Shown here: one piece after another, positions 1-64,000 of the stretch
Layout: the number at the start of each line of letters is the position of its first letter
Position numbering within the stretch: the stretch's first letter is position 1
Assembly: GCA_003971905.1 (NCBI GenBank)
Contig: RSEE01000040.1
Span: 434,001-498,000 of the forward strand
Reading direction: 5' to 3'
Length of the DNA stretch: 64,000 nucleotides
Origin: Moniliella sp. 'wahieum'
Lineage: Eukaryota
The notes under the pieces: model-generated
The model's input: only the letters and a program-made list of their open reading frames with translations
What the model was told of the DNA's origin: nothing
Database searches by the model: none
Position numbers and translations under genes: made by a program

Positions 1-2290
1 ATCATACATCATACATCATGCATCCTGGCCTGCCATACCCAGTGGCTCTAAGAGCCGCGGCGCCCCAGTACCAACATACTCGTTGCCTCAGCACGTCAGC
101 ACACTCAGCAGCGCCGCCAGAGCCTGAGCACACGGATCAACCTGATCGCGCTGATGCGTGACCGATCATCTGTGAGGCTCCTGCGCCAGCACCGAGAGCT
201 GCCCCGAGCCGCAGCAAACGGGGCGTTGGTGAATGGACAGCGCGGATAACGCGTTTAAACAAGGCTGGGATGTGTCATCGATCTCGGCGTCCTTGGTCGC
301 TACCTCCAGTGCATCATAGCTTCAGCCCCTCAGCGCTCAGCCTCCTCAACACTTCAAGGCAAAGCACCAGCCCCGTTGGACGTTGGGTGGGGCGGCGGCG
401 GCCACACATTCATTCGCCCAGGCACGCACTAATCCATTTGAGGTTCCAGATCACTGATCACATCACCGATTCCCACCGACTCGGGATCCAAAATCCACTG
501 GCCGCCTGACCGCGCATCGGTCACAAGCACTAGCCACTAGGTCATTAGCTTCACTTGACATATCACAATCACTCGTCACTAGATACTATCATATATCAAC
601 AGTCCCTAGTCCTTGGAGAATCGAGAATCGATAACCAGGAAATATTATTCTTTGGTTGCTGCTTTCAAATTGTACTAGCTTCACCCGCCCCACCGGTCGG
701 GTCACCGTCGTCATCCTCGCATGCATGACAGCGTGGAAGGGGTGGGTGATCAGTGACTGGTGATTGTAAAAACACACAGGTGCGAGACAGTGTCGGACTC
801 AGTACTCACTCACTAGGTACTCGACTCAGTACTCACTAATCATTAATCACTAGGCCTTACTCGTCACTTGGAGATCCAAACAGGCTGCGCCCCCTCGGTC
901 TTTCGGACGACGGATAGAAGTTGCTCCCCACTTCTTGTCTGAGGCTTGAGCAGCAGCTTGAGGCCTGAGGGCCTGAGGCCTTAGCCTAAGGCCCAAGGCC
1001 TGATTTGGCCACAATAGAGTGTGGGCACTGCGTGGGCCACCATCGGGTAGTGGCGGGCAAGTAGTGGCCTAGTGGCCGGTGACCACCTCTCTCAGATCAA
1101 TATCATCGTCATCAATCATCGCGGCCACGGGAAATGACGAACTCAAAGCTTATTAAGCCTTTAAGGTTTTAAGCTTTAAGCATTAAGCTTCTAGAGCGTC
1201 GAGGTTGAGCTCCAACGTGCAGCGTCAGCCCCTCAGCGCCCAGCGCCCAGCGCCCAGCCAAAATAGTAGCAAGAGACTGCCCACGCCAACAAGCGTGGCT
1301 GCAAAGCGAGAGGGACTGGCAGGCTTCCATGATACATGTGCATGACTAGCATGCTTGTGACATGCGACGTGTGACATGTGCCCGTGGCCGGTTGACAGCG
1401 ACCAGGCCCCAACGGACGTAGAGGGACAGATGGCAGCGGGAATGCGCTGCGTATGATCGATGATGGAGAGCTAGGCAAAAGTGGGCGGTGGAAGGGGTTA
1501 CACATGGAGAGGGCTTCGGGGATGCGATACCCTGCAGGGAGCATGCCAGCTCTGCATTAAGACTACAGCAGGCGCCGTGGGCTACTGTGGGGGGTGGCGG
1601 CTGCAGTTTGCAAAAACACGAACGTCGCGGCGAGGGCAGGGCTACCAGCAACAAGCCACACAGAGAGACAAGAAAGCGGTCGTATACGTACGGGGTGGTT
1701 TTCGCACTGTATGTACCGCAGGTCCCCTGGCATCGTCGTCGTTCTACACGGCGCACACACCCTTCTCGACATACGTATCACTCTTCTCGCACTTATAAGC
1801 ACTTGAGCGCTAAGCCTGGTTGCGGTTGCCGTCGAACGTTGAACGTTAAACGTTAAACACGCTGAACGTTGAGTACGTTGAGCGCAGAGCGGCGCTCAGG
1901 AGAACTATCGCAGAGGCCGATTATCGATTAGCGAGAGATCGATTACATTTTCCACGTCCGAAGCCAGAAAAAACAGGGCAGGAAGAAGGGCAGAGGGTCG
2001 CCTGTGGGGCGGTCGACAGACCAAGCGCTGCTCCTGCCACTTTTCTGTAACGTAACGAGTATGTAAAACGGGCAACGCGGAACGGGAATCCAGCCACTAG
2101 GCCACTGAGTACTGAGCAGTGAGTACGAGGGTCGCAAGTACTGGCAGTGTAATACGTGCCTGAGCGCCCGAGCGCGGCCGAGCGGGGCTGAGCCGCTGAC
2201 GCTGACCCCTTCCCCACCTCAGCGCCTCAGCGCCTCAGCGCGTTCAACGTTCAACTGAACATTCACACGTTCGCATGCTCTCATCAGACG
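1..2290. repeat. Dense field of 7-bp-period palindromic micro-repeat islands upstream of the HMG-box gene
   Basis: TCAGC-GC-TCAGC 330-341, TGAGG-CC-TGAGG 959-970, TTAAG-CT-TTAAG 1169-1180, TAAAC-GT-TAAAC 1847-1858, TCAAC-GT-TCAAC 2244-2255, plus degenerate AGTACT/ACTAGT/ACATGT runs; no credible ORF. Confidence 0.85.
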
Positions 2291-2635
2291 GCTCCAGCGA
2301 CAGCCGCTGCATCCCTGCTGGACGACAACAAGCAGGCTGGAACAGCTGTGGCTGGCTCTGACCCAGTTGCAACTGCGGTGAACGCGAGCCGGGTATATAG
2401 ATCCAGTCGACGCTCGCCTTGCCCCGTCGCGCTTCCCCCCCGTTCCGATCCCGTCTTGGCCTCCTTCCTCCCCACACAACCACCAAGCCGTGGTGCTCTG
2501 GCACCCGTACCCTCGCTTTCCGTCCGCACCCCGACGCACACTCGCCCATCCCACCACACTTATCCTCTTGCCACCGTCTCACTCCATCCCCCGCTGTCAA
2601 TTCCTTCTGCCTCCGCTTCCGCTCGACCGTCAGCG

Positions 2636-4176
2636 ATGATGAGCACCTTACCCATCGCATCGCCCACCCCGTTTCACCCCCTGATGGGTATGTCGCCGTA
2701 TCTGCCTGTCTCTTTTTTTGGTGACGGCCTCCGCTGTTTCCCGTGCATGACTAACTCTCTTCATTCTAGCTGCCTCCCTCTCGCTCACACGCCACCACAC
2801 GACGCCCCCTCCTCTACCACCCCAAGCCCTTTGTTGGATGGCCCGCCGGGTTTCAGGCAATCATCCGTTGCTTGTACGCCCCGTCGCCTGCCGATACGAC
2901 CGACAGCAAGGCCTCGCGTTGCGATGAGGGGGACGAGTGGGCGCCTCGGCCGCCGAATGCGTGGATCTTGTATCGGAGCGATAAGACCAGGAGCTCAAGC
3001 GGCCATGAACTCTAACCCTCATCTAGCCAGCATGAGCAGCCGGCAGCGGCAGGCTGAGATGTCCGCGCCGATCTCGGTGTTGTGGAAGAACGAGAGCAAG
3101 AGCATCAGGAGAACTATACGCGCCGTGCTGAACAGGAGCGCAAGGAGCACCGACGTCGGTATCCGGTATGTTGCTTTCGTTTTGCTTTTGCAACGGATGA
3201 CTGACACGGCAATTGTTTCGCGGAACTACAAGTACCGTCCCAAGCGCCGGTCGGGCGAGGCAAAGGGGAGCATGTTGAGGGCCCGGCGGCACAGCTCGTT
3301 TGATCCGTTCCAGCTCTCGAGCGACGGAGAGTCAAGGTTACGGTCGGCGATGGGTTCGACTCGCGTGCCTCGTTTGCGGGATACACCTCCACCACCCTGC
3401 CTTCAGCCGCAAGTGGGATGCTCCCCACCTACCCTCTTTCCCACCGATCGAGTGAGGCATTCTACTTGCCGTCCACCTCGGTCGGCACCCAGGCCCCATC
3501 GCCGGCAGTAGCTGGGGATTCGAAGCCCGCTTCACAACACCTGCCCGGCTCAACCCCAACCCCTCTATTCTCGGCGCACTCATTCCCCGGCCCCGTCGCA
3601 TTCCTACTCTACCGACCTCACGCTTCGGCCGGGTTTTGGCGCCCGGCTCTGCTAGCTTCAGCTCTGCCCTTTCCACGCCAGCGCTTTCTCAGCCCTCTCC
3701 TCCTTCTCGAACCGATTCCATTTGGAAACCCGGTATACTTTTCCGATTTTGACGGTCCCAACTTCCTTCCAGTGTTGAACGCGGTGGGCGTAGCCACGGA
3801 AGCCAATGGGACGGGTGAACCGGCTGTGGCGGACATGCCACCGCACACAAGCATGGCAGCTCCCCCTCTCTTCTCTGTCTCGCCCACGTCCCGCCCGCAC
3901 CCAGCTCCTCAAAGTGGGCTGCCTCTCGCGCCGCACCTTGGTAGCGCCCGTCTCTCCTGTCTCGCACCCTGGGATATGGAACCAGGCAAGCCTGCCATTC
4001 TCGCCCCAACGCGGCACGCGAGCCGGCCCCGATTCCTGAGTGGCACAGGCTCTCGCCCGTCTCCCTGCACCCTCACTTGCCCCAAGCTGTGCTTCGCCTC
4101 CCCTCTTCCCTCTTCCCGGCCGGGCTCGTCGGCTTGTCCGACCATCCGAACCACGACGGGCCCCGGGCTATATTGA
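2636..4176 (+). CDS. MATA/Sox-type HMG-box transcription factor
   Basis: Stitched translation PRPPNAWILYRSD (2944-2982)...QAEMS..ISVLWKNESKSIR.NYTRRAEQERKEHRRRYP / NYKYRPKRR. Introns at about 2688-2769 (gtatgt..ctaac..tag) and about 3166-3223 (acceptor reads cgg). Pro/Ser-rich tail. Confidence 0.85.
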
Positions 4177-5689
4177 GGCTACCTCCCCCCCTCATCTCAT
4201 CTCTCCTCTTCGCCCCTCCCGCGTAGTTCGTCTTTCTAGCTTTCAATTGGCTTGCTCTCACGAGCCTCTGGTCCCGTTTTATCCTCACCCTTCTTTGCTT
4301 CCGTTAATGTCCTCTCGTCCCCGTGTTCGCTTCCTTCCCTTCATTCACACGTACTTCCCCACTGCTAATTAAATGCTAGGCTTAGGCTCGGTTCACTGGG
4401 ATTAATGTATTCGCTTTGCATCGCTTGCTCTTCTTTTCTCGTCGTGCTCTTCCCCCCTGCACACCTATAGGCGCACATACACAAAACGGCTGGACATTGG
4501 TAGGTGCACCGGAAGAACTGCGTTGGGCCACTCCCATCTTCGGCGTGGAGGCTTGTGGCGATCTGGTGTCAAGGTCTGAAGCCGGTGCCCACTGAGTGTT
4601 GACTAGACGTGCTATGCCCTTGGCCCACTGGATTACCGGGCCATGGGACAGTACCTTGGCTCCCGACTTTGCTCGGTACCCAATAGGGGGTAGGAAATCT
4701 CTCCTGGAGAAAGGCACGAATCTGGCTCTCGTCCCCATCATTAGTACCCACGAGACCCTGGTTCCGTCCCGGCATAACGCGCAACCTGAAAAATCCCATT
4801 TGAACACCCCGTTGCGCACATCCTTGACGGCTCCAACGACCCACGCCTTATTGACGGCAGGGGCATGCGCCGAGAGTCCCGGGTGGAGCTTGAAGGTTCG
4901 TCCGTGGGTCTGGCGAGCTGGGTGGGTGATACGGGAAAATCGGAATCCGATGCAGGACAATGGGAAGACGCATTCAACCACAAGGAAAAGTGAGTAAATG
5001 GACTAGCCATCGTTGGTTAGACTGTAATCCCACTCGGGAAGGAGGGCAAGGGGCACGACGGGCAACAGAGTAAGTATAGGAGGGGGTGCAACAAGGCCCG
5101 CTACTCTTTCCCATCTATTTTTTTGAGACGGGAGGTGCGGTGGATGGAGCGCGGTGCCGGTGGAACGTCAGAAGCGACCCTTCTTCCTTGTGCGCAACGA
5201 CAGCCTTTATTTGCCTCGACGGGGAAATCGCTTGGCCCACCTGCATTCAAACCAGGCCACGATCCTCATTGCGCATGGACAGTCAAAGAGCGCAGAGAAG
5301 CCATCCCTGTTCTCGATTCTTGTTTTGCCTCATGCTTCTTACCTTTCGTCGCTCCACTTCCATGACCTTCCATTCACCCCCCCGTATCCTGGTACAAACG
5401 CATACGCATGCACACAACGAGTGAAGAGAACCACCTCCGGCCATTCACATGTTGGCTTGGCGAGAGCGCCGGTCGCGCAGAAAAGACACGTCGGCTGAGC
5501 GCCTTCAAGCTTTTTGTTTGCCATCTGCTCACTCCAAGGGGCAAGGCCAAGTGGCACAGAGTGAGCGGAACGCAGCTAGAAACGGTGTAGCCCAGTCAGG
5601 CGCTCGAACGCCCTCGCACTTCGTCGTCACCGTGGGCCAAGATTGGCAAAGGTAGAGGCATGGGCCGATACACTGATGGACGCCCACTC

Positions 5690-7330
5690 TCACGGGCCCA
5701 AGCCATTGTGGTGCAAGGCGGTGGGCGGTTCCGGGCTTGCGGTAGCCGTCGCCCTGCGCGGAAGCACCGACGCTCTCACGGCAAGAGAAGCCGACAAGGC
5801 CGTGCGGGATTGAGTAAAGAAACCAGCCGGAGTTCTCGCTGGGCTGCTTCAATCGAGTACGCATTGCCCCTGCGTGCCAAGAACACCCCCCTCAGCGCAA
5901 GAGCTAACGCGCTGCGTGCCACCTTGATCAGTGCTGCACCCTGGATCACCACAAACACCTGCTCCGGCCAAGAGGGGTTAGCTCTTCTTGTTCTGGATCC
6001 ATGGCTAAGGTGGAACACGGAGACGCATGCATTATTGTTATCTCGATTGGGTGGAGCTGCTACTCTTCACTGGAACGTGCAGCACACCCAGCGCCACCGC
6101 ATCGCCCGCACTCAGCAACAGTTTCTCAAACCCATACGTTTGGCCCGGGAGGGTACGCGGGTTCACCTGCAACGACGTACACGCAAGCGTCCATTCAACT
6201 TCTTGATTCACCTCTGGGCCCCACACCAGTTGCACCCTCTCCGTTGTCTCCTCCATCTATCCTCCGCCGTGACGTTGTCCGCTGTCGGATCCAGCTCCAC
6301 CAACCCAGCCTCTTCTTGCTCTTCCTTACCGGGAAGACTTTTCTGTCGATTGGCATCAGTCTTGGTGTTTGCATGCGTCCCTGTAACCAGTCCAGCCGAG
6401 TTGAGTTGCCGCGCTGGAAGTTTTGTTGCCCTTGTTGAAATGCAACCGGGAAAAGGCGCCTCCGCTCTTGGCGCGGTTGACGCGGTACCCTGGTTCGAGT
6501 GTCGGCTCGGGCACACCACTGCCACCTCCCTCTTCCCCTTTCCCAGGCTCAGACGACCGTATTCCGTCCATTTGCCGCGCCACCATACTAGCGGCTTGAT
6601 CCGGTGCCGCGTTACCCGTTGCAGCAGCCGTCCCTTCTCGCTCTTCTGTCCTTGCTCACGCATTCACATGCTCCTCTTTCAATTTGCTTCCCCTCTCCAT
6701 GCACGCCTCCTTCCCGCCGGCAACACCTTCCTTTTCATGTTCCCGTCCCATAGCGCGTGGAGGGGGGATATATTGGGCTTGGGAAACGGAACAACTTGTC
6801 GAAGAGTTCGACCGTCCAACTTAGTGTTGAGGCGTGCGCGCGCAGCAAGGAGCAATTCGGCCCGCTTGGGTCTTGCGTTGCTCCGAGGGTTGGGCATCGA
6901 CAGTCGACATTGCGGCACTATAGGTTCCGTTTCCGAAGCGGGAGAGGCCAAGACGAAGGTGAAGTCTTGTTTTTACCGCGCTTTTGCTCTTCAGCGCCGC
7001 GTAGCCGTGGCCGTGGGTACGTACGGGCGAGCACGAGAGCGAAAGGAACCAGGTGTGGCTATGATTTCGGGCGACCCAAGGCTGACGCTACATGGTCACA
7101 CTGTCAGCCTCATCTTTGTCCTTATCCTCATCCTCCTCAGCTTCCACCTCGGTCAGCCAGCTGTAGTTGCCCTGTTGGGGCTCGCGGCGCATGCGGTGCG
7201 AGGGCGGGCCGGGCGGGCCGGGAACAGGCGGGCCAAGGGGCGGGAGCGACCGTCGCTGGTGACATGTGCACACCTATCCTGTGTAGGTGCGGCTTCCAAC
7301 ACTGTGCTCGTAGGAGCGCGGGGCGGCCAT
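5690..7330 (-). pseudogene. MIF2: CENP-C/Mif2 kinetochore protein, apparently degenerate
   Basis: CENP-C motif-like RVTRHRIKPLVWWRGKWTEYGR (6553-6624). Cupin domain: EVEWTLACTSLQVNP..YGFEKLL..GDAVALGVLHVP..SRDN / VFVVIQGAALIKVARS..GVFLARRGNAYSIE..LFFTQSR. N-terminal VGSRT..G. Non-conservative changes (PRGN>RRGN, GE>GK), stop codons and a poor intron donor. Confidence 0.7.
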
Positions 7331-7734
7331 GGCACGCTAGAGGCGGGGGCGATGGGGGCCGAGGAGCGGCGCGTGCGATTCCCGACGCGACTGCGTTGGC
7401 GTTCCAGAAGCCCCTGTGCGCCGTTGCGCTCCAGCTAGTTCAGCCAGATCATGTCGATGATGCAATGTTGACGTTGAACGTTGAAATTTGGAATGGCACC
7501 CCAGCGTGTCATATGCCAAGCTCCACACTGCTCATCCGCGGAGACCTCAACCCTAGCCCTGATCGCCTGGGGCATGTTCAAGCTCAAAGATCACAGGTTA
7601 CCGGTTACGTCACATACCTCGCCTGCCTCTGCCCTACTCGCTGTCGCCTAGGTAGATTAGATTGGCGAGGACTGAGTGGAAAAATAACGGATGGGTTGAT
7701 TCCGGGCAATAACATCCAGCGCCACGCGGCTGGC

Positions 7735-9616
<1,882 letters not shown>

Positions 9617-10055
9617 GGCAGGCAGAGCGCAGGGGAAGGAGAGGGGGTAGGGGTGGTGGGGTTTGCTCGCTCGCCGGCCAACATGCGCCAGCGCTCCCCT
9701 GGACAGCGAGGCCGCCCGCCTGCTTTCGACTCCTGCCGCGTACGTAATCACGCCATGCTGATTCGCCCGCGGGAATTGAACGTTGCAAGGGAGGTTGTTC
9801 AATTGGTACACGGCTGCCCATGTGGTGCTGGGTCGACGCACGGAGGCTGCGAGGGTGGGCCAGGCATCATGCATCATGCATCGGTTGAGGAGGCGGATGT
9901 GCTGGGTCGGTGCAACGGCCACTGTCCGCGCCGAAGAGCGGCGTGCGATTCCGCCCTGGGGTGAGGCGGCGGAGCGGATGGGCGGCAGGCGGGATGGAAT
10001 CGGAGAGCAGCAACCCTCACACTCGATGATGCGCCGCCAGCCCAACCCTACCACC

Positions 10056-12172
10056 ATGGCCGCCACCCCACGACGAGCCGCCGCCGCCGCCGCTGCCTGC
10101 GCCCGCTCCAGCACCCGCGGAGGCACCCGCACCACCCCCGACCCCCAGCCCGCCATGTGCCCCCGCCCGCGCCCCCCATCGACAACGAGCCCCAGGGCGC
10201 GCCAGACGCCCCGCCGCCGACGACGCTCACCAGCCCGTCCCTGCCGTTCCCTCGGTCGGCCGCCCGCCGAGGCGCCCTCTGCCGTGACCCCCGACATATG
10301 CCCCCGAGCCTGATGTGCACCACATGTCCCACCCGGCCATGAGGAGCAGCCCCCCCAGCCCGCCGCAGCAGCAGCCCCCCGTATGACCTGACATGCAGAT
10401 GCAGTTGGCCGTTGCAGCTGCGGCTGCAGCCGCCGTGGACCCGCAGCGCGACGCGTCGGCTGGGGAGCGGGTGGATGTGCACGACGCAGCACAGGCACCT
10501 ACGTCCTGGGGCTATCCGCCTGGCTTTGATGTGCTTCAAGCTGGAATTGTGCCGTACACCCAGACGGCGGCAGCGTCGATGGCAGTCAAGACGGACCCGA
10601 GCAACGGCCGTCACTCTACAACACTGGCGGTAATGCCACCGGACGCAAGGCCTGGCTTCCCGAGGAGACAGCCGAACTCATGTCGTCCTTGTACGAGATC
10701 TGCAGCTTCAAGCAGGAGTACAATGGGATCCAGCCGTATGCGATTGTGCTCCGGTGGCATGGTGTCCATGGTGAGCGTTCCACCATTCTGGCCAACCGCA
10801 ACAATATGCAGCTTAAGGACAAGTCGCGCAATGAGCTCCTCCGCCTCAAGCGCGCCAACGAACCCATCCGTTCTGGAAGAACTTGCTGCACAAGACCCTG
10901 TGGGTGCGTGCTTCACTTTTCTGTTTTTTTTTTCATCCGTATCACTGACCTGTTCCGGCCGGGCAGAATGACGAGGCGGAAGGAATCGTCGTGGAACCCA
11001 ACCCGCCCGTGCCGCCCATCGACCAAGCCCTGGGGCACGGCTGGGTACCAAGTGATTTTGGTGGTGGCCATGGCGATATGCGAGGCATGCCTGGTACGCG
11101 GTCTCGTGCGGCCGAGTAGGCGCAGCGTCTAGGAAGGTGCGCCGGTCCCGCCGCCCGAGGATGAGAGGAGGAGGAGGGGATGGAACAGGGGATCGATCCG
11201 CATGCCCAGGCCCAGGCTGCGTTGGCCCAGCTCGTGCCTCCTCCGCCGCCTGTGGCGGGATTGACGGCTCAGCAGCACAGCCAAGCCATGGAAGCCGCTG
11301 CCCAAGCCACTCATGACGCCGAGGGGGGAAAACGAAGGAGCAAGAAGCGCAAGGATGCCCAGGCGGAAGCGATTGCCGCCGCCGCGGCTGCGATGGGTGG
11401 GGGTGGGGACGAAGAGGCGAACGCGCTGCGGCGGGCACCAGTTGGAGGCGCAGGCAGCTACCGCCTCGGCGGCCGCCGCGCAGCTGCACATGCAGGCCCA
11501 GCAAGCCGCTGCCACCTACACTGCCGCGGTCAACCAGCAACAACAGGCCGGCAAACGTTCGGGCAGTTCGCAACGCAGGTCTAATGCCAAGATCTCTTCC
11601 CTCATGCGGCGGCACACCAGACGGCCCAGGCGGCGGCCCAGGCTAGTATTCATGCCTGGCACTTGCACATGCAGCGATTCCTTCCGGACCAGGCACAGGC
11701 CCAGGCGGCGGCAGCGCAAGCCGCGCAAGCGGCGCAAGCGGCGGGCCATGCGGCTCCTCCTGGGATGGACATGGCTCATCTTCAGTCGCAAATGCAGCAG
11801 TACGCAGCGCATGCGCAAGCCCAGCAAGTTGCCTACCAACATGCCGCTGCCCCGGCAGAGCCATTCGAAGTTCCCAAGAAGAAGCGAAAGAACAAGCCAT
11901 CGGATCCTATCGAAGGGCCGGAGGGTGACGGTCCCCGCCCCCAGCACCCGCTCCCACGCTGTCGGGACAGGATGCAGCCACGCACGCGGCGAACCAGGCA
12001 CTGCAGTCGCTTGAAAATGGGGCTTGGAACTTGCCCTCTCGTCCCGAATTCCACTGATGCGCCGGCCGATTTGGCTCCTTCCGCCGATCCCGCCGCCGGC
12101 ATGGCCACAAGCAGCGAGCCGCAACCCGAAGCTGTGGCCGCCCATACCCCCTCTTCGGGCCCGGGCGTCTAG
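10056..12172 (+). CDS. Tbf1/TRF-like telobox Myb-domain DNA-binding protein with Ala/Gln-rich regions
   Basis: Stitched RKAWLPEETAELMSSLYEI...PYAIVLRWHGVHGERSTILANRNNMQLKDKSRNELLRLKRANEPIPFWK (about 10640-10880) resembles the Tbf1 telobox (NRTQVQLKDKARN). Basic NLS-like PKKKRK. Confidence 0.7.
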
Positions 12173-12753
12173 TGTGATGTCCACGCGCTGCGAACCTAAG
12201 TAGTGAGAGTGTACTGCTTGGATTTCTCCTCCTTTCGCTGCCAGAAAAGATCTATGTGTATCGTTTCCTCCTGCCTGCTTTTAGTTTTCCACCAAACTCT
12301 TCTCTCCCGGCGAACGAGCCGTATGTGGTAGTTTTGCTCCAGCACGTAAGGCAGATTCTGACGAACGGGTGGCTGCATCGCTGCTCATCTCGAATGCAGC
12401 GGTCCTGCTTCTTCTGCGCACACGCGCTCTCCTCTCCATCTCGACTCCTGTGGCCCAGCTGTAGAACACCAGGTCACGTCCGTTGTGCTGCCAGCCCATG
12501 GAAGTAAGCCCTCCAGACCGTGGCGAATAATAGAACTGGTAGATGGCCGCTCAGGTGGGGGGAACGCAGTGCAACCCACCCGGGATGTGCATCACTCATA
12601 AGTCTTCGTGGCCCGGCCGGAGCATCCTCATGCTCACGACTCGCCCCCTTCCAGCGCCCTCTCGGACATCTTGTGCACCCTCCCTGCTGGGCCACGCATT
12701 GTCCGCCCCCGTAATAGCCCTGGCGTCCCGCTGCGACGCTCTCTTGCGCACTC

Positions 12754-15268
12754 TTATGCCGTCGGCTTCAGCGTCACATCCGACAGGACTTGAATGCTTC
12801 CCGGTACACGCCCAGCAGTGACTGCACGCGCTTGCGCTCCGCTTGGATTCCCTCATCCTCTTCCAGCAGGGTAGCAAAAGGTTGTCCTTGTACAGTCCCT
12901 TGACCAGCCGGTTCTGCACCGAGTCGCGAGTAAAGTTGACGAGCAGATGCATGATCGCCTTGGGTACTAGGTCCTGAACCATCTGTCGCACCACCCCAAA
13001 GTACGATGTGATCAGCCCCTGGATCAACGACGTCTCCATCTCCTCCCGCTCCGACAATCTTGGCTCGGCTGCATCTCCAGGGATCGGAGCCGCCTCCAAA
13101 TGCTTGCCCAGCGACTTCATATCGTAGGCTGCGCTCGAACCATCCAGCCCCCCCCGTCCGGCGAACAGGCTTGTGTTCGCTCGCCCCGGCGCGACGGCAG
13201 ACGCCCCGCCCAGCGCGGCTCCTGGCCCGGCAGTCGCACCGAAAAAGTACGTAAGGAACCCGTCGCCCTGCTTGGGCCTGCCGGCAGCCGAAGGGGTGGT
13301 AGACTGCGACGAGCTCGATAACCGACCATGTCCTGGCTCGACACCGCTTCCTGTCTTGCCATATCGCCCGCCATGGACCCCGCGACCACGCGGAGGCATG
13401 CCTGCGCCCTCTTTGCCGCCATCTGCACTCAAATCGGGCGAATCGGTGTCGTCGCCCGCTAGCCCAGGCGTACGGCGACTGGGAGGGTTGCTGGTGGTGC
13501 GTGCCCGCTGCAGCTGCTTGGTTTGCTCGGCAATCGCTATCGAGTCCTGCACGAAGGATGGATGGTTGGTGTTGATATAGGCTTCCTGGATGGCAATTAA
13601 GCTCTGAACGTAATCGCACGTTGGGCCCAATCGTTCCCGTAGCAGTTCTGAAACCGCCTCGATCAGTTGGCATGCAATCGGGGGAAGCGCTGCAGTTCCG
13701 GATTGGTGATGTTGTGGCAGATCTTCATCAGCTCTTCGTATACCAGTTCCACGCAGCGCAGTGACGGCGGTTCCAGCAACTTGATCTGCGGCTTGATCAG
13801 CAGCTCGAATGCCTGTTCCGGTACAAAGAGGCTGGGACGAGGGCCTGTGCTGTTGCGAATGGCGGTGCGAATGTCCTGCACAGTCAGGTTGCTGGTCGCG
13901 TTCAATCCCTCGAGCGCATGGCCAAAGACGTCATGGAAGATATAGTAAATACGCGCGCCGCCACAGAGTTCCTTGGTCGACATCTCAAACGAGGTGCCAT
14001 CAATCGACGCAGTAAAGTCGCGAGCAAACTGCGTCATGAGCTTGAGCACCATCGCGCCCTGCTCATTCGCGTCGACAGAACCAGCATCACCAAAGGCAGC
14101 CAATTCCTGCTGTGCTTGACCCACGAGGGTGTTGAGACGTGCCTTCATGTCCGGAAGCTTTTCCCGGATGTGGTTCATAAGAACCGCGTTGAGCGTGCGC
14201 GCCAAATACTTGGTCCCTGCACGATGGGCAATGCTGTGGTACGCAGGGTGGTTTCGGAAAAACTCCTGTTCGGCCTGCCGTGCCTCAAGCATCGAGACAT
14301 TGCCATTGATGTCCTGCTGCGAGCGGTTGACCACACCGATGAAACCCAGCTTGAGCGGATAGACCCGTCCGGTGAGAATGTCCATGGCGTGCGTGCCACT
14401 GTCCATCAGATCCAGCTTGGTCAGTACCCCAATTGTCCGTTGGCCCTGCGGGTCGACACTCCGGGCAAGTTTGAGGCTATCGCTGTTGGCCAAGTCGACG
14501 TTGGCCGGCTGATGGCGAGAATGATACAGTTGGGTTTGGAAATGTAATCCAGCACCAGGTCGCGGATTTGTCGCTCAATGTCCGAGGGCTGGTCCCCGAC
14601 CGGAATCTAGCCAGAGTCAGTCGGGATCCAAACATGGAAGGGGGGCGGGGGTGGAGGGGGGGGGGGGGGAAGAATGATACACACTTTGGTCAGACCGGGC
14701 AGGTCGACAAGGGTGAGGTTGAGCACGTTGGGCGAGTGGATCTTAACATGGATCGGGAGCTTGGACACCCCTTTGTTTTGACCCGCCACGCGGAACGTCT
14801 CGTTCTCAATTTCACGGCGGATGTCGTCAAAGTTGGTAAAGCGGCGATCAAGATGGAGGAACTCACCCCACTCGGCATGCTGCGGGGGGGAGATGCGGGA
14901 GGTACCGCTGAGGCTGTCATCGAAGTGTCCGTTGGATCCGGGGGTGGTGGCGTCGGGGGGGAGGGGTGTGTGGATAAGCTGGAGCACTAGCGGGCGGCGG
15001 GTAACGATTCCGCTCCCGCGCGGGAGAAAGTCCTTCCCAACAATGCTAGGGGCGGAAACAATCAAGAGACGAGGGTCAGCGATAAGGCGATGAGGCCTGA
15101 GGCGGCGCAAACCGTCAGCGGAGGTGGCCTGGCATACTCACGTCTCGAGCACAGAAGACTTGCCCGAGCTCTGAGCGCCGACGACGACACATTGCGGCAG
15201 GTCGACCTGTCACCTCCGATGGAAGCAAACGTCTCCTGGAGCTTGTTCACCGACTCGATCAGCGACAT
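12754..15268 (-). CDS. DNM1: Dynamin-related GTPase, mitochondrial fission (Dnm1/Drp1)
   Basis: [66 protein letters not shown] domain ([13 protein letters not shown]). Introns at about 15052-15141 and about 14608-14681. Confidence 0.92.
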
Positions 15269-15818
15269 GGTGGCCGCAGAACTGCCCGCCGTGGTCGTGG
15301 TGGAGGTAGGGGGGGTGGCGTGCGCTGAAAATGGCATGTGACGGCCTCTGTTTCTGCCCCGGCCTGGCCAACCCCCCCCGCGTCAACCAACACCAGGCTG
15401 GCACTGCCCCTGTGGCACCCTCTGCTCACACTCGCATCCGAACGCGTAGCTCGCAAACTGGCGCGCTGTCTGGCGCGCCTGCACGGGGACAGTGTCAACG
15501 CAGACGACGCAAATGGCAAAATGGGGCTAGGGTTGCAGCCGTGATATAATTTCTCCAGATCCTAGGTTTTTATCGTATCCGATCTCAGAAGCCGAGGCTC
15601 CCGAGCCTCACTCAGGCCTCAGGCTCAGGCCTCAGGGCCTCAGGGTCCCGGCAACGGATCTATCGTGTGCGTAGTGTCCAGCCCTGTCCGGCCTCACAGC
15701 GAGGCGTCACCGTATCGCGTTCGACCCTATCTCCCAAGGAAAATCGTCAATCGATACAACTAATGAAGGAGCCCATCCTGAACTGCTCAGCGATGATAAA
15801 GTCCATCCACGGCGTCTA

Positions 15819-16085
15819 CTACTGCTCCGTATACACTTCCAGCACCGTGCCAGCAGCCACTGTCTCGCCATCCTTGCGGAGCAGCAGCCGCGCCATTTCC
15901 TTGTTGGTCTTCACGTCCTCCAATGGCACTTCCTTTTGCTCTGCCCACAGCCGTTGCACCTCCGGCATGCAGCACAATCCTGACTTCGGCTGAAGTGTTG
16001 TGTGGCCTAGCACGCGTGGCCTCCGTCGCTTGACTTCGCCCGTCGACTTGTCCAGCGTGACCAGCAGCTCGGTCACCTTGGTTCA
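15819..16085 (-). pseudogene. HBS1: Isolated 3' fragment of an HBS1/eRF3-like GTPase (domain III only)
   Basis: Stitched VTELLVTLDKSTGEVKRRRPRVLGHNTSAEVRIVL...VPLEDVKTNKEMARLLLRKDGETVAAGTVLEV. No G-domain or domain II recognisable upstream. Confidence 0.65.
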
Positions 16086-17728
16086 TTTTAACCCCCGGCC
16101 TGATACCCAACTGTCACGGGCGGGCGCCGCCAGGGGGCCCGCCCTGGGGTTTTTGGGGTACAATCCCTTAGGCGACGGTAGGTCGACTCACGGTAGTTTC
16201 GGGCGTAGGCTGGTTGGTGTGTCCGAGCGGAGCTAGGGACGAGGAGAGGCCTTTGGTGGGGCGGCTGCACGTGTGGCAAGGCTGCGTCTGCACCGGCTTG
16301 GGCCGTAGTAACGTGTCTGAAGCCTCTGGGACTTAGGGACGGGAGGAGGCAGCGGCGGACAAACACTGCCTTAACTGGAACTGGGAATCGCCGCGACCGA
16401 AGGAGGGCTCGCGCGATTGGACTGACGAAGGGCTGGAGGACGAGGTCGGAGGAGATGTCGGACGCTAACAAGAGGAGCTGCCTGTACTGGATCAATTGGC
16501 TGGAAACGGGCAGGAGTCGGACAGGATAGGCGGGAAAGGGACGAAAGTGGAGACGAGAGGATGACGAGAATGGAAGGTGGGGGAAAAGATCCCCATCAAC
16601 CAGGGGTACAGGCAGGATCAAAGGGAAACGGATACAAGAGGGTGTGTAGAAAGGAAGACATGTCAACAGCGGGGTTGGTCGCCACAGGCGCGACCGAGAA
16701 AGGAAACGGAAACGGGGACGGGACGGCAGATGCCGCCACGGCACTGGAAGCTCGGTGGCCTTGTTTAGGCCGGCCGACTTGGACTTGGGCGGGGGGCGAC
16801 TATTGTCGCGCGGAGCATGGCCCTTCGGCCACGATACTTAATTTAGCCAACCATCATGATGACACTTGGTTGGCCTGCGGTGCACGCTCTACTTGGCATG
16901 TGCGGAGCAGGCGGGCCTTAGCTTGGGTCGGACCATCTCGTGTCCGCCGCAGCCCGTGACACCAACCACCAAGGAGTCAAAATCTGCACCACCACAATCG
17001 CCACCACCTCTCCTTCCGCCTCCCAGCCCTTCTCCTGGTTACGATGGACAGGGAAAAGCCGGTAAGCCGGGTGACCCGGGGAAGACTACTAACATGGATT
17101 TGACTTGCTGTGTGCCACACCAAAACCAAAAACACAACACAAAGGCTATCTGATTAGGCACACACTCTGGCGCTTCGTGCCCTGATGGCGCTGTTTGCCG
17201 GAGCAGGTTAACAGAGTGAAGCAGTTAGTTAGACCCCTCTACTGAGATGAAAGGGACCTATACTCTTTGTTGTACCACATGGAAAGCTGTCGCTAATGGA
17301 GGTCGTGCACAACTTGAGGTGTGCGATGAGCAATCTGGTCTTGAAAAGTTAAGTTCGGGGGTTTTGTCCGGGTTGCGCGTAGCTTCTTGCTGAAACGCAA
17401 TACAAGCCTATCCGGCAGTAGAGGCGATGGAAAGATTGTAGATGGGAAAGCGGATGCAGGTGGTTGTCGTCGACTCCACTATATGCGTGGGGCAGCAAGC
17501 TGGGAGAGGAACGTGAGCGCGCACGGGCCTCCTTTGTATATTGGCTTGGGGGCGCGGTTCTCTTCTGCGGCCCTGGCGTGCATTACATAACTCTCACTGC
17601 CATTGTAAGACCTCGTGCTATTAGGCGGGGTTGTCTCTTTGGGGGACACACGGACCCACAGCTCGCTCGGTCCAAGTCTGGCTTTGCAAGCTTGTCTGCC
17701 TACCACCGCTTCCTCCTCTCCCATCACC

Positions 17729-18991
17729 ATGCCAGCTGCTAAGACTACTACCACCACACCTGCACCAGCCTCGGCAACGTCCTTCATGGACGTTGAGGTA
17801 CCCAAGGTAATACGCTTTCCTTCTCCCGGTGGGTGCGCTGCCCGCCCCACCTTTCCGCCCGTGCAGAGCGCTGACTCTCGCTATTCAGTACCGCGCGGCA
17901 GGTGATGCGGCTGCTGCTGCGCTGGGAAAGGTTCTACCCCAAGCGGTAGCCGGAGCCAAGATCATTGATCTGTGTAAGGCCGGTGACGAGGCATTGGCCG
18001 AGGCGTTGGCCCAGGCTCCCTTCAAGAAAGCCACCAAGGGCATCTCGTTCCCTACCACGGTGAGCGTGAACCACATCATCTGTAACTACTCGCCGCTGCC
18101 TGTTAAGACATCGCTCAACCCGACCGAGGCCAAGCTGGCTGCCCAGGAGCATGCTGAGCAGATCACCGAGCTCAAGGATGGCGATGTGATCAAGATCCAG
18201 CTGGGTGCACACATCGATGGCTTTGCAGGTATCCTTGCCGAGACGGTTGTGGTGGGCGCGACCGAGGTCACCGGTCCCAAGGCCGACTTGATTGCCGCGG
18301 TCAAGGTGGCCGAGCAGGTTGCACTTCGTGCACTGAAGGTGGGCGCCACGAACCACGAAGTAGCCAAGAAGATTGAAGAGGCGGTTAAGGAGTTCACTGG
18401 CGTGCGTCTTGTCGCCGACATGCAGACCAACCTTATGTCCCAAAATGTGGTGGATGGCAAGAAGAAGATTGTGCTGGCCCCCGAGTCGGGCGCGCGGCCG
18501 GACACCGTCAAAATTGAGGAAAACGAAGTATATGGGTTTGACCTGAACTTGACCACGTCCAAGTCGGGCAAGGCCAAGTCGGGTGCCTACCCGCCCACCA
18601 TCTTCAAGAAGACGGACAAACATACCAGCTTAAGCTTGAGACCGCCCGGAAAGTCTTTGCTGCTGTGTCGAAGAAGGCAGGATCGTTCCCCTTCCAACTC
18701 GGCTCGGTTCTGCCCGAGTCGGAGCTGGTCCGAGCCCGGTTCGGTATCCAAGCGGCCGTCTCACACAATTTGGTGCAACCTTTCGAGGTGCTGTATGATG
18801 AGAAGGAGGCGCTGACCGCCCAAGTCTTCTTTACTGTTGCCACAAACAGTAAGGGGGCTATCCGCCTTACACCCGAGAACGCCGGGGGCTTCTACACTCC
18901 GGAGAAAATCAAGTCCACACAGACGGTGCAAGATGTCAAGCTACTCGAGCTCCTGGCCCAACCTGTGCGCGTTCCCAAGAAGAAGAACTGA
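17729..18991 (+). CDS. Ebp1/PA2G4/Cdb4-like protein (peptidase M24 fold, ribosome-associated)
   Basis: KYRAAGD, KGISFPTTVSVNHIICNYSP, LKDGDVIKIQLGAHIDGF, EENEVYGFD, AQVFFTV. Intron at about 17807-17888. Confidence 0.9.
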
Positions 18992-19474
18992 GTCTGCGAG
19001 AGAGAAATTACATTCATCCAACCTTGTCTTCCGTTTCGTTTGGCGCTCATGCATGATATGTCATCTTCTGTCTGCCTCCCCTTGTGATCCGTAGTAGTAC
19101 TGGTATGGCATACGATTGTTAAGTGTGTGCCCCCATAGCGAATCGAAGACGATTAGCAGGTGGCGTGGAAGTATAAGGCCGTGGGCGACGAAAGCGGGAA
19201 ATCGGTCAAGAGGCCGCAGGTCACGGTGACCGGTGACCCTCTCTGGCATAGCAACAACTCCCCGCCTTGGTTCGGTGCAACTTTCCCCGCTCCTTCCGCC
19301 CACGCGCACAGCTGCGAGTGGGGTTCCGCAGGCCATTTTTTTTGCGGGAGGCGGCACAGACGGCCGACACAAAGCGACTAGTGACTGCTGCGACCTGATT
19401 GGCTGCAACCCACAACTTGGCCGCCGTTCCCTTCCTGTTGCCACCACCTTGGACACCTACTATACCACCCCGCC

Positions 19475-21526
19475 ATGGCGACGTTCAAGAGCAACATTGC
19501 GCCTGTGCCCACGGCCAGCGACTTTCTGGACATTGTCCTGTCCAAGACACAGCGCCGAACCCCCACCGTTGTCCATCCCGGATGGAAGATCACCCGCATC
19601 CGCAGCTTTTACATGCGCAAGGTCATGTTCACCAAGGATTCATTTACTGAAAAGCTCGCGCTATTCTTGAGGAGTTCCCCATTCTGGATGTATGTGGTGC
19701 AGTCCGTTTTGATGGCGCTCCGGCTCTGACCTTTTCTTCCACTCTTCTTAGAACCTCCACCCGTTCACTGCGTCGCTCATGAACGTCCTGTACGATAAGA
19801 ACCACTACAAGCTCGCCCTCGGCCAGCTCAACACCGCTAAGCACCTCATTGAGCAGGTGGCAAAAGACTACACGCGCCTCCTTAAGTATGGCGATAGTCT
19901 ATACCGTTGCAAGCAGCTCAAGCGGGCCGCATGGGCCGCATGGCGACCGTCATGCGCCGTCAGAAGGACTCGCTTGCATACCTCGAGCAAGTTCGCCAAC
20001 ACATCTCCCGTCTGCCTTCAATTGACCCTTCCGCCCGTACACTACTTTTTGCGGCTACCCCAACGTGGGCAAGTCTAGCTTCATCAACAAGGTGACTCGG
20101 GCGGATGTAGATGTGCAACCGTATGCGTTTACGACCAAGAGTCTATTTGTTGGCCACATGGACTACAAGTACCTTCGCTGGCAGGTTATTGACACCCCAG
20201 GTATCTTGGACCATCCCCTCGAGGAGATGAACACGATTGAGATGCAGTCTATTACCGCGTTGGCCCATCTGCGCTCGGCTGTGCTGTACTTCATGGACTT
20301 GTCCGAACAGTGCGGCTACACGGTCGAGGCCCAGGTCCAGTGTTCAACTCGATCAAGCCCCTGTTTGGTGGAAAGCCCACCTTTGTGGTCGTCAACAAGG
20401 TGGATGTTCTCCGTCCGGCCGATCTGGACGAGCCGCGGGCCAAGCTGCTCCAGTCCATCGTTGATGAGGGCGCTGGCAAGGTCCACCTCATGGAGGCTCC
20501 ACTTTTACGGACGAGGGTATCATGGATGTGCGCAATGCAGCTTGTGACGCTCTGCTGCTTCGCTCCGTGTCGAGGCCAAATCCAAGTCGCACAAGGCGTC
20601 GCAAGACGATGTTCTGAACCGTCTGCACGTTGCCATGCCCAAGACACGCGACAACGTGGAGCGGAAGCCCTTTATTCCCGCCGGCGTCGTCGGTAAGGCC
20701 AAGTACGACAAGGACGATCCTAACCGGCGCAGGCTCGAACGGGACCTGGAGGCGGAGAACGGTGGTGCGGGCGTGTACTCGTCGGATCTGCGCAAGAACT
20801 ATATGCTGGAAAATGACGAGTGGAAGTACGATGTGATCCCCGAGATTGCCGATGGCAAGAACATTGCCGACTTTGTTGATCCCGACATTCTCGAGAAGCT
20901 CGAGGCACTTGAAAAGGAGGAGGAGAAGCTGGAGGCGGATGCTTCTATCACGAGTCGGACGAGGAGGTTGATGAAGAGGCTGATGAGATCCGTGCGACGC
21001 CAAAGAGATCCGGTACAGGCAGGCGGTGGCCAAGCAGGATGCCCAGCGGCGCAAGGCCAAACATACTGCTGTCAAGATCCCGCGCAAACTCCAGCAGCAC
21101 TCGATCAGCGAAATGGGTACCAAGCTCCGCGAATCAGGCATTGACCCTTCCAGCATCGAGGCCCGGGCCGCCGTCTTGGCCAAGGCCAAGGGGCTCGACA
21201 GCAAGCGGAAGCGCCGGGATGAGGATGAGGAGATGGGCGATGCAGAGGAGGCGATGGACACGGACGACGCCCCCCGCCGCAAGGCACGCAAGAGCAACGA
21301 GGGTCGGGGCGTTGCGACCAAGTCCAGCACCAAGCTGGGAACCCGCTCCACTGCCGGGCTCAAGGACGAGGCGCAGGCCAAAAAGGCTCTCAAGCTGCAC
21401 GACCTCTCCATCCGCCAGCGCAACTACCATGGGCATCAGGGCGAAGGAGACCGCGCCATCAAGGAAGCCCGACCTCAATGGCTTTACCGCGGCAAGATGT
21501 CTGCTGGCACCCGCCGCAGCCGGTAG
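19475..21526 (+). CDS. NOG1: Nucleolar GTP-binding protein 1 (pre-60S GTPase)
   Basis: [71 protein letters not shown]-terminal [21 protein letters not shown]. Intron at about 19689-19751. Confidence 0.97.
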
Positions 21527-21921
21527 GCTGTGCATATTCGCCCTGGCTTGCTCAGGTCTTGGCTGGGGCTGGGGCTGTATCGGTGCGGATTGGGATGCCT
21601 CTACTTTCTGGTCTCGTGTACTATTACTCCCCCACGCAACACTCATCCCCTCAATCAATCAATGCCTGTTACCCGAACCTGTCTCCATGACCCTGGTCAT
21701 AGCTTACCCAATGCTCTAGTACAATGTTTCCAGGTGTGGATCAGGCGGAAACGGAAGCGCTGTAGAAGTAGTCCAAGTTTAAGCTCCTCTGACAAAACGC
21801 CTCCCTATGAGGTTCGAAAAGGTGAAGAGAAGGTGGAATAGGATGAGCCAACCAAATGCATAGCGGCTGCACAAATTTTGAGAATGGGGAAAGGTGCAGA
21901 GGGGAGGTATAAGTGTATAAC

Positions 21922-22630
<709 letters not shown>

Positions 22631-22819
22631 GGGGAAGGACAGAAGGGGGTGGTGGGAGGGATGGAGGAGTGGCGGGCCGTGGCAAGGCTGCCAACTACAC
22701 ACCGCTGGACGAGAAATGAACGAAAACCAACACGGAGCACGGCACCAGTGTGAGGCATGCGCGCCAGCTGGACACTGGCCCTGCGCTCGTGGTGGATCAG
22801 GAGGGTCACCGGAGGCTGC

Positions 22820-23160
22820 GTGGATCATGCATCGTGGGTAAGCCTGTCACGCATGGTGCTGTGGATGATGCATGAGCGTCTGAGCGCCAAACCACAGCTG
22901 GTGGCCAGTCACATGACCGGTGAGGCCCTGAGGGCGTCGATGATTCAAGTGGGATCTCACCGCTACCGATCTTTGGTCACCGGTCACCCATTCACCTGCC
23001 CATCGAATCTAAACGTTCAACTTGCCCTGGAAGCTTGAAGGTTGAAAGATTGACGCTTGAATGCTTGAACGTTCAACACGTTCAACGTGGACAACATGTC
23101 ACGTGTCCAGTGGGCATCCCATTCAATCTCCAGGCCTCAGACGTGTGAATATTGAATTCA
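22820..23160. repeat. Palindromic 7-bp-period island in the divergent Ran/ILV3 intergenic region
   Basis: TCACC-GG-TCACC 22977-22988, TGAACGTTCA about 23066, TGAAT-AT-TGAAT 23146-23157, AAGCTTG/ATGCAT variants. Confidence 0.8.
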
Positions 23161-23400
23161 CGCGTCAGCCTGTCACACGTCCCGCGGCCGCACCCAAGCA
23201 GCGGACTGGTGCCTGTGGAAAACAGCTGATTCTTCGGATTTGTCAGCCTCCCCCGTCTCTTCTCCGCGGCCGTGTGTTTTCTCCGCCGCTTCTTCGCATG
23301 GACATAGCTGTTTCTGACCTTGCAAATTACACGTTGGCCGGCCGTCCCTACCGCCACCACCACCACCCCCGCTCCTTCCCCTTCGTCTCTCTGGGCCAGC

Positions 23401-25253
23401 ATGGGACTTCTCAGTGCGAGTAGGTCAGCCGCGCGTTCGCTCGAGTGGCTCCCGCGCGCCACGCCGCCGCCTTCTCGTCCTCCGCGCGTACCGCCAACCG
23501 CCCTCCGCCCGGAAACCTGAACAAATACTCACTCACATCACCGCCCCCAAAGATCAGGGCCGTCTCAGGCCATGCTCTACGCTACAGAGGGCATTGATTC
23601 GAAGCAGGACCTGTCCCGTGCCATGGTGGTGTGGCCAGCGTTTGGTATGTACACCATTCCTCCCTGTGTTCACAGAGCTAACCCTTAACCCAGGTACGAG
23701 GGCAACCCTGTAACCGGCATCTTCTGGGTTGGCCAGCGGGTCAAAAGTCTATCAATGAGGCCGGTCTGACGGGCTACCAGTTTGGCACCGTTGGTGTAAG
23801 TGATGGTATCTCGATGGGAACGTCGGCCATGTCGTACTCTTTGCCCTCGCGTGACCTGATTGCCGACTCGGTCGAGAGTGCCTGCGGCGGTCATGGCTCG
23901 ACGGCGCGGTTGTCATCCCTGGGTGTGACAAGAACATGCCCGGTGTGCTTATGGCGCTGGGCCGCTTAACCGCCCTGGTATCATGTTGTACGGAGGTACC
24001 ATCCGCCCTGGCCACTGCGGTGGCGAGACGCTGGACATTGTCTCGGCCTTCCAAGCCTACGGTTCTTACCTGGCTGACGGCCAAACGCTGAGGCAGAAAC
24101 CAAGCGGGCCAATGTTATCCGTAACTGCTGCCCTGGACCTGGTGCATGTGGCGGATGTACACTGCCAATACGATTGCATCGTGTGCAGAAGCGCTGGGCA
24201 TGTCTCTCCCGGGCTCCTCCAGCTTCCCCGCTGAGTACCCGAGAAGCTGGCCGAGTGCGACTCATGGGGCGGCAATGCGCAATCTTCTGGAGAAGGATAT
24301 CAAGCCGCGTGACATTATGGTTAAGAGCGCTTTTGAGGATGCGATTGCCCTGACTATGGCCCTGGGTGGCTCGACGAATGTGGTGCTTCACCTGATTGCC
24401 ATTGCTCGCACGGTGGGCGTCGAACTTTCTCTGGACGATTTCCAGCGCATTGCAGAGCAAACGCCCTTCTTGGCTGACATGAAACCTAGTGGCAAGTACG
24501 TTATGGAGGACTATGGCTCCAATGCGGTGGTATGCCGACCATCATTCAATACCTGATTGAGAACAAGTTCATGAAGGGTGAGCACATGACGGTCACTGGC
24601 CGCACTTTGGCCGAGAACGTGGACCGGTGGACGCATGAGCGCGGCAAGCTGCCCGAGTCTCAAAAATTGTTGCGCCAAAGGAGAACCCACTCAAGGCCAC
24701 GGGCCATCTGCGTATCCTCAAGGGCAACCTTGCCCCTGGTGGTGCCGTGGCTAAGATTACAGGCAAGGAAGGTCTGCATTTTACGGGCAAGGCACGTGTC
24801 TTTGACACGGAAGACGATCTGGTCCACGCTGTGGAACAGAACACGATCAAGAAGGGCGAGAGACGGTGGTGGTGTTGCGGTACAAGGGTCCCAAGGGCGG
24901 ACCAGGCATGCCCGAAATGCTCAAGCCCACCTCACTCATCATGGGGGCTGGACTCGGACAGGATGTGGCTTGTTTGACCGACGGCCGCTTCTCGGGCGGA
25001 TCGCATGGGTTTGTCATTGGTCATGTGGTGCCCGAGGCCCAGGTGGGTGGGCCAATAGCCCTGGTGCGCGATGGCGACACTATCAAGATTGATGCGGAGA
25101 AGAACACGCTTGACCTGGTGGATGTCGGAGGAAGAGCTGGCCAAACGCCGCCAGGAGTTTGTTGCGCCGCCGCTGAAGCCCACTCAAGGCACTTTGTTGA
25201 AGTACGCCCGCAACGTTGCGGACGCTAGCCATGGGTGTGTGACGGACCTTTAA
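23401..25253 (+). CDS. ILV3: Dihydroxy-acid dehydratase, mitochondrial
   Basis: [87 protein letters not shown]. Intron at about 23646-23692. Confidence 0.96.
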
Positions 25254-26220
25254 AATGACATTCAGTGTACATGTCCCCATCATCGACACATTGTATCAAC
25301 GAATGTTGGTGCATCACTGCGGGACTGATGGAGGTTTGATAATAGAGCCCCTAGGATGATCTGCGTTTAGTATTATACAGCTTCCTTAAAGGAGGTCACA
25401 TCTCTAGCCAGACTTGTCGGGCGTGACTCAAACGTTCAACATTGAGGGCACCCCTTTCGGGATAGCTAATTGCCAGTCCCTCGGCCTGGCCGTTTGTATA
25501 CCTTGTGTACCTGTGAGGGCCAAGTACTCTTTCATGTTTTTGTAACGTCTCCGGACACAATGTGCATTGCTGCTGCACGGGTCTATGGACCAATCTGGCC
25601 TGCGCACATGGCGCAAGGATCGACGATCAGCGTCATGCGTGGCACTGTATCCCCCCCCCTCCCCTCGTAGCAATACGAGAGCGCCACAGTCGAGTTCGAC
25701 TTCTTCTTACAGGTGTTGTCGTTGGAAAGGGATTGTTTAGGGCCATCCCATCATCAAATTTTTTCCCAGCGTTTTGGATAAAAAACTCGTTCCAGTTCAT
25801 TGCGTCCGGGCTTTACCGAAAAGATAGCCTACTTTGCCCTATTCCGGGATATCATCAAGAACAGGTGTGCTCAAGGACCAGAAATTAGAACAAGATAGCT
25901 TTTCGCTACATCGGACGTAGCACTTTGGTTCTAACCTGCATCGTGTTGTGTTTTACTAATATGGTTTCCGTACATTGAGTTTGATAAGTGGGAAGTGCAA
26001 CTGGATCAACGATACAGGGTTGTTTGGGGACGGCATGGGGTGAGAGTGGGTGCGTCCTGTCAAGGGACGAGTCCACGGTACAGATGCAAAAGGGCAAACT
26101 TGTGAACAAACAATAGACAAGAGAACAGTAAAGGTGTGGGCACAGGGGCGGGGATGGCCAGAGAAGTGCGTCGAACAATCCCGAAGAGGGGGCAATAACC
26201 ACACTTGGGTCGTGGCCACT

Positions 26221-27790
26221 CTAGTTAGAACCATCCTTCCCTGAAGGCGGCACAACTGGGGATTTCTTGGGCATAGGAACCGAACTAAGCGCGTTCTTTC
26301 CAGGCAACTTGAGCGCTTTCCATGCCGCTGCGCGCAGGTTCGGAGCAGAACCGCGTCGGTCTGTTGAAGAAACAGAAAGGGCTTGAGGGCCGTCGGCTTG
26401 CTTGGTGTTTTTGCCGCCCCATTTCCAGGCCCCAGAGAGCTTTGGATTCACCTTATAGGGTGAGGGTCTGCCAGCTGGAGCAGAGGCAGGTACACTCTGT
26501 CCATTCGGTAGAACAGAAGTGATCCTCGTTTTTCCTTCAACTGCTTCCCCTAGCCGAGACCAACTCTTGTTGCGCATCCTCAGCTTTGACAGCACTGTTC
26601 CGCCCGTCGAGTTATTTTCGTTTGACTTCGGCATGGAGATTGAGGTGGTAGGTACTTGCAAAGGCGCTGATGCATGCCACGCGCTATCTTGCTCCGGCGT
26701 AGCGGGGACGATGCTCCAGGGAAGTACAGTGCAGGCTCCTCGTCAGACGGATGGGTGGAGCGAGAGGAAGGAAGATGATCCAGGGAAGGTGCGTCCCAGC
26801 TCTCCTCGATCGACCTGTTCTCCGCATCCATTCCGGCATTTTCCTCGGGCCCCGCGGGCAAGTAAACCGATCCGCTGGACAGACTGGAAATGGAGCGAGG
26901 GGAGGCAAGGTTCGGTGTCGCTGCTGCGGTGGGCCCCGGAGGCGGGGCCATACGAGTGGGGACCAACGGCGAGGGAGGTGCAGGGGACGCGCTTGGAAGT
27001 GCATCAAGGCGCGGCGTTAACGAAGGCGACGCCAGGGGCGAGCCGGGAAGAGGAAGGACAGAGTACGGAGTGGTTTCCAACCCAATCATGAGTTCAGCAG
27101 GCACACTGACCAGCTCCTGTCCGCCTATCGTGGGAGAGCGAAATGGGCGCGGTAGGGTGGGCGTGCTAAGCATTCCGTGCACGCTGCTATACAGTGGCCG
27201 TGGCTTTGCGATTCAATCAGGATCAGTGTTCAGCGAGGGGGTAAAACAACAAGGACGTACATCAGTCAGGTTGCCTGTGCTTGTGGAAGCCAGATTAAGG
27301 TGAGAGGCCCAAGGACAAGACAGGTCGGTGGGGGCACGCAGATCAACAGCTGATCCAAGGAGGTGGGGCGAGGAGGCTAAAGACGCATTGCTAGAGGGCA
27401 AGACGGGAGTGGAAGCGGCGGTGGCAGACAGTTCCGCGCGAATCAGTGACAGCTCTCGCGTGTCTTTCCACCTTCTCCGGGGGGCCTGGGTTTGGGGGTT
27501 CTGCTGCTGCGGTTGCGCTGCGGTTGCCGTTGCCGTTGGGTGAGGATGCGGAGAGGCAGGGGCGTTGGCGGCTCGCTTTCCACCCAGTTTGAACTTGGCC
27601 ATTGAAATGCTTGGCAGACTCGGCAGAGGGGGGAGTGAGCCCTGCTTCTCGATGGACGGACGTCGGGACGCCGGTTTGAGGAGACGGCTGAGGCTGCGCG
27701 AGCTCTGCGACGGGGCAATGGGGGGAGGGCGAGGAGCGGGGGCGGGCGGAGCAGTGGTGGCAGTCGCTGTTACGGAGAGAGAGGCATGGC
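26221..27790 (-). CDS. Hypothetical Ser/Pro/Lys-rich protein
   Basis: Three tandem minus-strand ORFs (27213-27830, 26580-27182, 26221-26661) with continuous disordered-protein composition, linked by apparent frameshifts; no domain recognised. Confidence 0.55.
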
Positions 27791-27889
27791 CAGACAGAGT
27801 AGCAGCACGCAACGCCAGAGGATGCAGCACACAGGTGGTGGATCAGAAGGAAAGGAAAACAAGCCAGAAGGTATCGTTCCGGTATAACA

Positions 27890-29400
27890 GGTGAGGTCAC
27901 CGGTGCCAACATGCACCAAGTGTGTAACATGTAACTGGAGGATTTACGAATGCAAATAGGTTCGATGATCGATGATCATCAATCCGTGCAACGTTCTGTT
28001 CAGGCCGATCGATCATTGATGGTCGATCATCAATGCATGCCGCTAAAAGTTCAAAGTTCCACGGGCTGAGGCGCTGAGGCACTAAGGCACTAAGTACTAA
28101 GGCCCAAGATGCGAAGATCCCAAGAGGCCTCGGGCCTCGTACGAAGTGCCGAACTCAGCCTCAGCGCCAAGCAGGCCGAGCTACTAAGCGCTATGCAGGC
28201 AGACCTGCGCTCTACGGTCGAAGGATACATTAATTGGCCGCCATGCTCTCGACGGGCCAACAGGGATGGAAGTTGGAAACGCTAATGAGGCCTTAAGCTG
28301 GCCCAATGCGCTCTTGCCCCGCGCCGATCAGAGCCGTCAGTCTGAGATGAGTGTTGTGAGATGAGTGATGCTAGTGATGTAGCGATGATCTTGTTGGCTG
28401 CTCGCTCGCAGCTGTGCTATTTTCGTGACCGAGGGTCGAGTACACAATTATCAGTCACTAGTCACATGTCACATAGGAACTAGTCAGTCTGTTCCCAACT
28501 GCAATAAGAACAAGTAACAGTCGGGGCTTAGGCTAAGCGCTATAAGCGAGGGAGACCACATGTTGTGCCACCGGGTGGCTCGTGCTTTGGCCAACGTCCC
28601 TTACGTTCCTCCTCAGGCCTAGGAGCTCCGTTGCCTTCTCTCTCTCCTGTTTTCCCTTTTGTTCCGCAGCTTGGCTCCTGGTGGCGACTCGCTACTTGAC
28701 GTTCCTCTGTAGGCGTTGCGGGTTGGCTTTTAGTCTACCACCACCAGTGCGATTGCATCACCCTCGAGGACCATCCGGACTCCAAAGGTCTAATCACACC
28801 GTGGTCCAGTCGTCACACACGGGGGATTGGAAAGATCGTTCGCAGAAGGAAACAAGATATGGAAGACGAGAGGGAAAGAGAGAGAGGGACATATGATTGT
28901 TCTATTCCAAAAGAGAGATCTCAACAGAGGAAGATACAAAGGGAAAAGTATTGGAGAACATGGTCTGGTCACAAATGCTGGCAAGCCGGCGTTCGTTGCA
29001 ATGACGACACAAGAGGCATCAGCAGGGAACAGAGCCATGGGGAAAGGGTAGAGCGAGAGATTTGCATCATTGCCACCAGCAACAGCCGAGCCGCCCTGGG
29101 CCGCTCCGCAGCAATCCACAGCCCGCCCACAGGCCCCCGCCACAGGCAGCCCACCGCATGCCTGTGGCGAATTATAGTTGGCCGCCGATCATTCAGGTCT
29201 TAACGCTTAAACTCGAAATACTGAACGCACCAACTCAGTAGCACAGCGCTGTAGTGCGTCTAGTACTCTCAAAGCTCAGTACGATCTCAGTTGGCAGTAC
29301 TGAACGTACTGAGCTTGCTGGTACTGAACGCGTGAACGTGAACGTTGTACGTTGAACGTTGAACGTTGAACGTTGAACACGTTGAACAGAGTACGTAAAA
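27890..29400. repeat. Two palindromic 7-bp-period island clusters (about 27890-28550 and about 29200-29400)
   Basis: TGATC-GA-TGATC 27966-27977, TAAGT-AC-TAAG 28091-28101, TCACT-AG-TCACA-TG-TCACA 28455-28473, (TGAACGT)3TGAAC 29353-29378. Confidence 0.85.
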
Positions 29401-31216
29401 ACGATGTTCGATGAATCATCGCCGCATCCGAATGTTGGAGACGAATGGCGGGAGCGAGGAAAGATATATATAGGTGCTCGGAATGTGTTGGTACTAGAGT
29501 CTAGTGGGGGCACTCGGGAACCCTACGGGATCAGCTACAAAGCAGCTTTCAGACAAGGCGAGAAGACAAAGGAGTGTGCCTGCCATAGCTTGGCTGAGCG
29601 CTGATTTCGCTCCCATTTTTCCAACGACTTTTTGCCCCGAGCGTATCGCTCTTTTCCTGTTCTTCCGCTTGCTATCACTGATGTCATCTGCTCTTGCTTC
29701 TCCCCCACGAACGATAATCGCTACTGTCACAGTCGGGGCTAAAGCGAGGGAGACCAGAGTCGAGACTAGGCCAAGGAATGTAGCAATTGTTCGCGGGGAA
29801 GAAGCAAGAGCACAGAGGACATGGTGCGAAGCGGGTGAAGTACAGGGAAAAAGGAGCGAGACGTTCGGGACGGAGAAATTGGAAATGGGAGCGAGATCAT
29901 CGATCAGCCAAACTCTGACTGTGTCATGGGAGGGGGGAGTCCCGAGGTGGGACCCACCCCCGTAGCTTAGGGGTACAAACCCATGGGTGGCCAATCGAAG
30001 CCACACGTATGGTTTTCCCGTCTTTGGTTCCTGGTCGAACCGAGCCAGTATATAGGCGAGGTAAGAGAGAGAGACCCTCTAATTTGGGTAGCTGTCTGTG
30101 CGTATGCAAATAAGGCCGAAACATCTTAGACCCTCTCCGCAGACCGGGCAGCATGCGTAATACGTCGTCAAGACTCCGTTGAAGGGGTCCAGATACTAGG
30201 GGGCAACTTGGTAAAAACGCCGGTAAAGGTTACTCGTTACCACACTTGACGCGCTGTATGGTAGGGGGATTCGGAAGACGGAATCCTAATGGAGTGTAAG
30301 CACTACTGAGAGTAACCGTGACTGCCAATGTAACCGATCTGAGTCGTAAATTCGTAAGGGCAGTAGAAGGTGAAAGGGCGAGAGGAGGAGAAAGGAAAAG
30401 GAACAGGTTGGAACAGGCTGGAACAGGGACAGGATGGTCGATATAAAAGACCACAGCTAGCAAGCCTTCAACAGGGCTTGCTTATATACTGAAGGAACCA
30501 AGCCTCAACTACCTCATATAACAGGTATAAATAACAGAATGCGGGGAACTTTCCCGAAAGGTAAAAGACTGATACGCAGCCGGTGCTCTCAACGCCTCCA
30601 CATATATTCGACGACGGACCGATAGACATTGTTGCAAGTGATCCCGGTAGGCGGGGGAGGGAACGCGAGAAAGAACGACACAAGCTGGCCAGCATGCCCA
30701 AAAATATAGGAATAAGCTAGTAAGGAGAGGTGCGCACCAACATGGCGCGCAAGGTCTGCTGATCCTGGGACTTGTGTTGTTTTGATTGATGTGGGGCGGC
30801 GAAGTGCGACAACCTGCGGAGACGACGCCGGCGCTGACGGGTCGATCGTATCGTCCTAACGCCTATATCCCTGGGCTTGATATACTGTGGGAGGGTCGGA
30901 GAGAGGGATGGCTAGTAGGATGCATTCGTTCTTTTCTGTATGAAACGAATAGCGAGACCGATTCGATCATGCGAACCAAGACGCACCGGAGAGAGGCAAA
31001 TGAGTAATGAGTCCGTAGGCTGCACAATCATGCCCGGGTACGAAAGGAAATGGAGATGCTACATTGGGATAATAAGTACAGCAACAGCACGTAACCTCTT
31101 CGGTTAAGCCAGTCCAAAGCAAAATCCAGAAAAACGGAGTCCCATGCAAGGCGGGGGTGGTGATACGCAACACGCCTCCCCAACTTGCACTCCATAACCG
31201 CGAGGATCGAATCAAT

Positions 31217-33740
31217 TCACTGCGCCGTGCCTACATTTTCCGCGGGCACGGCCGCAACTCCATCAACCTCGCCATTGTCCAGATACGCCGAGATCACATC
31301 AAACGACTCGGGAGCTCGCTGGGCGGGCGGGAGAAGAGGCTGCCCCGACAAGAGAGACGATACCGGTTCCGAGGGAGAGCGTAGGTGCGTCTCTTCCCTG
31401 ATTGAGATGCTGTCCTCAGGCTGAGAAAGGGTGTATGCATGCGGAGCCCGCGGTCGGGAGAGGGGAGTAACGGGGCGGGAGGCGTGGGGCAGAGGGAGAG
31501 CGGCGGGCGGAATGGCAGGACAAGGGAGAATGTGAAGGACGGGTCGGTGTGGTGAATGAACTGGTGGTAGCTTGAACGGCCGATGGGGGTCGGCATGCCG
31601 AGGTCGAGAACTGATATTGCGTTGGGATGGGGAGGGAGGCGGTGGCCTGCATCCTTTTGCCTTGGGCGTCAGCACGTGCTGCTGGCCTTCTGAGTCAGAT
31701 TCATCCGATAGACCCAAAGCCAAACTCCGCACCGTCTCTCCAGGGCCAACGCACCAGAGGAGAAGGAGGCACCAGAGGAGGAGGTACCACTGCTGGGGCG
31801 CGGCGCAGACAGAGGCTGAAGAGAGCTCATGGGGCTCTCTGAACACTCGTCCCCCGGAGTGAAGGGAACGGAGCGAACGGGGAAAGGAGGAGAGGGTAAC
31901 TGGCTGCTGTCGTGGATACCGAGGTCCCTACTTTCGACCACGTCCAAGGAGTTGTACGAGTACTCCCCTAGAGGACTGTGGGTGATACTAGGGCTGTCTA
32001 CACTCCCTCTCTGGCTCGAATTGATCCAGGGACGGGACGGGTAGGACAGTGGCGAACCGTATGGCGACATGCACGCCCCCAATCGGCCAGGCAGCTCCGC
32101 TTCGTCCGCCGTCATGACAAGTGACGTCCCCGTGCTGCTTCCCGAAAGAGAGTGAGCGTGCCCCTTCTCGTGGGCACGGGGCTTGCGTGGGCTGTCCTCA
32201 ACGTAACTGGAGTTGAGGTGACGGAAAATCAGCGGCCGCACTTCCGTTTGCGATGAAGACGACGGTATGGGCGAGGAGGACTGCATTGACCTGAACGATA
32301 GATCCGTTGATGAAGCCGAAGGATGGTACGGGTGAACCAAGGGCAAAGGGGAACAGGGAAATGGGACGGGCGAAGACCCCTCACTCACTTTCAGTGAAGT
32401 GCCAAACACCGGCGTTTCTTCGTCATCTGATGGTGTCACCTGAGAGCGGGGGAAGACAAAGCTCATTTCTGGCCGAGGATTGGCGCTCTGGGCCTTGCGC
32501 ATGGGGTACCCCATCCACTCCCTCGCTCCATACATCCCCACAGGCCGCGCCTGGGACCGGTGGGAAAGCGGGGAGCGGGATCTCGTGCAGCGGATGGGAA
32601 GCTCGACAAGTAATCAGCCGAGTGGGCGAGGCGCATCGTGCGCGACGTCCCAGTCGGGAGATGAGGTGTCTGCGCGCTGTCGGCCGTCTCCACAGATGAA
32701 AAAGGGTCATGCTTTAGCCGGGACGAGGGCGAGCGCAGGGTGCTGTTTTTGGTAACGTGGCTTAGGTTGGGCATGCTGCGCTTCTGCTTCATATGAGCAA
32801 TAGGCCGGCGGCCAAGATCGTCGGCCGTAACAGCGCTCTTAGCGGATGTATGTGGGATGTCATTCGAGAGCGGGAGGAACGTTCAGAGCCATCGCGGCGC
32901 ATGGTGAGGTAGTGGAATACGCCATCGAGCATGCCCTGCCGTTCCTTGGTGGCGGGCGTAGAGGGCTTGCGTGCCCATTCTTCCTTGGGCGTAGAAGTAC
33001 CTGACTGGCTGGGGGATAAGGCCATAGATAAGGTGCCTGGAAAACTGGACCCATCCTTGGCTGGCCAAGGCAAATCGCGTGTCGATGACGATGGCGTAGG
33101 GGGTTGAGACTCTAAAATGTCCATTTGACGATCAAATTCGCTCGCGCCCGCACACTCGAAAGAATCGCCGGAATCGCGTCGTTCAATCACCGTGTCATTG
33201 GAAGCCAATCGGACCCCAGTCCCAGCCTTGGATCGAGCGAGGCGCTGGAACCACTGCGCGGACTTGCCCTGGGATGCTCCCATTGGCGCAGTGCGCGAAG
33301 TTCCAGGCAACGAATCCAACTCGGGCCGGTGCAGCAGCTGAGGTGAACCAGGGGCGGGGGAGAGTGTGTCGGAAGCGACGGCGCGGCGCCCTCCTGCTGG
33401 AGGGCCAACAAAGCGCGCATCGACTCGACACTGCTTTTGCTTCGACTGCGGCGCCCTGGAGTGGCAAAGATAGACTGACAGCACGGTTAGTCTTTGATCT
33501 GGCAAGGAGAGGCATGCGAAGGGCGGGGGAGGAGGACACACGGGAGGAGGTTTGGGCACCTTTCCGCTGAACTTGCGAACCCGGGCAAACGTGTGCTCGA
33601 TGGGATCGGGAAGAGGCGGCGAGTAAGGTTGGGCGGGTGAGGAAGGAGCGGGGGGGGTAGCAGAGTGGGCAGGCGGTAAATGCTTCCTGAAGTGTGCCGG
33701 AGAAGAAAAGGGCAAGGGGGGGTCGGGCGTCATGACGGAG
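31217..33740 (-). CDS. Hypothetical Ser/Pro-rich protein (possible start MGASQGK at about 33283)
   Basis: Chain of minus-strand ORFs (32789-33733, 32423-32792, 31669-32541, 31217-31846) with continuous low-complexity coding character; no domain recognised. Confidence 0.55.
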
Positions 33741-34289
33741 GAAGAGCAGTGCGAGGATTAGAGGGATGGGGGGGGATGCGAAACGAGCAAGATGGATATG
33801 GGCGCAGGGTTTGCACTGCAACACCACTGAGGCGAGATGGTAATAGCGCTACGGGCGCTGCGGTAGCTGGGTAAGGGTGGGGGCGCCACGGCTAGCAGCA
33901 CGCTTGGGACGCCATTTGGGGAGGGGCAAGGCGAAGACGAAAGGTATGAATGAGACACTGGAGCGGGAGCGGAAGATGAAGGCAGGTGGTGGAGTGGCAA
34001 TGTGGTGGATGCGGACGGGACGGATGGGCGGCACTGCGGGAGAAGAAAGATGTTTGCTGAACGGGGCGCGTTGAGGACGAGATGGCGCTGCCGCAGAAGA
34101 GAGAGCGGGTGGTGCAGTGGGCGCGTTGCCCAGCGAAGCAAGCGGGAGGGGCAGGGGGAGGGAGAGACGGGTGGCGGCGTAGAGCGCCCAGGGGGTCGTG
34201 GGGGCAAACGGAGACGCTTTTGGCCAGAGACGGGCGGGGCGGTCAGCTCGGCCACGGTGCATGGCCCGCCGGCTTTGGAGACGGTGTCC

Positions 34290-35420
34290 AGTACCTAGTA
34301 CTGAGTGATATCGAGCATGAGTACCGAGTACTGAGTAACTGAGTACGTTGTTAGTCAGACTTGTCCTCAGGCCTCGGCTAAGGCGCTGAGGCCTCCTTCT
34401 CCTATGAAGGACCCCAAGGTTGCTGGAAAAGTCTTACACCAATTAAGGCCTCAGACAGAGGGACTGGCCAGCCGAGTGCTCCAGCAGCCCGCGCCGTTCC
34501 TCGCCCCACCGAGATCCAGAGCTGGTGCATGGGGGACGTGCGCTGCGACGATGCAAGGTGGAGGGCCGGCCGCAGACCTCAGACGCAGCGCCTCAGTACT
34601 CAGTCCCCCTGGTTTCCCACACGAGATCATGGATCCGAGATCACATGCATCTCACATCGCGGATCGGTCAGATCGCAGAGGGTCTCCCGTCTTCATCCAT
34701 CCCATCATCCACCCCACGCATCACCCATCCCACCCCATCCCACCCCATCCCACCCACATCTCCGCTGCCGCAACGCCTCAGCCACCATCGTCACGCGTCA
34801 CGCCCACGCCCTCAGGCTTCGGGTCTGAGGCCACAGGAACGCAACTCCTCAGGGCGGGCTGTGCGCAGGCCCCGCTGCCGCCGCCAGACTGCCGCATGTG
34901 TGTTGCATCACATTCACGTCTTCACAGCTCAGACGCTCCGACACTCGACGCTCCGACGCTCCGACGCTCAGCGCTCAGACTGAGCCCCTGTTGGCAACCC
35001 CTAGCGTCCCCTAAGGCCCATTATGCATTATGCATTACCGGTTACCGGTTACCGGCCTTACCACCACCCCTACCCTGAGGCCCCTGAGGCCAGTCCCCGT
35101 CTCTACAGTGGTTTTTTCATGCTACTTGTAGAAACGTCGTCTACCGGTCACCGGTCACCGAACTCTCCATCATGCATCGTGCATCATCGATCATCGACCA
35201 TTTATCATGCATCATGGATCATCGATCATTTCGATCGATCCAATTATTGGCGATGTGCCCGGTGATCCTATGCAATAGTCATTAGTCACAAGTCACTAGT
35301 AGGCACCAGCCAAGCTTGAAGCTTGAGCTTGAAACTTGAAGCTCCAACTTGATGTTCAAGCTTGAGAATCTGAGGTCTGAGAGCATGCGTACTCAGGTAC
35401 TCAACTTGAGTAAGTCGCCT
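34290..35420. repeat. Large palindromic micro-repeat island
   Basis: AGTACTG run 34305-34347, (CGACGCTC)-like 8-mer run about 34930-34980, TTATGCA x2 + TTACCGG x3 at 35021-35055, TCACC-GG-TCACC about 35148, ATCGAT/ATGCAT run 35169-35242, AAGCTTG run 35311-35365. Confidence 0.85.
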
Positions 35421-37099
35421 GCCGGCAGTCGAGTGAGTCCCTTGAGTGGCTGGCGGTGTGAGTCGGTGGTCGGTGGATGTGATGGTGGTTGGTGGCCGGT
35501 GGCCGGTGGAAGCCTCCCAGACAAGGGTATTAGGGTGATTGATGCCGTTTTCTCTTCAGAAGGTTGGGTGGCCTTGTGTGGTTCGTTGCACTTACCGCGT
35601 CTCATCGACATCGATCATTTGCCAAAAGCACTATAAAAATCTTGATGCATTAATGATGTCCGAAGCAAAGCTTCACCAAAAAGGTTTCGGAAGTAGCAGT
35701 GGAACAGCGTGGCACATCCTCTCCTGCACTTTCGGTGGTCTAGACGGTGGGCTGTGGAAACGGTGGGCCATGGGCGGCTTGAAATTAATGAAAGCAGAAA
35801 CCTTAATTGTTTCGCCAACCCGTTCTTGCAAGCAGCTATCCCACTGTCAAAAGGCTATCCCCCGCCATTCCCTGCCACTGCCCCCCCCCCCCTCAGCCTC
35901 AGGGTCTCACCTCTTCCCTGCGTTCCTGCCCTATACGCTCTGCTGCCCTTTTTTTTTTTTAGCTCCGTCGACCATCCCTCTAACTTGTCCTTTCACTTTC
36001 AGACCCCGCCCTTCTCTTCCACCTCTTCTCCGTTCTGGTAATCATCGCCTGACACTGAAAATGGCAACCAATTCAAGCCTGCTTTGATACGCTGTTACAT
36101 GGTGTTACATGGCACCCGAAGAGGGGAGATCAAAAAAACATCCATGTGCTAGTTAGTGTACGGCGCAACAGGCTGTTGTGAGGGGGACTGCCCTAGTTGG
36201 ACGTTTGTTTTTATGTAATCCCCCCTATCCACATGTTCGACACCCAAAAGCCGACAGCAAAGGTCACCGGCGACGGAACTCTATCCTATGTATGCACATT
36301 TGCATCCTTCTCGTGTGGTGCGAGGCCCGCCGGCCCACATGCACCATCACTATTATGATCACTTGGGAAATCAGTAACGAGATAGTTAGTATATAGTCTG
36401 GAGACGGATTCAATGCGTCTTGCATCAGTATAGGGCGTGGGGTGAGCGTATGTGACGTTTTATATATGCCACATCTTCATAATAGATGGAAAAAGGAAGG
36501 GACCACGAGTTGTTTCTCGTTTACTTTCGTTCGCCTTGCTAGCTCCCGCCCTTCCACTCTGATATCTATACTACTTTTTCTACTCGCCGCGTCTTCTTCA
36601 CCTTAAAAAATGCCCGTTTCTCCCATGAGTGCCCATTGTGAGGTTCACGCCGCTCACCCTACCCTATGAGTGCTTCTGTGGGTCTGCGGCCGCGTTTTTA
36701 CCCAGAGACTAGGAGGGGGGAGGTGCACCGTCTATATGGAGAAAACAGAACAGGCCCGATCTTCAATACTTACTATCTGCCGCCTCATATCCACTTCCAA
36801 TCCCCAAGGTAATGATCAATGAAGTGAGTAGCATTGAGCGGCTGAAAAATCTCTAAGGAAGCACAAAGGCTATGGTGCCCTCTTCAGTGAGGGCCGCATT
36901 ATAATAGGCCAGATGTATAGATGGGGTTGCACGTTCCGAGTCCGTTGCGTGAGTACCAGAGAAGAGGCCCGTGAACTTCAAGATGCGGGAGAAAGATGAA
37001 AGAAACAGGGATGCCACAAATAACAAACTTTACCCTCCTCCTGCGGAGGGCACAGGTACATGTACAAAGAAATGAAGGTGAGGTACCTCCCATGATCAG

Positions 37100-38705
37100 G
37101 AGAGGAAAGCGATAGACAGGTGGAAAGGTGATGTTGGAGGGCACGGGGCAAATGGGGAAGGAGGTTGTGGGCATAGCGTAAGACAGGGGAGCCAAAAGGA
37201 ACCAGAAAGAGAGGAAGGGAGTGACAGAGTGGCCCGGGATCCAAGCGGAGGGGCCCAACACTCCTGATGCAGGTGACTGGGAGCGGCGAAGCTACTACTC
37301 ATTCCAATTAAACCGCCGTTTGGAGTGGACGTGCGGGGAGCGAATGAACGAGCTGGAGCTTTTGGATGAGGGGGCATGGGAAGGGAGGAAAGGCCGGAGA
37401 GGAAGGAGGAGGGCGGCTTGGGGGAGGTGGCCGAGGAGGTGGTGGTGATGGTATCGGGGGGAGACGGGGGAGAATGTGGGTTGGGATCCTCGTACTCCCC
37501 TAGAATGGCCAACAGTCCCGCTTCGTCCCTGGAAGGAGGATAAACATCCTCGCTCTCATCACCTGCAACGATTTCCTCCATCCGCATGACATGTTCCATG
37601 TCACTAATGCCAGCATCCGAGATATCTCTCTCTTCAAACGAACTCTTTGCTTTTTTTCCCCATCCTCCACTCCCCAAAACGGAGCGGGAAGCGGGGCAGA
37701 GTGGGCAGAGGTAAAGTGGCCAGAAGATGGGTCAGGGGAAGTGGCATGGGAATCAGCCTCCTCATTGGTTGTTGCCAAGGGGGTTTGAGGAAGAGGGGCA
37801 GCGGGTAGCACAGGAGGAGGGGCAGACGTCCGCTCCGCACTGAGGGGGCCAAAAGCCCATTTGCCATCATCACCTTCGACCGTCCGGTGTTTGTCTTGGC
37901 TGTCTTGCCTGTGCGCCCTGTGCGTCCGGTTCGAGTAGAGCGCCACTCTTCGTCCTCGGCCTCGCTGATGCGAGAGAGATGGGTGGCGGCCGAGGTGGAA
38001 AAGCGTCTTTGGAACGCTTCCAACATCGCAAGCTCGTCCCCGTCCTCGTTCTGCTCGGCGTCGTTGGAAAAGGCGGTGAGACCGTCGACCCTAAGCTCGG
38101 TATACTCCATGTCCCCTCGTCCAAGCTGGAAGAGGCGACAGGGGGAGGGGGGTCTCGACGGGGGGAAGACGTTGAACATGAACACTCCGGTGGGCCGTAC
38201 TCGAGCTCGAGATAGCGGTCGCTTGTGCGTCTGTCTCGCTCTCGTTGGCTAGTTGGGATTGCCGGCCAGGGCGGAAGGGGGAGGAAGCTGCGGCCTCTTT
38301 GGCTCGTGTCCAGGCGGCCCAGGCGGCAGCCTCGCGCCGTTGGACCCTCTTTCGCCAAATAAACCACCAAGCCGCAACCATGAGAAGGATGAGAACGAGT
38401 CCGCCGACGCCGCCTCCAACTCCACCCGCAACAGGGGAGGAGCTGTTGGAAGAAGAGCCACTGCCTGGCTCCACTTGACAGTGGTTCGAGGGACAGGAGC
38501 GCCCACAGCTCATGGCGACCAGCGTCTGTACACAGGTTTGCCTCTTGGGGCAGAGAGAAAGGCAGGGGGGGGTAGAGCGTCAGGTCACACGAACAGCTGG
38601 CCCCTCGGGGCTGCAGACCGGTAAAAGAGCCGGCTGACTGGTGGAAGCGGGGAAGACGGGAGGGGAAGTGGGCTGTGGGCTCAAGGCATGCATGCCACCC
38701 AGCAT
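37100..38705 (-). CDS. Opy2-like single-pass membrane anchor
   Basis: Stitched 8-Cys ectodomain ASCSCDL..PCLSLCPKRQTCVQTLVAMSCGRSCPSNHCQ, then TM AGGVGGGVGGLVLILLMVAAWWFIW-RKR and a long acidic/Ser-rich cytoplasmic tail. 3' end uncertain. Confidence 0.6.
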
Positions 38706-39137
38706 GGCGAGGGAAGGGTCGGGGGGAAGATGCACATTGGGCGTGCTGGGGGGCGAGGAGGTGGGAGAAGCGGGGGGGCGGGGAATGGGCTGGCTGGGGA
38801 GACCCCGTGAGGGAGGGTGCATGGGCCAGATGGGGGTGGCGCTGGTGTGGGTGGTGCGCGAAGGGGGCGAAACGCAGCGAGGGTGTAGTGTGGTTGATGC
38901 AGCGCGTCGAGTGCCCTATGCACCGAGCCCAGACAGGGCAAGACGCGAGGCGGGCAGGGAGAAGAACAGGCGCCGGGGGTGTGGGATGGCGGGGGCCGAG
39001 TGACCTAGTCCCGCGAAGAGTTGCCGGAAAAGAGAGAGAGGGCTGCGCATGTGCACGATGCATGATGGAGATGATGCATGATCGCACCTCTTGCCTGCCA
39101 GGCGAAGAGGCACTGAACACGCCTCCTCACAGTGCCG

Positions 39138-39700
39138 CTGCATCCAGCCTGCATCCAGCCTGCATCCACCCTGCATCCACCCTGCATCCTGCCGGGACTG
39201 GGGACTCGGACGCAGTGCTGATGCGCTGCCAGGCGCGGCACTGGCGCTGCCTGCTCGGCCTGCTCCGCCCCCCCGGCCGGCCAGGCACCTCCAGGCACCT
39301 CCAGGCACCACCTGGCACCAGCCACCTCAGGCAGCCGCATGCATCATGTTAGCAAGGCGCCACTGTGCACCGCGGCTGTCCAGGGTCCGTCCGCGCCCAC
39401 TGTGGGGCAGTGCCGGCGGTGCTGCGCACGTTTGCCGGCAATGGTAAATCATGTCCCAGATACGGCGCAGTTTGTGTGTGCATGTGAATATTGAATGCAC
39501 GAATGAGTGACCGCTGATTTGATCCAGGCTCCCGTCCCCTGGTCACGGCGAGGGGGCGGGCGTACCAGGGCATACCCTGGCATACCTGCCGTACCGGTTC
39601 GCAGCAAAGCTATATACTTGGTTCAGTGTTCAACTGGAGACCTGTACTATGTGCGAGGCGGCCCCGTTCCGCCTCTGTTCCGCCCCTGTTCCGCTCCTTC
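39138..39700. repeat. Cluster of short minisatellites
   Basis: (CTGCATCCASC)-like 11-mer x5 at 39138-39192; CCAGGCACCT 10-mer about x3-4 at 39281-39330; (CTGTTCCGCCC)-like 11-mer x3 at about 39665-39700. Confidence 0.8.
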
Positions 39701-39839
39701 CTGTTGCCCCTCCGGGCTGCCTTCCCCTGACTGCATCACACGATCCCCTTTGCCTTGCTTGCTCGCCTCCCTACAACTATACAGCAGGTCCGCGTCCCTC
39801 CCGATGAGGACCGGCGGGGAAAGCATAATATATGGCACC

Positions 39840-42110
39840 ACTAACAGTGACCGTATCGTGGTGGACTTGGACGAAATCGACTTTGTTGCCTTGATTGCCA
39901 CGTTCAGAATCGACGTTGGGGCAGGTCTATCCGGGTGGACCCAGCCCCTCCTACTAACGGCCCTTGAATGCAAGCGCTTCGTCGCCTTTCTCACCGCCCT
40001 CACCAAGAGTATTTACCACGGCACCGCCCCAGGACGCGAGCTCCTGTTGGCCTCCCGCCTCACCCCCCTGGAGAAGGCATCGGGAGGCATCCGCCCCATC
40101 GCCTGTGGGGAGCTGATCTACCGCCTGTGCGCCAAGGCCATCGCTCGAGCGATCGCCCCAACAGCTGGCTTCTCCCCACCCAGTTGGGAGTAGCATCGCA
40201 AAACGGGGTGGAGCCTATCGTACGGATGGTCGAGCGCATGACAGCGCCAGGCGGGGAGAACGATGCGGAACTGGGCGACTTCAGCCACGTCGCCATGCTC
40301 GACTTTACCAACGCCTTCAACACTGTGCGCCGTCGCACACTCGCCAAGGCGCTCCATGCCTACGCCCCCCATCTCCTCACGTTGGGCCGATGGATCTATG
40401 GTTCCCCCACCCAGCTCTGGGTCGCGTCGGGCGGAAATGAGACCAACGTCCTGTCGGCAGAGGGCGTACGGCAGGGCGACCCCCTCGCCCCCTTTTTCTT
40501 CTCCATCGCAGTGCGGCCCACGCTGGAGAAACTGGAACAGGACCTGCCGCCGGGGCACCTGGTGATGGCATACCTGGACGACATTACGATCTTCGGTCCA
40601 GGGCCAGGCATTACCGGCCTAGCCGCGGAGATTTTGGAAGACGACGCGTCAGGCCTCAAGCTCAACCTGCGCAAGTGTGTCGAGCGGGACCGGGACCAGA
40701 TTCGGGTGGATGGTCTGCAGGTTCTGGGCACTTGTGTGGGAGGGGTAGACTGTCGTCGATCGTGGCTCCGGGCCCAACTGGCCAGTCTGAGGGAGAACAT
40801 GCCTAAGTTTGATGGCATCACCCGCCAGGGACGCCTCTTACTATGGCGGCTCAGCACTCAGACCAAGCTGCGCCACCTGCTCCGCACCATGCAGATGGAA
40901 GGAGAGCTAGACGACGTGCTGGCCGAGATTGATGCCTTCATCTGTACGGAGTTCAGACGGATCCGGGGCGACGAGGATCCCCAAGGTGCCAAGGACGACC
41001 ACTTCGACATGCTCATGAGCCTGCCTCTTCGGCTGGGAGGATGTGGCAGCCCGCTTTACTCGTATATTGCGCCCCACGCCCGTGCCGCGGCCAACGAGGT
41101 CAACGACTATCTTATTACCACTTATGTTGACCGTTCGGGACCGCAAACGGCAAGGGCCAACGCATTTACGAAGCAACGCCAGCGCTGCCGCGAGATGTGG
41201 GAGCAAAGTCGACAGGAGCTGCTCCAGAAGCTGGACGCTGCCGATGGTCGTCATGTGGTTGAGCACAGCAACCCGCTGAGCCACAACTGGCTCTCCGCTA
41301 TTCCATCCGTCCCGTACCTCAAGCTCTCTGACCAGCAGGTCCAGGTTGGTCTCCAGCTCCGCACGCTGTGCCGCACCACGCGCAGCATGTGCAAGTGCGG
41401 CGTCATGTCCTCGCTGGAACACATCATGTCCTGCACCCGCACCCAGGCCAAGTTTGGTGCGTTGCATGAGGCAGTGCGGGAGCCCATTCTCCAGCTCCTC
41501 CGCTCCATCCCCGACCCACGTCCACAACGAACCTATGGTGGAGGAAGAGGATGGGACGAGGCGCGGACGGAAGGCACAGCGCACCGATTACCGCGTGATG
41601 GGGCCCGGAGCACTGGGAGGAACCGGAATGGAGGTAGACCACACGCTGCGCGACACGGGATCGCAGGAGGCGCAGAGCGCGTACCGGCGGGTGGTGCATG
41701 AGAGCACTGCGTCGCCTTTGGAACGCCGGGAGAAGGAACTGCTTCGGCTGCTTGAACAAGCAGAATGCGACAAGAACGCCAAGTACCAGGGACGCACTCA
41801 AGAACCGTTTTTCCCCTGGTTTTGACGACGCGAGGATACTACGGCACCAAGACGGCGGGCAAGTTGTTTGCGCATTGGAAGGAGTTGGCTACTAAGTCTC
41901 AGTGGAAATGGTTCCTCGCTCGTATGTCAACCACGTTCCTCCGTGTCCACACGCGCTTCCTAGGGTACGGGACCGGATGGCGTGAGCCGGAGGGTCCTGA
42001 TATCCTGGCGATCCCCCTGGTCCCTTAATCTTGGTGGCGCTTCCAAGTAACCCCCGCAAGATGAACGGTTCGGTTTAGACGTAGCGTTCCCCCTGTCCCA
42101 GCCTTAAGCT
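39840..42110 (+). mobile_element. Non-LTR retrotransposon, CRE/Cnl1-like, with RT, zinc knuckle and restriction-like endonuclease; 5'-truncated
   Basis: RT motifs LEKASGGIRPIACGE, QLGV, LDFTNAFN, GVRQGDPLAP, AYLDD, GLKLNLRKC, VLG. Then LPLRLGGCG, CCHC (CKC..EHIMSC) and RLE signatures (HEAVRE, QRTD, EVD, KNAKY, FFPLVLTTRG). Stop at 42028. Three frameshifts. Both ends approximate. Confidence 0.9.
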
Positions 42111-42119
42111 CTGTCAATG

Positions 42120-43575
42120 ATATGAATTCAGAGAAGAGTCTGATTTTTGGAAAGATCGTACATCTTGCCCAGAGGCTTATGCGACCCTCGGATCAAGATT
42201 GACGCCAAAAACATTCCCCCTATACTGTCACATAGGGAACCTCTCTTTTCCCGATGCGGTCAGCATCGCCTCGGTGCCCGACCCGGCCAAAGCCAAGGAC
42301 CAGACACAAGCAGCGTCCCGGGAGCGTTCGCTCTCATACATGGGCCTGGAGCCCAACACACCCGTAGAGCAGGTCAACAAGATTGACAAGGTCTTTATTG
42401 GGTCCTGCTCCAACTCGCGCATTAAAGATCTGCGCCGTGCGGCCCAGGTGCTCCACGGCCGTCACGTGGCTGAGAGGGCGTACGCCATGCGGGTGCCCGG
42501 CTCCGGCTTCATCAAGAAGCAAGCGGAGACTGAGGATTTGGACAAGAGGTTGAAGGAGGCTGATGAAGTTGACTGATGATGTGAGGCACAGGCTGCTCCT
42601 AGGAGGTGCTTGGGCCTGAATATTGAATTCAGACCAGCTGGCCGCTGGCGGCGAGGGGTGCGCCTCTACGTCCAACTGCAGCTTTGAATCCCGTCAGGGC
42701 CCAGAAGGACGCACTCCTCTTGTATCGCCTGCCATGGTCGCTGCTGGCGCTCTGACGGGGCGTTTGACGGATGTACGGACTCTTCCTGCTGGCAAAAGGC
42801 GGCGGCACATGCCCAAGTGGAGACTGCGAATGCCGCGCAACTAAAGCGTTCCTCTCCCCATCTCAGGCCCCACCTGCGCTGCAAGCCAAGGACCCACAAC
42901 CTCCCGTTGACGTACTCGCCCACCAAACAGATGAGAACCGTTTGGAGGATGTGCCGGCCAGGGAGTAGGCGACGGTATGGACAGCGGTGGCCTACAACAG
43001 TTTACCACCTTCTCAGGTATTGCCGTGCCAATGGGGCGGGTGAATGTGGATACGGATTTGATCCCTTTGCAGCCAAGCTCCTCCAAGTGATTCCTCGCTT
43101 AGGCTGGGGTGTCACAGCCTGTTGAACACGTTGGGGACAACAAGGATGATACAGGGCCACTCAATCCGGACTTTGTTTTGAACCAAGAGCCCTGGTCGCA
43201 CGCCAAGTTTGGGGTAACAGGGCCCAATTGGGGTTGCGGCTCGTCGCGCGAGCATGTCACTTGGTCTTGGCTCGATTTGGGCATCCGTGCTGTCATTGCG
43301 CCCTCGATTGCCGACATCCACGCTACCAATCTGGCAAGGAATGGCATTTTGGGGGTGGTGCTGCAAGCAGAGGTGGACCAGGTCATGGCGAGCACCAAGG
43401 CGGATACGACGGTGACGGTGGACTTGGAAATGCAAATTAAGCGGTTGTGCTGGAGGATGGATCGCGCTTCTCGTTCTCCATCTCTTGAGTTTACCATACA
43501 AGTATTGTCTTCCCAATGGTCTGGACGACAGTAGTCTCACGCTCCGATATGAGGCGAGCATTGCCGCCTTTGAGC
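42120..43575 (+). pseudogene. LEU1: 3-isopropylmalate dehydratase relic lacking its N-terminal part
   Basis: [48 protein letters not shown] (vs STSNRNFEGRQG), [42 protein letters not shown]. Trp>stop changes, small insertions and a wrecked GCSMCLGMN Fe-S motif. Confidence 0.88.
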
Positions 43576-43790
43576 GAAAACGTTCGAGCGGGAGGCCATG
43601 GTACGACAGGTTGGGCTACAAGGGACCTGGTTAGGCCATTTCCGTGGGCGTGAGTAAGTCTGCCAAGGTGAATGACTGGTAGTCGACCACAATTTTATGT
43701 TTACAGATACCCCGTGCCAGCACCACAACACATCATGTTTGGTTTCCAGAAGCCATAGCAACTAGCAAAGATGCATATACACTAGTCGCG

Positions 43791-45352
43791 TTATGTCCAC
43801 AACACAGAACCTTGGGCGAGCCGTTGGAGGTAGGCCAGGCCTTCGTTGGCTGACTGTCAAAGGAATAAAGGTCAGCCACGTTTTCCTATAGGTAAATGGA
43901 GGAGAATGTCAACGTACTTGGCTCGCTTGTCGTTCCTTTGCTCGCTGTTGCTTCAGCACCTCAATCTCTCGTCGTAGGTCGAGTACAATGCGGCGGCGGG
44001 CAAAGACGTCCTGACGCAACTGGCGCTGGTAGGCGCGTGAGCGTTCAAAGTGAGCAATCATTTGTCGTCGACGGGTGGCCTTGGCACTGAGTACGCGAAA
44101 CTGTTCCCGCACCAGCGAACGGATGGCGCGCAACGAAACGCCCAGGCCATTATTCGGTGCACTCCGTACGCTCTCCTTCAACTCGCCGTCGACCAAGGCC
44201 CAAACCACATCGGCGTCGGTCAAGCGTTCGGCAATGCTCTTGCGGCGACCAGGACGCAGCCCGGCCTCGGCGGCAGCCATCGCGCCTTCCTCATCTTCCG
44301 ACTCGGACGCAAGCAATCGTGTCGCAGCACGCAGCCGTTTTCGGAACGCCTTCCCACCTCGCAACGTCTGGGTCTCCAGTAATGTTGGCTGACTGGTTGA
44401 CGCGTCGGCTAGAGGTGTCTTGCGGGGGCGACCACGTTTACGTGGGACGGCTTGGGGCTCGGTCTGGACCTTCCGTTTGGGCTTGCGTTGAGGCGCACGT
44501 ACAGGGGCAGGGGCTTCACGTGGGTCAAATGGAGGCTCGTCCGGTTCCAAGGGCGGCGGGGTGGGGACCCGCAGAGCCTCCCGAGCTGGTTCTGCCGACT
44601 TGCGTGGCCGACCAGGTCGTCTGCCCCCGGCCTTTCCCTTCGTTGCCGCGGAGGCCGAAGGGCGTCCGCGCTTGGGGGGCGGTGCAGCGGAAGCGCTTGC
44701 ATCTCCCCTTTCATCACGGGAAACGGACGCGTCGGCATTGCCAAAGGGCAACATCGCTTGCACAGCCTTTTTGGTTCCGGACCGCAGCGCGTCGGTGGCG
44801 GAAGAGATGCGTTTTTTCGCCGAAGCGGCGCTGCTCGGCTTAGGCTTGGGCTTGGGCGTGGGCTTGGACTTGGGGCTGGCGGGCTTCTTGGTGGGCGGGG
44901 CGCGTTTGGGCGCAGCTGACCCCCTGGAAAAGGATACACTCTTGCGCTGCCCAGACGCTGGAGCTTTGGCACGGCGAGGGGCGGGAGGGGGCGTTGGGCC
45001 AGAGGCGTGGGGGGCATCTACGGGACTGGGTGCATGCGGCGAAGGCTGGGGGTTGGCGTTGCCGCTGGAGCGACGGATGCGGACGCGGACGCGTGGGGTA
45101 GAGCTGGTATTGGGGGATCCTGCGGGTGCCCCGCTGGAGCGGCGCACAGGCACACGCACGCGGGGGGAGCGGCCGTCGGGGCGGCGGGCGACCTGGAAGC
45201 GGAACTGGCTGGCAAAGGAGCTGGCGGCCGGCGGCTGTGCTGGAGGGAAGCGGGTCAGCGTTGCACGCACCAACAGAGGCAAAGACTCACCCGGATCCGC
45301 GCATGCGCTCGAGGGCACGCTGGGCGTACTTGTGGCCGGGTCTGCTGGCCAT
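43791..45352 (-). CDS. AT-hook protein resembling the kinetochore subunit CENP-U/Ame1
   Basis: N-terminal MASRPGHKYAQRALERMRGSG (Ame1-like R.RG motif), AT-hooks KRGRP/RPGRPRK/KRGRPRK, LTDADVV segment and C-terminal coiled coil. Introns at 45240-45290 and about 43853-43917. Confidence 0.55.
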
Positions 45353-45736
45353 GGCGGAGGGGGCGGAGGGGGCGGAGGGGAGGAGGAGGAGGAGGAGGAG
45401 GAGGTGGTGGTGGTGAGGCGGTGGCAGCGACGTGAACAGCGCGTCCGCTTGCTTTGCACTGGCCGCGACTGGCGCCGAGGCGGCTGCGCATTGAACGTTC
45501 AATTCGCGCGCGCCATCATGCATCGCACATCACGCGTGTCTGCCTTCAACTTTAATGTTTGTTGCGCCCGCAACGCCTGAAGCGGTGGGTCACGTGCGGG
45601 CTCTGGCGTGCGTTGGTTGGGTTGCGTGACAAAAATCAATCGCCGCCGCCTCGTCTCGGCTGGCCGCCACCGCTGCCTTCGCCTGGCGCAGCCCGCGCCC
45701 TGCTGTGCCCAGCCCCTCTGCCCTCGCCCCGCCCCC

Positions 45737-47731
45737 ATGGACCGCCCCTCACCCCCCCGCTCTTCCGTGGCTCCGATATCACGCTCGCGCTCGAGTCGGA
45801 CTCCGACTCTTCTGTCGGCCCCGGCCCACCGCTCGCCACCCCCATGGAGCCCCCCCCAGCGGCAACGACTGTTTTGGACGATTCGGACGACTCGTCCTGC
45901 TCGAGCGATGTCGAACACCCGCTGTCGGACTCCAGATATGAGCACTCTCCTCGCCCCATCAGTCCCAAGCGCCCCTTGGCACCGATCGACATTGCTGGCA
46001 GCAGCTCCCCGGCCTACGCCTCTCATCTCCGTCCTCGCCCCCGATCACGCGGTCCTGATGGCCCCTTGGCCCGACCACCCAGCAAACGCCTCAAGCCTAT
46101 CCCCACCTCGGACAGTCACGATATTCTGAAGGTCGACACGACTGCATTGCGACCAACAGTGGTAATCACCGCTGCTCCGGACGCGCAGCCTATTCCCCTT
46201 TGGCCAACACGTACTGCTGCCCCATTTGCCTCGACCCGCCCCGAAACGCCGTATCCACACCTTGCGGACATATGCTCTGTGGCGAATGCCTCTTCAAGAC
46301 GATGCGCACAGAGACGGAACATCAGCATGATGGTGCCCTGGAGGCCAGCCGCATTGCGGTGGCGCACTCTGTGCTCTGGAACCGGCCTCTCCATTCGACT
46401 GATCCCTTACAGCCCGGTAATGTCGAGCCAGGCTCCGAGATCTTCTTTCTTACAGCAGAACAGTTGGTCGCGGTATTCGATCCAGCCCTACGTGCTGCAG
46501 CCGCGTTTCTGTTTGAGCAAGTGATTCAGCGATGGCGAGCGCACCGGGACGACAACTCGCGAGATTTCTTGAGTGTCATGCTCGACGTCGCCACCCGGAT
46601 CCGACGCCGTGCCAGACATCGCCGCACCACGGGCCACTGGCTGCACCTGAGATAACACTGCCATCAACCAATTTGGGGATACGGCGGTACATTAACTCGG
46701 CCCCTATTCCCGCCCTCAGTTCTCTTTTGGCCGGCGCGCGCAGACCCGAGGGTCCAGATGAGCAGTCCTTGATGGACATCCGGGACGAGCTCAGCATCCA
46801 TCCGAATGGGCATCTGCCGTCTGAAGGGGGCGCACCAGAGCCCCTCGACACGGTTTTTTGGTTTGCCTTGGAAGGATATGAAGACATTCGTCCCCAGGCG
46901 GAAAATCTGAAAGTGATGCACGAGCTGATCCGGGCCCTTGAGGCTTTTGATGAGGCCGCGCCCGATCGTACACCGACCCTGACTGGGTGCATTCCCACGA
47001 TTCCCATCGACCGAGCCCTCCCGGTCATCTCGGCCATCGTTCGGTTTTCCCAGGTCAATGGGTCACTGAGTAACTTGAACCTGCCTGGGTTGCCGCTCGA
47101 GGTGCAATATGACGCTCTAGACCGCCTCTCGGCAGCGCTGTGGTCTACTTTGGACCAGCACACCCGCCGTGGTTGGACCTATGATGAGTGCTTTGCTGCT
47201 GGTCAGCGGCAAAGGGCAGAAGCCATGCGTTGGTTCAGTTCCGGTCCCACTCCCCGCATGGAAACGCCGCCCCGAGATCTTGACCCTATGAAGGGCAGTT
47301 GCCCCGTCTGCCGCGCCCCGATCCCAGGAGGGTTTTTCGCTGGCATCCGCAAACGTGGGGTACAGGGGCTCAAGTTCAAGCTGATGAAGCCGGCCGATGA
47401 GTTACGTCTTCGGTACGGCAGGAGTTTTTCCAACAAGCACAGCAAGGCTTGGTTGACCCCTCCCTCTTACGCCGCCTTCTTGGTGATGGCGTACCGCGGC
47501 GCCACCCTCCCAACCCAACCCGCACTTTGCCCCGAGCTGCCTCCATCCCTACCCTTCCCCCTCTTCGTCTTCCCGGCAACGGGTCCAGCAATCGTACCAA
47601 CCAGCCCTCGACCTTGGTCGACTTATCCCTTCCAGCCCAGAAGCCCTTCCCATCCCTCTCCACCACGTCCGCCACAACCAGATCCGGACGACGATGGTGC
47701 ATCGGCATCCAACCCCATAGATCTCTCTTAA
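45737..47731 (+). CDS. C3HC4 RING protein with SIM-like motifs (SUMO-targeted ubiquitin ligase-like); RING split by a long insert
   Basis: YCCPICLDPPRNAVSTPCGHMLCGECLF (46212-46296) and final pair CPVCRAPIPGG..GVQGLKF (47300 onward). SIM-like TVLDDSDD, PIDI, PIDLS. Confidence 0.7.
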
Positions 47732-48027
47732 AGCACGCAAGGCAAGGCTGCTGGGCGCTTCGTTCCGCCAGCGCGGCACCTCTTCTCGTTTCTGCCGCCC
47801 CCGTTATGTGATGTTTAAGAGATTGCGCGGCGGGCTGTCCCGATAGGCGGCATGGACTAGTGTCGGCGCGTAGGCCGGAGTAGTGTGGAGCCAGCTGCGA
47901 ATGCCGGATCACCGGGACGGTACGGACGTGCCCGGCCCGGGATGGATGAAGGCTAGGGCTGGCAGGCGCAGGCCAAAAGGGGGCATGCGTACCGTAAAAG
48001 CACTCGTATTCTAGGTAGCGCTAGGTC

Positions 48028-48032
48028 AAAAA
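48028..48032 (-). terminator. RNA polymerase III terminator (T5)
   Basis: TTTTT on the minus strand 2 nt downstream of the tRNA 3' end. Confidence 0.8.
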
Positions 48033-48034
48033 TT

Positions 48035-48124
48035 TGGACGGCGAGGGGTTTGAACCCCCGGCCTTCTACATTCGAATCACGTGAGGAATGCAAAGCAGAC
48101 GCTCTACCACTGAGCTAGCCGCCC
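48035..48124 (-). tRNA. tRNA-Ala (anticodon TGC) with an 18-nt intron at 48071-48088
   Basis: GGGCGGC/GCCGTCC acceptor stem with G3:U70, D-arm GCTC-AGTGGTA-GAGC, anticodon stem TCTGC/GTAGA, T-loop TTCAAAC, discriminator A. Intron lies one base 3' of the anticodon. Confidence 0.96.
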
Positions 48125-48487
48125 GTATTGACAGGCAGGATGTGGATGTGCATATGAATCAGTTGGTGCCTCCTATCCCCATCTGCGCCGACGCCTCCAT
48201 CGGCTGTCAGCGCTCAGTGCGTCCGCTGTCGAGCAGCCCCTCCATTGCCAATGCTCGGGGCTGGATAGCGATGGACCCGCCTGGCGTGCGTCTGCTTGCG
48301 GCCGACGCGCGCGTATAATTGCCGCCATGCGGCCGCGGCGGAACAGCAGCCAACAGCTGTCCGTTGTCCATTCCGCGATTCCGCGCGCGGGTTCCGCTCC
48401 AATCACCCACAGGGCGGGCTGGGGGGCGCAGCCGCCGCCACCACCATCACCATCAACACTGCTCTGCCGCCAGCCGACGCGCCCAGC

Positions 48488-50340
48488 ATGGCCGACAACA
48501 ACCCCCATCCGCTGCGGCCGTACTACGTCCCCGCAGAAGACGCCTTCGTCGCCCCCGCCGCCGCCACGCGGGCGTGCGCTTTGCCGCCGCCCCGCCATCG
48601 CGCCAGCACGTCGCAGCATCTGCCCCCGCCGGCCTCGGTGTCCGCGCGCCCGTCGTCGGGCAGCAACCGTTACATTACTCCTGACTCGTCTGCCTTCCCG
48701 CTCTCCCCGCTCTCCGCCCCCGTCCCCGCCCCCGCCACCGCGGTCCGCCCCGCTCCCTGCTCGCCACGGGCCAGGCGCTGGTCTACACGGGCGGGCTCCG
48801 CTATGCTCCACAATCCTCGCCATGCCCTTCGAGGTGGGCAAGATCCTGCTCCAGATCCAGTGGACCCCCCGCCCAGGTCTACGCCCGCGTCCAACGCCGC
48901 CACGCCACGAGCCGCCTCGCCGAACAGCCCAAGTGCGCCGTCTTGTCCGAGTCCGAGTCCGAGTCCGAGTCGGACGCCTCGGATCAAGACGCCAACGTAC
49001 GTCGCTTTCCCTTTGGCTCCCGTGGCCATGTGCTATGCAGTCCTAACCCCCACCCCCTATCTACTCCGACTCAGCTCCCGAAAGCAGCAAGTACTTGGTG
49101 ATCCCACTGCCCCCCCACCCTCCCGCCCGCGGGTGCGGCGCCTACACCATGTGCACGCACGCCGGCGTGGTGTACGCCGCCGCTCCCACCGCCCGAGCGA
49201 GTGAGCATCATGCCCACCACTCCCACAGGAGGTGTATGGAGATGATCAAGGCGGTGGCACGGGGCAAAGAGGGCGTTCTAGGTCTCTTCAAAGGCACCCT
49301 CACAACCTTCCTAATGGACCTGGCTAGCGCTACACTGCAACCCCTCGTATACGGTGTCGTATCCCTCTTCGTGCCTGGATCCCGGGCGACGGTGCTCCCT
49401 TCGTCCGAGCTTTCACTTCTGGGGTGGACCTGCCGTTGTCCTACTCCCCACGCCCTTGGCGTGCTCTGAGCACCGTCTTGCTCTCCCATGTTATCACCGG
49501 TGTCCTCATCTCGCCCCTCGACCTTGTTCGTACGCGCCTGGTTGCCCAAAGCTTGGTGCCCACCCATGCGCGTGGATGGTGGGGTGGACGAAAATACGTG
49601 TGGCCGTGGGACACGTTGATGACACTCAAGAAGGAAGAGGCGGATGGTGGGGGATCTACTTCCACCCCAACCTGTTACTTCCTACCTTGCTCGATTTTAC
49701 TTTCCGTCCTCTCATTGCGCTCGCTACCCCGCCTCATTGACCAATACCTTCGCACCGAGCCGGGCGCCGCGCCAGCCCGCTACGCACTGGCCGAACTGTT
49801 CGTGTCCACCTTGGGCCTGCTGGTCACGTTGCCTATCGAGACCGCGCGGCGCCGGCTGCAGGTCCAGACCCGTTACACCTTCCCGTCTCCTGCTTCTGCC
49901 GCGCCCGAGCCCACCGAAGGCAAGGACAAGGTGGATGAGGAGCTGCGCGCTGGGCGAGCGGTATTGCCTGGTCTGCCGATGAGGCTACGGACGTGTGTGC
50001 TGACGCGTCCCGAGCCCTACAGCGGGATCTGGGACACGCTCTGTCACATTGTACGCGAAGAGGCCACGCTTTCGCCGCAGCCGCTGACGGGCAAAGCAGC
50101 GCTCAAGTCGGATAAGCTGTCGGACAAGGACAGGGATAAGGACAAGGACAAGGATAAGGACAAGGACAAGGATAAAGCCAATAAGGAGGAGGGTTGGCGC
50201 AAAGTGGGTATAGCTCGCTTGGTGGGCTGCGCAACTTGTACCGCGGCTTTTCCATGGGTTTTGGCACCAACCTGCTCGTCTTTCTCCTCACTGTGGTATC
50301 AGGCGAGCGCGGGACGGTGGGCGGATGGACAGAGATGTGA
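48488..50340 (+). CDS. UGO1: Mitochondrial fusion protein Ugo1 (carrier-like fold)
   Basis: N-terminal HPLRPYY. Carrier motifs MPFEVGKILLQIQW, SPLDLVRTRLVAQ, LPIETARRRLQVQ; PYSGIWD..IVREE; LYRGF; GGWTEM*. (DK)n repeat at about 50123-50176. Confidence 0.8.
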
Positions 50341-50650
50341 GAATACAATCGTTTGGTGCGGCGGGAGGTGCTTCGCCCGGCTTGACACTCCTCTTGGTGG
50401 GCGTCTGTGGTGGTTGTAGCAAGCAATTAGTTGTGGTTGCAGGACAAGGCGGGCGTGCCTGGGGAAATTCAATGAGTGCACAAGTAACGGGGCTGGGCGT
50501 TGGATTGGACCGATTTCGATTTATTAGGCGACGACGACCAGCCATTGAAAAGAACGCGTTTACTCCAGCGCCAGCACTAAGTATAACACCTGCACCAACA
50601 GCAACGCCGTCTCCCCGCCCGCTCGCACCACAGGCGTTCGCTTGGCCAGG

Positions 50651-53600
50651 ATGCGTGGAGGAATGTGCGTCCCGCCACCGCGTCTAGTCTGCTTGGGCGC
50701 GATAGGACCCTTGCCCCTGATGCTTCCCTCTCCCTCTCCTACTCTACTGCTAGCGTGTTGCCCGGCTCCAACATCGACCGCGCCGCATTTTCTCGCATCA
50801 CGCCCTCCCAAATCCAGTTCTTCGACGACTGCATTGCCCGACTCCCCGCTGGCGCGGTGATCTCACTGCGATGAAGCAGGCATATGCGCTGCAATGTTCT
50901 GTCTCCCACATTGGGCGGGAGCAGGACGCCGCGCTGTGGGACATTCTGTTGCGCCTCATCGGCGTCCGCGGTGCCTCCTGGGCGAGCAAGTGGGCTGCTG
51001 TTCGTACTGTCCTGGAGACTGGTGTTGACAACGACCAGCAGCAGCATCTCTTCGATGGGGAGGGGACCCATCCCGCACTGCGCGCCGGGAGTGGCAGCAG
51101 CTCCACCTCGGCCGGTACCTCCCGTCCAGGCCCCCCACAGTCCTGGTCCCCAAGCAAGGCCACCCCCTTTCTTTCCCATTCGCTCGTACCCCTTGGTATA
51201 GGCACGAGTGCCCGGGCAAGGACGGCCCTGTCGGCGCTGCTGCCTCGCGACGAGGCCGAGCTGGCCACCTCTGAGGAGGCCTCTGAGGTCTCCGCCTCCT
51301 CCTCTGACCGCACCGCCCTGGATCCTCTCTACTGGGATGCGTCATCGGATACCAATGAGCGAGGAACAAGCACTCCGAAAGCCACGCACGTCCGGTTTGG
51401 TTCTGCTTCTACTGCAGTCATTGCTGGAAGAATGCCACACCATCCCATCCCGTCCCCCTCTCCCTTTCCCACCCGTCCCTCCTCCAGAAGACTACATCCA
51501 GACAGTCTTCCGCGTCCGACTGCCTCCCAACACGACTTCTCTCCCACGTCGGCCCCATCCCCAAACTTCATTTTCTAGCACTCTCTCCTCCTTTAGCACG
51601 CCTCCAGCCAGCACGGGTGGATGGAGAGAGCGAGCACGACAAAGAGCGGAAAACACACCACCTGCCTCCCCGTCTCGGCCAGCGGTCCCAGTGCACATAG
51701 GGCCGTATCCGTATGCGCCGCAGGCCCACCCCGCGTTCGGATGCAGTTGCCGAATCTGTCATCCGTCCTGACTGCTCCGTCCCCTCGACTTTGGCCCGTA
51801 CCCCCGCCCCGCCCTGCCAGGGCAAGTGGGAGCGCATTATTCGAGTGTCATCGCCGCTTCGCGAAAACAACGGCAGGAGCAGGAGGCTGCCTCGTCTGCT
51901 CGCTCCGCACTGCTGCAGGAAGAGAGGCAGCATGGCCTTCTTGTCGAGGCGGAGGCGATGGATCATCGCAGGTTGCTCAGGTTGGCATTGGACCAGTGGA
52001 TTGCGTGCCTTCGTACTCGCCACCAGCGCTTTACCCGAGTAGCGGAAACGAACGACGCCCATCTGCTCCGCAAGTGCCTCCGGCATTGGCGTGAACGGAA
52101 CAGCGATCTCGACCGCTGCGCAAGTTGGCCATCCAGTGGGATCAGAACCGTCCGCGGCACACTGCGTTCCGCACATGGGTACCCTCCTTTCGCACGCGGC
52201 GCGAGCGGGTGCACAAAGCGCGATCTCGTCTCCTCCGTGCGGCTTGGTCCACCGTGAAGGAGCAACACCAGATTCGGTTGGTCCAGGCCAGCTACTATCG
52301 TTGGAGGCATACCTACCTTCACGTCGTTCCCAATGCTTCCGTGATGCCCATCTGCTCCGCGGTGCGTTTGCGCTCTGGCACTTGAACGCCATGCAACACC
52401 ATACATCACAGGTTTTGGTGCTCCACGCCCAGGAGCATTGGCAACTGCGCGTCTTGAGGCAGACGTTTGTCACTTGGTTCACGGCCTCGACTCTGCGCCC
52501 GATTGAAACTCATCTCCAGCACCAACATAACCGTACTCTTCTCCACTCCACCTGGGACCGATGGCGGAAGAACTTGTATGTCCCCCTGCTCCCATCTGCT
52601 ATTGTGGCCCTGGTCGAACCACGCTGACCCCGCCCCTTCAGGGCACTGGCAACACTCGAACAGGCATGGGCTCCGCGCCGCGTCCAGGTCTGGGCTGTAC
52701 ATCGCCTGAAACAAGTCGCCATCGCTTCGCTGCAGCGGCGCAAACTCCAGCTCAAAGCCGACCGCAGGGCGGCACGAAAGGTAACCTTGGCGGTGCTTGA
52801 CCGCTGGCGCGCACGGCTGGCAGCCGTGAAGGAGCTTGAGCTGCTCCTCCCTCCCATCCAAGCCAGGCACGACTGGGGGGTGCTGCAACGCGCACTGCAC
52901 ATGTGGCGCTCCCGCTACCGTACTGTCCTCTACCTCCAGGCGCGCCAAGGACGGCTCCAAGCCAAGGTTTTGGCCCAGTGGCGTGATCTTCTGCAGGAAA
53001 AGCAGGTATGGTATGCCCACGCGTCCATCAGTTCGCCCGCGCAAGGCAGACGCACAGCGCAGCGCACCTCCTCGCTCGCTGGCGGGCCAAGCTGCACCGT
53101 ATCCAGGCAAGAGACGAGGCGGTGGAGCGGGCCGAGCAGCGCGGGTTGCTCCGTCGGGCGATGCAGCGGTGGCGGATCCGTGTACGCTTGCACCCGCCAG
53201 TGGCGAGAGAGCGCCGAGCGCATCGCTGCCACGCTGCTCTGTGCGACTGTGTTCCGTCGCTGGCGCGACCGGCTGAGCCAGGTACGGGTGCAGGCGTTTG
53301 TCGCCCAAAGCCAAGCCGCGGTGTTGCACACCACCTTCTCGACGTGGAGGAGCAACATGGTGCGGCGGCGCACCCACCGTGCCGTGTGCGACCACTTGGT
53401 GCAGCAACGGGAGCAGCAGATGCTGCGCGCGGTGTCCAGCGCTGGGCGGCCCAGACGACGGCAGTGCTTGAGCTGGAGCTGGATGCGTGGGAAGAGTACC
53501 AACTGCGGCTGGTGCACCGGGCCTGGGGCGCATGGCGCACCCTCTGGCTCGCTGCCCAGAGACGCGGTGCACTGCTGCGTGCTCTCGTGGCCGAGAAGCG

Positions 53601-54174
53601 CAGACGCACGCTGCGGCGCACCTTGACTGTGTGGGTGGATCGGGCGGTGGAGGCGCAGACGTGCAAGCGACTGCGCGCCGCGCACAACACGCGCCTCCTC
53701 GCGGCCGCCATGGAGCGCTGGTACGACCAGGCGCGCGAGGCGTCGCTGCGCGAGGCAGAGTACGAGGTGCTGCTCCGGCGCGGACGGGCGGTGCTGGCGT
53801 CGACGATGGCGGTGTGGTGCGCGCAGACGCCGGCGCTGGTCGCGATCCGAATGTGGCATACCCATGTGCGCGCTCGCGTACTTGACCGCTGGCTGGCGCA
53901 ACTGCCGCGCGCCCAGGCACGCAACCAAGCGCTGGACTGGGACCATGAACGCCTGCTTGCTGATGCGTTGCAGATCTGGCGCCACCGCAGCCGACAGCGC
54001 GCCTCCTTTCGTGCTGCCGCCCGCTTTGGCGCAGCTCCGCCCTCCGCCTCCGCGCCTTCGCTGCCCGTCAGCAGATCCTCTCGTCCCGCTTCGTCAGGCT
54101 GCGTCCAGCGGCCACGGTCACCGACCAGGCCCCGCTCCCAGGCCCCTCTTGCTGGCAGGCGACGCGGTCGATGA
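50651..54174 (+). CDS. SFI1: Sfi1-like spindle-pole-body centrin-binding repeat protein
   Basis: Many L...F/L..W repeats (AFALWH, QTFVTWF, STWDRWR, VLDRWR, ALHMWR, VFRRWR, AWGAWR, AMERWY, ALQIWR). N-terminal FFDDCIARLP..MKQAY..LLRL..RGASWASKW block. Start uncertain. Confidence 0.8.
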
Positions 54175-54292
54175 AGCGCTCAAGGCGGGCTGGAGCGACG
54201 AATTTGCATGGATTGTGCTTTCAACGTCAACTTCGGCAGTCCGAGCTACTACCTACCTACCCTTAGCTGCGTTCTGTGTACAACGTGCACCG

Positions 54293-54470
54293 CCAATCCA
54301 TTCCAATCCAATCCAGTACAGTGCAATGCAATGCAGTGCAATCCAATCCAATCCAATCCAATCCAATCCAATCCAATCCAATCCAATCCAATCCAATCCA
54401 ATCCAATCCAATCCAATCCAATCCAATCCAATCCAGTACAGTGCAATGCAGTGCAATCAAGTAAAGTCAA
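54293..54470. repeat. Compound pentanucleotide microsatellite (ATCCA)n
   Basis: About 19 perfect ATCCA units at 54341-54435, flanked on both sides by in-phase GTACA-GTGCA-ATGCA variants. Confidence 0.97.
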
Positions 54471-54499
54471 GTAGGATACACGGTAACAGCGATCATCGC

Positions 54500-55960
54500 T
54501 CGCGTCAGTAGGGACGCGACTTGCGCCCTGTCAGCGGCCGTGCTTGGCCCGACGGCGACGCGCCCAAGGATGCCTCGTGGTGATGCTCCCGCGTCTTGGC
54601 CGACGTGGGCGGACGCAGGGAAAAGGTGGAGGTGGGCAGAGTGGGAATGTCGCCGTATCCCTCGCTTTCCCCGTACCCCATCCTTCCAGTGAAGAGGTGA
54701 GCGTGGGAAGCGGAACCGGAGCCCGAACCCGAGCCCGAACCAAGCCGACGCTCCTCGTTCGACTCGGTCGAGTAGCATAGGAGGTGGAAGAGTCGCGCTT
54801 CTTGGGGGCATTGGGCGGCCGACGCGCGTTGGGCCGGGGCGAAGAGAGCATACCCATCTCCTCTTCGTCACGCGGGCGTTCGCCGCGTCGAGTGGAGCGC
54901 GGGCGGGATTGGGCAAGACGGTCAGAACCATCGCCATACCGGAACAACGGGTCGGCCTGCTCGGCTTCGTTCCGCCCCATACTCTGTGGCACAACCAACA
55001 TCTTGCCCCTTCCCGCCGGCAACAAACTGCCCCGGTTCGCATCGTACAGCGTAGCACCATGGACGACCTTAAAGTCCTCATCATCTTCCATACCATCGTC
55101 CTCGTACGAGTCGGAGCCGTGTGAGTCATAGAGCAAATGGTCCTTCTCTTCCTGTGCTGGCGTACGAGTGGAGCGCAGCGAGCCCGGCCGGGCAGGGCGG
55201 CGATGGGCGGAAGAGCGGTCATTCATCGGGTAGGCATCGCCCTCGGTGTTCACAAAGCCATATACGCCCAAATCAGTCTCGTTGAGCTGCCGTGCCGTGG
55301 TTTGGCGAGCGGCAGCGGAAACGGGCGGGCTGGCAACGCGACAGACAACTTGTCCTTTTTGCGGCGTTTTTGTGAGTGCGAGGTACCCGGCATAGGGCGG
55401 GGATAAACGCGTTGAACGAGCTCCAACGACCCGCCCGCTTGCCGCGCCCACGTCGACGCCAGCACATCCACCCAGCTAGCAATGCCAGCATGAGTACCAC
55501 CACCACAGGAACCACAACCGAGGGAGCAACGACGCTGGACTTGGGTTGGGCCTCGCCGGGCCTCTGTTTGGCTACGTTGGCGGGCAGGGGACGGGTTGGG
55601 TGATGTCGCTGTATTTGTAACAGTCGCCATTGCCTTTGGCGGGGGGTAGATGTTAAAGAGAGAGGTGGTGGCGTTCTTCCCGGACTGGTCGTCGTGAATG
55701 AAGAGACGGTACTGGCCCGGGGGCACATTGCGCGCCAGTCGAGGGCGGTACTCGGTGCCGTGGCCGAGGTGATGATCTGCACCTGGCGCTGCTCGTGAGG
55801 TTGACTAGGTTGGAATTGTCCGAGGCCGCAAAAATCTTGATGAGGAGCATGTCTTCGTCGCCAGGGTGGCCTTCGTAGCCCCATCGGATCGTGGTGGAGT
55901 CGCATGCAGCGACATCGGAGAGGGGCTTGACGAAGAGATCAGTGACCGGGTGGAGCTCAT
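54500..55960 (-). CDS. Hypothetical single-pass membrane protein
   Basis: Beta-rich N-terminal part (PGQYRLFIHDD..TSLFNIYP), Thr/Ser linker, TM VVVPVVVVLMLALLAGWMCW-RRR, disordered cytoplasmic tail; frameshifted. Confidence 0.6.
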
Positions 55961-57424
55961 GGCGGTGGTGGTGGCAGCGATGGAGGCGCGCTGGCCGGCG
56001 CCGGCATGCCCCGTGTGCGAAGGCGGGGAGGCGAGCAGCCCAACCCTAGCCCACGTGGTGGGCGCCGCCGTGCGGGGCCGTGCCGATCCCTCGCCGTAGG
56101 CACAGCGCCAGTGTCGCTCTTCTGCCCCGCACTTGGCGGGTGACGCGTGACACGTGACGGGCGCTAGTCACCGGTCCCTGGCCACCGGCTCCACGCCTGA
56201 AGTGTGATCTTGAAATCTCAACCAGTACCCAGTATAACGCGGTACCCCCACCAAGTACACCCCGTGCGTGGTACGTCCGCTCCCAGCAACTCCTGCACAT
56301 GATGGTCGAGGCGCCGCACCCATTTGCCGAGCGCCCGACATCCCACCCAGGTACCCACAGCGCTAACCGGCCCCCGTCCATGCAAACGAAACGTGTAAGG
56401 TGCTCTCATTGGCGGATCTGCATTACAGTCTCTCGCGGCATGCTTGTCACGGCGCAGATTCTACCCACACAGTGGATGAACAGGACGAGCACATTGCGGA
56501 GAAAGAATAATGGCTCTGCATGGAAGAGCCTGACTCTTTGGTGTTCTCTCGGGTGGCCACAGCACAGTCCCCAGTCTACCTCCTGGGACGAAGGCAGCAC
56601 TGGTATATGCGCATCCTCCCCCGCTCAGCACTCATTTGGTCAAAATCCGTCATTAGACCATACTCACAGGCAGGCTTCTTGACCAACTCTGAACTCCAGT
56701 TGCTGTACGACACCACAGCTTCCGTACAACACGACGTTCGCCGGTCCCACAGCTCTGGAAGACGGTTTGCCGTTGTTTAGCAGTGCAAACTACCATCTTC
56801 CTCTACTCTGAGTGTCGATCTCACCCACTTCGTGTTACTGCTTTATGGATACGGGGGCGTACGTGCCCCCCAAAAAGAAAGACAACTGCTGCGTGGATGC
56901 CGTCTGGGATGAGCGCATCCCCTCGAGATGCCAAAGGGCCACCATCAGCTACTGTATATAGCGACATCCACTCGTCCCAGGTCCAGTGGTTTGACTACCT
57001 CTGCTGCACCTTTCAGCCCATTCCACGTCCTTATGAGCTCGAAACGAGTGTCGACTGCCTCCGCTCTGGTAGGCGGAGTCGCCCGTTGGACGCGGTCCGG
57101 GCAGAGATGGTCAAGCAGCCCCCGTTTTCTTGCAGCGCATCCCTTCCCCCGAGGCTGTCAACGATACCCTAGCGGGTGCTGTGTGAGATGTGAAATCGAT
57201 GGGAGCTGGATTCGATGTTCGACGTTTGCTGCGGATGGTCTCACGTCGTAGCACGCCGCAGACGGGCATCACAGGCACATCACCCCCCGTCCTGAATCGA
57301 CCCGCGTCCGATCGGTGCAATGCCCTGCACCACTTTTTCACTGCCGTCGCTCCACACCACGTGGCAGGGGCCCAGCGGCTGACGCCCGACATCTTGCCTC
57401 CCCTCCACCACCGCACCTACCAGC

Positions 57425-57707
57425 ATGGGCGGCGGCAACGGAGCCAAAGCAGCGCAGAAGCGCGAACGCAACGCCAAGGCCGCAGCCAAGAAGGGCCCCA
57501 CCTCCAACCTCAAGGCGAACGAGAAGGCGCTCACCATCCAGTGCATGACCTGCCGCCAAACCTTCCTCCAGACCACCAAGGCGCCTGCGCTTACCGTCCA
57601 TGCCGAGGACAAGCACAAGAAAGTACGTCATCCCGGCAATGGCCGACTGCGCTAACTTTTTACCCTCTCAGACGCTCAAGGAGTGCTTCCCCACATTCGT
57701 GGAGTAA
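57425..57707 (+). CDS. Small 4F5/ZNF706-like zinc-binding protein
   Basis: MGGGNGAKAAQKRERN..SNLKANEKALTIQCMTCRQTF..L..HAEDKHKK / TLKECFP. Clean intron at 57623-57671. Confidence 0.9.
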
Positions 57708-58812
57708 ACCGAAGGTACCCCGAAGGTGCTGTACCATGGCGCGCCCCCCTTCCGCCTCTTTATCTGCCCTCCCCCCTTTCCCTGACAGTCTGGCCTGGCC
57801 TCTCCGCCCCCGACCAGATTGTCGTCCTCCCTCTCTTGTTGTCGCTCACGGGCCAAGGAGCCATGCTGTAAGCATGCGTCTTCCATCCAGTCAGATCGGG
57901 TCATACTCATAGCCGGCTAGTGATTCTGTTCTCATCGACCGCGGCCGCTCGAGGTAAAAGCATTCCTTATTAGCGCTCGGAGGCAAGGCACGCACCTGAA
58001 CCACGCAGGCTATACTGGTATTGACTACTGGCACAACTGAACGGTTTCATGATTCTGCGTTGCTTATACTCTGGATCTGATGGCTGGACACGCGACCGTG
58101 ACGGTTCGGTTACTTTTGTTGAACCTTGACCGCCACCTAAACGTCTCTCGTTGGCACTGCCACAGTCACATGCCATCCCATCACAGAGAAGGCAAAATCG
58201 CAAAGCAAAAGAACCTTGGGGGGGAGTAAGAGAAGAGATACTCTTTCGTAAGAGAACTGGCGGAGCGGTTGGAGGCGAAATGCAAACTAAGGGAGGCGGA
58301 GGAGGCAGAGTAGGGGGAAGGGCTGGAGTATAACATTTTCAATTCATCTCAAAACCGAGGAAGCGCAGGACCGATACCTATAACGCTGCGATAGACGGAG
58401 ATGGGCCTTCTCCTATATGAGGAGAGTCACCACCTATATGGCCTCAGACTCGTCGCTGTTCGATACAAGACCGCCGCGAAGGCACCGGTTCGGTCGCGGC
58501 GCAGACAGCAACGCCCTCTCATGCCGAGGCACCCGCTCGGTCCGGCGCAGACCTCCAAGCCCTCCAAGAGGCATAAGCCCTTCCACACGGTGAACGCCAT
58601 CCTCACCTAGAGCTTGCTGCCGCCGGCCAGCGCCTTGCCCTCCTGTAGCCCACAGCTACCTTTCCTCTCCCAGGGAGAAGGGGGTCGACCGTTTCTCTAC
58701 CAGCGTAGTAGACGTTTCAGTCGGGCTGCACATTGGTTCTTCAACAATTTATGGCCTTGCCCTTGACAAGAATCGCCCTATATGCTCCTTCCCCCCTACC
58801 GACACTCGCTCC

Positions 58813-58903
58813 CATGGTGGGCTGTCTGCGCGCATGGTGGGGATGGCCGCCTGCATGGTGGGAGTGTTCGCCCGCATGGTGGGAGTGTTCGCCCGCATGG
58901 GGG
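58813..58903. repeat. 21-bp tandem repeat, about 4 units
   Basis: CATGGTGGGAGTGTTCGCCCG perfect twice (58854-58895) with diverged flanking units. Confidence 0.85.
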
Positions 58904-59340
58904 CGCTGCCCAGCATTCGTCTACTTTGGCCAAGATCATCTTCCCACTCACCCATTCTTGCCGGCGGCTCATCGTCCGGAAGGAAGAGCAATGGTTACAT
59001 GGCCTTTCCCTTTCAACTGGCTTACACGCCGGCGTGCTGCCTTAATTCCCGCTCCCGCGCATACAGGCCCACGCCGCCTTGAGCCAGCAATCACGCTCGG
59101 TGTACGCCTCTCGTCAACAAGGCCACCATCTCACGCTCTTCCCACCGTCCACCTGAGGTGACCCTTCCTTGAGGATAAGGGAGCCCGTCATTGAAGAAGG
59201 TGTTTACTATCTCGGCGGCCTGCATCCTAAATCCTACATCCACGCTTCTTCCACACGAGACTGGTGGGGCTGTTCGACCACGGCACCTCTGCCATGTGCC
59301 CGTTCTTCATCGCCTCATCCGCATCCGTCGTGGTGGGGGC

Positions 59341-59968
59341 TGTTGGGGCGATGCCCCATCAAGCCATTCTGCGTGATAGGCATCACCCCTCTTTTGTCCG
59401 GAAGCTCCCTCTGCTCAGCGATACCCTCGGCTGTAGAAAGCCCTACCCTTCTCACACCCTCCTGTATCTCTCCTCAGATCCTCAAAACCACATATTCCAT
59501 TATCCTCCCTCCTTCAGCACGGGACGCACTGCCCCGATGCATGTGTGTACCTGGCCACGTCCGACTAAAGGTCGATGGGCTCGGGGCTGCTGGTGACCGA
59601 CAGCTCTTCCTCAGTGGTACTTGACATGAATCTCACAAATTTCCGACTCAATACGGCAGTGCAGTTCCTTTATTTGAGCCTCGATGCTTCTAAGCAATAC
59701 CGACCTTCCTGCTCTCAGCATCCCTTCCTAACTTTGGACCGATAGAAAGGGTCCAACTTGCCCAGTATGATCATATATCCATTGAACGACCTTCCCGTGT
59801 CGAACCATTTTGAGCAGAAGGGGGGGATAGCGCGGTAGCGGGGGGCGGGGGCTGGGAGCGCGCGTACAGTACCACGAAGGCACGGCAATGCAGAGGGAGC
59901 GTCCGGACGGATAAAGTAACGATGATGCCTATCACGCAGAATGGCGTTATCGGGGTCCTGCCCCAACA
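59341..59968. repeat. Imperfect inverted repeat pair (59341-59414 and 59890-59968)
   Basis: 23-bp perfect core GCCATTCTGCGTGATAGGCATCA (59363-59385) with its reverse complement at 59923-59945; flanks also align. Confidence 0.9.
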
Positions 59969-60779
59969 CTATCGTTTTCACGAATCCACAGTCTTGCACC
60001 CATATTCACTAATAGCCATCATATTCGTGCTCGCTCCGTTTTTGATGGGCTTCTGTTAGTGAAGGTTCATGAGGATTGAAGGCACCAAGGATCCCATTCT
60101 CCAGGATCTCGACAGCACAAGTGGTCATGCCTGGTTCTCAGTGGCCCTCTTGGATCCAATGTGGGAAGAATAAGATTCAACGTTCAACGCTGGATAGAAT
60201 CGCCATCGAACCGCCCGGTCCCGATCAGCATTACCAGGCGAGAAGTTATACGAGACGCGCAACTCTATACTAACCAGTTCCGGTGCCCGCGACATACGGC
60301 CGACGATCAAGCCATCATACATCACACACATCATGCATCACACATCACATGTCACATCACACCAAATGGTGTCACATGTCACATGCCACCACACTCCAAC
60401 AGCAGTGCTGACTCCTTCCAACCTGGACATGCTTCGAGTTGCAGAACACGTGCATTTGACCATTCCATTCAAGACGTTTTGTCCTACACGGTTGGTCTGG
60501 TGAACTAGGGGCGCCCGCACCACCAAATAAGTAAAGAAGAGATATTGATGAAAACACACAAAATGTGGCTAATACACTGAAGTGTGTGTGTCTACCGATC
60601 CCACACTGTAGCAGACGGTTCGCATAGAAGAAAAGGGTGGCCGCCTCGCAAAAACTGGGAGGGAAGAGAAGCTGGAGCCCTGTATCCAAAATCCCTCCAG
60701 TACGCAGACAGAGTTGAAGACGGAGTACGAGCAATTCACTCTTTGTGGCCGCCAGAAAACAAAGGAAGGTTGAAGCGAA

Positions 60780-62304
60780 ACGCTTAGGTCTGTTGGTCTT
60801 GTTGACGTGGGGGCCGAAACCAATGTTGGCGAAGGTGCCAGCCTGGTTACCCAGACGCTGAAGCGATCCGATGATGTCAAAGCCCAGGATGCCGTCCAAG
60901 GCCAGGGTTCCGGCGTTCAAGAGAGACGGAGTGGGCTCGCCACATGGGAGGGGGCTGAGGGTGTGGCCGTTGAGGCTGAACACCTCCAAAACGAAACGCA
61001 TCGCATTGAGGTCACCACCAATAACAAGTTGAGGAGCTGTGGGCGTTGGCAGTGTAAACGTTGAACTGAATGTTAGCACCGTTTGGCACTGTTGCTTCAC
61101 GTACTCGTTAACAGCGTCAAAGCTGATCACATCATCGGCCGATCCGTGGTAGATCATGCGAGGGAACTTGGGGTAGCCAACACCAACCGAAGACTTGTTA
61201 TTCCAGAGCGTCTCACGGTCCAGGACGGTGCGGAACGGCTCCCAGTCGTAGACACTGCCACCACCGGCACCTGGATCATGTTGAGGTAGGACTTGCCGGA
61301 GTACTGAGGACCACGGAGGTGGAGTGGCAAGTAGGGGGTTGGTAATGGTCGACAAGTCTGCACGAATCGATCCACCGCCGTACTGCTCAATGGCTTCCTT
61401 GAACGACTTGTAAGCAACGATCATACCGTGGATACCGCCAATGGTGAAACCAGAGAAAGAGGAGCCGTCAAAGTGCTTCAGGGTAAGCTCCATGTCAATG
61501 GGGGGCCACCGTGGGTGACACCAACAATGTTGAGCTCGGGAGCGTAGCTGGGAGCCAAGTTAGCCGCCCATGCAGTGACGTGAGCGCCCTCGAATAACCC
61601 GTCATGGCAACCTGGGCGTCGGGGGCCCAGTTAAGTGCCTTGCGGACAGCGCGCGCAGAGTCGAGAATGATGTAACCCGCAGTGAAACCAGAGAACAGCG
61701 CCGACTTGGGTCCCTCATAATCCGGAACCACCACGCTGATGCCGTTGCTCAGCAAAAAGTCAAACCATATGGGCACATCGTCACCTGTGTGTTGCGCAAT
61801 CAGTCAGTCGTAGTCCATGGGTCGACCATAGTTGTCGATCACAACTAACGTACCGACAACCATAACGTTGGGGGCAGTGGGGCCCTTCAAACAGTGTAGG
61901 AGGGCGCGCAGTCGCGTTGAGTCGAGTCCTCCCACAAGTGGTAGGAAAGCATCTTTTGCTTGCCTCCAGTAGCGGGTTGAATCACAGTGGTGACAGACGA
62001 GGAGGGGTGACCAGCCGAGTTGGTGGTGCGGAAATGGATCTGGTAAGATTGCCCACATCGACAAGACCAGTCATGGCAGGCTTGATTTCGCGCATCTCAA
62101 TGATGTCACCAGGCTTGTAGTGGCTCAAGTTGTGAGGAGCCCGGTAGAAAGGATCCTGGAGAGGAGGAGGGAAGTCCCGAGCGAACACCTGGTGCCGGTT
62201 AGCCCGAGACAACCCACGACGGTTCGAGGCGGCGTCGACACCGTTGGTGAGAGCCGCCAAGATCGTGGCCACCCCCACAACGGAGAGGAGAAGGTAAACT
62301 TCAT
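60780..62304 (-). CDS. Secretory lipase (LIP family, alpha/beta hydrolase)
   Basis: Signal-peptide-like N-terminus, PPLQDPFY, LSYHLWEDS..DCAPSY, VVVPDYEGP, LDSARA, nucleophile region GYS(G)GAH..WAA..APSYAPELNIVG, PKFPRMIYHGSADDVI. 3' end uncertain. Confidence 0.88.
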
Positions 62305-63337
62305 GTTGAGAGAAAGAGCGTGGGTGTAGCGAGGGAAAGAGGGTGAATGGAGGGTGGTGGGGGTGGGTGAGAGGAGGGAAGAGGAGGGAGGGGGGAAGGA
62401 GGAAGTGTTCGTGGGTGAAATCAAAATGGTCGGGGTTTGTGTGCCAGTCATATTTATCTGTATCCGGAAATCACAATACAAACCCTCTGTCGAGGTACGG
62501 AGTAATAGGCACAAATATGGGTGGATTGTGTACAAGAGGAACACGGAAGGTGGGATGCCCCACATTCTTGATTCGCTGGAAGCTCTGGCCCTATGAATCG
62601 ATCGCTTTCCCCCATCATACATCACCGGTCGGCATGTGATCAGGCTGCACGGGGAGTGTGTCCATGGTGTGCTTATAGTCGCCAAAGATCGGCACCACTA
62701 AGTACTAATACCACTGTGGCTGTGCCAAACTGCTGAACTGTGAGTACTCAGACTGCGTGCTGAGTAGTACGGAACGTCACATATGCGTACCTGCCTTCCT
62801 CCCAGCGCTCTGCAGGCCAATCTTCAAGCTTCCAGTTTCAGAGCTTCATCTAGGATCATCGATTGTTATACGTGGTGGGGCCCAGAGCTCTCCTTGGGGG
62901 ACCGGCAAGAGTTGCCTCGGTGTTCGGGTTCGATTGCTCGGCGAATAAGACGGTTGTCCCCATGATGATCTGCATATGATCGCCGAGAGCCACCACAAAA
63001 AATGCCCACAACGGTGTATCTGCGGTTTCGGGAGCCCAGCGTCGCTTTTGAGAGAAACCCCATATGGTTCCGTGTGACACGAAGCTTTCAGAACTTGTAC
63101 CGCACTGCAGAGCTCGCATTTGCCCCCACCCGACGGATAGATTGAAGCGGACAGGGAATAGGCCAGCTATGGCATGCAAATGTGGGTAAAGCGTTGACAT
63201 AGTACACGCTGCCGCCACCTTGTCTCTGCGGATGCCTGATCCGGGAAATTGGTTGTTGCGTATAACAAGCAGTAGACGGTGTCCACAACAGCTGGTATTA
63301 CGCTTTCAGCTTTCGGCACCATGGCATCGGGCAGAAT

Positions 63338-63417
63338 AGCATAGCCTAGCCTAGCATCGAATAGCATAGGATGCCATAGGATAGCAATGGATACCATAGC
63401 ATAGCATAGAATAGCAG
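63338..63417. repeat. Degenerate (TAGCA)n pentamer tract
   Basis: TAGCA/TAGCC/TAGGA/TAGAA units in 5-bp phase. Confidence 0.8.
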
Positions 63418-64000
63418 GGGATGTCTAAGGTGCGGCATGGGATACTATTGCACAGCATCGCTTGCGTGATATGACCGGTAAGCGTAAGCGCAAGCGAAAC
63501 CCCACAAAGACTCAAACACCAAGGGAAGAAAAGGCACTATCGACGATCCCCAGGCGTACACACTGAAGTATAGGCTCAACCACTTCGTGAGCACTGAGTA
63601 CGGAGCGCTAATAAGCGGAAGCGCAGATTTCCCTAATAAGCGAAGCAAGTATTAAGTGCAGACTGATGTGTGGGTTCTCTAAGCAAACGAACCAGAGCTG
63701 TACAAGTAGCTTTGAGTTTGAGCGCCTAGCGCCTCGCACCTATCGTATTGTGTCACCATAATGTCAACTCGCCAAGCGCGCCCGAGGGTGTGTGTACTAG
63801 ATCATTAACTAGCTTAACTAGATTAGATCGTCTTCGCCCACAGCATCGTCGCGGCGTGAGCGTGACGTGGGACTGTCGGGCGTGGCCCGAGACCGCGGGT
63901 GGCCTCGTCTGATTGCCCCGCATTTTGCGCGTGACGCGCAAAAGCGCAATTCAGCACCAGCCCACAGTCGACGTGCGTTGGCATGGACCTGTGGTGCCCC

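Follow-up and report, generated by a model that had tools for sequence, protein, structure and literature searches.

What fills the gaps between genes in Moniliella sp. 'wahieum', a yeast-like basidiomycete, and what kind of process made it? In the 64-kb stretch of DNA that we analyzed (the window), the long gaps are made of short head-to-tail repeats of 7-base palindromes that are centred on T-N-A. A preliminary description of the window had reported a 12-mer, TNAxy-y'x'-TNAxy, in which a 5-mer is duplicated and the two copies are joined by the reverse complement (y'x') of its last two bases. It had explained these 12-mers as accumulated scars of transposon excision or break repair. We confirmed that the pattern is real and is far above chance in the window. 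But it looks like a special mutation habit, not transposon scars.

All 16 of the strings that had been quoted as examples are where they were said to be, and several of them also appear at other positions in the window. TRF confirms that the (TGAACGT)n array is real: it finds 6.7 copies at 29333-29378 (92% match), and the perfect run is 30 nt long (29349-29378). Across the 64 kb, the exact 12-mer occurs 30 times on the + strand, or 33 times reading the - strand. In Markov nulls (60 simulated sequences for each of orders 1, 3, and 5), the mean count was 0.15, 0.07, or 0.33, respectively, with a maximum of 2. The spacer is not arbitrary, as 30 of 41 instances of TNAxy-NN-TNAxy are palindromic, versus 1/16 expected. 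The TNA anchor matters as well: with a different outer pair, the same structure gave a single case each for A.T and G.C and none for C.G. The longer fold-backs that had been pointed out do exist, but they have no special status, as TGA..TCA and TCA..TGA at a distance of 7 each occur 12 times, versus about 10-12 expected.

A simpler description is that a 7-bp odd palindrome, y'x'TNAxy, is repeated directly in tandem with period 7. (The unit is equivalent to a 6-bp A....T palindrome plus one base.) The 12-mer is the core of two adjacent units. The window contains 173 period-7 runs, of which 61 have a palindromic unit, and 51 of those 61 are T.A-centred. The other centres (A.T, C.G, and G.C) account for just 4, 3, and 3 runs. 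Given random 7-mers from the window, we would predict 4.8 T.A-centred palindromic runs instead of 51. Most of the arrays are short. The modal run length is 12 nt (16 of the 51 T.A-palindromic runs, 12 of them in exactly the 5+2+5 phase of the preliminary description); 30 of the 51 have 12-13 nt, which is below two full units, and 43 have 12-15 nt. The largest arrays have up to 4.3 perfect copies or 6.7-8.1 degenerate copies. By a hand count from the list of runs, the T.A-palindromic runs include 29 different 7-mer units. Of the 16 possible 4-bp palindromic fillers, 14 are present, all four bases occur at x, and base usage at x and y is about even. This agrees with the earlier argument that no single transcription-factor motif is responsible, and it led us to reject an array of transcription-factor sites with one consensus.

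The enrichment is specific to period 7 and to T.A. Duplications of 5-mers at lag 7 number 373, versus 80 in an order-3 null, and within the window, periods 5, 6, 8, 9, 10, and 11 have no comparable excess of T.A-palindromic runs. If two TNAs are separated by a filler of 4 nt, then the filler is palindromic in 73 of 181 cases (11 expected), while fillers of 2, 3, 5, 6, or 8 nt in the window show no excess of palindromes. Identical 6-bp palindromes that are one base apart were found 9 times, and all 9 have the form A....T; with gaps of 0, 2, 3, or 4 bases, there were 2, 0, 1, and 0 cases. T.A-centred period-7 runs that are not palindromic are not enriched (11 with one complementary pair, versus 21 expected, and 22 with two pairs, versus 16). 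Outside of the tandems, 11-bp palindromes with a T.A centre are mildly elevated (16 versus about 9 expected).

The copies in an array are related by descent. Among 73 10-mers of the form TNA, 4-bp palindrome, TNA, the centre base N is identical in 58 (and is C or G in 47 of those 58), and the same 5-bp core recurs at a distance of 7 in 44 cases, versus 2 cases for its reverse complement. This makes a mutational origin plausible. TCA..TCA at a distance of 7 occurs 48 times versus 12 expected, and TGA..TGA 44 times versus 11, while mixed pairs are at the null level. The arrays are thus heptanucleotide SSRs, in the sense of head-to-tail copies of a short unit by descent (TRF period-7 arrays, the 173 runs, and the shared N). 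The repeated block is the 7-bp palindrome, which is longer than the 5-mer, because the left flank of the oriented 12-mers also matches: 37 of 53 have x' at base -1 (25% expected by chance), and 20 of 53 have y'x' at bases -2/-1 (6% by chance). Also, 36 of the 51 T.A-palindromic runs start at y', x', or T. Within this one window, there is internal evidence of higher-order duplication: 28 nt (4 units) are duplicated within 35176-35231, and TRF also reports periods of 14, 21, and 28.

The heptamer arrays are confined to discrete islands in the spacers, which make up about 9% of the window, lie between genes, and adjoin promoters and 3' ends. The islands and arrays are as follows.

200-2260: island 1, which lies upstream of long ORFs on the + strand (starts near 2192-2348); all 300-nt windows between 201 and 1901 have a lag-7 match excess of 0.06-0.17; T.A-palindromic runs begin at 329, 587, 797, 824, 837, 959, 970, 1168, 1453, 1834, 1842, 1918, 2104, and 2241.
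7300-7800: island 2, in the 3' spacer of the V-ATPase A gene (- strand, 7738-9747; Pfam); lag-7 excess of 0.07-0.09; runs at 7471 (GTTGAAC) and 7596 (GGTTACC).
9864-9882: array of 2.7 copies of CATCATG, about 190 nt upstream of the V-ATPase A start.
15091-15636: arrays of CCTGAGG (15091) and CCTCAGG (15611 and 15624), at and upstream of the 5' end of a dynamin gene (- strand; Pfam and homologues).
19224-19238: array of 2.1 copies of GGTGACC, between an M24 peptidase gene and NOG1 (both + strand).
22700-23300: island between a Ras-family gene (- strand) and a dihydroxy-acid dehydratase gene (+ strand); lag-7 excess of 0.07-0.16; runs at 22975 (GGTCACC) and 23146 (ATTGAAT); TRF arrays at 23030-23086.
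27800-28700: island with lag-7 excess of 0.08-0.16; runs at 27923, 27962, 28089, 28453, and 28461.
29100-29910: island with the longest perfect array (GTTGAAC/TGAACGT, 29349-29378); lag-7 excess of 0.08-0.12; runs at 29349, 29593, and 29895.
34100-35600: the largest and densest island, upstream of an ordinary promoter-like stretch (35600-36100); lag-7 excess of up to 0.22; runs start at 34326, 34592, 34789, 34965, 35019, 35035, 35143, 35183, 35204, 35217, and 35312.
39071-39496: arrays of CATGATG (39071) and ATTGAAT (39485), upstream of a reverse-transcriptase ORF.
42617-42628: array of ATTGAAT between two aconitase-family exons, probably in an intron.
56140-56151: array of CGTGACG.
60100-60600: island at the 3' end of a LIP-family lipase gene (- strand, 60375-61803; Pfam); lag-7 excess of 0.06-0.12; runs at 60176, 60329, 60345, and 60370.
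62697-62708: array of ACTAAGT.

The lag-7 signal fills entire islands, with perfect copies surrounded by degenerate ones. The islands are not copies of each other: in a self-BLAST, the only match was a shared GAACGTT array. Ordinary non-repetitive non-coding DNA lies beside the islands, and there are large non-coding stretches with no arrays.

We also considered 71 other contigs from fungi or other eukaryotes (586 kb in total, with no close relative among them). In these contigs, the T.A, A.T, C.G, and G.C palindromic classes are equally common (18, 18, 17, and 17 of 694 period-7 runs), and TNAxy-y'x'-TNAxy occurs 6 times. So the bias towards T.A palindromes is missing from these contigs. In the literature that we searched, we found no description of the pattern.

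We tentatively propose, with a probability of roughly 45%, that a lineage-specific process of +7 tandem duplication and expansion acts on self-complementary heptamers in unconstrained spacer DNA. Under this proposal, the long spacers of this Ustilaginomycotina-like fungus would be built from short, fast-decaying tandem arrays with a 7-bp period, and the freshest arrays would be head-to-tail duplications of y'x'TNAxy. Arrays would arise and grow by +7 duplication, either by replication slippage or realignment that is aided by mini-hairpins or by fill-in of a 7-nt staggered break at a symmetric site. Array lengths would then shift in multiples of 7, point mutations would erode the arrays, and arrays would survive solely in unconstrained spacers. 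From this one 64-kb window, we infer both the mechanism of duplication and the neutrality of the arrays. As the unit is self-complementary, a hairpin with a 4-5-bp stem and a T-N-A triloop can form from two copies on either strand. The predicted single-stranded fold of 35010-35240 has such stems and triloops and is more stable than expected (z = -5.9). Our proposal also fits with the ordinary non-coding DNA next to the islands, provided that arrays persist just where constraint is at its lowest. However, the array-free non-coding stretches might just as well reflect targeting or function. The T.A rule is not predicted from slippage alone, as palindromic heptamers with A.T, C.G, or G.C centres are equally self-complementary, and the lack of enrichment for non-palindromic T.A-centred runs also counts against our proposal. 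Also counting against it, 4-5-bp stems are weak, and a second island is predicted to fold just modestly better than shuffled sequences (z = -2.7). Finally, since 30 of the 51 runs are shorter than two units, our proposal requires heavy erosion, unless the 12-mer is the primary product, as the preliminary description had it.

That description attributed the 12-mers to a cut-and-paste transposon (Transib, RAG, or hAT type) that makes 5-bp TNAnn target duplications; on excision, its hairpinned flanks were opened 2 nt off centre, leaving P-nucleotides. Part of this interpretation is supported, in that copying by descent makes a mutational origin plausible, but the specific predictions of the transposon mechanism fail, and we consider it very unlikely. 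Excision footprints would account for palindromic junctions of arbitrary sequence without any sequence recognition, for the way in which a new array can begin from the final TNA of an earlier one (as at 35019-35055), and for the modal run of 12 nt, usually in 5+2+5 phase. Furthermore, both flank hairpins and 5-bp duplications are described as established for hAT/Transib/RAG-type enzymes (PMC5499845, PMC1131882), and footprints of these enzymes or of MULEs resemble our arrays in combining a direct duplication with a short, arbitrary palindromic junction. But the junction here is of fixed length: a 5-mer, the reverse complement of its last m bases, and the 5-mer again were found 3, 5, 30, 0, and 0 times for m = 0, 1, 2, 3, and 4. 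End-joining footprints are expected to vary in length. The junction is also one-sided, as the class with P-nucleotides from the other flank has 1 and 4 members, versus 30 and 33. So we rejected variable-length P-nucleotides from either flank. We also rejected fixed duplications of 5 or 8 bp with unrelated flanks, because the block continues leftward (37/53 and 20/53 matches, as above) and the unit is 7 bp. Nor would footprints explain many-copy arrays or islands that are periodic throughout. The 64-kb window has no element with TIRs and TSDs, and among 300 ORFs of at least 96 amino acids, there is no transposase domain from Pfam; the sole match to a mobile element is one reverse transcriptase (RVT_1). 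Transib and RAG are reported to prefer GC-rich targets (PMC1131882), while 51 of our 61 palindromic runs have a T.A centre; the same source gives soybean rust as the only fungus with Transib/RAG, as of 2005. PIF/Harbinger elements (Tourist, mPing) have 3-bp TTA/TAA target duplications, which resemble T-N-A at the site of the event, but we rejected their footprints as well, because the period is 7, N is C or G in 47 of 58 same-N cases, and their excision is described as generally precise and scarless (PMC4561436).

A protein might instead choose the sites. A DDE transposase/integrase-like or recombinase-like enzyme could make 7-nt staggered cuts around a T-N-A centre in accessible spacers; fill-in and rejoining, or exact loss of an element, would leave two target duplications side by side, and slippage would extend them. 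The fixed geometry and the strict T.A rule do point to a protein over DNA thermodynamics, a symmetric target preference with a central T-N-A is known for some DDE enzymes, and the arrays are limited to discrete islands. This explanation seems unlikely, though, because the x and y bases are used evenly and a protein cannot read "any palindrome," which leaves the symmetry of the flanks unaccounted for. Furthermore, the window contains no transposase, TIR element, or matching target duplication; no transposon superfamily is known to us to leave its duplicated targets intact upon excision; and arrays of 3-7 copies require further events. It is quite unlikely that an endogenous DNA-processing activity (a domesticated transposase or recombinase, or a defect in repair or replication) acts at symmetric T-N-A sites in open spacers and makes one 7-bp palindrome per event. 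If it does, then intergenic DNA arises de novo through a sequence-specific mutator that the lineage inflicts on itself, and the signature of this mutator is legible in the genome. Selection is another doubtful alternative: the heptamers, or their hairpins or cruciforms, might act in the spacers to exclude nucleosomes, as bidirectional promoter or terminator elements, or as stop codons in several frames of flanking transcripts, and slippage would just multiply them. This would fit with the location of the islands beside promoters and 3' ends, with the predicted folding of 35010-35240, and with the roughly 3-fold higher density of single T.A palindromic heptamers inside islands (42 in about 5.5 kb versus 133 in about 58.5 kb, although the islands were defined by lag 7). 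Also, in 13 of 17 arrays (which are clustered, not independent), the sense strand of the nearest gene with Pfam support has a purine at N and so reads TGA or TAA; simple neutral slippage does not predict this polarity. But N tracks the local GC skew (mean of +0.05 where N is a purine and -0.10 where it is a pyrimidine), so the polarity may be compositional. Having 29 different units excludes a single sequence-specific factor; N is copied rather than free (58/73), as in duplication by descent; non-tandem 11-bp palindromes with a T.A centre are just mildly elevated; and the rapid decay of the copies suggests weak constraint. An artefact of assembly or sequencing is extremely unlikely, given perfect and variously decayed copies of 29 units that occur only between genes, with the neighbouring genes intact, and we know of no error mode that writes such patterns.

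Arrays of heptamers are already known from bacteria, but they are of a different kind. The GGGNATC repeats of Xanthomonas and Nostoc, as described by Rehm et al. 2015 (PMC4692102), are also 7-nt tandem units that are enriched in non-coding intergenic DNA, from two units up, with a polarity relative to ORFs. They are G-rich and quadruplex-forming, with one such unit per genome, a preference for four units, and up to 26 units. Our arrays do not belong to this class: they are from a eukaryote (a fungus), with 29 T.A-palindromic units, mostly in 2 copies (12-15 nt in 43 of 51), and potential hairpins rather than quadruplexes. Ordinary micro- and minisatellites that arise by slippage share the head-to-tail copies, the changes by whole units, and the decay by point mutation. 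They follow no rule for the sequence of the unit, whereas nearly all of the fresh period-7 arrays in the window are perfect T.A-centred odd palindromes.

The preliminary description had quoted 16 strings and stated one grammar for many non-coding islands, TNAxy-y'x'-TNAxy, where x' and y' are the complements of x and y, and N is the centre base. All 16 strings lie where they had been placed. Exact 12-mers of this form are strongly enriched, with 30 on the + strand of the window and 33 on the - strand. In Markov simulations of order 1, 3, or 5, the mean counts were 0.15, 0.07, and 0.33; with 60 sequences simulated for each order, the highest single count was 2. A palindromic spacer is favored over an arbitrary one (30 of 41 TNAxy-NN-TNAxy sites are palindromic). 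The TNA anchor is also specific: versions with A.T, G.C, or C.G as the outer pair (the bases flanking the middle base) occur 1, 1, and 0 times. The pattern is real, strong, and exact in its geometry.

The grammar can be described more simply. If a 7-bp odd palindrome, y'x'TNAxy, is placed head to tail with a second copy of itself, the 12-mer is their overlap, and this repeat is equivalent to a 6-bp palindrome (AxyY'X'T) plus one base. We collected runs, or maximal perfect period-7 stretches, of at least 12 nt, and scored palindromicity in any rotation of the unit. Among the 173 runs in the window, 61 have a palindromic unit, and the centres of these are T.A in 51 cases, A.T in 4, C.G in 3, and G.C in 3. 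Random 7-mers from the window would give just 4.8 T.A-palindromic units. We counted 29 distinct units by hand from the run list, and 14 of the 16 possible 4-bp palindromes are used as filler between TNA triplets. The 4-nt filler between TNA pairs is palindromic in 73 of 181 cases (11 expected); for fillers of 2, 3, 5, 6, or 8 nt, palindromes are at expectation. Palindromic units show no excess at periods 5, 6, 8, 9, 10, or 11 in the window, and non-palindromic T.A-centred runs of period 7 are likewise not enriched.

The repeats are direct copies rather than fold-backs. The centre base is identical in 58 of the 73 10-mers of the form TNA-pal4-TNA, and at a distance of 7, a 5-bp core is followed by the same core in 44 cases and by its reverse complement in 2. 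TCA recurs 7 nt after TCA 48 times (12 expected) and TGA after TGA 44 times (11 expected), with additional peaks at 8, 14, and 21. The longer fold-backs that had been listed alongside the grammar are present, but they are not special, because mixed pairs (TCA..TGA and TGA..TCA) match the null expectation at all distances.

An excess of matches between bases 7 nt apart (lag-7 excess) fills whole stretches of 0.3–2 kb, which we call islands, and these amount to about 8.6% of the window.

Islands of lag-7 autocorrelation excess
~200-2200, lag-7 island, autocorrelation excess
~7300-7800, lag-7 island, autocorrelation excess
~15500-15800, lag-7 island, autocorrelation excess
~22700-23300, lag-7 island, autocorrelation excess
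~27800-28700, lag-7 island, autocorrelation excess
~29100-29600, lag-7 island, autocorrelation excess
~34100-35600, lag-7 island, autocorrelation excess
~56100-56400, lag-7 island, autocorrelation excess
~60100-60600, lag-7 island, autocorrelation excess

Degenerate versions of the same heptamer or of related ones surround the perfect runs. The largest island contains a 28-nt (4-unit) duplication, which may reflect change by multiples of 7. The islands are intergenic and occupy both the 5' and 3' sides of genes; by coordinates, no array in the window overlaps Pfam-aligned residues. Non-coding DNA elsewhere is ordinary and non-periodic, for instance at 35500-37100, which has a TATA-like box and pyrimidine tracts. 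Comparing the window to itself with BLAST showed that no island is a copy of another and that no dispersed repeat family joins them. There is also a minor period-8 class (at 2217-2241, 34927-34980, 28065-28103, and 962-978), in which the same palindromic 5-bp cores (CTCAG or CTGAG) are joined by a GC-rich spacer of 3 nt, as in (CCTCAGCG) x3.1. At distance 8, the same core occurs in 9 cases, versus 44 at distance 7.

All of our counts are based on one 64-kb window and 71 comparison contigs, with incomplete gene models. The window has 59% G+C, and in such GC-rich DNA, a longest-ORF map did not separate coding from non-coding sequence; a map based on codon usage is conservative and assigns 30% of the window to coding sequence. 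The DNA is nuclear and comes from a fungus with introns. Pfam matches identify exons of V-ATPase A subunit, dynamin, M24 peptidase, NOG1, a Ras-family GTPase, dihydroxy-acid dehydratase, an aconitase-family protein, a RING protein, a mitochondrial carrier, Sfi1, and a LIP-family lipase, as well as one reverse-transcriptase ORF. Rfam found a single tRNA in the window and nothing else. This tRNA gene (48035-48124, - strand) probably bears an intron, as the match is 90 bases and the model has 71 positions. The dynamin exon is 83–86% identical to proteins from Pseudozyma flocculosa, Jaminaea, Violaceomyces, and Ustilago, and 94% identical to one further protein from an assembly. Based on these protein identities, we treat the host as a member of Ustilaginomycotina without a close named relative.

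For comparison, we used 71 metagenome contigs (586 kb) that encode relatives of the dynamin exon. The best of these has 82% protein identity, and none of the contigs is from a close relative. The grammar occurs 6 times in these contigs, versus 30 times in the window. Among their 694 period-7 runs, the palindromic units are centred on T.A in 18 cases, A.T in 18, C.G in 17, and G.C in 17, and such equal classes are the chance pattern. Apart from the 6 matches to the grammar, the T.A-palindrome pattern is absent from this fungal or other eukaryotic DNA.

We propose, with a probability of roughly 0.45, that the arrays arise by a lineage-specific +7 tandem duplication and expansion of self-complementary heptamers. 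Two copies of the unit contain pal4-TNA-pal4, which could form a 4–5-bp stem with a T-N-A triloop. The arrays would be tolerated solely in unconstrained spacer DNA, where point mutation would erode them. When folded as single-stranded DNA, the densest island is far more stable than its shuffles (z = -5.9), and another island is modestly more stable (z = -2.7). The weak point of our proposal is the T.A rule: palindromes with other centres are equally self-complementary, yet they are not enriched. Because neither these nor the non-palindromic T.A runs are enriched, the rule points to a protein or to a very specific property of the DNA. We also considered that T-N-A might derive from C-N-G by deamination, but the intermediates are missing: the half-converted classes have 4 (T/G) and 9 (C/A) members and C/G has 4, versus 51 for T/A. 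Nor is the signal due to hairpins as such, instead of the tandem arrangement, since non-tandem T.A-centred 11-mers are only mildly elevated (16 versus about 9 expected) and A.T-centred ones are raised equally.

If a site-preferring enzyme made cuts with a 7-nt stagger, this would account for the fixed geometry and the T.A centre, but it would leave the symmetry of the arbitrary flanks without explanation, and we consider it unlikely. It also seems doubtful that the arrays are selected cis-elements. Even for single T.A palindromic heptamers, the density inside the islands is about three times higher, and in 13 of 17 arrays (7471-62697), N is a purine when read on the sense strand of the closest gene with Pfam support, so that these arrays read TGA or TAA in the direction of the gene. 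However, those 17 arrays are clustered and N also tracks the local GC skew, so this polarity is a weak lead. Furthermore, N is not free to vary but is copied, and decay of the copies is fast. That decay is graded and the neighbouring genes are intact, which makes an artefact of assembly or sequencing unlikely as well.

The original reading was that a transposon with hairpinned flanks and 5-bp TNAnn target duplications had left the arrays as its footprints, and we now find this very improbable. The enzymology behind that reading is sound: passages in PMC5499845 and PMC1131882 describe hairpinning of flanking DNA by hAT, Transib, RAG, and MULE enzymes, and 5-bp duplications for Transib and RAG. 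Footprints would also account for palindromic junctions of arbitrary sequence, and for new arrays that nucleate on the final TNA of an existing array (35019-35055). The most common run length is 12 nt (16 of 51 runs), and 12 of these 16 have exactly the phase of the footprint grammar; but this is not decisive, because under our detection rule, a two-unit array minus one edge match gives the same phases. On the other hand, the junction has a fixed length (K5 + rc(last m) + K5 occurs 3, 5, 30, 0, and 0 times for m = 0–4), and P-nucleotides from the other flank are nearly absent (1 and 4, versus 30 and 33). The duplication extends beyond 5 bp: of 53 oriented 12-mers, 37 have x' just before the first T, and 20 have y'x' as the two bases before it. 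Arrays reach 4.3 perfect copies or 6.7–8.1 degenerate copies, and the preference of Transib and RAG for GC-rich targets (as described in part of PMC1131882) is another argument against footprints. We looked for inverted repeats bounded by direct repeats with a seed-based search, which found no TIR+TSD element within the 64-kb window; its 946 candidate pairs just have chance arms of 10–13 bp. Pfam identified no transposase domains in 300 ORFs of at least 96 aa from the window. Another model we rejected is a 4-bp duplication with 3 P-nucleotides. A T precedes N in 30 of 36 and 33 of 42 cases, which makes it part of the repeat. A mutational origin is still the leading idea, but the footprint mechanism is unsupported in its specifics, and the pattern is best filed as short tandem repeats of a new sort with a candidate mutational cause.

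Among described systems, the closest to the fungal arrays are heptamer repeats of bacteria, for example GGGNATC in Xanthomonas and Nostoc. According to PMC4692102, each such genome uses a single G-rich unit, preferably in four copies, so the fungal arrays fall outside that class. PIF/Harbinger elements have TTA/TAA targets, yet their excision is described as generally precise in part of PMC4561436. Searches for palindromic or heptanucleotide repeats in fungi, Ustilaginomycotina palindromes, and 7-bp duplications, in a literature that mostly excluded subscription journals, found no description of the pattern, which falls short of proving novelty. If the pattern is genome-wide, then it would be a clean and countable mutational signature, whose exact geometry (+7, T.A centre, palindromic flanks) points to a specific molecular cause that genetics or comparisons of genomes could uncover. 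It would also mean that local duplication alone can produce kilobases of intergenic DNA, and it would be a eukaryotic counterpart to a long-noticed, unexplained feature of GC-rich bacteria, their excess of heptamer repeats. The arrays would serve as highly variable markers, and they could influence promoter spacing and the formation of hairpins or cruciforms beside genes.

We noticed several other features of the window. The 12-mer TGAATATTGAAT is identical at 39485 and 42617, on either side of the reverse-transcriptase ORF (39968-41698; RVT_1), with a third copy at 23146. The array at 42617 sits between two aconitase-family exons (42121-43531), which begin at profile position 299; a search upstream did not find the N-terminal part. 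A perfect 23-bp inverted repeat pair (59363-59385 and 59923-59945) encloses 537 bp, with outer ends 583 bp apart and no visible flanking direct repeats; this could be a small element of the foldback or MITE-like type. The region 26000-34000 has strong positive GC skew (+0.17 to +0.20) and long - strand ORFs without a Pfam family, which may be genes for low-complexity proteins. Between two dynamin exons is a run of about 30 G-rich bases (14635-14672). A long pentanucleotide microsatellite, (CCAAT) x28.6 with 93% match (54293-54435), is followed by (CAGTG) x4.4 (54434-54455), and a minisatellite at 58806-58904 has a period of 21 or 42, with 4.2 or 2.4 copies (CATGGTGGGAATGGCCGCCCG). Finally, the 10-bp palindrome TGAACGTTCA (45492-45501) contains GAAnnTTC, the shape of a heat-shock element; it is found where only a very short gap separates a - strand ORF (43912-45498) from + strand ORFs beginning near 45556.

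Follow-up and report, generated by a model that had tools for sequence, protein, structure and literature searches.

The window analysed here, by which we mean the whole stretch of 64 kb, is GC-rich fungal DNA, and the best relatives of a V-ATPase A fragment in it belong to the Ustilaginomycotina (Tilletiaria anomala 69%, Tilletia 64%, Malassezia ~63%). An ORF of 577 aa for a non-LTR retrotransposon reverse transcriptase lies at 39968..41701 on the + strand (RVT_1, E=1.4e-13, Pfam). Directly downstream of it, Pfam, tblastn and frameshift-aware alignment identified a truncated relic of LEU1 (3-isopropylmalate dehydratase), a pseudogene without its 5' part, at 42124..43679 (+ strand). When 10 Leu1 proteins were used in tblastn, only amino acids ~260-784 of Leu1 were matched, spread over three frames, while residues 1-259, the N-terminal third, are lacking. 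Pfam recognised Aconitase (E=3e-22 and 2e-9) and Aconitase_C (E=2e-20) in three of the four relic pieces tested, and both the large aconitase-family domain and the swivel (small) domain are matched in the fused fungal order. In a frameshift-aware protein-to-DNA alignment, the relic shares 48-52% identical codons with five references; its best relative, and the closest intact Leu1 found, is that of Tilletia walkeri (70% identity across 65% of a 151-aa piece).

In-frame stops interrupt the relic at 42233, 42574, 42577 and 43632, at least 10 frame-changing insertions agree across the five references, and the Fe-S motif is broken twice. Nearly all of its length changes are insertions. We did not detect a single 1-nt deletion across ~920 well-aligned bp of the relic (p=9e-4 at the gene rate), in contrast to V-ATPase A and ILV3. 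The essential V-ATPase A gene, 526 of whose 600 codons are identical to those of Tilletiaria, carries 11 frameshifts, and 13-17 were found in ILV3 (23407-25250); in both genes all are deletions of 1-2 nt, many of them placeable in short homopolymers. Deletion errors of this kind cannot create the +7 lesion described below, but they do blur smaller lesions. ILV3 was considered as a second pseudogene and rejected: it is full length, 92% identical to its closest relative (471/512 codons), and without an in-frame stop in that comparison, the one stop called against three other references being located in an intron. Because ILV3 is otherwise intact, and its frameshifts are of the same kind as those of V-ATPase A, we do not count it as another relic. 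A case for loss of the leucine pathway is not established by the LEU1 relic and ILV3.

Of the 31 fused Leu1 proteins retrieved (at least 650 aa), 30 contain the motif GCSMCLGMN. At GCSMCLGMNPD the relic reads ggc tgc tcc (taggagg) tgc ttg ggc ctg aat (attgaat) tca gac cag ctg, with ggc at 42591-93, tcc at 42597-99 and the stretch tgc ttg ggc ctg aat ending at 42621. This codon parse agreed in coordinates and letters with an earlier note on this DNA, which had described TGAAT-AT-TGAAT as a gain of 7 nt with copies at 23146 and 39485. The second of the two lesions, ATTGAAT at 42622..42628 (+ strand), places 10 nt in the position of the single Pro codon between the Asn and Asp codons (+7) and was called against four of the five references in the frameshift-aware alignment, the first lesion (+4) against all five. 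ATTGAAT is a perfect odd palindrome composed of the reverse complement of the preceding AT and then TGAAT again. From the codon parse, the original 7-bp target would have been CCTGAAT (42615..42621, + strand), which has the form nnTNAnn with the core TGA and spans the final base of the Gly codon together with CTG AAT; a right-palindromised copy comes directly after this 'hybrid' unit. The period-7 run at 42617-42628 falls in class (3,7). Since the LEU1 copy is the one place whose pre-event state is known, it makes inference possible: its codons set the net gain at +7 and reveal that the 'AT' filler had been absent beforehand. The earlier proposal that the heptamer pattern arises by insertion in unconstrained DNA is supported.

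The +4 lesion, in which TAGGAGG replaces the Met codon (42600..42606, + strand; codon parse and alignment), yields the palindrome CTCCTAGGAG at 42596-42605, a single-copy sequence in the window. The earlier note had pointed out this 10-bp palindrome (CTCCT-AGGAG) and had named pure fold-backs as a class of insertion to count. The palindrome is indeed there, but perfect even palindromes of at least 10 bp number 71 in the window against 71.4+-9.4 in 30 shuffles, with no excess when counted by arm (at least 4, 255 vs 270; at least 5, 71 vs 71; at least 6, 20 vs 17), and the relic itself contains three of at least 10 bp where ~1.7 are expected. Because even palindromes occur at chance level, we treat CTCCTAGGAG as probably coincidental, and the postulated class of pure fold-backs finds no counterpart in these counts. 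Within the +7 lesion only 2 of the 7 nt are inverted, short of a fold-back, and no structural tie was found between the +4 lesion and the heptamers considered below. The neighbourhood contains further lesions: in the alignments TGA has become TGATGA twice (+3 each; 42561-66 and 42574-79, + strand), and CA has been inserted at 42589-90 (+2, + strand), five insertions (+3, +3, +2, +4, +7) being packed into ~70 bp of relic, 42560-42630. Over the whole relic, +2 insertions are located at 42181, 42222, 42248, 42589 and 43064, and +3 insertions at 42376, 42565, 42574 and 42647. TGATGA as a general +3 scar was rejected, as it is not enriched in the window (33 vs 27.5). With one heptamer lesion among ~13-15 length changes, a rate cannot be calibrated from this single pseudogene.

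The 12-mer TGAATATTGAAT created by the +7 lesion occurs three times in the window, at 42617-28, 23146-57 and 39485-96, where 0.10 occurrences are expected, and at least three were seen in 0 of 100 shuffles; TGAATNNTGAAT likewise has three occurrences, against 0.03 expected. Both intergenic copies read TGTGAAT-ATTGAAT, one at 23144..23157 (+ strand), 250 bp upstream of ILV3, and the other at 39483..39496 (+ strand), upstream of the reverse-transcriptase ORF. The loci at 23146 and 39485 are alike at 18 of 19 positions (TGTGAATATTGAAT-n-CACG), a match that two independent scars do not readily explain, and we found no wider homology among the three 12-mer loci beyond the motif. Taking out 7 nt leaves perfect 10-bp palindromes at 42617 and 23146 (CTGAATTCAG and GTGAATTCAC). 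Such a palindromic context as a prerequisite of the event was rejected, being present at only 2 of 30 sites.

Heptamer repeats are abundant in the window. Period-7 runs of at least 12 bp number 170, compared to 55.9+-6.2 in 30 shuffles, and no comparable excess of runs was observed at periods 4-6 and 8-12 in the same comparison. Direct-repeat 5-mers are also most over-represented at period 7 (368 in the window vs 75.9+-7.1 in shuffles), and 33 of 120 TRF rows have this period, with many different units and arrays that reach ~8 copies. The densest mosaic of heptamer arrays extends over 34300..35510 (TRF, no strand assigned). We defined a unit as odd-palindromic if, in some rotation, it is a 6-bp palindrome plus one base. 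Such a unit is present in 61 of the 170 runs, compared to 6.3+-2.4 in shuffles, and units with a 6-bp palindrome are enriched over background (36% vs 10.5%), while those with a 4-bp palindrome only are not (32/170, 19%, vs 24%); a plain 2-nt palindromic filler without target specificity was rejected on this ground. The form nnTNAnn accounts for 84% of the 61 odd-palindromic units, the centre triplet being TCA or TGA in 42 and TAA or TTA in 9, whereas among 1057 single-copy odd-palindromic 7-mers only 22% have a TNA-type centre. Dozens of different 6-bp palindromes are represented (AACGTT, ATGCAT, ACCGGT, AGGCCT, AATATT and others). In the inferred original targets we found the TNA core alone, plus complementary +-2 pairs in 17 of 35, and no target motif extending past TNA. 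At distance 7 we counted 91 recurrences of TNA-anchored 5-mers, 63 of them with a P-type spacer, where shuffles give ~4. At distances 6, 8 and 9 they recur 21, 32 and 24 times, against ~4 each, some of which 1-nt assembly deletions could mimic; these smaller excesses may resemble end-joining heterogeneity. Taken together, the +7 lesion of LEU1 is a genuine member of a statistically solid heptamer class and speaks well for a mutational origin of that class.

None of the TNA-type runs (n=51) lies in the ~7 kb verified as coding (Poisson p=0.004), and only 2 of the 51 reach the quartile with the strongest period-3 coding signal (p=7e-5). This depletion in coding DNA points to neutral, mutational behaviour and agrees with the view, put forward earlier, that the heptamer is a mutation product rather than an ancient regulatory motif. 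The runs cluster at 1-2000 (12 runs), 34-36 kb (11), 28-30 kb (6) and 60-62 kb (4), and none occurs at 44-56 kb. No usable repeats were found in the window that could serve as paralogous segments for dating the insertions.

The general product can be written xyTNA + y'x' + xyTNA: next to the original 7-mer stands a copy in which the two bases nearest the junction have been exchanged for the reverse complement of those on its other side, as in CCTGAAT-ATTGAAT at LEU1. Odd-palindromic run lengths peak at 12 bp (n=21), followed by 13 (n=17), with 21 runs of at least 14 bp, and 19 of the 21 length-12 runs are nested in two in-phase units, a perfect palindrome plus 5 nt of its neighbour. We examined every pair of neighbouring in-phase TNA heptamers with 5 nt in common in which just one of the two was a perfect palindrome. 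The hybrid unit was preceded by a left-half palindrome in 19 cases and followed by a right-half palindrome in 16, while the opposite arrangements were seen 6 times and once. The palindromised copy thus takes the predicted outer position in 35 pairs, as against 7 in which it is misplaced (binomial p=1.5e-5), with the two strand outcomes about equally frequent. Triples in which the original is flanked by a left-palindromised and a right-palindromised copy were found at four loci, the best being CATTATG CATTATG - CATTACC - GGTTACC GGTTACC at 35019..35053 (+ strand); others read AGTCACT - AGTCACA - TGTCACA (28453..28473, + strand) and CATCATG - CATCACA CATCACA - TGTCACA (60329..60356, + strand). 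The '5-bp duplication plus 2 palindromic bases' of the earlier note gives the same product, but its wording hides the two-fold symmetry of the 7 bp and the TNA specificity, and a 7-bp duplication centred on T-N-A with a palindromised junction describes the scar better. These data demonstrate a gain of 7, a TNA symmetry, a palindromised copy with a polarity, minor size classes and a depletion in coding DNA, and they indicate that the heptamer repeats were left behind by the breaking and mending of DNA and are not regulatory signals.

The most economical mechanism for this anatomy is a hairpin/P-nucleotide excision footprint, polymerase fold-back being less economical. We therefore favour, with about half of our confidence, a reading in which the +7 lesion is the repair scar of an excised cut-and-paste transposon with a 7-bp target-site duplication (TSD), hAT-like in kind; what we infer is the existence of the element, the chemistry of the hairpins and the offset of the nick. 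An element would have entered CC-TGA-AT in an already dispensable LEU1 copy, thereby duplicating those 7 bp. Excision would then have closed each flank into a hairpin, a step shared with V(D)J recombination and with hAT, Mutator-like and Transib elements, and a host nuclease would have nicked each hairpin ~2 nt 3' of its tip, moving 2 nt between strands. Artemis-type nucleases favour a nick 2 nt 3' of the hairpin tip. Ligation of the top strands would give t1..t7 + t7't6' + t3..t7 and ligation of the bottom strands t1..t5 + t2't1' + t1..t7, with a total of 14 nt (+7) in either case, so that the two strands would give mirror products. In general, a nick k nt 3' of the tip would turn k junction bases into the reverse complement of one flank and would always leave a joint of 14 nt, and with k=2 a 12-bp repeat run would result. 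Given the preference for targets with T in position 3 and A in position 5, rewriting would turn the copy into a perfect odd palindrome, and arrays could grow by repeated events at the now-perfect target, with or without slippage.

Several observations speak for this transposon-excision reading, among them the excess of the class, the symmetric target, the anatomy with its polarity and the depletion in coding DNA. The retained duplication is 7 both in the net gain over the inferred LEU1 codons and in the dominant repeat distance, and the joints are of the P-nucleotide type, derived from either flank (AT after ...AAT at LEU1, and the 63 of 91 distance-7 pairs). The strong clustering of the runs is compatible with local hopping. 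Against it, the element itself did not come to light in the window: nowhere in the 64 kb does a 7-bp or TNA-type duplication enclose an inverted-repeat element; when duplications of 3, 5, 7 or 8 bp were allowed, five weak, chance-like inverted-repeat hits emerged, none with 7 bp; and relaxed criteria specific for TNA produced 0 hits, while the reversed sequence, used as a control, produced 1. Of the 279 ORFs of at least 100 aa, 243 were scanned with Pfam and yielded no transposase domain; the 36 others overlap VMA1, dynamin, the M24 peptidase, ILV3, the reverse-transcriptase ORF and the relic. The scar density, at least 35-50 per 64 kb, and the mostly uniform offset both go beyond published footprint sets, and arrays of up to ~8 units need repeated events or extra slippage. 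The +2, +3 and +4 lesions of the relic do not fit the hairpin-footprint model. In addition, the canonical hAT target is nTnnnnAn, unlike nnTNAnn, and the product alone cannot separate a rewritten 7-bp TSD from a 5-bp duplication with 2 P-nucleotides made through another staggered break.

A transposon-independent templated insertion would leave the identical product, and we regard this reading, the one taken by the earlier note, as possible, if on the unlikely side. Breakage or fork stalling at TNA would be followed by fold-back or template switch, copying 5 nt directly and 2 nt as reverse complement, through polymerase snap-back (theta-mediated end joining) or through an endogenous or domesticated hairpin-forming nuclease. 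A window without any candidate element and scars of very high density and regularity speak for it, and the five insertions in 70 bp, together with the insertion bias of the relic, suggest an insertion-prone repair. However, a fold-back on T-N-A requires a 1-nt loop, and the strictly conserved +7 and the two-fold symmetric 7-bp site are left unexplained. Generic fold-back products, moreover, show no enrichment, either as even palindromes or as 4-bp-palindrome units, and a palindromic context before the event is limited to the 2 of 30 sites mentioned above.

We consider it rather unlikely that the agent is a host-encoded or domesticated activity instead of an ordinary transposon. Such a sequence-specific activity would cut at T-N-A with a 7-bp stagger, reseal through hairpins and repeatedly add +7 palindromic units, building whole intergenic regions.

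Replication slippage or a microhomology-mediated 7-bp tandem duplication, followed by point mutation, is in our view distinctly improbable as the origin of the scars. Perfect arrays do exist, with 14 identical palindromic pairs in phase and up to ~8 copies, and slippage probably aids array growth; microhomology-mediated duplication has been proposed as a general source of tandem repeats in a 2026 preprint, as far as the part of it used here goes (10.64898/2026.02.28.708716). Yet an exact duplication would produce runs of at least 14 bp, and the runs of 12 and 13 bp together outnumber these. Decay of duplicates would populate the four hybrid arrangements equally, in contrast to the 35 vs 7 observed, and neither the TNA specificity nor the palindromic units would be explained. 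At LEU1, where the new copy differs at two junction bases, slippage would require 2-3 extra substitutions exactly at the junction.

We find it very hard to see the heptamers as cis-regulatory sites for dimeric transcription factors, with the relic copy arising by chance or by exaptation. The arrays do concentrate in intergenic, probably promoter, regions, the two intergenic copies of the 12-mer are nearly the same over 19 positions, and a chance odd-palindromic run within 1.56 kb has p ~0.14; against this, no single factor suits dozens of different 6-bp palindromes, the relic copy is exactly the frame-breaking 7-nt gain in an otherwise conserved motif, and the polar anatomy of hybrid and palindrome has no regulatory rationale. 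An assembly or sequencing artefact is hardly credible despite an assembly error-prone enough to frameshift V-ATPase A and ILV3, since the errors in these genes are never insertions, an identical 12-mer stands at three loci, and the heptamer class has an internal logic beyond random errors.

If the transposon-excision reading is true, intergenic heptamers would be a readable record of single break-and-repair events that keeps both the target and the copied flank, and past transposon traffic, target preference and the hairpin-opening offset of the host could be counted genome-wide. One mobile-element family could then build a sizeable share of promoter-region sequence, which would also caution against taking such repeats for regulatory motifs. 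Should a host-encoded activity be responsible instead, endogenous targeted insertion would manufacture non-coding DNA alongside an insertion-biased decay of pseudogenes.

Among the known systems that generate short palindromes, template-switch or quasi-palindrome mutations (the Ripley model; Loytynoja and Goldman) reportedly form short inverted repeats, or complete imperfect ones, in a single event. Their products are even palindromes or hairpins of any size and any sequence. In the heptamer scars, by contrast, inversion is limited to 2 nt, the gain is constant at 7 and TNA serves as the target, and the window shows no surplus of generic palindromes. Canonical footprints of Tc1/mariner elements, such as the TAC(A/T)GTA of Sleeping Beauty, are also 7-bp odd palindromes with an ambiguous central base. 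That palindrome derives from the element ends plus the fixed TA, with a net gain of +5 and a constant sequence, whereas the arms of the heptamer scars come from the host flank and are variable. P-type excision, of relevance to Galileo below, is not known to use flank hairpins.

Transposons with 7-bp TSDs are on record in basidiomycetes and elsewhere. The part of PMC12730594 considered here describes hAT7 (Pucciniales), placed with Ac/Tam3-type hATs, and Kyakuja (Agaricomycotina) as basidiomycete DNA transposons with 7-bp TSDs; they resemble the heptamer scars in this respect, are reported from other subphyla, and nothing in that part links them to the Moniliella genome. For Galileo, the section of PMC4168063 drawn on gives a TSD of 7 bp and the odd-palindromic consensus GTANTAC, and it presents palindromic targets as a general rule for transposons. 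Galileo, a group of Drosophila elements, thus has a 7-bp odd-palindromic target in common with the heptamer scars, as far as that section describes it, with a different motif. Palindromic heptamer arrays in a fungal genome were not found described in the literature searched, judging by titles and abstract openings.

The closest likeness is to the footprints of hairpin-forming transposition. In the accessible parts of PMC5873905, Ac/Ds footprints are described as deletions plus palindromic P-nucleotides that form via flank hairpins, with Pso2 implicated, and 28 different footprints were recovered in 128 events; by the corresponding parts of PMC5499845, hAT, Transib, RAG and MULE all make flank hairpins, which an Artemis-like enzyme possibly opens. 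As those parts present them, the footprints of hAT (Ac/Ds, Tam3), MULE, Transib and V(D)J recombination share several traits with the heptamer scars: both target copies are retained, the bases adjacent to the joint are the reverse complement of the flank, the frame is broken inside genes, and one dominant product is, apparently in the heptamers too, accompanied by minor size variants (PMC5873905, PMC5499845). Set against the same partial descriptions, the heptamer scars differ in measuring 7 bp rather than 8 bp, in their nnTNAnn target and very uniform offset, and in being tens of times denser, stacked in arrays and without an element in the window. The scar is best described as one of a known kind in an unusual form and abundance, namely a 7-bp duplication with hairpin-derived junction bases.

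Two highly conserved genes in the window are interrupted by frameshifts: the V-ATPase A gene (7740-9617, minus strand) carries 11, and ILV3 (23407-25250, plus strand), encoding a full-length dihydroxy-acid dehydratase, carries 13-17. Every one of these is a deletion of 1-2 nt, and short homopolymers can accommodate many of them. Alignment of ILV3 to its closest relative revealed no in-frame stop, and the sole in-frame stop in the V-ATPase A alignment falls within an intron. The frameshifts look like deletion-type consensus errors of the assembly. Elsewhere, the NOG1 GTPase gene (19385-21141, plus strand) extends over three reading frames, and that of a Ras-family GTPase (21999-22552, minus strand) over two ORFs, a pattern consistent with introns, with deletion-type frameshift errors like those in V-ATPase A and ILV3, or with both.

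No 1-nt deletions of this kind were detected in the LEU1 relic, a truncated 3-isopropylmalate dehydratase pseudogene (42124-43679; p ~9e-4), or in the adjoining 577-aa reverse-transcriptase ORF of a non-LTR retrotransposon (39968-41701). Error density is therefore uneven across the window. One possibility is that the block formed by the relic and the reverse-transcriptase ORF is multi-copy and hence better covered, for example if the LEU1 fragment moves with the retroelement.

Five insertions in the relic (+3, +3, +2, +4 and +7) are clustered within 70 bp (42560-42630), where they hit the most conserved Leu1 motif; the 310 bp just before the cluster contain no insertions. A change of TGA to TGATGA accounts for two of the five, and the 7-mer CTGATGA occurs at 42560 and again at 42573, a spacing of 13 bp. 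ILV3 shares 92% identity with its relative P0241 and has one probable intron (~23649-23699). The branched-chain pathway has probably not been lost, which suggests that the relic might represent an additional, truncated copy of LEU1.

The two intergenic loci matching the +7 insertion of the relic (23144-23162 and 39483-39501) have TGTGAATATTGAAT-n-CACG in common (18/19 positions), with no homology past this match. Within 15610-15637, the heptamers ACTCAGG CCTCAGG form an array and then recur with a displacement of -1, reflecting either a +6 variant scar or a 1-nt assembly deletion within the array. Heptamer arrays lie immediately upstream of a secretory-lipase gene of the LIP family (60375-61803, minus strand, split across at least two frames) and within its 3' end (60176-60389). 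A CCAAT pentanucleotide microsatellite of ~29 copies, with CAGTG/CAATG variants on its flanks, occupies 54293-54435. Period-8 arrays, each adjoining heptamer arrays, were found at 2217-2241 (CCTCAGCG x3) and, as the reverse complement, at 28065-28088 (GCTGAGGC x3); lying 25.8 kb apart, these regions match each other in inverted orientation over 40 nt (83%).
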